Shown here one piece after another: positions 1 through 64,000 of a stretch of 64,000 nucleotides of DNA; within the stretch, counting starts at the first letter, position 1, and every line of letters begins with the position of its first letter. The notes below the pieces were generated by a model. That model had not been told where the DNA came from and did no database searches. It saw only the letters and a list, made by a program, of their open reading frames with translations. The translations under genes were made by a program, and so were the position numbers. The stretch comes from Cyanophora paradoxa CCMP329 (lineage: Eukaryota > Plantae > Glaucophyta), in NCBI GenBank assembly GCA_004431415.1, contig QPMI01000325.1, positions 2,355 to 66,354 on the forward strand, in the 5' to 3' direction.

Positions 1-194
1 GAGGCGGTGGAGCAGCGGCAGCGGGAGGAGGAGGCGGTGATGGGGCGGTACCCGGACGAGGAGGTCGTGTACGTGCCCGCGGAGACCGAGTTCCCCGAGG
101 ACGCGCAGCTGCCCGGCGAGGAGATCGACTTTGGCGCCCTCGCCGCCCTCGCCGCCGCCCGTGCCGCCGCCGCCGACGCCGCCGCCGCCGCCCG

Positions 195-225
<31 letters not shown>

Positions 226-3200
226 GAGGGTGGCGGCAAGAAGGGGCGGAGGGGCGGTAAGAAGGGGGAGGATGCGGGGGAGGAGGGGTTCGAGGGGATG
301 CAGCTGCCGCGGCGGCACCTGGACGAGTTCGCGGTGTACGACGCCGACTTCTCGATGGTGCCCCTCGAGGCCCTCTTCCTCGACGACGACGCCCCCGCCC
401 TCGTCGAGATCTACGCCTCCGGCTTCGCCATGGCCCCCGCGCAGTGGGACCGCAAGGAGTCGGCCCAGCGCGCCGCCCGCGCCGGCCCCTCCCCCGGCCC
501 CGCCGCCGCCGGCTCCAGCAGCGCCCCCGGCTCCAGCTCTGGCGCCGCTGCCGGCTCCAGCTCTGCAGCAGGATCGAGCTCGGCCGCAGGATCCAGCTCT
601 GCGGCAGGATCGAGCGGCGCCGCGGGTTCCAGCTCGGCCGGGGGTTCCAGCTCGGCGGCGGGTTCCAGCTCGGCCGCGGGCTCCAGCTCGGCCGCGGGCT
701 CCAGCTCGGCCGCGGGCTCCAGCTCGGCCGCGGGCTCCAGCTCGGCCGCGGGCTCCAGCTCGGCCGCGGGCTCGAGTTCGGGGGCGGCCGGCTCGAGCGC
801 GGGGGCGTCGGCGGGGAGGCGGGCCGGGGAGGAGGAGGGGGCGGGTGCGGGGCTGGTGGAGGGGAGCGGGCGGCGGGTGTACCTGGGCCCCGTGACGGAG
901 CTCTACTTCGACATCATCTCGGTGGAGGCGGACGCCGTCCCCGCCCTCGTGCTCCGCACGGGCTGCGCCGAGTACGCGCTCGAGAGCCCCGCCCTCGAGT
1001 ACTCCGACTTCTTCGGGCCCGTCCTCCGCAAGCGCAACCTCGCATGGCGCATCATCGCCCGCCTCCGCGAGGAGTCCCGCGCCTCCAAAGTCAGGTCCGC
1101 CCCGCGCCCCCGCGCCGCCCCGGCCGCGCCGCGCGCGAGAGGCGGCGCAGCTTCGACGAGATCGTGCGGGAGATTGCCAAGGAGCCCATCTCCTCCCCGC
1201 ACTTCATGCCCGCCACCCCCGCCCGCCCCGCCCCGGGCCCCGCCCCGCCCCTGAGGCCGCCGCAGCGGGAAGAAGCCGGAGAAGGTGGCGGCGGCGATCG
1301 TGCAGGCGGGGGTCTTCATCCTGCGCATGATCGAGAAGCTGGTGGAGCTCGTGCAGGTGACGTTCGGCTCGAGCGACCTCAACTTCCTCCGCTCCTGCTC
1401 CTTCGTCGCCGCCCTGCGCACCAAGATCCGGGAGCGGGAGGCGGCCGGGCCCTCCGCGCGCCTCGTCGAGCGCTACCGGGCGCTCCGCGAGCTGGCGCGC
1501 ACGCAGCCGGGCCTCCTGCGGCGCGGCGGCCTGCGCATGCCGCGGGGCGCCAAGGTCGCCAAGGGGCCCACCAAGGCCACCGTCACGCCCCTCGTCGGCG
1601 CTATCTGGAACGACACCATCTTCACCTCCCAGACCCTCAACCTGCCCGCCGACGGCGCCGGGCCGGGGGGCGGGCAGGCCGAGGTCGACCCCGACGCAGT
1701 GCGCGCCCCCGAGGACCGCGAGGAGGAGGACGAGGAGGAGGAGGAGGAGAAGCCCGCGCAGGCCCCCAAGACCCGCTCCAACGCCGGCGTGCGCGCCCCG
1801 GGCCCCCGCGGGGTCGGCGAGGCGCTGAGGGGGCGGCAGCGGGGGGAGGCGCCGAGCACGGGGCGGGTCCGCGAGGGCTCCACCATCCGCTGGGAGGGCG
1901 AGCCCCTGGGGACCGTCGACGGCCGCACGTACTACTCGTGCGCCCCCGCCTTCCCCGCGGGCCCCGGGGGCCAGCGGTGCTGATGCCCGGGCAGGGCGGC
2001 GCGGGTCGGGGGCGTGCTGGTGCGCCCGCAGGAGACGTACCTGCGCTTCAAGCCGGCGGAGGGGGAGGTGCCGCTGCGGGAGGGGGCGGAGAAGGTGCCG
2101 GACTACATCGGGCGGGTGGCGGCGCTCTGGGAGGGGCGCTCGGCGGAGGGCGCGCGGGACAAGTTCGCCTTCGTCCAGTGGCTCTACCGCGGCGTCGACA
2201 CCATCCTCGGCGACTTCTCGTCCGCCCGCCCCGCCCCGCCCCGCCCCGCCCTGGCGCGGGGCCCACGGAGGGGGGCAGCGACCCCCGCGTCCTCTTCCTC
2301 TCCACGCACTGGAGCGAGAACTCGCTGAGCTGCATCGCGGGGCCCGCCGAGGTGCGCGTCGGCGAGGAGCCCGAGGGCGTCGAGAGCGTCACCGGCGCCG
2401 CCGGCACCGCCCGCGAGGAGCCCTCCGTCTTCTTCATGTCCAAGTGCGCCCCGCTGAAGCGAGAGGCGCCGGCCGCGCCGACGCGGCGGGCGGCAGGATG
2501 TACCGCCCCTTCACGCCCTGCTTCACGGACCTGCCGACGGAGAAGCCGCCGGCGACGGCCGCCTCCGCGCACGCCTTCTGCGTCCAGTGCGGCGCCCGCC
2601 TCCCTCCGCGCACGGGGCGGCGGCTGAGGCGGGGCAGGACGAGCGCGATGCAGGCGCTGCGGAAGAGCGGGGAGCTGCAGGTGGACTGGGACGACGAGGA
2701 CGCGCTGCCGGCCGATAAGAAGGCCAAGGGCGCCCGCCAGTACTCCCGCATCATGGTCACCCGGTGGGACCACCGCGCCGACGCCCTCGAGACGTGCCCG
2801 CCCCCCGCCCCCCGCCCCCTCGGGGGCCCACGCCGGCGCAGGACGGCCTTTTCGGTGGGGGACTGCTGCTACCTGCACCCGGACGCGCACGCGTTCGAGT
2901 ACCCGCGGGCGCTGGAGGTGCCGGACACGAGCCACCGGGTGCAGTACGGCGGCCGCAAGTCTCAGTTCATCAAGGGCTCCGCCGGCTGCGCCCCGCCCTT
3001 CGTCGTCGCCCAGATCCTCGCCTTCCACCGCGTCCGCCCCGCCCCCCCGCCCCCCCGCCTCCCCGGTGCGGGGCGCGGGTGACGGGGCGCAGGGGGCGGG
3101 GGAGGAGGGCGAGCTGCGCGTGCGCCTCTTCTACCGCCCCGAGAACACCCACGAGGAGCGCGCCCTCGCCTACTCCTCCCCCTTCCGCGTCCGCACCGCC

Positions 3201-5231
3201 CCGCCCGCCCGCCCGCCCGCCGCCCGCCCGGCCGCCCGGCGTTGCTGACGGGCGGCAGCTGCTCTTCTGGAGCGGGGAGGAGGCGACGGTGGGGGTGGAG
3301 CACCTACGGGGCTCCTGCATGGTGGCCCGCAAGGACGCCGAGATCTTCGACCTCGACGCCTTCCTCGCGTGCGCCCCGGGCCCCGCCCCGCCCCGTCCCC
3401 GCCCGCCCGGCCTGAGCCGGCGCAGCGGGGAGGACCGCTTCTACTACGAGCAGGCGTACGACCCCAAGGCGAAGAAGTTCGGGCCCGTCCCCGCCGGCGT
3501 CAAGACCTCCCGGCCCCTCCCCGCCGCCCCCGGTGGCGAGGCGCAGGGGGCCGGCAAGGGCAAGGGCAAGGGGAAGGAGAAGGAGGCGCGCGCGGAGGCG
3601 AAGGAGGCCGCTGCCCCCGCGCGGCTGGCGGCGATGGACATCTTCGCGGGGTGCGGGGGCCTCTCGTGGGGCCTCGAGCAGGCGGGGGTCATCGAGACCA
3701 AGTGGGCGGTGGACATGAGCGAGCAGGCCCTCGCCGCCTTCCGCACCAACCACCCCGCCGCCGCCACCTTCACCGAGGACTGCAACGGCGCGCCCCGCCC
3801 CGCCGCAGCCCCGCCCCGCCCCCCTCACCGCCCCGCAGAGCTCCTCATGAAGGCGATGAACGGCCAGGCCGACCCGCGCTTCCCCAAGAAGGGCGAGGCG
3901 CGCCCCGCCCCGCCCCTCCGCCTTCCCTCGACGCTGACGGCCGGCGGCAGGTGGGGATGCTCATCGGGGGGCCCCCGTGCCAGGGGTATAGCGGGATGAA
4001 CCGGTTCGCGGAGCGGGAGCGGGCGGCGCTGCTGAACTCGCTGGTGGTCTCGTACCTCTCGTTCTGCGACTTCTACCGGCCGCGCTTCTTCCTGCTGGAG
4101 AACGTGAAGACCTTCGTGGACAAGTACAAGGGGGCCGTCCTGAAGCTCTGCCTCCGCACCCTCACGGCGATGGGCTACCAGTGCCGCTTCGGCATCCTCC
4201 AGGCCGGCAGCTACGGCGTGCCCCAGTCGCGCCGCCGCCTCTTCATCCTCGCCGCCCTCCCGGGCGAGCGCCTGCCCGCCTTCCCCGAGCCCCTCCACGT
4301 CTTCCCCCGCGCCGACTCCCAGGCCCGCGCGCCGCCCCCGCCCCTCCCCCGCCGCCGGGGCGAGCGGGGCGGCGCAGATCGCGATGAACCTGCGGATGTA
4401 CGACGGGAGCGCGTTGCGGTTCGTGGCGGTGCGGCGGACGGAGTCGGCGCCGCTGCGGGCGGTGACGGTGCGGGACGCGATCGAGGACCTGCCGCCCGTG
4501 CGCCTCGGCGCGGCCGAGGTCGAGCTGCCCTACGCCGCCGCCCTCGTCAACGACTACCAGCGGCGCATGCGCGCGGGGGCGGCCCCCGCGCTGCTCTACG
4601 AGCACGTGGTGAAGGCGATCCGGGACGAGATCGTCGTGGTGCGCATCCAGCGCATCCCGAAGCGCCGCGGGGCCGACTGGCGCGACCTCCCCGACATCAA
4701 GGCCCGCCCCGCCCCCGCGCCCCGCCCCGCGCGCCCCGCGCCCCGGCCTGACGCCCCGCAGGTGATCCTCTCCGACGGCAAGACCGACGACCTCATCCCC
4801 TTCTGCCTCCCCGTGCGCCCCGCGCCCCCGCGCGCCGCGCCGCGCGCCGCTGAGGGGCGGGGGCGGGGCGCAGAACACGGCGGCGCGGCACAACGCGTGG
4901 GCGGGGCTGTACGGGCGGCTGGACCCCGAGGGCCAGTTCTCGACCATCACGACGGAGCCGAACCCGCTCGCCAAGGCCGGCCTCGCCCTCCACCCCACCC
5001 AGGACCGCATCATCTCCGTCCGCGAGTGCGCCCGCGCCCAGGGCTTCCCCGACTGCTTCCGCTTCGCCGGCGCCGTCGGCGACAAGTACCGCCAGGCCCG
5101 CCCCCGGCCCGCCCCCGCCCGCCCCGCGCCCTCACGCCCCGCAGATCGGCAATGCCGTGCCGCCGCCCCTGGGGCAGGCCATCGGCCTCGAAATCAAGAA
5201 GGCCCTCCTCCCCAGCTCCAAGAAGCTCTAG
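1..5231 (+). CDS. DNMT1: DNA (cytosine-5) methyltransferase 1 (DNMT1/MET1); likely 5'-partial, 17 inferred introns
   Basis: Spliced translation gives an RFTS-like segment ([18 protein letters not shown]), [12 protein letters not shown], two BAH-like regions and a GKGKGKGK linker. C5-MTase motifs follow: [67 protein letters not shown]. Stop TAG at 5229-5231. Confidence 0.96.
511..800 (+). repeat. Coding 18-bp tandem repeat (ggctccagctcggccgcg)n encoding (GSSSAA)n
   Basis: About 15 near-identical units are directly visible in the first DNMT1 exon. Confidence 0.9.
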
Positions 5232-5645
5232 CTAGCCTGCGGGGCGCTCTCAGCCGTACCCGCCGCCCAGGCGCGCGGGAGCTAGCGCTTGTCAATTCAG
5301 AATCGAATTTTGCAGAATTTCCTGCGTTCGCAGGGGAAAGAGAGAAACGGGAGTACACTATTCCTACCCACTTGCTTCCTAGCCTCGAAGAGCGGCTTCT
5401 GGCAATCAGAATAGCGTCATCGGTACACGCGCACGAGACAACCTCTCTGTGTGCGTAGCGCCGGGAGAGAGAGCCAGATATAGACACCCGTCCTAGAAAG
5501 CTCATCGAGCCTTCTTAACGATGTGAAAGGAGGCTCGACTGCTCCGCCGGGAGCTCGACTGATCCGCGGCCGCGCGCAGCAAACGTTTGCGCGGTTCGGG
5601 GATACTCGCTGCGAGCGGCGGCTTTAGCCAGCTAGCACATCGACG

Positions 5646-6296
5646 ATGCCGCACTACGAGAACCAGACGTACTCGGATTACAAGGTCAGTCCCCGGCCCC
5701 CCTCTTGTGTTTCGCCGGCGCCGGCCTCGAGCTCAGCCATGCCAGGTCGGAGTCGGCAAGGAGCGCCACATGCACGAGATTCTTCACGGGAGGGACACGT
5801 CATGGCTCAAGTGAGTCGTCGACCTGCTTCGCACGCCAGCGCGCTGGTACACGGAGCTGACGCCCCGCGCAGGACTGCTGTACCGCCTGGTGCGGCAGCG
5901 CGCGGCGGCCGCACGCCCAAGGCCGCCGGCGGGGGCTCACGCGCCGGCGCAGGCTGGAAGATCTCGCCGGCGACCAAGGCGCACGCGGTGGACACGACGC
6001 GCCCGAACTTCGCGCTGAAGCCGCCCCCGGAGCCGCAGCCGCGCTCCCCCGCGCCCGGCGACGGCGAGCCGGTCGACGACACGGTGCGCCGCCTGGGACC
6101 GCCCCTGCCGCCGCCCCCGCCGCCCCCGCGGCCGCGCTGCAGCTGGGCGGGGCCGACGTGCGCGCAGCCGCTGTTCCGGACGGTGGCGGACCGGCGGACG
6201 TTCAAGCCGACGCCGGAGGAGCAGATGTACCTCTCCCTCGCCATCGGCTCCAAGCGCCGCCTCGACGGCGGCTTCTACGGCTTCAAGGCCCAGTAG
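5646..6296 (+). CDS. Small hypothetical protein (~125 aa, 4 introns)
   Basis: Removing four GT-AG introns gives MPHYENQTYSDYKVGVGKERHMHEILHGRDTSWLK...GSKRRLDGGFYGFKAQ. No family recognised. Confidence 0.6.
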   Translation: MPHYENQTYSDYKVSPRPPSCVSPAPASSSAMPGRSRQGAPHARDSSREGHVMAQVSRRPASHASALVHGADAPRRTAVPPGAAARGGRTPKAAGGGSRAGAGWKISPATKAHAVDTTRPNFALKPPPEPQPRSPAPGDGEPVDDTVRRLGPPLPPPPPPPRPRCSWAGPTCAQPLFRTVADRRTFKPTPEEQMYLSLAIGSKRRLDGGFYGFKAQ

Positions 6297-6620
6297 CACC
6301 CCGCCCCGCCCCGCCCCGTCCCGTCCCGTCCGCCCGACCCGCGCGCGGAGCCTTGGAGCCCGTCGCCTCCTCGTCGCATTGGGGCACGCGTGCGGCTGCG
6401 GAGCGCGGCGCCAGAGAGCAGGAAATTACACACACGCACACACACGCTAGCTAGAATAATATGAACCCAATACATAAGATCAGGAGCCTGCGCCGCGAGT
6501 CAAAGAAGCTTCTAGATCTAGAGGCGCGATGGATATCCGAGCGAAAGCATAAGAAAAGCGCTGGTCGCGGCAGCGTGAAATGGAAAGGGGCGCCGTGGCC
6601 CGGCGGCATGCGCAGCGCGG

Positions 6621-9600
6621 TCACTCGGCGGCGAGGGCCGGGGCGGCGCTGGGGGAGAGCGAGGACTCGCGGGCCGGGGCGGGCGGGGCACGGAAGGATG
6701 TGCGGAGGGCGGAGAGGGCCCTTTTAAAGCGGGCGGAGCGCTCGCCCGGGGGCGTCGAGGCGGGGTCGAGGCCGGAGGGGCGGCGGGTGGGGAGCGGGAG
6801 GAGGGCGGCGGGGCGGGCCCCGGGGGTGCCGGGGCTCGGGGTGCCCCCCGAGGCGGGGCTCCCCGGCCCTCCGAGACCTCCAGCGGGGCGAGGCCGGGCG
6901 GGGAGCCGCGCGCCCCCCACGGGCGCCCCGGCGGCGTCCCCGCGGGGGAGCCGCTCTCGGCGCGCGCGAGGGGCGACTCGCGCCGAGGGCGGGGCTCGCG
7001 GGGCGCTCGAGCGGGGGCAGGGCGGCCAGGGAGCCCGAGCGGCCGGCGAGGAAGGCGAGGCCGCCGCCCCCGGCCCCCGGGAGAGGGCGGCGAGGTCGGG
7101 GCCGGCGACGCGCGTGCCCCGCGCCCCCTCCAGCAGCGCCCCCGGCGGCCCCGCCGCCGCCGCCTCGCCGCCGCCGCCGCCTCGACGTCCCTGCCGGCGC
7201 TCAGCGCCGCGGTGGGGCCGGGGAGGAGGGCGGAGCGCACGACGCGGCGCCGTGGGCGAGGCTGGGGGCGGACGCGGGGGCCCGCCCTGAGGTCCGCTCG
7301 GCGAGCCGCCGCGCGGCTTTGAAGCTCATCCGGTGCAGGCTGAAGCTCTGCGCCCGCCTCTCCAGGCCCCCCCGCCCCCCGTCCTCCGACACGTACCCCT
7401 GCGCACCCGTGGGCGGGGGGCGGGGCCGGAGCGGGGCCGGGGGACGCACGCTGGGGGTGGAGGGGACGGCGAGGGTGGAGGAGGCGCGGAGGAGCGGGGG
7501 CGGGGCCGGGGCGGGGCCCGGGGCGGGCGGCTCGGGCTCGGCGAGCAGCGGGGGCCGCCCGACCTCGATCTTGAGGCTGCCGCCCGAGGGGGGCCCCTTG
7601 AGGCTGCCCCCGGAGGAGGGGCCCTTCAGGCTGCCCCCGGAGCGAGGCCCCGTTGCCGACAGCAGCGCCCCCAGCCCCCCAGCGCCTCCCCCGCGCCCGC
7701 TCCGGCCCGGCCCTGGCCCCCGCGGCGGGGGCGGAGCGGGCGGCGAGGGAGGCGGCGATGGAGGCGAGGGGGTCGCGGGCGGGGCCGGCGGCCCGGGCGT
7801 CGGCGCGGCGGCGGCGGAGACGGCGGAGAGGCGGCGGGAGGCCTCCGCGAGGGCCGCCTCCACGCCCCCTGCCCCGCGCTGCGGCGCCCCCGCGCCGGCG
7901 GCGGCGGGGCGCTCCTCGGCGGGGGCGGCGTGCGGGCTCGAGCGCGCCTCGGCGAGGCGACGGGCGGCCTTGCGGGGCCCCCGCGAGGCACCCCTGCGGG
8001 AGGTCGCTGTAGTACCCGACCTCCTCCTCCACCGCCGCCAGCAGGCCCCGGGCCCCCCGCGGCGGCCGCCGGGCCGACGGGGCGGAAGAAGAAGCTCTTC
8101 TGGTGGGCGAGGGCGGCGGCCATGCCGCGGAAGGCCGCCCCGCCGGCCTCGCCGCGCCGGCGGCCGGCCTCCTCGCCCTCGTCGTCGTCGTCGTCGGTGC
8201 CGGGGGCGCCTCGGCCTCGGCCTCGCGGCGCAGGCGGGCCTTCACGGCGCCCTCCCCCGCCTTCCCCCGCCACGACCGCGACCGCGGCATCCGAGACGCC
8301 CCCGCGGGGGGCCCGCCGCCGCCGCCGGCGCCACCCCGCGGGTGGGGCCGGGGCGGCGTCGCGCCCCGTGCCGAGGAGCTGCGACTGTGCGAGCTCGCTC
8401 GCCTCGAGCACCGCCCGCAGCAGCCGCCCCAGCGCCGCCCCGAGCTCTGCCTCGCCCCGTCAGCGCGGCGGGGCGCGGCGGGCGGGGCGGGGCGGGACCG
8501 GCGCGGGCGGCGTCGCAGTCGAGTGTGAAGAGGACGGCGGGGCCGGCGGCGAGCGCCCGGCGCACGATGCGGTCCGCCGCGCTCTGCGCGTCGAGCCAGC
8601 GGGGCCAGAGGGCCTCGCCCGGGCCGGCGCGCGTGAGGCGCTCGCCGGGAGGCGCGGGGTGGCGGGGATGGAGGGCCCGGCGGGGTCGTCGGGGAGGGTG
8701 TCGGGGCCGGGGCGTAGTGGAGGCGAGGGCGCCGTCGAGGAGGAAGTGGAGGGGCCGAGCGCCGCGCCGGCCGCGAGGAGCGGCTCCAGGGCGGCGTCCT
8801 CGGGGGCGGCGGCGCGGGGCCGCGCCTCGAGGGCCCCCGCGTAGAGCTGCTCCCCGTCCCGCAGCAGCCGCCGCGCCCCCGCCCCGCCAGCGCCCGCAGC
8901 TCCCGCCCCGTTGCGTCCAGCAGCCCTGGCACCGTCTGCCCCCGTGGCCCGTGAGCCGCCGGGTGCCGGCGTGGGGAGCGGGGCGGGGGGCGGGCGGACG
9001 GCGAGGAAGTCGGTGACGCGGGAGAGGTCGCCGGCGCGCTTGGCCTCGCGGGCGCGGCGCCAGGCGGCGTGCGGGTGGACCAGCAGGCGGGTCCCCTCCG
9101 CGGCGCTCACCGCCGAGAAAGCGCGGGGCCCCGGCTCGAGGGCCGCCGCCACGCCGAACGCCGAGCCGCCTTGCAGCGTCTCCTTCAGCCCGGGCGCCCC
9201 CGCCGCCCCCGGCCACGAGACCTCCACCGCCCCTGCGCGTCCCCCGCCGCCTGAGCCGCGGCCGCCAAAGCGCGCGCGGCGACGGCGGCCGAGGGCCGGT
9301 GCACCGGAGAGGACTTGGAAGCAGGCGTCGCCGTGGTCGCCGCACACAAAGACGGCGCTGCGGGCCCCGCAGCTCTGCAGCGTCAGCTCCCGGCACACGC
9401 CGTCCATCAGCGCCGTGTCCTCCTCCAGCGCATCCCCTGCGCGCCCCGCCCGCGGTGAGCCAGCGCCGGTGGCGGCGGCGAGGGGCAGCGGCTCGCCCAG
9501 AGGAGTGATCGAGACCCATGGCCGCAGGGCGGCGATGTCCTCTGCCGTGCGCTGCGCTCCGCTGCGCCCCGCCGGCGTCAGCGGCGATCGCAAAGGCAGC

Positions 9601-9719
9601 AGCTTTGGCGGATTGAGGCCGCACTCTTTAGCCGCGGCGCTAGCTGCCGCCGCTGCGGCCGCCGGCTCCAGAAGCCTACGGCATCGATCTCCTTCGGCCG
9701 CAATCACATCCGCGCTCAT
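6621..9719 (-). CDS. Cyclic nucleotide-binding domain protein (degenerate) with long low-complexity C-terminus
   Basis: RTAEDI..VCRELTLQSCGARSAVFVCGDHGDACFQVLSGAVEV..LQGGSAFGVAAALEPGPRAFSAV fits the CNB beta-barrel pattern. The downstream exon structure is uncertain. Confidence 0.65.
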
Positions 9720-10611
9720 TGCGGCCGATCTTGCAGGCCTTCGCCCGGGACGCTCTTTCGTAGCAGCCTACAGCTGGGAGAAACCGACGCTCATGGCCAC
9801 AACCGCAACGGCCGCGCTACTCGCCGTCGTTCGATCCCCTTCAGGTTCTCTGCAGCGCAGCTGATGAACTTCACCGCCGAACGCAGCCGCGGCGCGAACT
9901 CGAAGGGAGGGCGCGGTGGCCGCCGGTGGGGCGAAGCGGGCTGCAGTGACTTTCGAGGCTTTACCCCCCTGGAAAAAAGGGATCGTTTGAATTCGTTTCG
10001 CGAAAGTCGGTCCAGTCGCGCGCTCCTTGAACGGTCGTGTGCTCGACAGTGTCGACACTGCGTGTGCGTGTTCGAGAGGCTCCGACTCCGTTTTCGCAGC
10101 AATTTTCGCGCTTGCCGGCCGCCGGCGCCGCGCGCGCCACGGCCCACAGGCCGGGTTCGATCGCGACGGCCCGCGCGCGCGCGGGCGGTCGCGCAAACAG
10201 CGCGCGCGCGCGCGCGCGCCGCGGCTGCGGCCTGCGCCTGCGGCTGGGCCGCGAGCGCATCGCGCAGTGTGCACTGCGGCCGCGGGCATGCGGTAACTGC
10301 AGCCGGCGCCCGCCGCGCATGCGTATTGCGCATGATTGCCGCAGTGCGCAAGTCACTGAGTGAGCGCCGATCATGAGCACGGCAGCTGCGGCACTGAAGT
10401 GCATGCCGCGTTTGAATCCAGTTTCCAGTTTCATGATGATCAAGTGTTCGAAGTCCGGATCGCCTAGCTCAAAAAGCTTGGCGACTCCGAGGCTCGGGGC
10501 TCGCAGATCGGAGCTCGAATTCGAAGTTCTGCGGCTCGGCTGCTCGCCAGCGGGAGCCTTGGAGAAGCTCGAAGACTCGACTCGGGGGGTAGGGCGGCTA
10601 TGTACAAGGGG

Positions 10612-13361
10612 CTAGCGCTTGGCGCGGAAGAAGCGGTTGAGGGCGGAGCCGCGGGCGGGCGCCTCGCCGTCCGAGCCGGCCCCCGCCGCCGCCGCCTCGC
10701 CCTCGCGCTTGCGCTTCTCCCCCGCCGCCTGCCGCTTCTGCTTCTGCTCCACCTCGTTGATGTGCGAGCGCACCGCCCCCTGCCCCCGCACGCGCGTCAG
10801 CCCGGCGCCCCGGGGCGGGCGGGGCGGGGCGAGGCGCGGGGGCACCCGCTTGTCCTTGAGCTTGGCCTCCTCGCGGAGCTTGGCGCGGTGGGCGGCGCGG
10901 TTGCGGCCCTTCATCTTGCGCCGCTCCCGCTGCTCCTCGAAGCGCTCCCCGGGGTTGTTCGCCTCGAACGCGAGCTTCTGCTTCCGCTCGTGCGCCTCTG
11001 CCGCCGACCGCCGCACCGTCCCCACCGCGTCCGGCTCCAGCCCGATCATCTCCGGCTGCAGCTGTGGGGGCCTCGGCGCCGGCGGGGCGGGGCGGGGCGG
11101 GGCGGGGCGGGGCGGGCCTTCTCGAGGAGGCGGTGGACCTCCTGCTCGCGGCGCTGCTTGCGCGTCTCGAAGGGGTCGGCCTCGAGGGTGTCGTAGTTCG
11201 GCTCCCCCGCCCCCGGCACCACCAGCGTCGCCACGCCCCCGCTGTGGCCCACCCCCAGCACGTCCTCGTACGGGCAGAAGCGCGCCCCGCGGACGGCGCG
11301 CCCGGCCAGCAGCTCGGACATGTACGGCGCCTTGGCCTTCGTCGCGATCGCGTCCTTCCAGATCTGCCGCCCCGCGTGAGCCGGCCGCGCCCGGGCCGGC
11401 GCGCGGGGCGGGGGCGGGCCTCGATGTGGGGCCCGTGGGCGACGGAGAGGAGGCCGCGCTGCGAGACGTCCAGCGAGTCCACCGGCGACAGGCTGCTCGC
11501 CCCCGCCCCCTCAGCCACCACCCGCGGAGGGCCGGCGGGGAGGGCCGGCGGGGGCGGGCGGGCGGGCGGGCCTGAAGTAGGAGTGGAGGTTGCGGTAGGT
11601 GCGGAGGTCCCAGACCTTCACCTGCCCGTCCTGCCCCGCGCTCACCATGTGCCTGCCCCGCCTCAGACCCCGCCCCCGCCCCCGACGCAGGCTGCCCGGG
11701 GGCCCGCGCACTGCCCCGAGGCGTCGATGGCGATGGCCCGCACGGGGCCGCGGTGCGCCAGGACCTGCCCCCCGGTGAGGCCGGCGCGGGGGGAGGGGGA
11801 GAGGGCGGGCGGGGGGGGGGGGGGGGGGGGGGGCGGGCCTTGACGAGCGGGGCGGACATGTTGGGGGACCAGAGGGTGACAACGCCGTTGTTGTGGCCCA
11901 TGTGGACGACGGCGTTGCGCGGGTTCTGGCGCAGGCAGTCGATGGGGCCCAGCTTCGTGCGCCACTCCGCCACCAGCTTCCCCGTCGAGATGTCCTGGTA
12001 GCGCAGCCAGCCCCGCTGGCTCTGCCCCGACCCCCGTCGGCGTCGCCGCGGGAGGCGCGGGGCGGGGCGGGGCGGGGCGGACTGCGGAGACGAGGAGGAA
12101 GTGGTAGGGGAGGAACTCGAGGCGGTTCGCGCTCTCGTGCTTCTTCAGGCAGTGCACCTCCACCCCGTTCTTGTCGTAGATGTACCTGCAGGGAGGGCGA
12201 CCCCGGCGCCCCGCCTCAGGCCCCGCCCCGAGCCGCAAGGCCCCCTCCCCGCCCCGCCGGCCCCGCGCACGTGTACTTCTTCTGGGCGACGGCCCACATG
12301 GTCTCGTTGTGCAGGAAGCTGGCGGGGGCGTGTGAGGCGGCGGGGGCGGGCGGGGGCGGGGGCGGGGGCGCGGGGCGGGGCGGGGCGGGGGCGGACCGGA
12401 CGTCGCGGACGGTCTCCTGCACCTGCAGCTCCGTGACCAGCTTCCCCCGGCTCCAGTCCAGCAGCGCCAGGTGTCCCTTCCGGCCCCCGATCACCATGTA
12501 CCTGCACCCGGCCCGCTCGCTTCCGCGCGCAGCCCCGCGCGCCCCGCGCGCCCCGCGCCGGCCTCGCACCGCCCGTTGCGCGTGAAGTCGATGTTGTAGG
12601 GCCCGAGCTGCTCTAGCTTGAGGTCCAGCATCTGCGCGGCTCGGCGTGAGCGGCGCGCACGGGGCCGCGGCGGCAGCGGCGGGGGGCGGGCGGGGGGGCG
12701 GCGCGCCTTCTTCGCCGTGTTGACGTCGAGGTGCTCCTTGATCTGCTCCTGCCGAAAGTGGTACGTCTTCTCCATCCCCTCCGCCTCCAGATACCTTCCC
12801 CGCCCCTCGCGTCGGCCCCGGTACCCGCGCGCGCCGGCGCCTCGCGATCAGCGCCCCGCACCCCGCTTCAGATGCAAGCAGCAGTTCGCTCCCCGCGGAC
12901 TTCTTGAGCGCATCCCGGTACTTCTTCTCCACTTTCCTCAAGCTCGACTTCAGCTTCTTGTCTTGTACGCCCTGGAGCACGGATCAGCGACGCTAGCTTG
13001 ATGCGCGGCGCCGGCGGCCACTCGCCTTGATCTTGGATTCCTCGCCGCGCCTGTACTTCTTCATCTTCGCGTTGAGCTCTTGTCTCGCCTGCAGATCGCG
13101 CTTCTCCTGCTCGGGGTCGACTTTCTTGCCTTTCTTCTTGCCTGTGCGCTGCGGCTGTGAGCCAACGTCTCCAACCTCCGCTGATCGCGAGCTGCTAGCT
13201 GCCATGCCGCGGCGCTCGTCCTCGGCATCGCTCGCGCCACTCGCATCGCCTTCGCTGTCTGATCCCGGCGGAGGGGCAGGTCCCGCGCGCCTCTTGATCC
13301 GCGCTAGCTCCTCGTCCGAGCCGCCGCTGCCATCTGAGCGCTCTGCTTCGGAATCGGACAT
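10612..13361 (-). CDS. WDR46: WD repeat protein 46 / Utp7 / BING4 (SSU processome)
   Basis: [73 protein letters not shown], and the BING4CT motif [30 protein letters not shown]. Confidence 0.95.
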
Positions 13362-13685
13362 GCCTCTTTTTTTCCACTTCCAGTCGGGTACGCTGCTAGA
13401 TCAGACTTCGTTCGCAATCGCTGGCTTCCAACCTGCAGCTGCGAGCCGCTGAGCCGCTAGCGCTGCGTTTACAAGTTACGCAGACTAGATATCGATCGAA
13501 TTCGAGTTCGATGGCCCAGCTAGCGCTGCACATGCCCGCTGTACACGCGCTTCCCGCCGCGGGGCGCGCTGAAAATTCAGCACCGGCAGCTGCGCAGGGG
13601 GCTTGAGTGCAGCGAAAGATTCAATGATTCGACACATTATGCAATCGGGGGGCAGAGCTCCTCGGGCTCGGCGGCGGGCGGCGGG

Positions 13686-15231
13686 TCAGGAGGGGCCGGC
13701 GGCGGCGTGGCGCTTGAGGAAGGCACGGAGGGCGTAGTCGCGCAGGATGCGCGCGCAGTTGTCGTAGTACTGAGGGCTCCCCTTCACGAAACTCCACCTG
13801 CCCCGCCGTCCCGCGTCGGGGGAGCCCCGCGGGGTGGCGGGGCGGCGGGCGTGCGGGGGCGGGGCGCGAACCCATTGACGTCGCAGATGTGGAGACCGCC
13901 GCCCTCGACGCGGAGCAGGTCGAGCCCGCACACCGTCTGCCGGAAACGCACGCAGATCTGCCGGCCGGCGTTGGCGGAAGGCAGGCGGCGGGATGCGGAG
14001 GGGGGCGGGGGGCGGGGGCGGGCCTGCTGGACGGCGGCCTTCTCGGCGGGGGTGAGGAGGACGGGGAAGCGGATCTCCTTGTCATGGGCGTTGCGGAGGA
14101 CGAGGCCGTCGATGACGGGGGCCTTGCGGCGCTCGGCGTGGGCGTACGAGGGCCCCACCGTGTAGATCTTGATGTCCTGCCCGTCCACCACCCGCACGAA
14201 CTCCTCGTACACGTACGACCCCTCCCGCCGCACCCTGGCCCCCGCCCAAACCCTCCGCACCCCGCCCCTTGCAGCCCTCACCGCACCCGCGGCGGCGCAC
14301 CGGTGCCGGTCGGGGAAGAACTGGCTCGAGCGGTTTTGCGTCTTGCGGAAGAGCTGCCGGCAGCCGCCCCCGTCCCGCATCGGGTAGTAGATGCACACGT
14401 TGTGATCATCCGCGTCTGCTGGCTTCTCCACGAACGCTGCGCCGTGCGCGTCGGTAGCCGTCTCCCACAGGGCGGCGGGGCAGCGCACGCTTCTCTATGC
14501 GCTTCCCGTTGATCTCGATCCAGTCATCGCCCTCGTCCATGACGGGCGATGGCTCCCCCCGCCAACCGTCCCGAGAAGCAAACACGTGCCTGCGCGACGC
14601 AGCCCCATGAGTGCGCCGGCCCGAGCAGGGGCCGCAGCCGAGCCGCACTTGGGCTGGAGGAGGTTGCAGTGCGAGAGTATTCGGTAGACCTCGCGGCGAT
14701 CTAGCAGCAGTCGCTGGGAGGGTAGATCGTTCACGCTGTATGGTCTTCGCAGGTGCTGGTATGCGATAGCTTTCTCCAGCGGGAAGCCGTCCGAGTCGAA
14801 GGCGATCAAGCAGTCGCACAGGGGCCATTCCTCGATTGGGCGTTCCAATATGCACTGGTTCCCAAAGATAACGACCTGCGGGCGCGAGCCGACGTCATTT
14901 CGCGGACTAGCTACGGGGGACGCGCCGCGTCCTAGTCGACGCGGAGCGTCCCAGCTTGAGTTCGCAAACTTCGTATACGTACCTCGAGCTCGCCCGTCTT
15001 CTCGAGCCTGCTGAGGATCTGATGCATCGGACCGGAGCGCGACTTCTTGTCCATGCAGCAGACGCCGACGACGCAGCGCCGAGGGAGCTCCACCCCCGCA
15101 GGGACGGGCTCTACGACGAGCCGCTCACGCTCTTCTTCGTGCAAATCCGCGAACAACTCCGAGGCTAGGTCGCCCAGATCGTTCGTGCCGTCGATGGCCT
15201 CGTCGCCGTCACACACGACGCCCGAAGCCAT
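13686..15231 (-). CDS. VIP1: Diphosphoinositol pentakisphosphate kinase (VIP1/PPIP5K), ATP-grasp kinase domain only
   Basis: [119 protein letters not shown], followed by a stop. Confidence 0.92.
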
Positions 15232-15390
15232 GACGCCCGCCGATCGATCGCTCCTAGCTATAGGCAGCCGCCGCAAGGTTTCGGCGGAACGTTGTACCCA
15301 GACCCTCCCGGGTACATTGCTTTCGCGCCGAAATTGGCAGCGGCGGCAGAGTAGCGAGCCAACTCAAGAAGCGCGCTTTCGGGCGCCAGC

Positions 15391-17358
15391 ATGGATCCCA
15401 GGAAGTTTGACGAAGCGAAGGCGTTCCTTTCCAAGTCTGTGGACAACAAGTCTTCGCTGTATGACCACCTTAGCGAAGTCCTCCTCAAAGTCCTGTCCGA
15501 GCAGCCTGCGAATGCTCTAGAACAGTTTGAGACGATCTCGGCGGCCATCAAGGAAGCTAGCTTTGTACCGGAGGTCATTCCGGCGGTGCGTCGCGGTGCT
15601 GCGGCCGCCCGCTGCAGCGGCGCGCCGGCGCGCGTCCCACAGCATCATATTGGGTGCTGACGAAAGCTTTCTGGGCGTACAGGAGCCCCAGACCCAGGTG
15701 CTCTATTCGAAGGATGTGGAGCGGGCAAAGGAGAACCTCAAGTTGTTCAAGGTTAGCTGCTTGAGAACCGCTTGTGGAGCTGCCGTGCCGACGTGGTGCT
15801 AAGCGCCATGCCGCCGCGTAGGGGCAAATACCTGAGAAGCATGAGACCGAGCGCGAAGGGGAGGAGCCCGCGGAGCCCACAGAGGTCAACGAATGCGAGA
15901 TCCCGGATCTGATGGCGGAGGCAGAGATGTTCGAGGCGGGCGGGGTGCGCGTGGCGAGCCAGGCGCGCCCGGCGCCTGCTGAGTCTCGCATGCAGGTTGG
16001 TTTCGGCCGTGAGGAGGCCTTCAGGCTTGCGCTCTCAATCAAGAAGCAGCTTGCGGACGATCCCAACCGAAAGCTGAAGAAGGTTCGGCTCTTCGGCAAG
16101 TTCCTGGGCGTGCGCGGCGACTACTTCGTTGTCGAGGCCGAGCCCAAGGAGTGGGAGCCCGCGGCCGCGCCCGAGGGTGGTGCCTTGTTTCATCCCTTTG
16201 CTCTCCTTTTTCATGGGGTACTCAGGCCGCCGCGCAGGAGAGGGCGATAGCCCCAAGCTAGGGCCGGACGGCCAGCCCCTCGTTCCCCCCGAGGGCAATG
16301 GCGAGGGCACGAACAAGTACCAGTACTGGGTCTGCTCGTATGGTACGTGTCCCGTCCATTCTGCGCTGCTCTGGCCAGCGCGCTGACTGGCGGCGGGGGT
16401 AGTGGGCGGCCCGTGGACGCTGCTCCCGAACGTCACGCCGCAGCAGATCAACGTGGCGCGGCAGATCAAGAAATTCCTGACCGGCGACCTAAAGGCGCCG
16501 GTCTCGTCGTACCCGGTGTTCAACGGGACGGAGGCGGAGTACCTGCGGGCGCAGATCGCGCGCATCGCGGCGGCGACGGTCGTCGAGCCCAAGGACAAGT
16601 ACACCCTCGGCGGCGACGAGGAGGAGGGCGGCGACGACGAGGCCGGTCCGCCCGCCCCGCCCCCCCGCCCCGCCCTGCCACGCCCTGCCACGCCCCCGAC
16701 GCGGCGCGCAGCCAAGGAGATCAAGCTGAACGAGGAGTGGGCGCCGCCGGCGCCGGCGGAGCAGGCGAGCCTGGAGAACTGGGTCCACTTCAACCCGGCG
16801 ATCCGGAAGCAGGGCCGCATCGGCAAGTGGGACCCGCCGAAGAAGGAGAAGCCGGAGGGGGAGGAGGGCGAGGAGGGCGAGGAGGAGGCGGAGGAGGAGG
16901 CCGCCGAGCCCGAGGAGGTCGTCCCCGAGCCCCTCGCGCCCCTCAGCGCCGACGAGGGTCCGCCGCTCCGCCCCGCGCCCCCCGCCCCGCGCCGGCTCAA
17001 CGGGCCCGGGCCTTGCGCAGCGATCGGCGCGCTGGCGGCGTGGGCGGCGCGCGTCTCGACGGCATTCGCGCCGCAGTACGCGACGGTGTTCCTCAAGTCG
17101 GTGCGGTGGCCCGGGGCGTACGCGGCGATGCGCGGCAAGCAATCGGCCTGCATCTACATCGGCTACGGGCACAAGTATACGGGGACGACGTACACGCCGC
17201 CGGCGCCGCCGCCGGTGCAGCAGGAGGCGGACGACGCGGGGTACGAGATGGCGCACGACCCGACCGTCGAGGAGGAGGACGCCTACAAGGAGGCCATCGA
17301 GGCGAAGAACAAGCCCGAGGGCGAGGGCGAAGAGGGCGCCGCCGAGGAGGAGTCCTAG
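15391..17358 (+). CDS. RSPH4: Radial spoke head protein 4/6 family
   Basis: AKAFL..SLYDHLSEVLLKVL, VRLFGKFLGVRGDYFVVE, GEGTNKYQYWVC, ARQIKKFLTGDLKAPVSSYPVFNGTEAEYLRAQIARI, LKSVRWPGA, IYIGYGHKY. Confidence 0.95.
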
Positions 17359-17608
17359 GCCCCCCGCCCCACCCCAGCCCCCGCGGCCCGGCGCACCACG
17401 CCCCCCGCGCCGGCACCCGCCCTCCCTTCTATCCCCTCCGGGCCCCTCCGCGTTCCCTCCGCTTCACGTGTTTGTATAGAAACCGAATTCCGATCATCGA
17501 GCGGTTTCGTTTACTGGTTCAAAGAAGGAGCGCACACAAGCTGCCGTGGCCTAGAGCTAGTGAGAGTGGCCGCGAAGAGGGCCCGGGACGAATTCGACCG
17601 CCTCGGCC

Positions 17609-19070
17609 TCAGGCGCCGCAGACGAAGGCATGGGAGAGGGCGGGCTTGCGGCGCGCGCCGCTGCCGGGGACGAAGAAGGCGCGCTCGCGCTCCTCCTGGA
17701 CGCCCTCGCGGGTGCTCGTGAGGACGACGACGTGGTCGCAGGTCCTTCCCCACATGTGCTTCCGGCAACCCTTCTTCGCGTACATCTTGCACTGCGCTCG
17801 CGTCGATCGGCCGGCGTTGGGCGGAACCCCGCGGAGAGGCCGCGGGCCGGGGCAGCCTCGCTGACCTGCAGCTTGAAGCAGATGCTAGGCTGTGGCACGT
17901 CGCCGATACGGTAGATGAGCTTCACCTGCGCGGAGAGGCGCGTCGCGTGAGCATCACGGTAGGCCGCGCCGCATGGCAGGGACGGAGTACACACCTCGAC
18001 CATGGAACGCTCGCCGCGGGCCGTCACCGGGTTCGCCTCCGGGAGGAACACGCTCTCGCCCGACATGCTGCCCAGCGCGTCACTCGATCGCCCGCAGGCA
18101 AAAGAGGAAACAAGTGGAATCCCGACCGGCAGATGCTCCCGTCGAAGCTGAGCTTGTGGAAGTTGCTCAAGAGCTGGCCGTTGACCTAGTGCCGGCCGCG
18201 GGTTCGGGAAAGACGATCCCTGTGGCGAGGCAAAGATTACGCACGGAGATGTTCTCGAACACTGCGAAGCCTGTCAGCCTCGAGGATCAAACAACGCGCA
18301 AAACGATGAGAAGCACCCGCTTCCTCATTCGAGTTGCGAACGAGAACGTTGAAGCGGTCTGGGAAAGCTTACAAGGAACAGAGCGGGCAGAAGGGACAAG
18401 CTTACAAGTTTTGGACTGGACCAATTTGATCGTGAAGGAGCAGGGATGGCCTATTTCGCCTGGTAAATATCACGGATCGGTGAGATTTGATCGCCTACGC
18501 GCACGATCTGCGTCCTTGAGGCCTTCCTCCTTGACGTACGTCGCCTTGAATGCGCCCGCGCTGACCTCCTCTGCGATGTGGGTCAACGCTAGAATGCAAA
18601 ATACGCGCTGCAAGACGCACCGATCCCGACCTGGATCTGCAGGTTCTGCGGGGGAATGGCGACGCGGCCCGCGAAAGACGAATTAATCGAGCCCTTCCCC
18701 GCGAGCACTCCGAATCCGCCGCGCGGCCGCTTCTCGGAAAGCGTCGGCGAAGATGGACGATTGCCGGGCGCGAAAATCTGAAGAGCGGAATTCCGGACGG
18801 GCGACATCAAATGAAGTTCGACGAAAGTTGGACGAAAGGGTGGCCTTGACGCACGGTTTGACCCAGAATGGGGGCCGAAGCGCGCGAGTACATCGGCGAA
18901 GGCGTGTCCGCAACCACGACATTCACGCGGTCGCGGGGCGTGAGGCCGTCCTCGGAATCATCGACCTGTGACAAAACTGCAGCGCCGAAGGTTAGATCTA
19001 GAAATCGCAAGGCAGGCAAAATTCAAAACGGCACCATCGGAGCGGTCGACATCTTGCATGCGCGCCTTCC

Positions 19071-19105
<35 letters not shown>

Positions 19106-19134
19106 GCATGCGCATGCTGCCACGCGGTCGACAT
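17609..19134 (-). CDS. CNRIP1 (CB1 cannabinoid receptor-interacting protein 1) family protein with N-terminal polyQ
   Basis: The hand-spliced product contains TIKLVQSKTYRFNV, FENISVNG, PVTARGER and LQCKMYAK..KHMWG. These align in order with animal CNRIP1 blocks recalled as TIKLLTGSSYKVEV, ENISIGG, PTKSGER and WQVKFY..HCQWG. Confidence 0.7.
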
Positions 19135-19151
19135 TGCTGCTGCTGCTGCTG
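19072..19151. repeat. (CTG/CAG)n microsatellites; one encodes polyQ on the minus strand, the other lies in the 5' UTR
   Basis: Two CTG runs flank the minus-strand ATG at 19134, giving MSTAWQHAHAQQQQQ...RKARMQ. Confidence 0.85.
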
Positions 19152-19351
19152 ACGAAGGCGGGAAAATGAGCCGGCGCGGGTACAGGAGAATTAAAGCTCA
19201 GGAAGTTGAGGGGAGCTGGAGCTCGAGGGAAGAGAATTCGAAGGAGAGGGAAGTGCGTGTGGGAGGCGCGCTGAGCTCGAGAGGGGCCCGGTCAGAGAGG
19301 CTCTAGAGAGGATCCGGAGAGGGCCGGGCCTGCTGGCTTCGATTCGGTCGA

Positions 19352-20958
19352 TCAGAAGAAAAAATCACTGAGGAGGGCCTGGCCGTCGCGGAGGCGCTCC
19401 TTGGAGGCGAGCGGCTCGGAGGCGGAGGGGTGCGAGAGACGGCAGTTCTGCCGGTGCCACGTGAAGTGCTCCTCGCACGCCAGCGCCCGCAGCGCCGACC
19501 GTAGGCCCCCCTGGGACCTGCGCAAGCGCGCCCGTCAGCGGGGAAGGGGCGGGGACCGGGGCCGGGGCGGGGGCCGCGCCAGAGGGCGAGGGTGGCGTCG
19601 TAGTGGCGGGCCTCGGTTTTGGCCGTGCAGGTGGCGCAGGCGGTGAGCTCGAAGGCGCTCGCCTCCTCGCAGTCCGGCTGGAAGCACTTGACCGCCCGCT
19701 GCAGCTTGTAGCTGTACAGCTCCCCGTGGCCCGTCTCTCGCATGTGCCCCGTCAGGTGCCCCGCGCCGTCGCAGAAGGCCGCGTTGCAGACGAGGCAGTG
19801 CGCGAGGTTCGCGCAGCCGCCGCACGCCGCGCACCGCGCCGCCTCCCGCCGCCGTGCCAGGGCCTCGCAGCGCTGGTAGAGCTTCCGCAGCCGCGCGCTG
19901 TAGAGGCCGCCGTCGCTCTCGCGGGCCCGGCGCCGGCCCTGGCCGGCCTCCTCCGGCGCCGCCGCCCTCGGGAGGACGACGAGGGACGGCTCCTGGGGAA
20001 GCTGTGCGGCGAGGTGCGCCGTCGAGACGCAGGCCTCCGCCATGTGCCCGCTCCGCCCGCACCGCCAGCTGCCGGCGCCCGCTTAGGCGCGCGGCGCTCG
20101 AGCTGCGCGGGCGGGCGCGCCAGCGGTACGTGTCGAGGGCCGAGAGGCGCGGCTTGTAGCGGTGCTTCCTGGCGTCCCACACGTCCGGCTGCAGGTCCGG
20201 CAGCGCCAGCGCCCCTTGCCCCGCCGGCCCCAGCGCCGACGCCAGGCGCTCCGGCTGCACTCCCAGCGGGGCGCTCGCTTCGCTCTCGTCCTCCTCGCTT
20301 TGCGGCTGGCCCGGCACGTACGCGCCAGTGGCGAGGTCCTGGGCAAGCGTCTCTCAGCTCGGCGTGCGCGCCCAGCTTCGGCGCGAGGCGGCGGCGGAGG
20401 AAGAGTTCGAACCTGGGCGTTGATGCGCTTGCACTGCCTGCTGCACACGTCTTCGTTCGTCTCGTCCGACACGTATGCGCCGTACCGTCCGCAGACCTGC
20501 GCGAAAGTCAGCAGGTCTGTCGGATTTATCGCGAGTCAGCATCAAGAGCGGACGATGCAGCGAGGCTCTCCCTCGGTTGGCCAGCGCTGGTCGCACGAAT
20601 ACTCAACAACCTCATCGATGTCAGCACTTGCAGCTGGCGCATTTTCAGCCGCGCTCTCGAGCTCCGGCGTTGCAGCTGGAGCCTCGGCGGGCAAGACAAG
20701 AATCGAGGCGTTGCCGAGCACGACGCGCAGAGCGTCCCGCGCATCGAGGGGCTGTTGTCTGCGCTCCTTGATCTTGTCGCCGGTGCGCTTTTTCTCGTTC
20801 TTGTCCGGCTGATGTTGTTGCCGCGCTTCTAGCGAGAGCCCCATGCCAGTGAGGTCGCCGCTCGCCGGCAGCTCCTTTCCCGCAACGACTCTTTCGACGA
20901 GCAGCGCGTCCACAAGGCGGTGCGCTGGCGCTGGGCGAAACCCGCCTCGTCCAGCCAT
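19352..20958 (-). CDS. Multi-zinc-finger protein: DDX59-type zf-HIT, zinc knuckle and ZnF-UBP-like Cys/His-rich domain
   Basis: [36 protein letters not shown] resembles the DDX59 N-terminal finger. Also [53 protein letters not shown] and the ending LLSDFFF. Start is 20958 or 20844. Confidence 0.75.
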
Positions 20959-21097
20959 TGGAGATTCGCATACCCGGCTAAGCGAGCACCAGGCTCAGCA
21001 CCTCAGCCACTCGCATCACTCAGCACCTCCGAGAGGCGACGTAGATCGACGTACGCGCGATTCTCCAGCTAACAGAGGCGGCTGGGACGTCAGGGAC

Positions 21098-22915
21098 ATG
21101 CACGCGTTCGTGCCGCAGCTGGCGCTGCCGGCACATGATCGGGCAGACGGCTTTCAGCATCTAGCTGCCTGGAGGAGCGCGCGCCTTCGCAGCTCCGCGA
21201 TGACGGCAGCGGACGGCAGACAGTGGCGCTGCGAGGCGACGCCGCTGCTCCTCCGCACTGGCGCTGGGCGCGGTCGAGTGCTCGCCGTGGGCGGATCGGA
21301 CAGCGGAGGTGGAGCTGGTATTCAAGCGGACATCAAAACAATTACCATGCTGGGAGGCTACGCAGCGACGTCGATCACCGCTGTGACGGCTCAGAACACT
21401 CGCGGTAGCCTCGCGGGAACGCGTCCTCGGCTGCTGCAGGCTGATCGAGTGGGGCCGGCGCGCAGGCATATGGAGCGTCGACGCGATGCTGCCCGAGCTC
21501 GTGCGGGCGCGCCACGGGCGATCGCGCACGTCGAAGCCGGCCGGGGCTCAGCGGCTGAAGCGCGCCGCAGGCGCAGATGGAGCTCGTCCTGAAAGATATC
21601 GGGGCGGATTGCGTGAAGGTGCGCACGCGCCCCGACGCGCGCCCCTCGCCCGTGGGGCGCCCCCCGACGCGCGCCCCTCGCCCTGGCGCTGGACATCCTG
21701 AAGACCGGCATGGTGCGCACACGCCCCGGGGCGCCCCCCTCGCCCAAGCCGCACCGCCAACACGCGCGCGCAGCTGGACAACGACGACACCGTCGTGCGC
21801 GCCTCCTCGCGGCCGGCGCACTGCGGCAGCCGCCTCTGAACCGGGGCCCGCTGCTCAGCGGGCGGTGGCGGCGGTGCTGAGCGAGCCGTACGCCCTCCAC
21901 ACGCCCCTCGTCGTCGACCCGTGCCTGGTGCCGGCCACTGGGCCGCGCCCGCGGCCTTGAGCGCGAGCTCGCGAGGCGGCAGCGCGGCCTGACGCGGGGG
22001 GCGGGGCCTGGGGCGGGGCAGTCGGCGAAGGGCGGGGCGGCGCTGCTGGAGGAGGAGGCCCTCGCCGCGCTGCGCTTCAGCCTGCTGCCCCGGGCCGATC
22101 TCGTCACTCCGAACATCCCCGAGGCCGAGCGCATCGCCGGCCCGCCCCGTCCCCCCGAGCCCCCCGCCGGGCCCTCGTGACTGCCCTCGCCCGCAGAGGT
22201 GCAGATCTACGACGAGGAGTCGACGCGGCGGGCGGCCATCGCCATCGCCGCCCTCGGGCCGCGGTCCGCCGGCCCCGCCGCGCCGCGCCGCGGGGCGCCT
22301 GGTGGCGAGGCGAGGCGCAGGGCGGTGCTGGTGAAGGGCGGGCACGCGCTCGGGGAGGACGGGCAGGCGCCGGCCACGAGCGCCGACCTCCTCTACACCC
22401 CCGCCGACGGCCGCTTCCGGGCCCGCCCCCCGCCCGCTCCCCGGCGACCCGCGGGGCGGCCCGTGACGGGCCCCCGCAGGTCTTCCGGGCGCCGCGGCTG
22501 GAGACGCGCCATTCGCACGGCACGGGCTGCACCCTCGCCTCCGCCATCGGTACGGGCCGCGAGGCCGCCCAGCGCCCGACGTCGACGCTTGTCCGCCGAT
22601 GCTTCGCGGGCGCCAGCGACGGGCCTCGCGCGGGGCATGGAGCTCGTGCCGGCGATCGCCGCCGCCCGCAACTTCCTCCACGGCGCCCTGTGCCCGCCCC
22701 GCCCTCGCCCCCCGCCCCCGCCCCCCGCCTCACGCACGCTCCCCGCAGGGCGGAGGCCCCGGGCTTCGGGACGGGCAGCGGGTGCGTGCTCGCGGCGGGG
22801 CGCTGGAACTCTCGAGCGGGGGGCCGACGGGGGCGTGGGGGGCAGGCCGATGGCGCACAACTGGTGCCTGCGACGGGCTGTCCCGGACGCCTGCACGATC
22901 GAGGAGCTGCCGTAG
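21098..22915 (+). CDS. thiD: Hydroxymethylpyrimidine/phosphomethylpyrimidine kinase with putative plastid transit peptide
   Basis: [79 protein letters not shown]-terminus MHAFVPQL. Confidence 0.92.
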
Positions 22916-23045
22916 GGGCGCCCACCCCGGCCCCGCCCACGTCGGCGCGCGTGGAAGCTATAAAGACCTTCTGCACAACTCTCTACGCTACACGTGGGGA
23001 ACTGCGGGTCCTAACCTACGATTCACAACGCACGGCGGAAAAAGC

Positions 23046-26000
23046 TCAGCGGCCCGAGGCGGAGCCCGGAGGGGCGGGGGCGGGGCCCCAGCCGCCCGAG
23101 GCGGGGGCGCCGGGGGCCCACGTGCCCGAGCCCCAGGGGGAGGCCGCCGCGTAGGGGGCGAACCCGTTGGGGGCGGCCGGCGGGGCGGGGGCGGGGGGCG
23201 GGGAGTAGGCCTCCGGGGCGGGCGGGGCCTCGACCTGGGCGAGGAAAGCGCAGACGTCGGGGAAGGAGGGCCGCTGGCTCCGCTCCGCGATGCACGCCGC
23301 CGTGAGGTGGGCGAGCCAGGGCGGGACGGCCGGCCCCGCGCGCTGCAGCCCGGCCACCATCTCGGGCGGCGTGCACCCGTCCCACGCCTCCTGCCGCACC
23401 GCCAGCTCCCTGCGCGCCGGCCCCCGTCAGCGGGGCGCGGGGGGCGTGGGGCGGGGCGGGGCGGACCAGAGGAGGACGCCGAAGGAGAAGACGTCGGCGG
23501 GGGCGGTGGGAGGCTCGCCGCGGAGCACCTCGGGGGAGACGTAGGCGGCCTTGGCGGCGCGGAAGTTGGGGTCCGGGGGCGCCCCGTAGTTGGCGACCTT
23601 GGCGCGCATGCCGGCGTCGAGGAGGACGTTGGCCGAGTGGAGGGCCCCGTGGTGGAGGCCCCGCGCGTGGAGGGCGTGCATCCCCGAGGCGACGTCGCGG
23701 GCGAGGGCGGCGACGAGGGCCCAGTCGAGGGCCAGGCCGCGGGCGTGCACGGCGTCGCGGAGGGAGCCGTTCGCCATGAACTCCATGACGAGGCAGGCGT
23801 GCGAGGCCTTGACGCAGACCCCGTGCACGGCGAGCACGTTGCCGTGCCGCACGCTCCGCAGCAGCTCCGCCCGCCGCCGCAGCGCCTCCACGAGGTCCGG
23901 CGAGGCGTTCCGGGGGACCTTGACCGCCACCTCCATCGTCCCGTTCCTGCCGGCCGGCGGCCTCAGCGGGGCGGGGCGGGGCGCGGGGCGGGGCGGGCGG
24001 GGCGGGCACCAGATGGCGCGGTAGACGTCGGCGGGGCGGGCACCAGATGGCGGGCACCAGATGGCGCGGGGCGCGGGGCGGGGCGGCGGGGCGGGCACCG
24101 CAGCTGCGCCGACGACGTGAGCTTGTCCCACGCCGCCCGCAGCTCCGGCGAGAGCCCGCTCTCGGCCCCGCGGGGCGGCGGCGGTCGGGAGGCGGCGCGC
24201 GCGGCGGCGGGCGCCGGGGCGAAGGCCGCGGCGGCCTCGTGCCAGCCGTTGGGGAGGAAGCCGCGCGCCCCGACGCTCCAGTCGGCGGCGGGCATGCCGT
24301 GCGGCGCCCCGAGCGGCGACGCCTGCGCCGAGGCGAGGGCGCCCCGGGGCGGACCAGTCGACGGCGGGGGCGAGGGGCGCGCCGAGGCCGGCGAGGCTCG
24401 GGGCGCCGATGCCGAGGGAGCTCGACCAGATGGAGCCGGCCGGGCTCGTGCTCCACGTGATGCTCGGCTTCACCCGCGGCGGGCCCCCCGCCGCCGCCGC
24501 CGCCGCTGCCGCCGCTGCCGCCGCCGCCGCCGCAGCCGCAGCGGCAGCGGCCGGCGTGCTCGGCCCCGGTCCCGGCTGCGGGAGCGGCTGCTGCTGGGGT
24601 GTGGATGGCTGCTGCAGGTGCGGGGAGGGGAGCGGGGCGAGCGCCTGGGGCGGGACGCCCGGCGCGGGGGAGGGTTGCGCGTGCGGGGGCGCCGCAGCCG
24701 GGGGCTGGCCCGGGCGTTGGGCCCAGCCCTCCCGAGGCGAGCTACCGGGCACAGCCGGGGGCGGCGCCGGTCCGGGTTGAGGTGGGACACCGGCCAGTCT
24801 CTGCTGCTGCTGCGGCGGAGGCTCGGGTGGCGCCGGCTGACCGGCGGTGAAGGGCTGGAAGGGAGGTGCGGTGGGGCGGGGGGCGGAGGTGGCGGCGGGA
24901 GGGGCGGGGGGAGGGGGGGCGGGGGCGCCGGGGGCTGAGGGCTCGACGACGAGGGGCGTGATTTCCGGCTTGACGTGCGCCCAAGGCGCCAGCTTGCTCC
25001 CTGCCGGCCTCCCCGCCGCAGCCGCCGCCGCCGCAGCAGCAGCAGCAGCTGCTGCCGCCGCCGCCGCTGGGGACGGGGCGGGGATCGGCGGGGGAGCGGG
25101 AGGTCGGGGCCCTTGGTGCCCCTGCCGCCGCGGGCAGAGGGCGGGGGCGCGGCCGCCTGCGCAGCGCCGGCCTTGCCGGCCGCCTGCGCCTGCACGGCCG
25201 CGGCCGCGGCGGCTGGCGGCTTGCCGGGGACCGGGGCGGCGGATGCGAGCTTGCGAGGCTCGTCGGGCTTGCGGACGGAGGCGGGGGCCTGGAGGGGCGT
25301 GGCGGGGAGGACGAGGGGCGGGGTGATGGGGGCGGGGAGGGGCAGGGCGGGGACCGGGGCGGGACGGGGACCGCCGGCTCGTCCTTGCGCTTCGGCTTCC
25401 GCGTCACAACCTCCCAATCGCTCGCCAGCACCCCGCCCGCGCCGCCCTTCCCGCCGGCCCCGCCCCCGCGCCGCCCTTGCCCTGCTGCCCCGCCCCCGCC
25501 TGCTGCGGCGGCGGCTGCTGCTGCCCGCCCTTGGCGCCCTTGCCGGCGCCCTTGCCGGCGGCGGCGGCCGAGGTGGAGGCGGGCGAGGCCTGCGGCTGCG
25601 CGGCCGCCGGCCCGTCCTCCTTCTCCTCCTTCTTCGCCCCGCTGCCCGAGGCCTTGCCGGGCCGGCCTTCCCCTCGGCCCCCGGCTTGCCCGCCTGCGCC
25701 TTCTCCGCGCCCTTGCCCGCCCCGCTCGCCTCCGCCGACGCCTCCGCCTTGCGCCCATCCGCCTTGCCCGCCTCCGCCTTCTTCGGCTCCTCGCCTCGCT
25801 TCTTCTCCGCCTGCTTCTTCTCCGCCTTGCCCGTCGCCCCCGGCGCCCCCGAGGACGATGAGGACGACGCCGGGGCCGCCGGGGCCGCCGCCGGGGCCGG
25901 GCGGCGGAGCGTTGGGCGGCGGCGGGGCGGGGCGCCGGCTCGCGCGCCGAGGCGGCGGTCGGCTGCTCCTCCTCGCTCTCCTCCTCGCTGCTGCTGCCCG

Positions 26001-29000
26001 AGCCGGCGCTCGCGCTCTCCGTCTCCACGCTGCTCGCCTCCGCCGCCCGCGCCGCCGGCGCCGGCGCCGGCGCGGCCGCTGCCGCCTTGGCGCCCTTGCC
26101 GTTGGCGGGGGCGGGCGGGGCGGGCTTGGCGGCCTCCTTCTCGCGCTCCTTCTCGGCGATGGCGGCGGCGCGGGCGACGGCGGCGGCGAGGGTGGCGGGC
26201 ACGGGCTCGGCGGCCGGCCAGGAGCGGGCGTCGCGGTAATATAGGGCGTCCACCATGAGGCTCTCGGCCGTCGTCAGCAGCGCCCGGATCGTCCCCTCCA
26301 GCGCCTCCCCCCCGATCTCCTCGAGCGCCCCCTCCCCCGCCCGCACCACGTGCATCAGGTGCAGGCTCTCCGGCGGGCACGCCAGCCGCTTCACGAGGAT
26401 GCCGTGGATCTTGGAGAGCGGCGACCGCGTCGAGGCCTGCGCAGCGGCTCGAGGCGGGGGCGGGGCGGGGGCGGGGCGGCGGCGGGGGCGGGGGCGGGGC
26501 GGGGGCACCTTGAGGGTCCAGCGGACCTTCTCGGGGAGGGCGAGGTCGTGGACGCGGAGGGTGACGTTGCCGGCGAGGAACTTGTAGAAGTCGGCGGCGG
26601 AGGCGAGGGGGACCTGGGCGAAGGGCCGCGTCTGGAAGCAGACGATGTCGCCCGACTCGATCTCGGCCTTGGACATGGTCGTCTCGGGGTCCAGCGCCTC
26701 CAGCTCCCCCGGCTTCACCTCCTGGTACGCAACCAGGTTCGCCAGCGCCGACTCCCGGCTCCCCTGCCCCGCCGCCACCCCGGACCGCTGCACCGCCCGC
26801 CGCAGCGCCGGCGCCAGGTGCGACACCCGCGTCCGGCCCTTCACCAGCGTGTACCCCACGTACCTGCGCGGCGCCGCGTGAGCTGTGGGGGGCGGGGCGG
26901 GGCGGGGCGTGGGCGGGGGCGGACTCGAGGAGCTGGCGCTCAGGGTCGTAGAACTTCATGTGGAGCATGCGGTCGTCGGTGGTGAGCATGGGGGCGGGGC
27001 CGGCCGGCGCCCCCTTGGCGCCCTTGCCGCCGGCCTCGTCGGCGGTGGTCTCGAGGAAGAGGAAGACCTCGTCGACGCCGAGGAAGGTCTCCCGGAGCTC
27101 GACGGTCTTCTTGTTGAGCAGCACGGGCGTGTCCGGCCGGAAGGTCTTGTTCAGGCGCGTCTGGAAGAGCCACAGCCGTTGCTTGTCCGGCGTGATGGAG
27201 AAGCGGTCGCGGATGGCCTCCTGGAAGTCGTCCACGGAGAGGGAGCGCGGCAGCTGGAACGAGGGCACCCGCTCGAACTCGATCAGCTCCGCCGCGTTCT
27301 TGTGCGCCCGCAGCTCCGCCTCCGTCGCCACCTGCCCCGCCCGTCGCGCCGGGCGGGGCGGGGCGGGGCGGGCGGGGCGGGGCGGGGCGGGCGGGCCTTG
27401 AAGGTGATGGGGGCGTCGTTCTTGTCCTTGGAGGCGGTCTCGGTGGCGGTCCCGTCGTGGTCGCGCGGGTCCGACTCCAGCTCCTTCTTCAGCGAGTCCG
27501 GCACCTCCTGCCCCGCACGTCACGCCCAGCGGGGGCGGGGGGCGGGGGGCGGCGCGGGGCAGGGCGGACGTCGAGGGTGAGGGCGGCCATGACGGTGGGG
27601 GCCTCGGCCTTGCGGACGTACACGAGCATGCAGGCCGAGTAGTCCACGGGGTCGGTCACGTTGGAGCCGCCGAAGTTGGCCCCGATGGCGAGCTTCTCGA
27701 CGACGCGGCGCACGTCCTCGTCGCTGAACTCGTACCACGAGCCCGTCATGTCCGGCCGGATGTACGCCAGGTACAGGTCCGTCGTCCCGTCGATCCCGTG
27801 CACGATGACGCTGTCCCCGCCCCGCCCCCTCGGCACCCCGCCCGCCCCGGGCGCGCCGGCCGGCGGGGCGCGCGGACCTCTGGAGCTCGTAGATCGAGCT
27901 CTCCTTGGACTGCGCGTCGGCGGGGAGGTACCGAGCCAGGTCCAGCACCCCGGGGTACTCGAAGTGGTCCGTCACCTGCACGCCGCTCGCGCCGCCCGGG
28001 GCGCGGGGCGCGGGGCGCGGGGCGGGCGGGGGGGCGCGCCTTGACGTATTTCTTGAGGTGCGGGTCGAAGAGGGCGCGCTCAAGGTGCAGGCGGAGGATG
28101 GGGGGGAACGAGAGGAACTTCTTCGTCTGGCGGGCCTTCTTCGCGTCGATGTCGCCGTTCGCGTTGCTCTTGTAGTAGTCCAGGTCGCCCTCGGAGACGT
28201 ACTTGTCCAGCGCCTCGTACAGGCCAGCGCAACCGCGCACCTGCAGCGTCAGATGTGCCCCGCGGACCGTCGAGGAGGCAGCCACGGGCAGCGGGAGCGA
28301 GCGGGCCGGCTGCCGGCGCAAGGATATCTCTGAACTTCTCCTTGCCGGACCAGTCGCACTCGCCGTCGGCGCTCTTGACGGTGCAGAGGAGCTCTCCTTC
28401 GAGCAGCCGCGAGACGGCCCCCTCCTCCTTGGTGCTCTATGCAGCGGCTCGGCGCAGCGGGGGCGGCGGCGAGAGGAGGGGCGGGACCTTGGTGAGGAGG
28501 TCGATGGCGCCGCAGAGGAAGGCGTCGATGGGGTGCACGCCCTGCAGCCTGCGGAGACCCTCCTGCACCGAGTCCATCCCCAGCGTCTTCACCAGGCCCG
28601 CCACCAGGTCCGACGTGTCCGCCGAGCCCTTCCCCGAACCCGTCCCGTGCGCCCCGCCCTCCCGCTGCAGCTTGTAGAAGATCCGCTGCATCTCGTACGG
28701 CCAGCTCCGCTGCGTCGACGACCCCGTCCCCGCCGCGCCCGCGCTGCCGGCGCCGGCGTTCGCTACCGCGCCCCCTGTACCGCTGCCGCTGCCGCTGCCG
28801 CTGCCGCTACCGCTACCGCTACTGCCGCCGCTGCCGCTGCCACTCGCCGCCCCGGCTGCTGCACCTGCCACCGCGCTCGAGCTACAGACGACCGCGGATG
28901 AGCCAACGGTCATCCCGCTTGCAGAAGCTATTGCCCCGGAGAGAGCTGGGGCTGCGCTGACGCTCTGCGAGCTCGCCATGTGGTACGCGACCTGCGCAGG

Positions 29001-30005
29001 GCAGCGGGCGGGTCGTTCATGGGCAACCGCAGCAGAGAGAGTGAGCAGGACGTAAAGCAACTTTGCGCACTCTTCGGAGCGCCGGCAAGTGAAACATGAT
29101 CTGCAGGAGAGGTCCGAGGAAGCCCGTGTCGTGGCTCTCGCGGTTCACGACACCGGCAAAGGGGCACTTCTTACTGCTATCCTTGCCAGCGCTGCAGGAA
29201 GCGCAAACGAAAGGAATCAACGCCGGGAGAAAGAACGGTGGTGCGGGATGCGCATGGACTCACGCGGGCTTCGCAGGGAGGCTTGGAACTTCGGATGCGC
29301 TGACGGACACGTCGATGGTCATGGTGACCTTCAGTGTGTCGTCCACAAGAAAGCCCTGAGTGGCGTCCGTGAGTGTCTCCACCCGCATGAAGTTCTTCCA
29401 TCCTGCGGATGGTGTCCGTGAGCGAAAGCGGTCGGGATGATTGCGTCGCATCTGGAGCTGGGGCGCACCCCATTCGGGAGTCTCGGCACAGAAGATTTGC
29501 TTAGCATCGGCTGCGGGGCGGCCGAGCGTCAAGGTTGTCCGGCTTCGCGGGATGGATGGCAGCTAGCATTGACGCACCGCGCGTGCAGCTCTTGCTTTCA
29601 TCCTTCTGGTTCACTATGGTTAGCGTGAACAATGCCGGCCGCTTCCACCCCTGTCGGCCGCACGGTTCAGGCACGGAGGCAGGCGTGGGGCGACGGCTAG
29701 CGGCGCGCCTTCGGGAGTTTGGTGGTGTCGACGGCGACGTACAGTCCAAGCTCTTCTACACCTTCTCCAGGCGGAAACACAAGCATCCGCCACTTGTACC
29801 TGGGCAAAGATCGAGCGATCAATGCCCGCTCCGGCGCTCAGGACGGCGTGTCGCCGGCCCTCACCCGCCGAGCTGGAACGCATCGCAATAGAACTTCTTC
29901 CGCGATCGTTTGCTGAACCTGCGGGCGGCTGAGACGAGCGACGGCGGGACCGCCGACAAGCGGTGCGAACCGTCGGAAGACGAATGTAGTCGTCTTCCTG
30001 CTCAT
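23046..30005 (-). CDS. USP7-like MATH + pseudo-USP + UBL domains, apparently fused via a low-complexity linker to a TKL-like pseudokinase
   Basis: MATH: GGYKWRMLVFP..LGLYV..FTLTIVNQ..WGWKNFM..GFLVDDTL. USP-fold blocks: FLSFPPILRLHLER, HFEYPGVLDL, WYEFSDEDV, ACMLVYVR. UBL: RLWLFQTRLNKTFRP, MKFYDP. Kinase: VAVK, LVMEFMANGSL, YVSPEVL, DVFSFGVLLWE, RPSF. A single gene is inferred; the linker has apparent indels. Confidence 0.72.
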
Positions 30006-30096
30006 CGTATCGCAACCGCCCGCCCGCGCAAAGCGCGGGTTTTTGACGACCGTACCCGGACAGAGATTACCCCCCTCCCCGAGACGAAGACGTGTG

Positions 30097-31929
30097 ATGC
30101 ACTTCGTAGCGTCATGTGCCTTCAGCCTCCCTGCGGCCGGTCGTGCCGTTGGGGGGGTGCCAGGCCGCCAGATCGCGTCCCGGGGCGCGGGACCGTCAAC
30201 TCCAGCACCGGCTGCCCGGCCAGCGGAGCGTACGTCTTTCTTCGGGGACGCTGCGTGAGCTCCATGCTTCATCTCGCTGTGTGCTTGCTTTTGTTGCTGA
30301 TCCTGACGCGGCCCTTGGTCGGCTAGGCGATTTGATCATGATCCGTCGCGTCGGCTGGTCGGCCGGAGTCGCGTCAGGGGCTGCTCACAGCTCCAAATTT
30401 CTTCATTCGACAAAACCAACAAACCCGGAAGCAACGACAGCAGATCTGACCGCAACAACGACACCGGTGCGGTGTTGGATTCCGTTGCAGCTACTCCCTG
30501 CTCGCCGCCGCTGCACTGACGCGACTCTTCAGATCGAGAATCAAACCCCGGCAACTTCAGTCATAACCTGTTGACCGTGATCGGCGAGGCTTGCAGCACC
30601 GAGCGTGTGGTGGCCGTGCAAGCGCTGCAGTCTTTATACATGTTCCTCGAGGGCGAGGAGGACTTTACGCTCCTGCTCGAGGTTCGAGTCTGCATTGCTG
30701 ACTGCACTGCCGGCATGCGCCAGCGCTCACAGCGGGCAGGAGTGGGAGACGCTCTCTGTGCTGCTGCCGCTCCTCGCGCACAGGGAGACCGAAGTCGCGA
30801 GCCTCGCGACGCAGATCGTGGAGCTGCTCTGCCTCCAGGGTGCGAGCGCTCTCTGGGGGCCGGCGGCTCGGCCTGACGGGGTGGGACGTGGGGGGGCAGA
30901 GCCGACGCGGGCGAGGCTGGCGGCCATGGGCGTTATTCCACAACTCCTGGAGCTGCTTCGGCGGCGGGACCGCCGGCTCCTGCGCGGCGTCCTCCGCATC
31001 CTCTTCAACATCCTCCCCGGCACGCCGCCCCGCCTCCCGCCGGCGCCGGGGCGCGCTGAGCGGGGGCGGGCGGGTAGTGCGGAACCAGGAGTACCTGGAG
31101 GAGGTGGGGGACGCGGTGGCGCAGCTTGTTCGGGCGGCCGAGGAGGAGGCGGATCCCGAGCTGCATCGCCTGATATCAGGCCTCACCTTCGCGTTTTCTG
31201 TCGATGAGCGGAACTGGAAGACGCTGGGCGCCCAGGGGGCCATCCCCGCCCTCGTGCGCCTCCTGGACAGCCCGTCCGACGAGGCGCGCGAGTACAGCGC
31301 CCGCGCCCTCGGCGCCCTCGCCTGCTGCGAGTCCAACTGGGTCGGCATCCTGCGCACGGGCGGCTTCGAGAAGCTGGTGGGGATGCTCTCGGAGGGGCGG
31401 GAGAGCCTGCGGGAGAGCGCGGCGACGGCGATCTTCGCGCCCTCGAACGCGTACGACGCGCGCGTCTTCGAGGCGGCCGTGGCGCCCCTCGTCGCCGGCC
31501 TCTCCTCGGGCAGCGCGCGCCTGCAGTCGGCATGCGCGTCGGCCCTCTGGGGCCTGGCGGGGCACCCGCGCCTGCGGCAGCTCATCGGCGAGGCCGGCGG
31601 CGTGCCCGGCCTCGCCCGCCTCGCCCGCGAGTCCGCCCTCCCCAAGACCGTCGAGTACGCCCTCCGCGCCCTCACACTCCTCGCCCAGGACGGTGCCCCC
31701 GCCCCCCGCGCTCCGCTCCTCCTGCCCAGCGCCGCGCGCTGAGCGGGGGCCGGGCCGGGCCGGCGGGGCAGAGCGGGAGCTCCAGTACGAGCTGAACCTC
31801 GGGGCGCGGGAGGTCTGCATGCGCCGCCTCGCCGACTCCGAGGAGCGCGTCGCCTGGGCCGCCGGCCGCATGCTCTGGAACATCACCGCCCCGCACATCC
31901 AAATCTCCGGCAACTCCTGGAACAACTAG
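30097..31929 (+). CDS. Armadillo-repeat protein with putative plastid transit peptide
   Basis: ARM motifs MGVIPQLLELL, QGAIPALVRLLDS..AREYSARALGALA, GGFEKLVGML..RESAATAI, AGGVPGLARL. N-terminus MHFVASCAFSLP..SFFG. Confidence 0.8.
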
Positions 31930-32994
31930 CGCTAGCTATAGCCCGGCCGCGGGCCCGCGGCCGCCCTCAGCTCTGTTTCCGTCAGCAGCATTTCAAGTCA
32001 GCTTTCATGGTGTTTCACGGCGTAGATTTCCTTTGCATTTGGTACTCCGGGATCGGGAGCGGGATCGTTTGAATGTACAGTACTTGTAGTTGTCAGCGGG
32101 TCCGATCACGATCGCGAGTTTCGATTCGTGAAGTTCGACTTTCCTCTTCGCATATATAATCCCTCATTTTCACACAGTGTTTAGTGCCCCGGGCAGTTGT
32201 TCAGCGTTTGTAGAGTGAGGTATTTCATGTGTGTACAAGAATTCGAAGTCGCTAATAGTGTCGACGTCACTTATATACCAGGTTTTCAGGCTGAGATCAT
32301 CGGACTTGCAACTGAACTTCAGAATAATCGGACTTGAACTTCGAATTCAAATTAACCACTGGGCCAGAAACAATGAAGCCTAAAGAAGCCTCAAAATCAG
32401 CTTACTCGCGGCCCATGAGAATTCGAATCATGATCAGAGTTCAACGGTTTCAAGTTTGAACTGAGAATCTGCCATCCGATGATCATGATCATGCATTCGA
32501 CCACTGTACCAAGCCTCAGGGCCTGCCCAGTGCCAGACTCTGATCATCGGATCATGATCATGAGACTGAACATGAGGCCGACTCCCCGTCGCCAAGTCGC
32601 CCCGCCGTCGCTGAGTCGCGAGTCCGACGGTCCCGGGCCCGGGGTCCGAGTCGGAACCGTTGAACCGTCCGTCGGACCGACTTGCAATTTGTGCCCCACG
32701 CCGTGACCGGACGCGTTAAGCTTGGCCTCACTGTCAATTCACTGAGTCAGGGCCCGCGCGCGGCCGCTGCCTTGAACTTACACATGCATGTACAAGGCTT
32801 CAAGGCTCCCAGATCTAGACTCGTGAGAGCCCGGAGTCCCGGAGAGCAGACTAAGCCGCTGAGCCTCGCTTCATCATTGAGCCTTGTAAATTCAACAGTC
32901 ACAGTACGAGCTCCTGCCTGCCTGTCACAGCAGTCCCCTGCCTGCCTGTCTCCCTGCAAAATGGATCCGGCCAGCGGGCGGCGGGGGCGGCGCC

Positions 32995-34563
32995 TCAGGA
33001 CCAGTCGTCGCCGCCGCCGAGGAGGCCGCCGAGCTTGGACTTGCTCTTCTTGTCGCCGCCGCCGCCGAGGAGGCCCGAGTCCTCCCCGCCCGGCGACATC
33101 ATCGTCGCCTCGCCGCCCTCGGGCGAGGCGTTGCGCCGCTGCGGCTGCTGCTGCTGGCCCCCGCCGAAGTCCAGGTTCTGGATGAAATCTATCGCGCTCT
33201 CCGACTGGGCCTTCCCCGCCGTGGAGACGGTCAGGCCGTGCGGGTTGTGCGAGCCGCCCGAGTGGTAGTGCGACGCCTTCGGGTGCTGGTGCACGGGCGG
33301 CGTCGCCGGCGCCGGCGCGCTCGTCGAGAAGAAGTCGAACAGGTCCGCGCTCTGCTGCTCCGCCGCCTTCGCCGCCGCAGCCGCCTGCGGAGGGCGTGCC
33401 GCCGCTGCCGCGGGCTGGGAGCCTGTCGCTCCCGTCAGCCGGGGCCGGGCGGGGAGGAGACGGGGACGCCGCACTGGCGAAGAAGTCCACGTTGTCAGAG
33501 GCCGGCTTGACGGCCTGCTGGGAGGAACCAACGTTCGCGGGGAAGTGCTGCGGGATCTGCGGCGCGCCTCGCCGGTCGGCGCCGGCGAGGGGTCCGCCGC
33601 GCCCGCTTACCTTGCCGCCCCTCGCCGGCGGGCTCTCGATCTTGTCAAAGTCATCGTCCATCGAGAGCATGCCTCCGGGACTGTCCGCGTTCGCCACCTG
33701 GTTGCCGACTGAGGCGTAGTTCCCACCGGCGCCGGAGAAGAGGTTGCTCAGCTTGTCCAGCGTCGATCCGTTCCCCACGATGGAGAGTGTGCCCCCAGGC
33801 AGCACCTTGTGACCCGCCTGCTCCACCGAACGCCCTGCGTCCGAGGCGGTCAGCCACCGGGGCCGCGCGCCGCCGGGCGCAATCAGAGCACCGAGCTTCT
33901 CGAAGCCACCCTTCATGTCTTGGACGCCGTCCTTCAGCTTGTCGAAGATCACCCCGACCGAAGGCTGCGTGAGCGGCTGCACAGGGAAACAACTGAGCTT
34001 GGCTTCCAAGCCGCCCGACTTGGCAGCACTCACTTTGAGCGCCTCGGCAGGCGATTTGCTTCTTGGGGAGATCCCGCCGGACGGGGCGGTTGGCAGCTTC
34101 ATCGCCTGAGAAGTAGATTGTTGCACGGGGCCGCTCGTCACAACAGGCCTGCAGGATGGTGTGCGCGTGAGCGAGCGCTGCCGGTAGATGTCAGCGAGCA
34201 CTTACTTCTGATTCATCTGGATGCCTGCCTTGGCCAGCTTATCTCGTGCCTCGTTGAGCTGCTGCTGAAGAGCTTGCCGAGCGGCCTGCACGTATGCAAC
34301 ACATCAGCGTCGTGGCGACCACTTCTGACAAGGCTCACGATCTCTGTGTCGAGGGACGCGCGCAGAGACTGGATCTGCGCGATGTAAAGTTTCTCCTGCG
34401 CCCAGTGATTAGCTGGACGCGCGTTTGCGCGGCTGGACTTCGGTACTCTTGCCTTCTCATCGCTCATTCCCATGACTCCGCCCGACGAGCCCTCGTTCAA
34501 GCGGCGCCGGAGCTCGTCCAGCAGGTCACCATTGCTGAGCAACTTCGCAGCAACAGCCGCCAT
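32995..34563 (-). CDS. Hypothetical protein with an N-terminal coiled coil and a disordered tail carrying DFF/DLF motifs
   Basis: Consistent GT/GC-AG splicing gives ALQQQLNEARDKL, DNVDFFA, ADLFDFF and the ending GGGDDWS. No family recognised. Confidence 0.6.
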
Positions 34564-34800
34564 CGACAGCCGAGCGGTTGACCTTTAGATCCGCGCGGCA
34601 GCTGACGTCGCTTGTCCGGGCGCTTGCGATCCTCGCTGTACTAATGCTTGTTGCCACTAGACCAGACCAGGTGCACTGATCTACTATTCCGCAGCACACG
34701 ATCGCCTTCAAACACGTTTTGAAATTCGCGTAGCCCCCATTCAAAACCGCGGCATAACCGCCGAAGCGCGAGCGCAGCATTAGCTACAGCGCAGCATTAG

Positions 34801-35979
34801 ATGCCGCGGGCGCTGCGGGCCGAGCCGGCGCTTGCGGCATCAGAGATAGACCACGAAGTCATCGAGCAGCGGGGTCCTCGCCCAGACGACGCCTACCTTC
34901 CGCTCGTCCTCGCACACGGACTGGACAGTGGCCTGCCGACATGGGATCCGATCGTCGAGGGGCTGACGCAGCGCGGCGTCCCGGTTGTGCGCTACAACGC
35001 ACGGGGATCGGGCGGCACGCCTGCAAGGGGGGACTTTCTTACACCAGAGACCCAGGCGGGTGATCTACTTGCCCTCATTGACGGCCTCGGTCTGCCCTCG
35101 GTCCCTCTCGAATGGGATGCCAGCTTGCTGCAACTTACAGGCCTCTTCGGCAGGCCTCCGGCGCGCCAACCTTCTGGGCCACTCCCTTGGTGCCCGCACC
35201 TGCCTCCAATTCTCCGCCATGCACCCCGATCGTGTCGGCTGCGTCGTCTTCGAGGTGCGCGGTGCGGCGAGGCGCGCTGCGTGCGCTGATGTGCTGTACG
35301 CGTCGCGGGGGGCGAGCAGGACATGGAGTTCGTGCGGCGGGGCCGGGCGCGCACGGAGGAGGCGACGCTGGAGCGGGCGGCGCAGCTGCGCGAGGCCGAG
35401 CCGCCGCCGGGGGCCGCCTGGGCCCTCCCCGACCTAGAGCGCGTCCTGGAGCGCATGTACGGGGCGGAGGACGAGCGGGCGCGCGTGGAGGGGAACCCGA
35501 AGGTGCGGGCGCGGGGCGGCGCGTACGAGCTCTCCTTCACGCCGCACGTCAACCCCCTCTGGTCCTACTTCGCCAACTGCCTCGACCTCCACGACGAGGC
35601 CCGCTCCCGCCCGCCCCCGCCGCCTCGCCCCTCCGGCCCCGGCCGAGGCGGCGGCAGGTGGCGGCGGCGGCGGCGGCGGGCGTGCCGATGCTGCTCGTGC
35701 GGGCGGAGCCCGGGCAGTCGGCCGTCACGGAGCGCGGCGCGCGCCTCTTCCTCCAGGCAGCCGGCCCCGCCGGCCGCGTCGCCATGGTCCGCAACGCCGG
35801 CCACAGGTCCGTCCCCCGCCCCCGCGCCGGCGCGCGTCTGAGGGGGCGGCAGCATCCACGGGGCGCGCCCGCAGGAGTTCCTCCGCCTCGTCCTCGAATT
35901 CCTCGAGGCGCAGCCGCGCTCCCGCGCCGGTCCCCGCGCTCCTGCCGCCCCCGCCGGATACGCGCCAAGCCCCGCGTGA
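34801..35979 (+). CDS. Alpha/beta hydrolase
   Basis: PLVLAHGL, VVRYNARGSG, AGDLLALIDGL, nucleophile motif LLGHSLG, VRNAGHSIH..PQEF. Confidence 0.88.
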
Positions 35980-36271
35980 CCTGCCAGACCGTCGGATTGC
36001 CGCCCGGCGGCCCGCCTTCGTCCCTGCCCGGGACACCCCCCTGCCCGCGGCCGGCCCCACCAAGTCGCCCCGGCGCCAGCTGCCAAGCGGTTCACGATAC
36101 GGTCCTGTTCCTGCAAAAGGTAACTAAGCCGTTATCGTTACTTGCAAATGCGTCTCGCACGCTCATCACCGCGCTCGACCTCAGGGACGGCGTAGAAGGG
36201 AAATGATCAGAGTATTTACCTCGGACTCTCAAGTTCTATGCAATGATGTGGCATTGTTGCGTGCAGTGTGA

Positions 36272-36377
36272 GGACCCGGGATGATTCGGGGAATCACTAG
36301 CCTCTCGCGAGATGGCCTATTGGTAGAACTGCCGCCTTGACACCCCTTAGTCGTTGGTTCGACTCCGGCTGGGTCCG
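36272..36377 (+). ncRNA. tRNA-like structured element (not a canonical tRNA)
   Basis: GGACCCG (36272-78) pairs with TGGGTCC (36370-76). There is a T-arm GTTGG-TTCGACT-CCGGC, a perfect B box GGTTCGACTCC, an A-box-like TGGCCTATTGG at 36313, and three internal hairpins. Confidence 0.5.
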
Positions 36378-36723
36378 GGTCGCAACGCGTCCATAACAGC
36401 ATATAGCTAGTAGCCGCGTCGCCCCCGGCTCGGCCGCGGCACTGGCAGGTGGTCGGGCCATGTGCCGCGCACGCAAGCGCTGCGGCCGTGGCCACTCTCC
36501 TTCACTGCACGTAGCGGCTTACCAAAACACATGCGCATGCTTAAGCTTACGTACACGCACAACGCATGCACGAACCGATCAAATTCGACTTTCGCGCCGT
36601 ACCCCCGTCCAACCGCAAAGCCCCGCCGAAAGAGCGCGAGCAAGCTGCAGCTGAGGTGGCAGCGCGCATTTGAGTTGGCTGCACAGCCCCGCGGCGACGC
36701 CCGCGGCGGGCAGCCTGCTAGAG

Positions 36724-39631
36724 ATGCAAGAAACCGCTGTGCTCATCTGCGGCTTTCTCTTCACAACATCGGTTGCCATCATAGTATGCTACCGGCTTGC
36801 AGCACCGAACGTAGGGTGGCACGCGCGGATTACCACAATCGTCGCGTGGTCAGCCTCCTACTTCATCATCCTTCTCTTCCCGGCCGACCTCGCGACTGTG
36901 CGCCAGCGGTCCCGCGCGTTCAGTTCGTTAGCTATCAGCGTCCTGATGCGCCGGCAGACGCTCACGCACAACGCGGAAGTGGGGCGGGGAGTGTATGAAG
37001 GAATATGGCGCTTCGCGTGAGCACCGTACTTCCGGCCACGCGCCGATCCCATTTGAGAGCTGCCATGTGCGCAGGTACTGGAACACGCAGATTATGAGTA
37101 ACCTGCTCGTGCCTTTCCAGCAGTCTTATGTGGCGGTCCGTGCCCGGCTGCCGCCTAGCTTGCGCGCGGCCTGTCGGCTGATTCCTTTCCTTTTTGTTCG
37201 TGCTTGCGAACGACTAGGCCGGAGAATTCACCGCGAAGACCAGATTGAAGCGGTTCGGAAAGGAGAACCTGCGGAAACTGATTATCGGCCTCGTTGTCGC
37301 CGTGATCGGCTTCATCATCATCGTCGCAAAGTACCGCTACCTTCTTAAGTTGTACGCGCTTTCCCAAGCTATGAAGGGCGTGTGCGTTGCCCGAACGTCT
37401 CGCGCAGCTCCAGCCTGCTGTCCCTCCTCATCGGCTTGGGAAACATGTACGGACTGGTATTCTGCGTCCTTCTGCTCGGATATGGATGCGTTGAGGTGCC
37501 GTGCCTTGGCAGCATCGGCAGCAGCCCGCGGCGCTCCTCTGACCGGGCTGCCGCCCCAGATCCCGCGGCACCTGTGGTACTACGGGGACATGGACCGCCT
37601 GCTGAAGGCCTCGCAGTACCGCGCGGTTACGGTCGACGCAGCGATCACCGACGCGCGCTCGCGGCTCGCCATGCACAGCAGCGTGCGCGGCCCCGCGGCT
37701 GGCGGCCCCCACGGGCGGCTTGACGACCCCCCCCTCCGCCCCCCCTCCCCCCTCCGTGCAGCGCGCCCTGCAGGCGGAGCAGCTGATCCCCGAGGGTCAT
37801 GCGCTGCGCCGGTACATCGACGTGGTCGTGAAGAAGGTGCGCCGCGCCCTGCCCCCGCTGCCCCCGCCTCCCGGCTCCCCCGCCCCCCCCCGCGTGCCGG
37901 CGCCGAGGGCGGGCGCGGGGCAGATCCCGTCGGACTTCGACCTGGACAGCGCGGCGAGCCTGATGGACGCGAACGAGATGGCGCTGGCGACGTGGCGGCA
38001 GGACGACAACACCTTCCCGAAGCTCGTCCAGCTCCACCGCGACATGAAGGACGCCGTCCTCTCCTACATCCGCGCCAACAAGTGCCGCCCCCGCCCTCGC
38101 CCCCCGGCCGCCCCCCCCGCCCCCGGGGCGGAGGCCGAGGGGGCGGCGCAGCGAGTGGACGCTGCTGGTGGGGGACGCGGTGGAGGCGCAGGACGTGATC
38201 TCCAACAGCGGCAACACCACGAAGATCTTCCACTCCTCCGTCCGCCCGCAGCGCGTGGGCAACCGCGCCGCGCTCGACGGGCTCGAGTGGTGGTGGAAGT
38301 GCCGCCTCCGGCAGCCGCTCTGCCGCGGCGTCGCCTGCCTCTTCATGCTGATGTCGGTGATCGTGGTGTGGAGCGAGGTCACGATGTTCACGACGCGCTC
38401 GCTCTCGCCGTTCGGGCTGCTGCTCAGCCAGGGCGAGTCGTTCATGGCGGTGCAGATGATCGCCGCCCTGCCCCTCGCCTACATGGTCGCCTGCGCCTAC
38501 TTCACCCTCTACAAGATCCGCCTCTTCTCCCTCTACCAGCTCCACCCCAACCGCCAGACCGACGCCTACTCCCTCCTCTTCAACGCCGGGTCCGCCCCGC
38601 GCCGCCCCGCCCCGGCGCCCCGCGCCGCGCACGGGGGGCCGACTCGTCGTGGCAGGTACGTGGCGCGCATCAGCTCGGCGCTCTGCTACAACTACATCAA
38701 CATGCTCAACCTGAGCGACGACCTGCCCCTCACCGGCTTCGAGCGCGTGCGCCCGCCCCGCCCCGCCCCGCCCGGCGCGGCGAGGCGCGGGGCCGACGCG
38801 GGGGCCGGGGGGCAGATCATGGGCCCGGCGCTGCGCTTCTTTGGGTCCTTCTCGGAGGCGTTCAACTTCTACTTCCCGATGTTCATCGGGGTCTTCTTCG
38901 TGCTGAACGTCTTCAACGTGCCGCGGCGCATCCTCGCCCGCTTCGGCCTCTCCAAGCTCCTCACGAACACCGTCATCGACGAGGACCAGCTCGAGGAGGG
39001 CGCCCGCCTCCTCGCCCAGGGTGCCCCGCCCCGCCCCGCCCCGCCCCGCCCCGTCTCACCCCCGCCCCGCCCCGCCCCGCCCCTTGCCCAGCCCGGCGCC
39101 AGCAGGAGCGCCACGCGGCGAGCGGCGGGAAGCGCGGGGTGCGCGGCCGGCCCCTCCCCGCCGGCGGGGCGGCTCGAGCCGGGGCGCAGCACGGGGGGCG
39201 CGGGGCGCGCGGGGGACGCCGAGCTCCGCCTCCGCCTTCACGTACGACCGGTGCGCGCTTTGGACGGGGCGGGCGGGGCGGGGCGCGGGGCGTGGCGGAC
39301 GGGGCGGGGCGCAGGCACCCGTCGAGCTCGCCGGCGATGCTGCTCGACGACGGGGACGACCTGCCGCGCGACGCCAGCATCGTGCGCCCGCCCCGCCCCG
39401 CCCCCCCCCGCCCCTGAGCCCCCGCAGCTCTCCATGGCCTCCACCCTGAGCACGACCCCCGTCCCGGAGACCCGCTCCGCCCTCGGCTCCCTCTCCGCCA
39501 AGTTCAGCAGCGCCCTCGCCAAGACCAAGCAGGGCCCGCCCCGCCCCGCCCCGTCCCGCCCCGCCCCGGCCCTCACCGCCCCCGCAGGCGGCTTCTTCAC
39601 CTTCGAAAAGTTCGGGGGCGGGGGCTCCTGA
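36724..39631 (+). CDS. LMBR1-domain membrane protein (LMBRD2-like)
   Basis: Multiple hydrophobic helices; ILLFPADLA, WRFAYWNTQI, VPFQQSY, LLGYGCVEIPRHLW, YQLHPNRQTDAYSLLFNA, LCYNYINML, FNFYFPM. Confidence 0.9.
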
Positions 39632-39831
39632 ACCTCTTTCCTCCCTCTCGCCCTCCCCGCCACTACCCCGCCCTCCCCTTCGCTACCTCCGGCCACGTTT
39701 CGTCCCACCCTCCGTCTCATCTTCCTCCCCCCGCACCCGTACCCTCCCGATCCCCCACGCGCCCCCGTCTCATCGTCTAATTGAATTATCTTTTGAGCAT
39801 CGAAACTTCCATAGGAAGCGCTGGCGACGCT

Positions 39832-40471
39832 TCAGGCGCCGCGGGGCCCCGACTCCGAGCGGCCCTTGCCCTGGGTCTCCACGCCGCGCGTCTCCTCCTC
39901 GGACTCCTCCAGCTGCTCCGCAGCCGACTGCATTCCCTTCTCGACGTGCTCTTTGATGTGCTCCCACGCCTTCGGGTCCAGTGCTGCACGGCCGCTTCAG
40001 GCGTTCGCGTTCGCAGAGGCGGGCGCCTCTAGCATGCGCACCTCGCCCCCGGTGTTTCCACGTCGAGGTGGCGATGAAGCGGCCGTGAGCGACGGGATCA
40101 GATTCGGGGTCCGGTTCAAAGAGCGAACTCCAGGCCTGGGCGCGTTCAAAAATGCCAAGCAGAGATGTAAAAATTAAAAAAGCGATTGAGCGCGTGCACA
40201 CGTCGAGGAAAGCTGTACGGCCCGCTTCCGAGACTTCTCGCGGTGCACATAAGCGTCAGTGCTGCGGCGACGGCGAAGTTCTCTATCAATGGAAATACGG
40301 CGCACTCTTTCTTCGCGCTTCGTGCGAGAGGTCGGCAACAGCGTGTGCCTCTTTCCGCACGAAGTCCTCCGCCGCGCGCTCGAGCTCGCGCAGCTTCTCG
40401 CCGGGGCCAGACGCGAGGCTGCGGCGGACGCGGAGCACCCCGCGCGTGCGTGCTGCGGCGCGCGAGAGCAT
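39832..40471 (-). CDS. Hypothetical ~145 aa protein with mitochondrial-type presequence
   Basis: MLSRAAARTRGVLRVRRSLASG..., with three inferred introns and a last exon LDPKAWEHIKEHVEKGMQ... The first acceptor is uncertain. Confidence 0.5.
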
Positions 40472-40650
40472 TCTTCGTTCGGTACAGGGGTACAGACGTG
40501 TGCAGGGGGGTAAATACTGCCGACCTCTGTCTCGTGGCACGCGGCGCGTCGACATCGATCAGAACGTGATAAGGTTCGTTTGAGTGCGCGCACAGGGATA
40601 GCGAGAGAGCACGAGCTGTCGCTGCGGGGGATCGGGGGAGCGGGAGAAAA

Positions 40651-41723
40651 ATGCCGTCAGCGTTCGTCTTCTCCGTCCAACCAGCGGCGTTGGTCCCTTC
40701 AGCCCCGGCCCTCTTCTTGCGTCCCGCCGCTTTGTCTGGAGTCCGGCGCGTCGCTGCGCCAGCCATCGCCTTCCACGGGCGCCGCGCGTGGCTCGGTTCG
40801 GCCGCTTGGCGAGCCCGTCCGGCGCACGGGATTTCCGCCGGCCCCTGGGTATTCGATCGCCGACGCTCGCTCATCAGCTGTCAGCAGCAGCCGTCGATGG
40901 CGTCCCTAATTCCTGGCGACGCGGCGCCGGCGTTTGCCACTGTCGATCAAGCGGGTGCAGCGCGAACTTTGGACTCGCTCCTCGAGGAGAGCGGCAAGCT
41001 CCTGTGTCTTTACTTCTACCCGAAAGGTGCAGCGTCCCCGTGCGGCCGCCGTTGTTCGCGCTGACGCCCGGGCTCCAGACGACACGCCGGGATGCACGAA
41101 GGAGGCGTGCGGCTTCCAGTCGCTCGCGGCGAAGCTGCGCGAGGCGGGCGTCCTCGTGGCGGGGTGCAGCCCCCAGAACGAGGCCTCCAAGGCCAAGTTC
41201 AGCAAGGTGCCACTCCCCGTCTCGCGCCCCGTGCGCCGCGCGCGCCTGACGCCAAGGGGTCGCCAGAAGTACAAGCTGAACGACGTGATCCTGCTGGCGG
41301 ACGAGGAGCACGCGATCGCGGAGGCGTACGGCGTGTGGCAGAAGAAGAAGTTCATGGGGCGCGAGTTCATGGGCGCCCTCCGCTGCACCTTCCTCGTCGA
41401 CAAGGAGAAGAAGATCGCCAAGGCGCGCCCGCGCGCCGCTCGCCGCCACGGCGCCGCGCCGGCCTGACGGCGGGCGGCAGGTGTACAGCAAAGTGTCGCC
41501 GGCGGAGCACGCGGCGGAGATCCTCGCGTTCGCCTGCGGCGAGGGCGGCCCTGCGGCTGGCGGCGAGGGGCAGGGCGGGGGGCCCAAGGCGCGGGCGAAG
41601 CCGGGGGCCAAGCGGGGCACGAAGGCCGCGGCGGCGGAGAGGGCGGCCTCTGACGGCGAGGCGCAGGAGGAGCCGGCGGCGAGCGGCGCCAGGCGGAGCA
41701 AGCGCACGAAGAAGGCCGACTAG
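40651..41723 (+). CDS. PRXQ: Peroxiredoxin Q / BCP with putative plastid transit peptide and basic C-terminal tail
   Basis: LYFYPKDDTPGCTKEACGF (CxxxxC), LLADEEHAIAEAYGVW..FMG..RCTFLVD; 3 introns; N-terminus MPSAFVFSV. Confidence 0.94.
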
Positions 41724-41732
41724 GCTGCGCCC

Positions 41733-42212
41733 ATGGCCTCCCCCTCCGCCCTCCTCCGCCCCTCCCTGCGCTCCGCCTTCCTCCGCCCCGTCCCGCGCCT
41801 CGACCTCCTCCGGCCCGCCGTCCGCCCCGGCCGCCCGCCATTCTTCGCCAGCCCCGCCCCCGCCGCCCTCGTCCCCTCTGCCCCGCGTCCCCCGGGGGCG
41901 CTGGGGACGGGCCCGGCGACGAGCGCGTGGCGGGCGCTGTCGGGGGGGACGGGTCGGGGGGCGGGGAAGCTGCGGTGGGGGGACTACGCGGCGGTGGCGG
42001 AGGCGCTGGACGAGGCGCACCCCGACGCAGACCTCCTCCGCATCCGCTTCCCCGAGCTGCGCGCCTGGGTCCTCGCCCTGCCAAACTTTGGGGACAACCC
42101 GGCCTTGTGCAACGAGGGGCACCTGGAGCAGATCCACGTCGCCTGGATGGAGGAGCGCGGCGTCGACCTCGACTACGAGCCCCTCGAGCCCCCCGCCCCC
42201 AAGAAGCCCTGA
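41733..42212 (+). CDS. iscX: Fe-S cluster assembly protein IscX/YfhJ with organellar presequence
   Basis: LRWGDYAAVAEALDEAHPDADLLRIRFPELRAWVLALPNFGDNPALCNEGHLEQIHVAWMEE matches the IscX pattern (LKW.D...I.EAL...PD.D...VRF.D...W...L.DF.DDP..SNE..LE.I...W..E). The N-extension is Arg/Ser/Pro-rich and acid-poor. Confidence 0.9.
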   Translation: MASPSALLRPSLRSAFLRPVPRLDLLRPAVRPGRPPFFASPAPAALVPSAPRPPGALGTGPATSAWRALSGGTGRGAGKLRWGDYAAVAEALDEAHPDADLLRIRFPELRAWVLALPNFGDNPALCNEGHLEQIHVAWMEERGVDLDYEPLEPPAPKKP

Positions 42213-42527
42213 CCACGAGCGCCTCTGTCGCGAACCCTAGGCGCGGCCTCTAGATCTGTCTCGGGCGCCCCGCCGCCGTACCGTGCGATAGATTAGACCG
42301 AGGCCTGTACAGATGTGCCCGCAGCATTCTCGTTTTTGCAGGCCTAGGAGGGCGTGGCGCGTTGGTAGAGGGGCAAGGGGGCGGCTGGGTTGCGCAATTG
42401 CAAGTTCGAATTCAGGCGCCGGCGGATCGGAGCCTTCGGAGGCGCGGCTAAGGACACGGCGAACGAAGAGGGGGTACACGTCCCGCGCGGCTACATAGGT
42501 ACCTATAGCTAGACGCGCCGGATCCGG

Positions 42528-45500
42528 ATGTACCTCGAGAACGTCTACATAGCGCGGTTTAAGAGCTTCCTGGGCGAGCACGAGTGCTCCTTCTCGCCAG
42601 GGCTCAACGTACGCGGCGCCCGCGCCCCCCCTTCTTCCTCCGACTCTGAACGCGGGTGCAGGTCATCGCTGGTGCGCACATCTGCGCTATCGACCCTCTG
42701 CACGACGCGTGTTGCGCTGCTCCTGCTTGTACGCCGCGTCGGATCGTCATCAGCCGATCGCAGCAGCGAGCAGCATCACCCGGCCTGGCCCGCGCGTATA
42801 CGTAGCGCGCTGCCAATTCTGGCCACGGGCGAGCAGCCATTTGCAGCAGCATCATCCGCGCGCGTAGCGCTAGCGCGCTGCCGTTCTGGGCGCGCGAGGC
42901 TGACTGGGCGATGCTCGTGCAGGTCCGAATGGATCCGGAAAAAGCAACGTTTTGGACGCCATTCGCGTCTGCCTGACGGAGGACGTGTCGGGGCTTCGGG
43001 TCTCATCTCTGAGAGACCTCATCGCAAAGGCGCCGGCGACCGCGAAGGGCGAGGATTCGAGCGCGATGGTCACGGTGACGTTCGACAACGCTGGGCGCAA
43101 GTTCGCCGCGCAGGGCCTGACATCCGACAAGTATGCGATCACCTGCACGCTCACTCCGGAGTCCCGCACGTTCAGGCTCAACGGGCGGCAAAAGAGCCAG
43201 AAAGGTCCGCCCGGCTAGCGCGGCCTCGCGCCAGAGCGTGGAGCTTACTGCCGCGGGCGCTGCAGAGCTGCGCGAGTGGCTGAAGGCGATCGGGGTCGAC
43301 GTCGAGAACCCGGCCTTCCTCCTGCAGCAGGGCTCCGCCTCCAGCATCCCCACCCGCGAGTGCGCGACGCGCCGCCGGCCGCGGCCCCCTGGCAGCTGGC
43401 AGCGCAGGGCCCACGTCGCGGCGCAGGCCCAAGGAGCTGGCGAAGTGGATCGCGCTCGTCGCGGGGACGGCGCTGTTCCAGGAGAACGTCGCGCGCATGC
43501 GGAGCGAGCTCGCGCGCTGGAGCGAGCTCGAGCGCTCCAGCCTCCGCAACATCGGCGCGGCCGCCCCGCCCTCAACGCCGCCCGCCGCCCGAGGCCGCGG
43601 CGTCCGCAGCGGCGCTGGAGGCGTCGCTGGCGAAGGAGGCGGCCGAGGCGGGCGCCCAGGCCCGCCTGCACGGTCCGCCCCGGTCCCCTCTGCCTCGCCG
43701 CCGGCCCACCCCGCGCCTCCGCAGAGCTCGAGGAGCTCATCGAGGCCGGCGAGCGCCGCCTCCTCCTCGCCCGCCGCCTGCGCGCCCGCGCCGCCGCCGC
43801 CGCCGCCGCCGCGAGACGGCGCTCCCTCTCCGCCCTGCGCCTCGAGAAGGAGGTGCCGCGCCGCGCCCCACGCCCCTCGAGGCCCGTTGGACTCTCCGCA
43901 GCGCGAGGCGGCCGCGAGCGGCGCGGAGGCGAAGGCCCTGGAGGGGCGGCTGGGGTCGGAGGCGGCGGCGGAGGAGGCTCGCTCCCGGGCCATCGCGCCC
44001 CTCGTCGAGCGGGCCGCTGCGCTCCGCGCGGTGCCCCCCGCCGCCCCGAGGAGGGCGCATTCCCTCAGGCTCAGCGGCTTGGGCAGGCGGCGCAGGAGGC
44101 GGAGGCGGAGCTCGAGATGGAGCGCGCCGACGCCGCGCGCGCCGCGGCGGCCTCCGAGCGCCTCTCCAGGGTCCGGCCTCGGCTCCGACGCCACCGCATG
44201 CGCCCCGACGCGCCACGCAGGAGCTGGAGAAGGCGCGCGGGGAGCTCGCCCGGCAGCAGGCCGCCGCCGCCTCAGCCGCCGACCGCGCTGCCGAGCTGCG
44301 CGCCAGCGCCGAGCGGTGCGAGGGGCGCGGCGGATGCTGTCCAGCAAACGCGAGGAGATTGACGGGGCCAGAGCAGGCTGCGGGGGGAGGTGGCGGGGGC
44401 GGAGGAGGCGCTGCGCGAGGTCGAGGCCGCAGCCGACGTCGGTGCGCGCCGCCCGCGCCGCCCCGCGCCGCGGCGCACGATCGCCGCCCGAGGGGGCGGG
44501 CAGCGGCGGCGGTGCGGAAGCGGCGGGAGGCGCTGCAGGCGGCCCTCCAGCGCGAGGCCGCCGCCGAGCGCGCCGCCTCCGCCGCCGCCGTCAGCGTGCG
44601 CCGCCGCGCGCCCGTGTTCGACCGCACGCGGGGCCGCAACGCAGCGCGCAGGCCGAGCGGGCGGCGCGGCATGCGGAGAAGGCCGCGCAGGAGCTCCACG
44701 CAGAGGCCGAGCGCCTGGGGCGGCGCGCCGCGGAGGCCGCCGCCGCCGCCACCGCCGCGGAGAAGCGCGCAGAGGCGCGCGGATACGAGGCCTCCGCGGC
44801 CGCTGCGGTGCCTACGGCTCCGCCGCTGCGGCGCACTCGTGGTGCGACGCCGGGCGCAGCGGGCGGAGGCGGAGGCGGCGGCGGAGCGGGTGCGGGCGGG
44901 CGGGAGGAGCACGAGGCGGCGCTGCGCGAGGCGGCGAAGCACGCGCGGGAGCTCCGGTGAGGCCCCGGCCGTCCCGCACCGCGCCGCCCCGCGCCAAGGC
45001 GTGCAGCGTGGCGCGGCTGCTGCCGGCGGGGGACCCCACCGACGCCGCTGTGCGCGCGCCGTCTGCGATAGCCCCGCGCGCCGGCCGCCCGGGCCTCCGG
45101 CACCTCGAGCCGGCCGCGCAGGCCCCGCCCCTCCTCTCTCTGCTCCGCCTGCGGAAGGAGGCCGAACCGCACCTGCTCGCCCTCAACGTTGGCGCGCCCG
45201 CCCGCCGCCCCGCGCGGGGCGCGCCGGGCGCGAGGGGCGGAGGGGCAGCCGGGGCGGGGAGCTGGCGGTGCGCGTGGCGGCCGACTCGCGCCCCGTGGAG
45301 GCGATGCTGCGCGACGCCCGCCGCTACGGCCGCGCCCTCCGCATCTGGCCCCTCGGCCCGCCCCGCCCCGCACACTTGCCCGAGCGGAGGCCGGCGCGCG
45401 GGCGCTCACGGGGCGCAGACCGGCTGGAGGCGCGAGACCGGCGCGGGGAGCAGGGGCGGGCGCGGGGCCCCGGGGACGCCCTGCCCCTCGAGCTGCTCGA

Positions 45501-46437
45501 GTTCCGCCCCGAGCACGAGCGCGCCCTCCTCCGCGCCTTCGGCGGGTGCCCGCCGCCCCTGGAGCCCGCTGCCCGCGTCGCGCCCCGGGCGCGAGCCGGC
45601 GTGCGATGGCGAGCGCAGGTGGGTGCTCGCGGGGGACGACGCCGCCGCCGCCGCGCTCGGCCTCCGAGGCATCCCCGCCGTGTCCGCCGCCCGCTCCCGC
45701 GGCCTGCTGCAGGGGCCGCGTGAATGACTCGCTGGCTTCGCTTCGCAGGGCGCCGGACGGGACGCAGCACCGGGCGGGGGAGCTGACGGGGGGCTCCCGG
45801 GGCGAGCGGGCCAACCCCCTCCGCACCAAGTTCAGCCTCGACCGCGCCACCGTCCGTCCCGCGTGTGCCCGCCCCGCGTCCTGGACCGAGCGCTCTTCCA
45901 CACACGCAGGAGCGGGCCGAGGCGCTGGCGGCTGAGGTTGCGACGCTAGAGGCAAGAGCGGAGGAAGCGAGCGGCCGCCTCGCGGCGGCACGCGCTCGGG
46001 AGGCGGAGTGCACCTCCGTCCGCCGCGCCGCGGAGGAGGCGGCGACTACGGCAGCGGAGGCGGAGCGGAGGGCGGAAGCGGAGCGGGAGCGGGCGCAGGG
46101 GCTCCGGGAGGAGGCGGCGCGCAGCGCCCAGGAGGCTCGCGCCGCCGGCGAGCGGCTCCGGGCGGCCGAGGAGCAGCTGCGGGGGATGGAGGGGCCGGAG
46201 GGGCGGGGCGGGCCCAAGAACAAGTGCGCGGGGTGGGGCGAGCCTCCGCCAGATCCTCTGCGCTGAGGGGGGCGGCGCAGGGACGCGGTGCTGGGGGCGA
46301 TGCGGGCGGAGCGCGACCGCCTCGCCCGCGCCCTCCGCTCCCTTGCCGGCACCGGCCCGCCCCGCCCCGCCCCGCGCCCGGCGCCTCCTCCCGACGCGGC
46401 GGGCAGAGATCGCGGCGGCGGAGCGGGAGGCGGAGGG

Positions 46438-46468
<31 letters not shown>

Positions 46469-48066
46469 AGGCGGAGCGGCTCGAGCAGGAGCGCGAGGAG
46501 GCCCCGACGAGGCGGCCGCGGCCGGCGCGGCGCGCCCCGCCCCGCCCCGCCGCGCGCGCGATCGCGGTGGCGCGATGTTCCTGCAGGTCGAGGCGAAGGC
46601 CCGGGCGCTGGCCGCGGCGCGCGAGGCCCTCGCCCGGGCCGAGACCGACGAGGCGGCGGCGCGCGGCCGCGGCGAGGAGGCGGAGCGGGCGCGCGCCGCC
46701 CTCCGCGCCGGTGCCGCCCCGGACCGCCCCGCGCGCCCCGCCGCCGACGCGGAGGAAGCGGCGCGCGGGGCGGTGGAGCGGGGGCGGGAGGCTGCGCGGG
46801 CGGCGGAGGCGGCGCGGGCGGGGGAGGCGCGGGCGGCGGAGGAGGAGGCGGCGGCGCTGGAGGAGGCCGGCGAGCTCGACGCGGCGGCGGCGGCGGCGGC
46901 GGCTGGGGCCCCCGAGGCGCCCCACGGCGGGGAGGAGGCGGGGCTCGAGGGCCCCGGGGCGAGGCGGCGCGGGAGGCGCTCGCGGCGGAGCTGCGCGCCC
47001 TCCGCGCCGAGCGCGCCGCCCTCCGCCGCCGTGGCATCGGCCCCGCCGTGCCCGCCCCGCCCGCCCCGCCCCGCAGCCTCGCGGGGCGGCAGCTCAGGCG
47101 CGTCGGTAGGAGGCGGCGGGGTCGGAGCGGCGGCAGGCGCAGCTGGAGGTCTTCCGGAAGCGGGCGCGCAAGGGCGGGGCCGGCGGGGCGGGCGGGGCGG
47201 GGGCCGCTGACGGGGGCGCACGCAGCTGGAGGAGGTGCGGGGGCGGTGGGGCGGCTGAACGAGGGGATCGCCGCCTCCCTCCAGCGCGTCGCCGCCGCCA
47301 ACCAGGACGCCTTCACCGTCCGCCCCCGTCCCCGCCGCCCTCGCCCTCTCTCCCCGGCCCGCCCCCGCCAACGGTCCCCCCCGCAGCGCGTCGCCGCCGC
47401 CTTCGCGCAGCACTTCCACAGTGCGTTGGAGCCGCCTCGCGGCAGCGGGCAGCGCCCGCTCAGCCCCCCTGCAGCGCTCGTCCCCGCCTGGCGCGGCGAG
47501 CTGCGCAAGACGAGCCCCGACGGCCCCGTGGCCCGCGCCTGCCTCCGCCCCGCGCCGGCGCCGCCCCTCACGCGCCAGCGGCCCCGTGCAGGAGGAGGGC
47601 GTCTCCTTCTGGATCCGGGGCGGGGCGGGATCGGGGTCCGGGGCGGGGGAGGGTGGGGCGTGGAAGGAGAGCCTGGAGGGGCTCTCCGGGGGCCAGCGGA
47701 CGCTGCTGAACCTGGCCTTCCTCGTCGCCCTCGCGGGGGCGCGCGCGGGGCCCCTCTACCTCCTCGACGAGGTCGACGCCGCCCTCGACGAGGAGAACCA
47801 GGCCCGCGCTCCGGGGCGTCGGGGGGGCGCTCGCCGGCATCTGATCACGAGCGACCGGCGCGCAGGCCGCCGTGGCCCGCCTCGTCGCCTCGGCGTTCCC
47901 CGCGAGCCAGGTGCTGTGCGTGTCGCACCACGGGAGCATGCAGGCGCAGGCGGAGCGCGTGCTCGAGGTCGCCCGCGACGAGACCGCCGGCTCCCGCGTC
48001 GCCCGCACCCTCGACAAGCCCCGCCCCGCCCGCGCCCCCAAGCGCCGCCACACCGCCGCCTCCTGA
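42528..48066 (+). CDS. Divergent SMC protein (SMC2-like)
   Basis: [27 protein letters not shown] (Walker A), FLLQQG (Q-loop), a hinge-like [41 protein letters not shown] (signature), [12 protein letters not shown] (Walker B/D-loop), SQVLCVSHH. Confidence 0.88.
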
Positions 48067-48146
48067 CCCCCTCCGCTTGCAATTCCATCCAAGGTCGACA
48101 CAGCATGCGCAGCCGAGGCTGGGTGCCCCGGGGATCCGGGTGCGAG

Positions 48147-48990
48147 TCACGCGAGCTCGGCGGTGTAGCGGACCCAGGTTGCGGTGGCGCCGAGGAGGTG
48201 GCCCGCCTGGGGCCAGGGCGAGACGGCCCCCGGGACGAAGCCGGCGCGCTCGTACAGCCGCCGGGCGCCCCGGTTGCACCCAACGCACGCCAGGATGACT
48301 TGCCGGTGCCCCTGGCGGTCGCGAGGCTCGGATGGTCAGCTGGCAGCGTTGCCGGGGGAAGGGCACGCCACGATGGGCTGCCACCGTGGCACCTGGTTGC
48401 GCGCATGGGCGACGGCCGCGTCCAGGAGGGCGCGCCCGACGCCGGAGCGGCGCCAGGTCGGGGCGACGACCATACGGATGAGCTCCGCCGCGCCGGGGTG
48501 CGCGGGGTCGAGCGAGGCGCGTACGCCGACGAGCCCGACCGGCGCGCCGTCGGCGCCGCGGGCGACAAGGAAGCGCACAGCGCCCCGCGCGAGCATCTGG
48601 TCGTTGTCCTCTCGCACGCTCCTGTAGATCGCGTCCAGCCCGCGCCGGCTCCGCAGGAACGCGAACGCCGGGAGGGCGAGAGCGGCGGCGGCAGCGATGA
48701 ATCGCGACGAGCCCGAATTGGATGAGGCACAAGCTGCGGCTGCAGCTGCGGCGATGCAGGCACCCCAGCCGACCAGGACGCGCGTGCTGGCAAGGAGTTC
48801 CCGAGTCTGAGGGCACGCAAGCTCCAGCCACCCCTGCGCGGCGAGGGCACGCAGCATCAGCGCACCATAAGCATGAGCATGCAGTGCGGCGCACCTCTCG
48901 CAGCAGCGGCTCCAGCACGAGGCGGTCGCAGTCTCGCAGGTCATCGATTAGGGCGGGCGCTGCGACGTCGAATGCGCAGGGCAGCGTCAT
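48147..48990 (-). CDS. GNAT-family acetyltransferase with hydrophobic segment (NAT8-like architecture)
   Basis: AELIRMVVAPTWRRSGVGRALL (acetyl-CoA motif A) and NRGARRLYERAGF; two introns. Confidence 0.85.
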
Positions 48991-49187
48991 ACGCGAGACC
49001 CCAGACCGTCGGACGTAATCGCCCTCCAGTCACGTGCACCGAGTTGCAGAGAGCCGCTCCTCTCAGGATGTACCCTCGAAGCCGGAAAGTGTACCCCGGT
49101 TCGGATTATCACGTGTATCCCCTTATTTTCAGGTGATACTCCCTTGCTCGCTCGCAAAGCTCTCGTTGTATTTCGAAAAGGGCGCGG

Positions 49188-50601
49188 CTAGGAGGCGGCC
49201 TGGGGGGCGACGGAGAAGCTGTCGAGGATCTTGGTGAGGGCTTCCGCGTCCTGCTCGAAGAGCGGCTGCTCCGCCTGCACCGTGATCGTCACCAGCCGCC
49301 CGTCGTTCAGCGCCACCTTGCTGCGCCCCCGCCCAGGCCTCAGCTCCGCCCGCCATCCCCCTGGCGGTGGGGGGCGGGGGCGGGCCTGAGGTAGTGGCGC
49401 TTGACGACGTTGACGGCGTCCTCGGTCGGCTGGGCGGCGTCGCCGCCGACCCACGGGAGCTTGCCGGCGCTAGGCTTGATGGGCACCAGCACCTCGTACT
49501 CGAAGCAGTAGTAATCCTGATGCTCTTGTTGATGGATGCGAGCGCGACGAGGCTCTCGCGGGGCGCGGCACCTTCCCGTCGGGGCTGTCGGCAGCCTTGA
49601 GGTGGCGCGCGATAAGCATCTGAGCACTTCCGAATCAGTACGACGAACCACGGCTTGCAACGAAAAAGCGCATCGTCGCACCTTGGCGGAGCGCATCGTC
49701 CCCGGCCGGTCATACAACTTGATCAAGCGCTCCCCGACCTCGTCTGCGTACCTGATCAAGGAGTTTCAGGGTGGGTTACGGGGGCCTGCGGAGCGCGCAG
49801 CTGAACGATCATACCCCACATCCAGAATATCCTTGAATTCGGTTGGCGACTGCGATGAACCGACCCTCATAAGCACATGAATGGTGCGGATGGAGGGTAG
49901 TGGAAGGTACCGAGGTAATTACGAGATTCTCTTCGTCATTCGTATCCGGCTTCCTGCATAGAGCCTGCGGTGCCGCGCTCAGTTGCTGGCGGTCATGTGC
50001 TAAGGGCACTCAGTTGCTGGCGGCCATGCGCTAAGGGACTGGGATTGCGCATGCTCGCCTCTACGCCGGGCTGGTCGATGCCGTTGCGCGTGCATTCCCA
50101 CTCGGTCGGCAGTTGTAGGCTGTAACCACTCGCGTCGTTTCTGAACATCCTCGTCTCCGCCGCCAGAGCTGCGGAAGAGCAGCGGGTCAGCGAATGCAAG
50201 AGCACAGGCGCCGCAAAATCCATCTTCTAAGCGCCGGATAGGGGCGAAGCAAGCCCCGAAACATCTCCAGCTATCCCAATCAAATCCGCGAAGCGACGTG
50301 TGCCGACGCCGCTTCCGCTTGCGGCTTGCCGAAACACAAACGGACAAACAGACGAACCGCTGCTGCTGTCGCCGAGGTTCAGAGCCAGGACGGCGGCGAG
50401 CGCAGACGCACAGAAGGTGCGGCTGGCGCCCTCGAAGCGCGTAGCGCTCTGTCCGGGTTGAGCATCCGACGCCGCGCAAGTGACCGGCTGGGCGGCAGAC
50501 GTCGCTCTGCGGACGGCCGCCGACGAGATTCGCGGTGCGCCAGTGCCAGAGAGCCGGCAGCCGGCGCGGCCGAGGGGTGAGGGGACGACGAAGGCCGTCA
50601 T
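49188..50601 (-). CDS. PsbP-domain thylakoid lumen protein
   Basis: Bipartite leader (MTAFVVPSPL..., hydrophobic stretch, ALA), GYSLQLPTEW, SPTEFKDILDVGYADEVGERL, YYCFEYEV, KRHYL..VALNDGRLVTITVQ, KILDSFSV. Confidence 0.8.
49978..50038. repeat. 31-bp tandem duplication at a PsbP-domain gene intron
   Basis: ctcagttgctggcggYcatgYgctaaggg occurs twice in tandem. Confidence 0.75.
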
Positions 50602-50646
50602 GCGACGTATAGCTGTACTGGCGCCGGTGGGTCAAGAGCTCGACGA

Positions 50647-50692
50647 TTAATCGACAGGTACCCCCAGCCGCGCGCAGCGGTTAATCGACAGG
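50647..50692. promoter_or_regulatory. Direct repeat TTAATCGACAGG x2 in the 126-bp divergent gap between PsbP-domain and kinesin genes
   Basis: Exact 12-mers at 50647-50658 and 50681-50692, lying between head-to-head ATGs. Confidence 0.45.
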
Positions 50693-50727
50693 GCCTCGCG
50701 CCACTTGCTGGCCAGCGGCTTTGACCT

Positions 50728-53700
50728 ATGCAGGCGGTAGCCTCGCCACCGAGCAGGCTACCTCGTCGAACGTCGGTGCAGGCGACGAGTTCGTCGCCTT
50801 CAGCGCGGCCAGCAACGAGCGGTGTTGCAGGCGCCAGCAAGCGTGATTCATCAAGCGGACTAGGCCACCCGGCAACAGTTCACGGACTAGGCCACCCGGC
50901 AACAGTGCGGCAGGCAGAGAGCTGCGCTCCCCAGCCTTCGTGCAGCGTCGAACAGCCTTTGCCTCCAACTTCGCCCGCAGGGCCTAGCCATGGCCCGATG
51001 CCGCCGCCGTCCCCTATGTCCTTCAGTAGCCAGCCGCCCCTGCCGCTAAAGAGCGCGGAACCGGCCTTCCGGCTGGAAGACCCTCGGTCGAGCGGCCGGC
51101 TCGGACGAAGGCCCCGAGATCTGGACGCACCACTGTTGCGGACGCGTGTCAGCGGCAGCCCCGCAGCAGCCGCCAGCCCTGCTGCGGTCGCAACCACGAG
51201 CATGCTGCCTAGCACTCCCGCGGACACCGAGTCGATCTTGAGTCAATCCCTGAGCGCCCTTGCGAAACGCAGCAATGCGAACGCACTACTTAGCCCTACC
51301 GCCACGCCCTCTGTCGCAACTCCAGGCTCTCACTCAGCGCGCCCGCCACCGACCCCTACCTCGGCCCGGCCCGCTCTCGCGGCCGGCCGGCCAACCACCA
51401 CCCCAATTCGGACCCCATCGACGCCAGCAGGCCCGCCCGCTGATGCCTGGAAAGCGGGGCCGAGCGAACCGGTTAGGTTCGTCAATGCTTTCTCTGCCTG
51501 GCCCCCTCCACACCTCAGGGGCGCGCAGCACGCGCAGCAGTGTCAACGGGCATCCAAGGAAGGTCGGCTCTGAGGGAGAGAACGTCCGCGTAATCGTCCG
51601 GTTGCGACCGCTCAACGCGAGGGAAGCCGAGACGGGTGGGCGCCTTCTGCCGGGTGGGTGCGGCGCGGGCGCTGAGCGGGCGGCAGGCGGGCGGACGTGC
51701 ATCTCAGCGGACAGCGCAAACAACCGGGTGGTGCTGGAGACGAAGCCGGAGCCGGCCGTCTTCACGTACGACTGCGTCGCTGGGCCCTCCGTCGACCAGG
51801 TGCCCGTGGCCCCCGCCTTCCTTTTCCGCCTCTCAACGGCCGCTCGCCCACGACCGCCGTCGCAGGACGAGTTCTTTCACCTCGCCGGCAAGCCCGCCGT
51901 CGAGGCCTGCATGAACGGCTACAACGCCACGTGCGCCCCTCCCCACCGCGCGCCGCTGCCGCCGGCGCCGATGTGGGGGGCGCAGCATCTTCGCGTACGG
52001 ACAGACGGGCTCCGGCAAGGTGCGCAGGGCGGGGCGGGGCGGGCGCAGCGCGTTCTGACGCGGCAGCAGACGTACACGATGCTGGGACCGGTGGACGAGG
52101 AGGTGCGGGTCGGGGAGCGGCAGGACCTGCGGGGCATCATCCCGCGGACCCTTGAGCACCTCTTCGAGACGATCGCCGCCGCGCCCGACGACGGCAGCGA
52201 GGTCTCCTTCCGCGTCTCCTTCCTCGAGGTCCGCCCGCCGCCCGCCGCCTCGCCGCCCCGCCCCGGGCGGCCGCGAGCGGGGCGCAGATCTACAACGAGG
52301 CGCTGACCGACCTGCTGGACCCCGCGGGCGGGGCGGGGCGGCTGCACCTGCGCGAGGACGCCCGCCTCGGGGTGACGTGCGAGAATCTGCGGGTCGAGAG
52401 CGTCTGCACCGTGCGCGAGGCAATGGCGCTGCTGCACAAAGGCGCCGCGAACCGCCGAGTCTGCGCCACGGCCATGAACCACGAAAGCTCCCGCTCCCAC
52501 ACCGTCTTCACCGTCGCCATCGAGCAGCGGGTTCGCCCCGCCCCGCCCCGCGACGCACGCGCCCTCTGCCCCATCGACCCCTTTGCGCAGGCTGCGGAGC
52601 GCGGCGTGGAGGTGCTGCGGCGCGTGCACCTGAACCTGATCGACCTGGCGGGCTCGGAGCGGCACGCGGCGACGCTGGGGGCGGCGCAGCAGCTGCGGGA
52701 GACGTCGAACATCAACCGGAGCCTGTCGACGCTGGGGCACGTCATCCGGGCGCTCGTCACCATCGCGCACGGGAAGCGGCCCGTCCACGTCCACTACCGC
52801 GACTCCAAGCTCACCTTCCTCCTCAAGGCGCCCCGCCCCGCCCCGCCCCCGCCATCGCCCCGCCGTCGCCCGCGATGCAAGCGGCCGGCGCAGGACTCGC
52901 TCGGGGGCAACAGCAAGACGAGCGTCGTCGCGAACGTCTCGCCGTCCCTTGCCTGCTTCAAGGAGACCCTCCTCACCCTCCACTTCGCCCGTGCGCCCCG
53001 CCCCGGCGCCGGCCGCCCGCGCGGGGGCCGAGGGGCGGTGCAGGGCGGATGAAGCTGGTGCGGAACCGGGCGATGGTGAACGAGGAGGTCTCCGGGGGCG
53101 CGGCGGCGGCGGCGCTGCAGGCGGAGGTGGAGCGGCTGGCGCGGCACGTGAAGCTGCTCGAGCATGAGCTCTTCTTCGAGCGCGTCCGCCACCGCGCCGA
53201 GGAGAGCGCCGCCGCCGCCGCCGGGGGCAACTCGGGGCGGACGCTCTCGACGCGGGAGGACGCGCTGGCGGACACCAACTTCTGGCTGGACGAGCCCGAG
53301 CTGGCGCGCCGCGGCGAGGAGGCCGCCGAGTACGGGCGGCTGCTGGGGGAGCACCGGGCGCTGCAGGCGGAGGTGGACGCGCTGCGGGAGGTGCAGGCGA
53401 ACCGGGAGGAGGCGGCGGCGCACGAGGCGACGCTGCTCAACGAGGCCCAGGAGATGATCAGCGAGCTCGACGGCGCCCTCGAGGAGGCGAACGGCAAGCT
53501 CGCCGACCAGGCCCGCCTCGTCTCCCTCCTTCTCCGCTCCCTCCACGAGTGCTCCTGCGCGCCCCCGGAGGCCAAGGCCGCCCTCGCCGCCCTCGCCGAC
53601 CGCCCCGAGGCCCGCACCGCCCCGCCCCGCCCCCGCTACTGCCCGCCCCGCCGCGCTGATGCTGGAGGGCGGCAGATCGCGCACCTGCTCTCGCACTCGC

Positions 53701-55129
53701 CGCGGCAGGCGGGCTCGGGGCGGAGCTCGCCGCAGGCGGGGCACGGCCTGCTGACGGCGGCCGAGGCGCGCTCCCGCTTCCAGGCGAACGTCCGCAGCAA
53801 GCTCGGCGCCCGCCTCGCCTCCCCCTCCAGGGTGCCCCCCGCCCGGCCCGCCCGGCCCCCTGCGCACCTGCGCGGGCCGACGGGGCGGGGCGGCAGGCGA
53901 ACACGGTGCGGCAGCTCCTCGAGGAGGCCGCCGGCAGCCTGGTGCCCCCGGCCCGCCCCCGGCCCGCCCCGCGCCGCGCCGCCGCTCACGGCCCCGCCCG
54001 CAGGTGCCGGCGGCGGCCGCGCGCTCGACGCCGAAGCCGCCGCGTCCTCCGGCGTCGATCAGGCGCTCCGAGGGGCCCGCGGAGGGCGAGCGCGGGCGCG
54101 AGGAGGCGGCGCAGGAGCACGAGGCCTCGCCCGAGCGGGTGCGGGCGCCGGGCGGGACCTGCGCGGGGCGGCGCTGAGGCGGCGCAGGGCTCGGTGGAGC
54201 TCGGGCTGGGGCCCGCCTGGACGCGGCGCGGCACCAGCTGGAGGAGACGCGGGCGGAGCTCCTCGCGCAGCGCGCCCGCGCCGAGGCCCTCGCCGAGGAG
54301 AAGGCCGGCCTGGAGCGCCGCCTCGCGGGGGTCGCCGCCGAGCGCGACGAGGCGGGGCGCGCCGAGGCGGGGCGCCGCGCGGAGCTGGAGCGGGCGCTGG
54401 AGAAGCAGCGCGCGTCGGCGGCGGCGCTGGCTGAGGAGGTCGTGCGGCTCCAGGGCGAGGCGGCGCGCTGGGAGGAGGAGGCGGGGGCGGAGCGGCGGGC
54501 CGGGGAGGCGGCGCGGGCGGGGGCGGAGGCGGCGCTGGCGGAGCTGGGGCGGGCGCGGGGCACGATCGCAGAGCTGGAGCGGTATCTCGAGGAGGAGGCG
54601 CTCATCCGCGAGGACCAGCACCGCGTCCTCGCCGCCCGCGGCGCCCACGGCCCCGCCCCGCCCACGGGCCCCGCCCGGGGCCGACCTCGAGGCGGCGCGC
54701 TGCGAGCTCGAGGCGGCCCGCGCCGAGATCGCCGCGCTCTGGTCGGAGCGGGCCGAGTGGGAGGGCCGCGTCGTCGCCGTCGTGCGCGAGGCGGCGGCCT
54801 GGCAGGAGGCGCACGAGGCCGCCACGCGCGAGCTCGAGCTCGAGATCGAGCACCTGCACGCCCAGCTCGCCGCCTCGCAGGCCCACGACCCCCGCACCCC
54901 GCCCCGCGACCGCAGCGCCTCCCTCGACAGCTCCGCCCCCCTCACCCCGCAGTCCCTGCCCCTCCGCGCCAAGGTCCGGCCCCCGCCCCGCCCCTCCCGA
55001 GCCCCTCCCGAGCGGCGCCCGCAGATCCCCCCAGGCCGCTTGAACGCCCGCTACACGGAGACCTCGAGCTCCTGCGAGGGCGAGAGCGTGCCCCCGGCCG
55101 CCGGCCGCTCCTTCGTCCACTACATCTAG
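50728..55129 (+). CDS. Kinesin, kinesin-12/KIF15-like, with coiled-coil tail
   Basis: ENVRVIVRLRPLN, IFAYGQTGSGKTYTMLG, FLEIYNE, MNHESSRSH, LIDLAGSER, HVHYRDSKLTFLLKDSLGGNSKT. Confidence 0.93.
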
Positions 55130-55461
55130 CGGGGGCCTCCCACTCGGGGCCCCCCTTCTCCGAGCTCCCTCCCATCGTCCGCCCACGCTTCTATCTCCCT
55201 CGGCCGCATGCAGATTATGTCGTAGATGCTTTAGATTCGAATGCACTGTCTTCGCTCGAGCGGAGCCTCCGGTACCCCCCGCGGATCCAGTTTGCAACGC
55301 ATGCGACCTGCAGCGCCAGCTGCATGAAGAGCACAGCTGCTACCGGCTCAGTTTCAGCGTTAACGAGCCTCTGAACCGCCAACGACCACGCAATACCGCG
55401 AGAGCGGCGCGTTGTTTGCGAGCGCTCGCAGCGCAAGCGGTTCGCGTGCGCTCGCTGCACG

Positions 55462-57007
55462 ATGCGTCGCGCATACGTACAGCCTCCTTCAGCGGCCGCA
55501 CTGGCCCTGCAGCTGGCGCGTGCGCTGGCCCTCTGCGGCGTTCTGGTTCTCGGCAGTCTCGCGGACGAGACAAGCGCTCCGCCCATCGTGACGGCCGCTT
55601 CTACGTCATATTTCGACAGGCTGCAGAACCTCGTGGCATCCGTGCAGCTCTGGGAGCCCGAAAGGCTCATCGTGGTTAGCGCTCTTTAGTTTCATAGATC
55701 GCCGGCATCACTGAGGAGCTGTCGCAGGTGTATGACGTCGGTCTATCGGCCTCGCAGGCGGCCGAGGTCTCGGAATGGAAGTCAGTCGAGCTGCGCTCCT
55801 TCAAATTCGATGCAGCACCGCGACACGCCGCCTTTCACGACACCTACGCCTTCAAGTGCGTTTCCTGCACTGCCTATAAGCCGTTATTGCGCGACTTCTG
55901 CTTTGGACGCGCGCGGCAGGCCGCTTGTAATGGCGGACGCGCTGCGGCTCTGGGACTCCCTCCTCTTCCAGGCAGGGCCCTCCTTCCTGCTGGAGCTCCA
56001 TACGGCTCCATTTCGAGAATCGCGGGGGGCAGGACGCGGGGCAGGAGCTGGAGGGGCCGCTGCGGGAGGTGGACGAGACGCTGCGGTCGCGGGGCGCCTT
56101 CTTCGTGGAGGCCTCCTCCCCCATCGCCGCCTTCACCCACCCCCTCACCCTCCGCTGGTCCGCACCCCCCGCGCGGCACCCTTCCCGGCCCTCGTTGAAC
56201 TCGGAGGTTCCGTCCCGCCTCTTGTCCGCAGGCTCAATGCGAGCGCGTCCGAGTTCGAGGGCCAGCTCCAGTGCGCCGGCGGCATCCAAGGGTTCGTCTC
56301 GAGCCGCGCATGTGCATACCGCCTCCGCGGCCTCTGACCGTCTCCTCGGCCTCAGATACGGTGCGCAAGCGCCACGTCCTGGCGCGGCGCGGCGCTGCGG
56401 CGGCTGACGTGCGGGGCCAGTGGCGGGGTCGACGGCGGCGCGGGAGGTGCTGGAGGCGGCGGCGCGCTGCGCGGCGGAGGAGCCGTGCATCGCCCCGCCG
56501 GGCTCCGACGCGTCCAACCACCGCCAGGACCAGTCGGTGTTCTCGGTGCTCATCCGGCGCGGGGGCTTCCCCTGCGAGGCCGACCGCCGCTTCTCGGAGT
56601 CCAACCCGCTGCGGGCGCCCGCCTCGCCGGCGGGGGCCCTCGCCCGCCACCGCCGCGCCCTCGCGGGGGCGCCCCTGGACCCCCCCACCGTCCTCTTCTC
56701 CCGCCGCTGGATGCACCCCAAGCCCTACGCCCCTCTCCTCCGGCGGGGCGCCTCGCCGAGGCCGCCGTCCCGTGGGGAGGGGCCCTACTCGCGCCCCTGG
56801 ACGCCCGGCGCCGTGGCCCCCGTCGTCGTGGAGACCATCGAGGGCCGCCGCGTGCCGGCCGCCGCCCGCGAAGCGCTCGCTGGCTGCCTCGCCGCGCGCA
56901 AGTGCGTCGTTCATCCGCCCTCCCGCCCGTCCTGCCCGGCACGACGGCCCCCGGTCCGCAGGGACGAAGCCGACGCCCTCGCCGCGTGCGCCGCGCTGGT
57001 GCGATGA
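55462..57007 (+). CDS. DUF1647-like putative glycosyltransferase (GT-A-like) with signal anchor
   Basis: Hydrophobic N-terminus, IVTAASTSYFDRL, IVVYDVGL, YAFKPLV, FQDAG, CIAPPGS..NHRQDQSVFSVL. Confidence 0.7.
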
Positions 57008-57507
57008 GCCCTCCCCAAAGCCCCCCCGCCCTTTCAAGAGAGGCGCCTTAGCTCGGGCCGGCAGGTCCTGCCGGAGAGCGCAGGCCGGGCGCGAGGGGCG
57101 CGGGGGCGGGCGCTGGAGGCGCTGCAGCGGGCGCGCGGGGCGGCGGAGGGCGCCGGCCTCGACCCCGCCTGCCTCGCCCTCGCCGCCGCCTGCCTCGCCC
57201 TCCTCTTCGGTGCCGGCGTGCTTCTCGGCGGTCCTCTTCGCCACCGCCGCCGCCGCCTCCGCTAGCTTGAAGCCCCGAATTCGAATATGAAGGCCGGGCC
57301 TCCGCTTCGCCCTCCGCAGCCGCGCCTACTCGAGCACCCGCCGGGGCCCCTCGGCGTCGGGGCACGCCCACCGCTGACCTACGCCCCCGCCGCTGACCCT
57401 CCGCCCCCTTGCCTGCTCGTCTCGTGCACACTCTCTCTCGCTCTCTCTTCTCCAGTACACGTACATTGCAGGCGGGAGGGTTCTGCGGCCGCCCGGGGAG
57501 GCCCCCC

Positions 57508-60500
57508 TCAGAAAAGGTTGACGCGCTTCTTCTCGGTGCCTGTGGGGGCCGGTGAGGGGCGCGGGGGTGGCGGAGGGGCCGACGAGGGGGCGGACCCTGC
57601 TTCCAGGCGGGGAAGCCGTAGAACTGCTGCTTGTCGTAGCCGAAGACCTGGACGAACTCGTGGTCCGAGAGGTACGCCTCCCGCACCCGCCCGTCGATCC
57701 CCTCCCGCACGCAGTTCGGCGACCGCGTGTTCAGGCAGTCGTACGGCTGCGACACCCCGGCTCGCGCTCCCGTGCGGCGCCTCGCGGGAGGAGGCGGGAG
57801 CGCGCACCAGGAACTGGTCCACCTGCGGGATCTGCACGTTGCTGTAGCCCGCGTTCCCGCCCGGCGGCGGGGGGCCGCCAGGGCGCGCGCCGGGGCCGGC
57901 CGGCGCTGGCGCGGGGGTTTCAGGGGTCGGGAGGGGCGGGGGGCGGGGCCGGGGCGGTCACCTCCGTACGAGGCCGGCTGCCAGCAGGGCCGCTGCCGCC
58001 GTACGAGGGGCCCGAGGGGCGCGGCGCGTTGGCCCCATCGGCCCGTACGAGCGCGCGCCGGGGCCGGCGGGGCCGGCGAGGTACCGTACGGCCCGCGGGC
58101 CGGCGCCGGCGGCGCGGCCGGCGCGCCGTACGGGCCGCTGGGGCGCGACGGTGCCGGGGCGCCGGGGGCGCTCCAAAGGAGCCGCCGGGGCGTGTAGGGG
58201 CCGGGGGCGCGGGGGGAGCGCTGTAGCCGCCCGACGAGGCGCCGTACGAGGCGCCGTACGAGCCGCCGGACGAGGCGCTGTAGTAGGGCGCGGCCGGGGG
58301 CCGGGCGGCGGCTGACGGGGCGCCGCCCTGCTGGATGCGGGCCTGCGGGGCGTCAGGTGCGGGGCGGGGTGGGGCCGGGGCGCGGGCGCACGAGCTTCTG
58401 CTCGTAGGGGTCCACGAAGCGGCGCTGCGGGGTGTCGTTCCAGCCGAGGAAGTGGCACGTGAAGGTCGGCGGCTCCTGCCCCGAGTAGACGGCCGTCACC
58501 GCCCCCCGCCTCGCTCCCATCGAGTGCGCGTACTGGTCCGCCACCATCTGCGCCCCGGCGTCGGCCCCGGCGGATGGGGAGGGGCGGGGGCGGGGGGCGG
58601 GTGCGGGGACCAGGGCGTTGTCGCGCTCGGCCTGGTTGGCGTTCTGGCCGACCCACACGAAGAGCTCGGAGAACACGTCAAGAATAAAAACTGAAGAACT
58701 ACTGCTCAGTAGACGCCAAAGAACAGCCAAAAACGTGTTAACCATCTTCCTCGAGGAGGTCGTCCTGCGCGAAGTTGAAGAGCTCCTCCACCCGGAACCG
58801 GCCCGTCGCGTTGCTGCAGTGGAACAGCCGCGGCTCCGCCGGCAACGTCCCCTGGAACTTCGTCTCCGGGTACGGCGCCCGCCCGCCCAGCGCTGCCCGC
58901 CTCTCAGCGCGGCCGCGGGGAGGCGGATCGGGGGCGGGCGGGGCGCGAGCGCGCCCTGCCAGAAGGGCTGCGGCTCCTGGCCCTCAACGATCTCGTTGAG
59001 CTCGCGCGCGCCCTTCAGCTGCTGCAGGATGTACGCGATCTGCGCACGAGCTCGGGCCGCGCCCCGCCGGGCGGGGCGGGGCGGGGCGGGGCGGGGCGCG
59101 CGGACGTTCTGGGCGACCTGGCGCTCGTCCTGGGTGGCGCCGGAACCGTACCAGGCGAAGACGCGGCCCGGGGTGAGGAGCACGAAGGAGTCGCCCGAGT
59201 TGAGGTGCCCCGCGACGGGCTCCACCTCCACGGCGCGCGTCGTCACCGGCGAGAAGCCCCGCACGTGGTACAGCGCGTGGTCCGAGATCCCCCGGCTCGC
59301 CTCCTGCACGTTACGGAAGCCCGACGCCGTGCCGCCCTGGCCCGCACCGCCCCGTCGGCCCCCGCAGGGCCCGGGCGGGGCGGGGCGGGGCGGGGCGGGG
59401 CGGACGCGGTGGATGATCATGTGGCCCTGGAAGAGGGCGAGGAAGTGGGAGGGCTCGCGGTTCATCTCGACGCGGACCTGCACGGGGTAGCCCCCCATGC
59501 TGTCGTCCAGCTGCTTCGCGATCATCGCCGACGCCGCCTTCTCGTCCTGCGTCGACTCCCGCCCCTGCCTGCACCCGCCGCGCCCGCCCCGGCTCGGCCC
59601 GGGCCGCCGCCGGGAGGGCCGGCCGGCGGGGCGGCGGGGCGCACCAGAAGTAGATGACGCAGGCGTCGGCGTTGCCCTTCTTGTAGCGGTACACCACGAC
59701 GTACGAGTCGCCGGCGAAGAAGTGCCTGCCGGCGCTCAGCGCGCCCGGCGCCGGGGGGCCGGACGGGGCGGGGGAGGCCGCGCCCGTAGAGCTCGTGGGG
59801 GTAGGGGACGGCCTGGAGGTTCTCGATGCGGTAGATCTCGACCGTGCCCGACATCGTCGGGTCGATCAGCGTCTCTTGCGGCCGCTCCCCGGGCCGCATC
59901 ATCACAGCCGCCGCCTGCTGCGCGTTGAACGGGCCGCCATTCACCTCTGACCGGCCCCGCGGCGCCGAGTGAGCGTGATCTGGGAGGCCGGCGCCCCCCC
60001 GCGAGGGAGGCGGGGCTCACGGGCGACGCCGCGGCCGGCGACGGCTCCGGAGGGGGCCTTGGAGAAGTCGGTGCGGGTGCCCCAGTAGGAGAACTTGGAC
60101 TTGAACCAGGCGTTCTCGTAGCCCTGTGAGAGCTTGATGACCGGCGTCCCCTGCGGCTTCTTCGTCATCTGCAGGTACGCCCTGCCCCTTCCGCATCAGC
60201 GACGCCCCCGCGGGCCCCTGGGCGGGAGGGCGGCGGGGCAGGGGCGCACGTCCCGATCTGCATGGCCATGCGCTTCTCCTGCTGGGTGGTATTCTTGCCG
60301 ATCCAGATGAAGACCTCGCTCCCCGCGTCCACCAGGAAGGCGTCCTGCCCCGCCCGCCCCCCTCAGCGCGCGGAGGGCGGCGGCGGGGGCGGGGGGCGGG
60401 GCCGGGGCGCGCGTTGGGGTCGAGGCTGTGCGGGTCGAGGATGCCCTGCGCCTCCGGCGTGAACTGCACCGACCCCGTCGCGTCCGAAATCCTGCCCCGC

Positions 60501-61855
60501 CCCGCCCCCGCCCCGCCCAAGGTCAGGCCCTCGGCCGGGCCCCGGCGCCGCGCGCGGCGGGCGCGGGGCACCGGAAGAGCTGCGTGTTGGTCGTGTTGTG
60601 GCGCTCCGCCTCGTCGTCGTCCCCGCCGTACTGCGCCGGCTTCGCCTGCCGGTAGCCCCCGAGCGCCTGCCAGAAGCTGCCGCACGCTCAGCGGGGCGCG
60701 GAGCGGCGGGGAGCGGCGCGGGGCGGCGGGGAGGGCGCACTTCTGCTCGTTGTCCTGGCCCTCCTCGAGGACGACAAGCTGCGTCTTGGCGCTCCCGCCG
60801 TGCTCGTTGACCAGGTCGCTCGCCACGTCCAGCGCCCGCGCCTTCTCCGCCTTGTTCGCCGACCGCCCGTTCCACTGGTACACCGCGCTCGCGTTCGCTG
60901 CGACCCCGCCTCGTCGCTGGGCCCGGGCCCGGACGCGGGAGGGCGCGCACGGTGGTCGAGGATGAAGACGTCGCCCGAGTTGAGGGAGTCGCCGGAGAGG
61001 GGGACCTGCGGGCGGGTCGCACCGCAGAAAAGGAGCGGAAAGGAGGGGGAAGGGAGGGCAGACCTGGGCGACGCGGACGTGGCGCTTGCCCTTGATCTGG
61101 AAGAGACGCGCGACGTTGGCCTTGCGCTTCTCGTCCTCGGCGTTTTTGAAGCCGGACTTGACGCCGCCGTCGAGGACGACGATCGTGCGGTTGCGCCAGA
61201 GCGAGCGGAAGGCCTCGCTCTCGTAGCCCTGCGTCTCCCGGTGCTGCACCGGCGCGCCCCCGAGGTGGTCGTCCAGCTCCACCGCCTTGTACGCCGCCAC
61301 GCCGTACTCGTCTTGCGAAGACTGCGCCCCAATCCAGAAGTAGAGGTCATAGGCGTAGCTGCGCAATCGTCAGTAAAGGAAGACCAGAACCGCTTGCCAA
61401 GCGAGCGTACGCGTTCGAGCCAGGGACTTGTTTCGTGTGCAGAATCAGGTAGGAGTCGCCCGAGTAGAACCGACCGTATAGCTGCGCGGTCGTCGGTCAG
61501 AGCCGAATCTGAAGTCGGAGTGAAGCGCTAGCTATCGCTCGGAGGGCGGCCCGCGCATAGCTCCGTCCGTTTTCGCAATGAATGCTCATTGGTCTTTCCT
61601 CCGCTGGCGGATTCGCCACGGGCCAGCGCCAAACGAAACCGCGGCTTATCGGGCGCAGCCAACGGCCAACGGCCCGGTGCAGGCACGGCGGGGAGCTGCA
61701 GAGACACGCACGTTCGGGTCGTAATGGTTCAGCTTCATGTTCTCGACCCGCCATATTTGGATGCCTGGATCGAAACCTCAGATCCAGGCGGGTTCCTGGA
61801 CGGGTTCAAACGCACCGGGACGGCTTCCCGCGCCCTGAAAGATGGGATCCGTCAT
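57508..61855 (-). CDS. VIL: Villin (six gelsolin repeats, Pro/Tyr/Gly linker, headpiece)
   Basis: GIQIWRVEN, YGRFYSGDSYLIL, FWIGAQSSQDEYGVAAYKAVELDDHLGGAPVQHRETQGYES, LNSGDVFILD, and headpiece REAYLSDHEFVQVFG..FPAWKQ..KKRVNLF. Confidence 0.95.
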
Positions 61856-62017
61856 TCGTGTGTGTGCTTGACTCTGATTCTCTGCAACGCCGCCGTGCGC
61901 GGAGCCCGAACGGCGAATGTGAAAACCGAGCGCCCCGGGTACGCACTCCGCGATGGGTTCGCCACCCCGCTCTCACGTCGCCAGCCTGGGCTGACCGCGA
62001 GCGGTGCAGGGATTCCG

Positions 62018-64000
62018 ATGGACGATTCAGAGAACGCGCAGGTGCGACAAACCCGGCGCGTGTGCTTGGGAGTCTGATGCCGATGACCGCTGCCACGCCG
62101 CGCACAGGATGAGCCGCCTGCGGTCGATAGCTGCGTTACGCCTGGCCACAAATGCAACCACATTCGCTCGAGCGTGAAGCAGAGCCGCGTCAGCAAGGTA
62201 GCTGTACGAGCTTTCGCCCCGCCCCTGCCGCGCTCACCGCACGTGCAGGGCCTGAAGACATCCGTCGGCGGCAAGGCGTCGAACCCGTTCGGCGTGGCTT
62301 GCGAGGTGCGCGCTCTGATCGCCACGGCGCGATGCCCGGCCGAACGCCGCGAACAGGACTGCTCCAAGAAGGGCACTGAGAGCAAGCTAACCAAGGATCC
62401 AGTATGCTTTGCGCATCTATGGCCCCGCCTAGATGCGTTCGGCGCTCATCCCGCGCCCCCCTGCAGAATGCCCCACCAGAAGCCGCCCAGCAGTTGTGGG
62501 TTCGCCGTGCCGGCGCGCCGCGTCGACGAGTGCTGACCGCGCGCCCGTCGAAGATATGCCTGAATTGCGGGAGCGTGGTGTGCGAGGCGGGTCACATGCA
62601 GAACCACGCGCACAAGCAGGCCCTCCACTGCATCCTCCTTAACCTCGAGAGCCTCCGCGTCATGTGCCCGCCCCGCCCGCCCCGCCCCGCCCGCCCCGCG
62701 CCCATTGTCCCTCCCAGGTGCTTCGCCTGCAAGGAGGAGATTGAGTCCTCCAGCGGCCGCGGCGGCGGCGCCATCGACGGTGCGGCTGCCCGGCCGGCCG
62801 AACTCGAACGCGCGGCAGGATACCTGAACATGGCGCGCGGCCTCCGCGCAGAGTGCCGCAAGCTCGTCCGACAGGCCCTTCCTGCGGACAAGCGCCTCAC
62901 GAAGGGAGCGCGAGTGCCCCCCGTGCCCGGTGCGTCCCTGCACCGGCGCCGGCGGCGTGCGGCGGGCCGACGTGCGCGGGTGCAGGCAAGGTGGAGACGG
63001 CGAGCCCGAAGGCGGCGGCGGCGAAGGCGGCGATGCAGCGGAGCGCGAAGCAGGCGCCGGGGAAGCTGAAGCAGGAGGCGGCGGCGGGCCCGGTGGTCTC
63101 GGGGGAGGTGGAGGGCGGGGCGCGGCGGGGCGGCGGGGTGAAGGGCCTCGTCAACCTCGGCAACACCTGCTTCTTCAACGCCGTCGTGCAGGTGCCCCCG
63201 CGCCCCGCCCCGCCCCGCCCCGCTCTGCCCCCTGCCGGCGACGAGCCGCGGGGCAGTCGCTCGTGCAGACGGTGCCGCTGCGGCGGCTGCTCATCGGGGA
63301 GCTGGTGGAGGGGGCGGCGGCGCCGGCGGAGAGCGCGCCGAGCGGGGCCCCCGACCTGCGCGCCGTCCCGGGGCCCCTCACCGCCGCCTTCCGCAAGGTC
63401 CGCCCCCGCCCCCGCCCCCGCCCCCGCCGCTGTGGGCCCGGGGCCAACGTGGGCGCAGCTGGCGGGGGCGATGTGGGGCGCCGCCGGCTCGACCGTCAAC
63501 CCCCGCGAGCTCTTCGACCAAGTCTGCAAGAAGTGCGCCCCGCCCGCCCCGCCCGCCGGCGCCCCGCCCACCCGGGCGGCGGCAGGGCGCCGCGCTTCAA
63601 GGGGTACCAGCAGCAGGACAGCCACGAGCTGCTGCGGTACCTGGCGGAGGGGATCCGCAGCGAGGAGCAGGCGCACCGCACGGCGCTGCGGGGCCCCGCG
63701 GGGGCGGGGAAGGAGGCGAAGGGGAAGGAGCGGGAGCCGCCGCTGCTCTTCGACTCGGTCTTCGGGGGCGTCCTCCGCAGCACCGTCGTCTGCGACGCTT
63801 GCGGCAGCGTGCGCCCCCCCCCCCCCCCCCCCCCCCCCCCCGCCCCCGCCCCCCGAGCCCGCCGGGGCCGACGGGGGGCGGGGCAGGTCTCGAGCGTGCT
63901 GGAGCCCTTCCTAGATCTCTCCTCCCATCCCTCCCCGGAGGCCCTCGCCGCCCTCGCCCCGCCCGCCCGGAGGCGCCTCTCCGGAGGCCCCGCCGGCCCA
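62018..64000 (+). CDS. Ubiquitin-specific protease with ZnF-UBP (USP16/45-like), 3'-partial
   Basis: KCNHIR, WICLNCGSVVC..HMQNH..CFAC, Cys box GVKGLVNLGNTCFFNAVVQ, FKGYQQQDSHELLRYL, FGGVLRSTVVCDAC. Confidence 0.9.

Follow-up and report, generated by a model that had tools for sequence, protein, structure and literature searches.

The DNA analysed is a window of 64,000 nt (positions 1 to 64000, the whole stretch) from Cyanophora paradoxa, with a G+C content of 72.7% and nearly equal amounts of G and C overall. A window-wide gene model, built without any use of skew, comprises 123 introns and 89 internal exons, with median lengths of 61 nt for introns and 111 nt for internal exons. RNA contigs of three studies confirmed 15 introns of a DNMT1-like gene, each 49-61 nt long and all located within 1095-5144, the confirmation being the presence of the joints in contigs of runs X1, X3 and X8. 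GC stands at the 5' end of six of these 15 introns; about 40% of donors are GC donors, no U-rich tract is present, and exons and introns are equally GC-rich in the Cyanophora genome. The authors of that genome have stated that its gene models need curation, and have described the lineage as rich in gained introns, with 13-27 per gene of bacterial origin (PMC6704402). The features concerned are the following.

1..64000, no strand assigned: G/C square wave, present in gene bodies, not in intergenic stretches
1095..5144, + strand: RNA-verified part of the DNMT1-like gene, with 15 RNA-confirmed introns and a DNA_methylase Pfam match in exon 3951-4322
1095-1150, 1208-1265, 1789-1839, 1938-1994, 2220-2278, 2444-2496, 2587-2637, 3032-3092, + strand: DNMT1-like introns 1-8, from RNA contigs
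3369-3425, 3788-3838, 3898-3950, 4323-4377, 4702-4761, 4813-4873, 5096-5144, + strand: DNMT1-like introns 9-15, from RNA contigs
3426..3787, + strand: DNMT1-like exon with two cycles, RNA-contiguous over 3426-3786; inner C-to-G flip at 3567/3573, no intron there
3951..4322, + strand: DNMT1-like exon, a single 372-nt cycle, G-ending for about 183 nt and then C-ending for about 189 nt
4378..4701, + strand: DNMT1-like exon with two cycles, RNA-verified; first 25 four-fold codons G-ending, inner C-to-G flip at 4572/4575
4874..5095, + strand: DNMT1-like exon, first 11 four-fold codons G-ending, last 25 C-ending
26509..26863, - strand: USP7-like exon, one clean 355-nt cycle; Pfam USP7_ICP0_bdg
41481..42209, + strand: pair of ORFs 12 nt apart, the second an IscX-like ORF (41733-42209; Pfam Fe-S_assembly, residues 80-142)
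52537..52593, + strand: probable in-frame intron of 57 nt in a kinesin motor, GTTCGC...TTTGCGCAG, between the SSRSH and DLAGSE motifs
53044..53609, + strand: long exon predicted by the gene model, three cycles in 566 nt

Polarity of silent sites within exons

A sequence-only reading of this DNA had proposed that exons begin with G-ending codons and finish with C-ending ones, and this was confirmed as a real pattern, far beyond chance. In the RNA-delimited exons (n=14), G:C at four-fold sites was 71:35 in the first 45 nt versus 14:93 in the last 45 nt (Fisher p = 2e-16), and window-wide the four-fold skew amounted to +0.39 to +0.45 past acceptors and -0.59 to -0.63 ahead of donors. The direction was G to C in 56 of 60 internal exons across the window (sign test p = 9e-13), 47 of them being significant singly, with no significant reversal. 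The runs of 25 codons in exon 4378-4701, and of 11 and 25 codons in exon 4874-5095, had been counted exactly.

The gradient of G against C at third positions also persists with amino acid controlled, window-wide, each of the eight four-fold codon families switching from G-ending to C-ending; for alanine, GCG:GCC was 99:15 at exon starts and 18:98 at exon ends. The polarity is nearly all synonymous, glycine being the only amino acid that clearly follows it, as would be expected if a signal at the nucleic-acid level were superposed on a constrained protein. As had been claimed, genes of the minus strand show it as well, the two strands behaving alike. In the sense orientation, the plateau of C is the purer of the two, and the sense strand carries an excess of C. 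The proposal that synonymous codon choice carries a second layer in phase with splicing holds, independently of the amino acid and on both strands. No published description of such a wave was found in the literature searched, and this layer appears new to the literature.

Shape of the wave and length of its units

The wave had been described as a sawtooth with a period of 200-350 bp; both terms have to be replaced. Its form is square, the G fraction keeping to plateaus close to 0.8 and 0.2, and it has no fixed period, the length of the cycle tracking that of the exon. The G-to-C switch lies near mid-exon and moves further from the acceptor as exons lengthen (slope 0.65, r = 0.86); single cycles cover 61 to 372 nt, and the G zones extend up to about 180 nt from the acceptor. 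In exon 3951-4322, contiguous in RNA contigs over 3949-4319, the change point lies at 183.5 nt, with G fractions of 0.82 before and 0.17 after; the corresponding values are 93.5 nt, 0.84 and 0.00 for exon 4874-5095, and 174 nt, 0.95 and 0.11 for the USP7-like exon.

These lengths bear on a nucleosome-phased signal, another option of the sequence-only reading, by which each G-to-C unit would carry one nucleosome with a dyad-symmetric mutation or positioning preference, introns having been gained in linkers. The sum of the median exon and intron (111 and 61 nt) is about 172 bp, the intron-to-intron spacing has its mode at 140-180 bp, the exons with three cycles have 180-205 nt per cycle, and the lineage has gained many introns, 13-27 in genes of bacterial origin (PMC6704402). 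Nevertheless, the spacing is broad (interquartile range 150-277 nt), the spread of single cycles, which includes the RNA-verified 372-nt exon, is not that of a constant period, about a quarter of the units are smaller than a nucleosome core, no oscillation occurs in intergenic DNA, and the flip within introns is placed sense-specifically. Moreover, gene-body methylation is reported to be lacking from the Cyanophora methylome (PMC12344493), which makes the linker-methylation mechanism of other GC-rich algae unlikely here. We regard nucleosome phasing as very improbable.

In GC-rich picoalgae, sequence and methylation are reported to be phased to nucleosome linkers (Huff and Zilberman 2014, cited in PMC12344493). 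The likeness to what is described there lies in GC-richness, many short introns, unit lengths near the nucleosome repeat and a dyad-type symmetry, whereas the Cyanophora wave has neither a fixed period, nor an intergenic presence, nor any reported gene-body methylation (PMC12344493). Only gene bodies carry the wave: the variance of skew in 50-nt windows, relative to the binomial expectation, is 3.07 in genic and 1.28 in intergenic DNA, and a negative lobe of its autocorrelation is seen in genic DNA only, so that by these two measures the intergenic DNA of the window has no wave. Introners reportedly insert into linkers (Huff et al., 2016).

Flips, introns and gene ends

Introns reverse the order of exons, as had been noted, C coming first and then G, and the skew is continuous over the exon-intron borders. 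When flips were called free of annotation, 71 of 159 C-to-G flips fell inside introns, which make up 12.6% of bases, while only 4 of 160 G-to-C switches did. The C-to-G flip sits 0.63 of the way along the intron (0.61 on the plus and 0.65 on the minus strand; p = 0.0025 against 0.5), a position shared by both strands and hence sense-specific. Most introns hold both signs of skew, and many are without any G-rich 3' arm. First, last and single exons obey the G-to-C rule too. In small samples, the C domain closes terminal exons and extends 50-100 nt beyond the stop codon with no donor near, and the G domain seems to begin in the 5' UTR. In the ORF pair, one G-to-C unit takes in both the stop of the first ORF and the start of the IscX-like ORF, which then has a sharp C-to-G flip, claimed near 41895 and located at 41882/41885, followed by a second unit.

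Several of these features would suit a strand-symmetric fixation or mutation bias acting on the DNA and anchored to introns, starting at C-run introns and at the open chromatin of gene ends; recombination or repair treating G:G and C:C mismatches unequally, or unequal handling of damaged G on one strand half, would be examples. Spreading both ways, it would fix G on the strand running 5' to 3' outward, and tracts would meet mid-exon. Consistent with it are a unit that is its own reverse complement, so that the strands look alike, a square waveform like that of replication-type skew, a switch near the midpoint at any exon length, a skew unbroken over exon-intron borders, the conformity of first, last and single exons, the unit spanning two ORFs and a polarity that rises with GC3 (rho = 0.29, p = 0.003). 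Nevertheless, intergenic DNA is without the wave, and a strand-symmetric process predicts neither a flip shifted to the 3' side of the intron in the sense orientation of both strands, nor an excess of C on the sense strand. In addition, we know of no process giving a 5-10-fold bias in G-C transversions that reverses its sign within a few bases. A DNA-level bias of this general kind is in our judgement unlikely. That the wave was made by a new strand-polar bias in the fixation of G-C transversions, running from C-run introns and gene ends to mid-exon, is rather doubtful; it would amount to a biased form of conversion or repair that affects changes long held neutral to such processes. If true, introns would be organisers, or favoured landing sites, of a chromosomal skew pattern on a scale of about 100 nt, and a DNA-level wave would mean a new evolutionary force on G-C transversions.

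Bacterial replication-type GC skew jumps at origin and terminus. The Cyanophora wave resembles it in its square form, abrupt sign changes, reverse-complement symmetry and switches midway between up-jumps, and differs from it in scale (about 100 nt versus megabases), in its tie to exons and introns and in its confinement to genes. To our knowledge, no replication process acts at the scale of about 100 nt.

It had also been claimed that the wave continues inside long exons free of introns, among them the one modelled here as 53044-53609. This stands for the two RNA-verified exons with two cycles, but several long exons hold short in-frame introns. The skew-blind model fused exons across four of the 15 RNA-confirmed introns (1789-1839, 2587-2637, 3369-3425 and 3788-3838), each of them at a flip. 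The extra cycles, and these only, might be traces of short in-frame introns that were missed, or of introns lost recently, instead of an autonomous wave, an explanation we hold at even odds. The kinesin gene speaks for it: its C-to-G flip at 52581/52587 falls inside the intron-like in-frame segment 52537-52593, the Pfam Kinesin match takes 180 residues for 157 profile positions, and alignment with KIF15 places about 20 surplus residues at that segment, which is probably a hidden in-frame intron. The blockiness of exon interiors is also weak among RNA-verified exons. Against it, the flips at 3567/3573 and 4572/4575 lie within RNA-contiguous exons, and those in the IscX-like ORF and in exon 53044-53609 have no splice-like motif, none being seen in the latter at 53222/53225 or 53327/53336. 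The single-exon ORFs of the model and the IscX-like ORF are still blocky, their transcript structure coming from the model only.

Context of splice sites

The donor and acceptor cores are short, common within exons and poor in information, the donor core G[TC][CG]CG having 276 exonic decoys versus 84 true donors. Skew separates the two, with an AUC of 0.79 from the 42 nt of exon upstream and of 0.83 from intronic skew, which shows that the context holds usable information and is not proof of its use. Acceptors are discriminated from decoys only weakly by exonic skew (AUC 0.66).

The reading we favour, with a probability of about 0.4, is that C and G domains form a context code by which splice sites are chosen and which selection on the pre-mRNA maintains. 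The sense strand of every gene is a series of alternating domains straddling the splice sites, the C domain running from about mid-exon over the 5' splice site to about 25 nt short of the 3' splice site, and the G domain from there over the 3' splice site as far as the centre of the following exon. Within exons, the domains sit almost only at silent third positions, with G:C about 80:20 and then about 20:80. Donors would be used only if they lie in a C domain, and acceptors only where a G domain begins, the presumed readers being C-binding and G-binding RNA proteins, perhaps assisted by generic pairing of C with G over the intron. The data show the pattern, its phase, its sense-specific asymmetries and the fact that it can separate true sites from decoys; we infer that the domains are read, that such proteins read them and that selection, not fixation bias, maintains them. 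Among the candidate mechanisms, zoning by these proteins would agree best with the sense-specific features and the weak splice cores.

The context code is favoured because the phase is locked to RNA-verified splice sites, with 56 of 60 internal exons going from G to C, because annotation-free C-to-G flips cluster in introns and G-to-C switches in exons, and because the wave is limited to gene bodies. It is further favoured because sense-specific features (the flip at 0.63, the purer C plateau) occur on both strands, because skew separates donors from decoys where the cores are poor in information, because flips revealed introns missed by the skew-blind model and because the effect is almost wholly synonymous in all eight families. 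Against it stand, in small samples, the C domain past stop codons without a donor and the G domain starting in the 5' UTR, as well as the intron-free C-to-G flips in two RNA-verified exons and the IscX-like ORF. Moreover, G zones reaching about 180 nt and scaling with length go far beyond the distances at which exonic splicing enhancers usually act, an enhancer effect decaying with distance does not predict so sharp and square a shape, and acceptor discrimination is weak.

An RNA structure code, in which C zones would pair with neighbouring G zones and hairpins in introns (perhaps also in exons) would join the 5' and 3' splice sites, corresponds to the flank pairing that had been suggested. 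Generic pairing of C arms with G arms is predicted to be very strong (-25 to -54 kcal/mol), and equal hairpin arms would yield a switch at the midpoint. The suggestion gains some weak support: with the real polarity, the intron 5' arm is predicted to pair less with the upstream exon (0.27 to 0.21) and more with the downstream one (0.17 to 0.27; p < 0.001), and more base pairs of exons cross the midpoint (0.52 vs 0.41; p = 0.002). Against it, cognate complementarity is equal to non-cognate (z of 0.5 for intron arms, 0.0 for whole domains, 0.1 for exon ends and 0.8 for mid-parts), with only flanking-exon pairs reaching z = -2.0. In addition, exon folding energy (-74.8 kcal/mol) equals that in synonymous-permuted controls (-75.5 kcal/mol), the predicted accessibility of donors and acceptors and the arm-to-arm pairing of introns are unaltered by polarity, which there changes the partner of the intron 5' arm only, and many introns lack a G-rich 3' arm. 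A structure code seems to us distinctly improbable.

If the splicing machinery does read the zones, exon-intron recognition would be of a different kind, G/C polarity replacing U-rich tracts and strong cores and dictating most silent sites of the proteome, and a long-standing question, how much information outside splice sites defines an exon, would become testable. On the practical side, flips pinpoint short introns, in frame and free of stops, by which gene finders are misled, and transgene design or recoding for Cyanophora should respect the polarity.

Among known systems, and as far as PMC10030826 summarises them, opposite strand asymmetries of exons and introns have been put forward as a help in telling the two apart (Zhang, Li, Krainer and Zhang 2008), and asymmetries coupled to splicing are found at intron ends (Touchon et al. 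2004). The likeness lies in a splice-phased strand asymmetry thought to separate exons from introns; in those systems, according to the same summary, each exon has one sign and each intron the other, the effect is small and A/T takes part as well. In contrast, both signs occur in each Cyanophora exon and in most introns, the borders fall in the middle of exons and close to the branch site instead of at splice sites, and A/T polarity, tested in exons, was absent. The codon and amino-acid skews due to exonic splicing enhancers, as described by Wu et al. (2013, PMC3787667), share with Cyanophora a dependence of synonymous choice on the distance to the exon-intron junction, read there as selection for splicing. 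They are described there as largely alike at both exon ends, purine-rich and modest, whereas the ends of Cyanophora exons are opposite (about +0.4 at the start versus -0.6 at the end) and the bias is near-deterministic, at 80:20 or stronger. Furthermore, the Cyanophora wave does not keep to a fixed short distance, but fills the exon with one sharp, length-scaled switch and runs on into introns and UTRs.

Gene models, introns and splice sites

The window has a G+C content of 72.7% over its 64 kb, with overall G almost equal to C, and its genes are tightly packed on both strands, with many introns of about 60 nt. This agrees with the published genome of Cyanophora paradoxa, described as having 67.6% GC and short introns, at 9.2 per gene (PMC6704402). 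Introns are as GC-rich as exons, while UTRs and spacers are less so; at gene ends (5229-5400 and others), some 100 nt outside the coding regions suffice for G+C to drop from about 0.75-0.8 to 0.5-0.6. No RNA families were found in an Rfam search of the window. Pfam and protein searches, carried out one exon at a time on selected exons, bore out the genes proposed by the sequence-only reading where they were checked (DNA methylase, kinesin motor, LMBR1 and IscX).

Exons identified by exon-wise Pfam searches
3951-4322, + strand: DNA methylase
38153-38587: LMBR1
41733-42209, + strand: IscX/Fe-S assembly
52288-52827, + strand: kinesin motor
Further exons: protein kinase, USP7-like, Arm-repeat and gelsolin-like

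Over 1-6000, the alignment of RNA contigs of three studies revealed that the DNMT1-like gene has 15 introns, 49-61 nt long, and showed several exon pieces to be uninterrupted. The donor dinucleotide is GT in nine of these introns (1095-5144) and GC in six, the latter class reaching about 40% among all modelled introns. Donors conform to the consensus G[TC][CG]CGCCCC and acceptors to GCAG, and the branch motif resembles CTGAC. A U-rich tract is absent from the introns; their pyrimidine (C) tract precedes the branch site, and G is often abundant between that site and the AG. Some RNA contigs from the same region (X1 and X3) link distant places (523 to 4007, 1027 to 4009 and 1237 to 3379) through short anchors, 21-22 letters long, within repeats rich in C and G, and are most likely assembly chimeras rather than products of splicing.

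A first 13-state codon-based HMM, built without splice-site matrices, joined exons across four RNA-confirmed introns, missed because they are coding-like in sequence, and served as a starting point only. Self-trained splice matrices over-predicted, giving 204 introns, some of them within RNA-contiguous exons. In the second model, donor and acceptor matrices were fixed on 40 good introns, intron jumps were explicit, the penalty was tuned to the RNA data and exons were modelled without skew information. It recovered 15/15 RNA introns, all of which belonged to its training set, and yielded 123 introns (median 61 nt) and 89 internal exons (median 111 nt), including at least one false intron (475-521, within an RNA-contiguous piece) and shaky gene ends.

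Since their reading frames are uncertain, three low-complexity GC-rich stretches (6.6-9.5 kb, 24.3-25.9 kb and 43-48 kb) were omitted from most exon and intron statistics; they were kept in the window-wide profiles of splice-site skew, gene ends, annotation-free flips and genic versus intergenic variance. At 6521-9106 and 43200-48300, about 85% GC was observed at all codon positions on both strands, in low-complexity, Pro/Ala/Gly/Ser-rich coding sequence, where each strand offers open ORFs of 760-860 aa. Antisense frames free of stops, such as these, may be relevant to the "bidirectional overlapping ORFs" which puzzled the genome authors (PMC6704402).

The G-to-C wave at splice sites

Four-fold degenerate codons end in G early in exons and in C late, and the counts of the sequence-only reading proved exact: the exon starting at 4378 opens with 25 G-ending codons, and exon 4874-5095 opens with 11 and closes with 25 C-ending ones. 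In the 14 RNA-delimited exons, the G:C ratio at four-fold sites fell from 71:35 over the opening 45 nt to 14:93 over the closing 45 nt (p = 2e-16). Window-wide, the four-fold skew was +0.39 to +0.45 right after acceptors and about -0.6 right before donors, with a similar profile on both strands. The G-to-C direction was followed in 56/60 internal exons (sign test p = 9e-13), individually significantly in 47, and none was significantly reversed. All eight four-fold families switch, as exemplified by alanine (GCG:GCC 99:15 at exon starts versus 18:98 at exon ends). Amino-acid use is nearly constant along the exon, save for extra Gly at exon starts; a weak form of the trend appears at first codon positions and none at second positions. 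No A/T polarity was detected in exons, and A/T-ending codons showed a weak gradient with distance from introns (2.4% to 5.3%).

The same geometry emerged from a two-state segmentation made without annotation. As the number of blocks was equal in permuted and real data, only flip locations and runs tests were used. C-to-G flips fell in introns in 71/159 cases, introns representing 12.6% of the bases, and G-to-C switches fell in exons in 120/160 cases and in introns in only 4.

Shape, scale and limits of the wave

The wave is square and not the sawtooth originally described, the G fraction staying near 0.8 and then dropping to near 0.2 within a few sites; internal C-to-G flips are as abrupt as the G-to-C drop. 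Whatever the length class, the switch occurs close to mid-exon (median relative position 0.49-0.56, slope 0.65, r = 0.86). An RNA-verified exon of 372 nt holds a single cycle, with about 183 nt of G followed by about 189 nt of C.

Cycles per exon and range of exon lengths
One cycle: 64 exons, 61-523 nt
Two cycles: 14 exons, 240-644 nt
Three cycles: 3 exons, 540-615 nt

The period of 200-350 bp initially proposed could not be sustained, for cycle length is elastic and intron-to-intron spacing is broad, with one mode at 140-180 nt (interquartile range 150-277 nt) and nothing besides it when quantised spacing was tested. Whole-window autocorrelation, which dipped at around 110 nt and peaked weakly at around 320 nt, gave no usable period. 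Furthermore, the variance of skew relative to the binomial was 3.07 times in genic and 1.28 times in intergenic DNA, and no oscillation was found in the intergenic DNA of the window. A simple nucleosome array is hard to reconcile with cycles of elastic length, with units too short for a nucleosome core, with the lack of a wave between genes or with a published methylome in which gene-body methylation is absent (PMC12344493), and phasing of the wave by nucleosomes appears highly improbable.

The wave had also been reported inside long exons free of introns, a claim that stands in part. Three long exons of the first model turned out to be cut by the four RNA-confirmed introns, at flips. In the kinesin exon, an in-frame, 57-nt intron-like segment (52537-52593, + strand) lies at a flip, between SSRSH and DLAGSE, where alignment with KIF15 leaves about 20 surplus residues; on sequence grounds it is a probable unannotated in-frame intron of the motor domain. 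Translated in place, it would insert some 19 residues, rich in Pro, Ala and Arg, between switches I and II. Nevertheless, the RNA-contiguous exons 3426-3787 and 4378-4701 do contain two cycles, the IscX-like ORF flips from C to G with no splice-like motif there, as had been noticed, and strong blockiness (runs z = -10) is seen in exon interiors over 90 nt away from every modelled splice site, the largest contributions coming from model-predicted exons. At 522-820 (+ strand), within the long exon that opens the DNMT1-like gene, the four-fold pattern recurs as CCCGC.CCCGC, which suggests a peptide unit repeated in tandem.

At gene ends, where samples are small and the models shaky, the C domain of the terminal exon extends 50-100 nt beyond the stop codon and the G domain seemingly starts about 50 nt ahead of the start codon. 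Moreover, a single G-to-C unit covers both the stop of one ORF and the start of the IscX-like ORF, 12 nt downstream. The wave, spanning these codons and passing those of gene ends, thus belongs to the transcript or exon rather than to the reading frame. The junction itself reads TAG gctgcgccc ATG (41718-41735, + strand), and the two same-strand ORFs could form one two-ORF transcript or have tightly overlapping UTRs.

Candidate mechanisms

Pairing of C-rich with G-rich flanks, bringing splice sites together in a hairpin, was suggested by the sequence-only reading, and any C zone is indeed predicted to pair with any G zone at -25 to -54 kcal/mol. However, cognate partners paired no better than non-cognate ones, exon folding energy equalled that of controls with G and C permuted among four-fold sites, and neither the predicted exposure of donors and acceptors nor arm-to-arm pairing within introns changed; only the predicted partner of the intron 5' arm shifted, from the upstream to the downstream exon. 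Such a hairpin thus seems a doubtful explanation.

The donor core G[TC][CG]CG occurs in 276 exonic copies, or decoys, against 84 true donors, and the skew of the 42 nt of exon upstream separated true donors from decoys with an AUC of 0.79; for acceptors, exonic skew gave an AUC of 0.66. The wave may be read, tentatively and with a probability of about 0.4, as a context code in the pre-mRNA for splice-site choice. A donor would then be used only if it lies within a C domain, and an acceptor only where a G domain begins. Selection acting on silent sites would maintain the code, whose readers would probably be proteins that bind C or G, perhaps aided by generic C:G pairing over the intron. Four facts fit this code poorly, namely that terminal exons end C-rich, that verified exons contain flips, that G zones reach 180 nt and that the shape is square. 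All of them are better suited to a process which starts from introns and gene ends and meets in mid-exon, and a DNA-level fixation or mutation bias is therefore retained, as an unlikely alternative. A purely strand-symmetric process of this kind, however, predicts neither the position of the C-to-G flip, at 0.63 of intron length in the sense orientation on both strands (p = 0.0025), nor the C plateau being purer than the G plateau in that orientation.

No description of the wave was found in the literature searched, the genome and methylome papers included. The closest known kinds are the codon skews of splicing enhancers at exon ends, which are modest and show the same preferences at both ends (PMC3787667), and the strand asymmetry of exons versus introns, where each element has one sign (PMC10030826). 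The wave differs from both in geometry and in strength.
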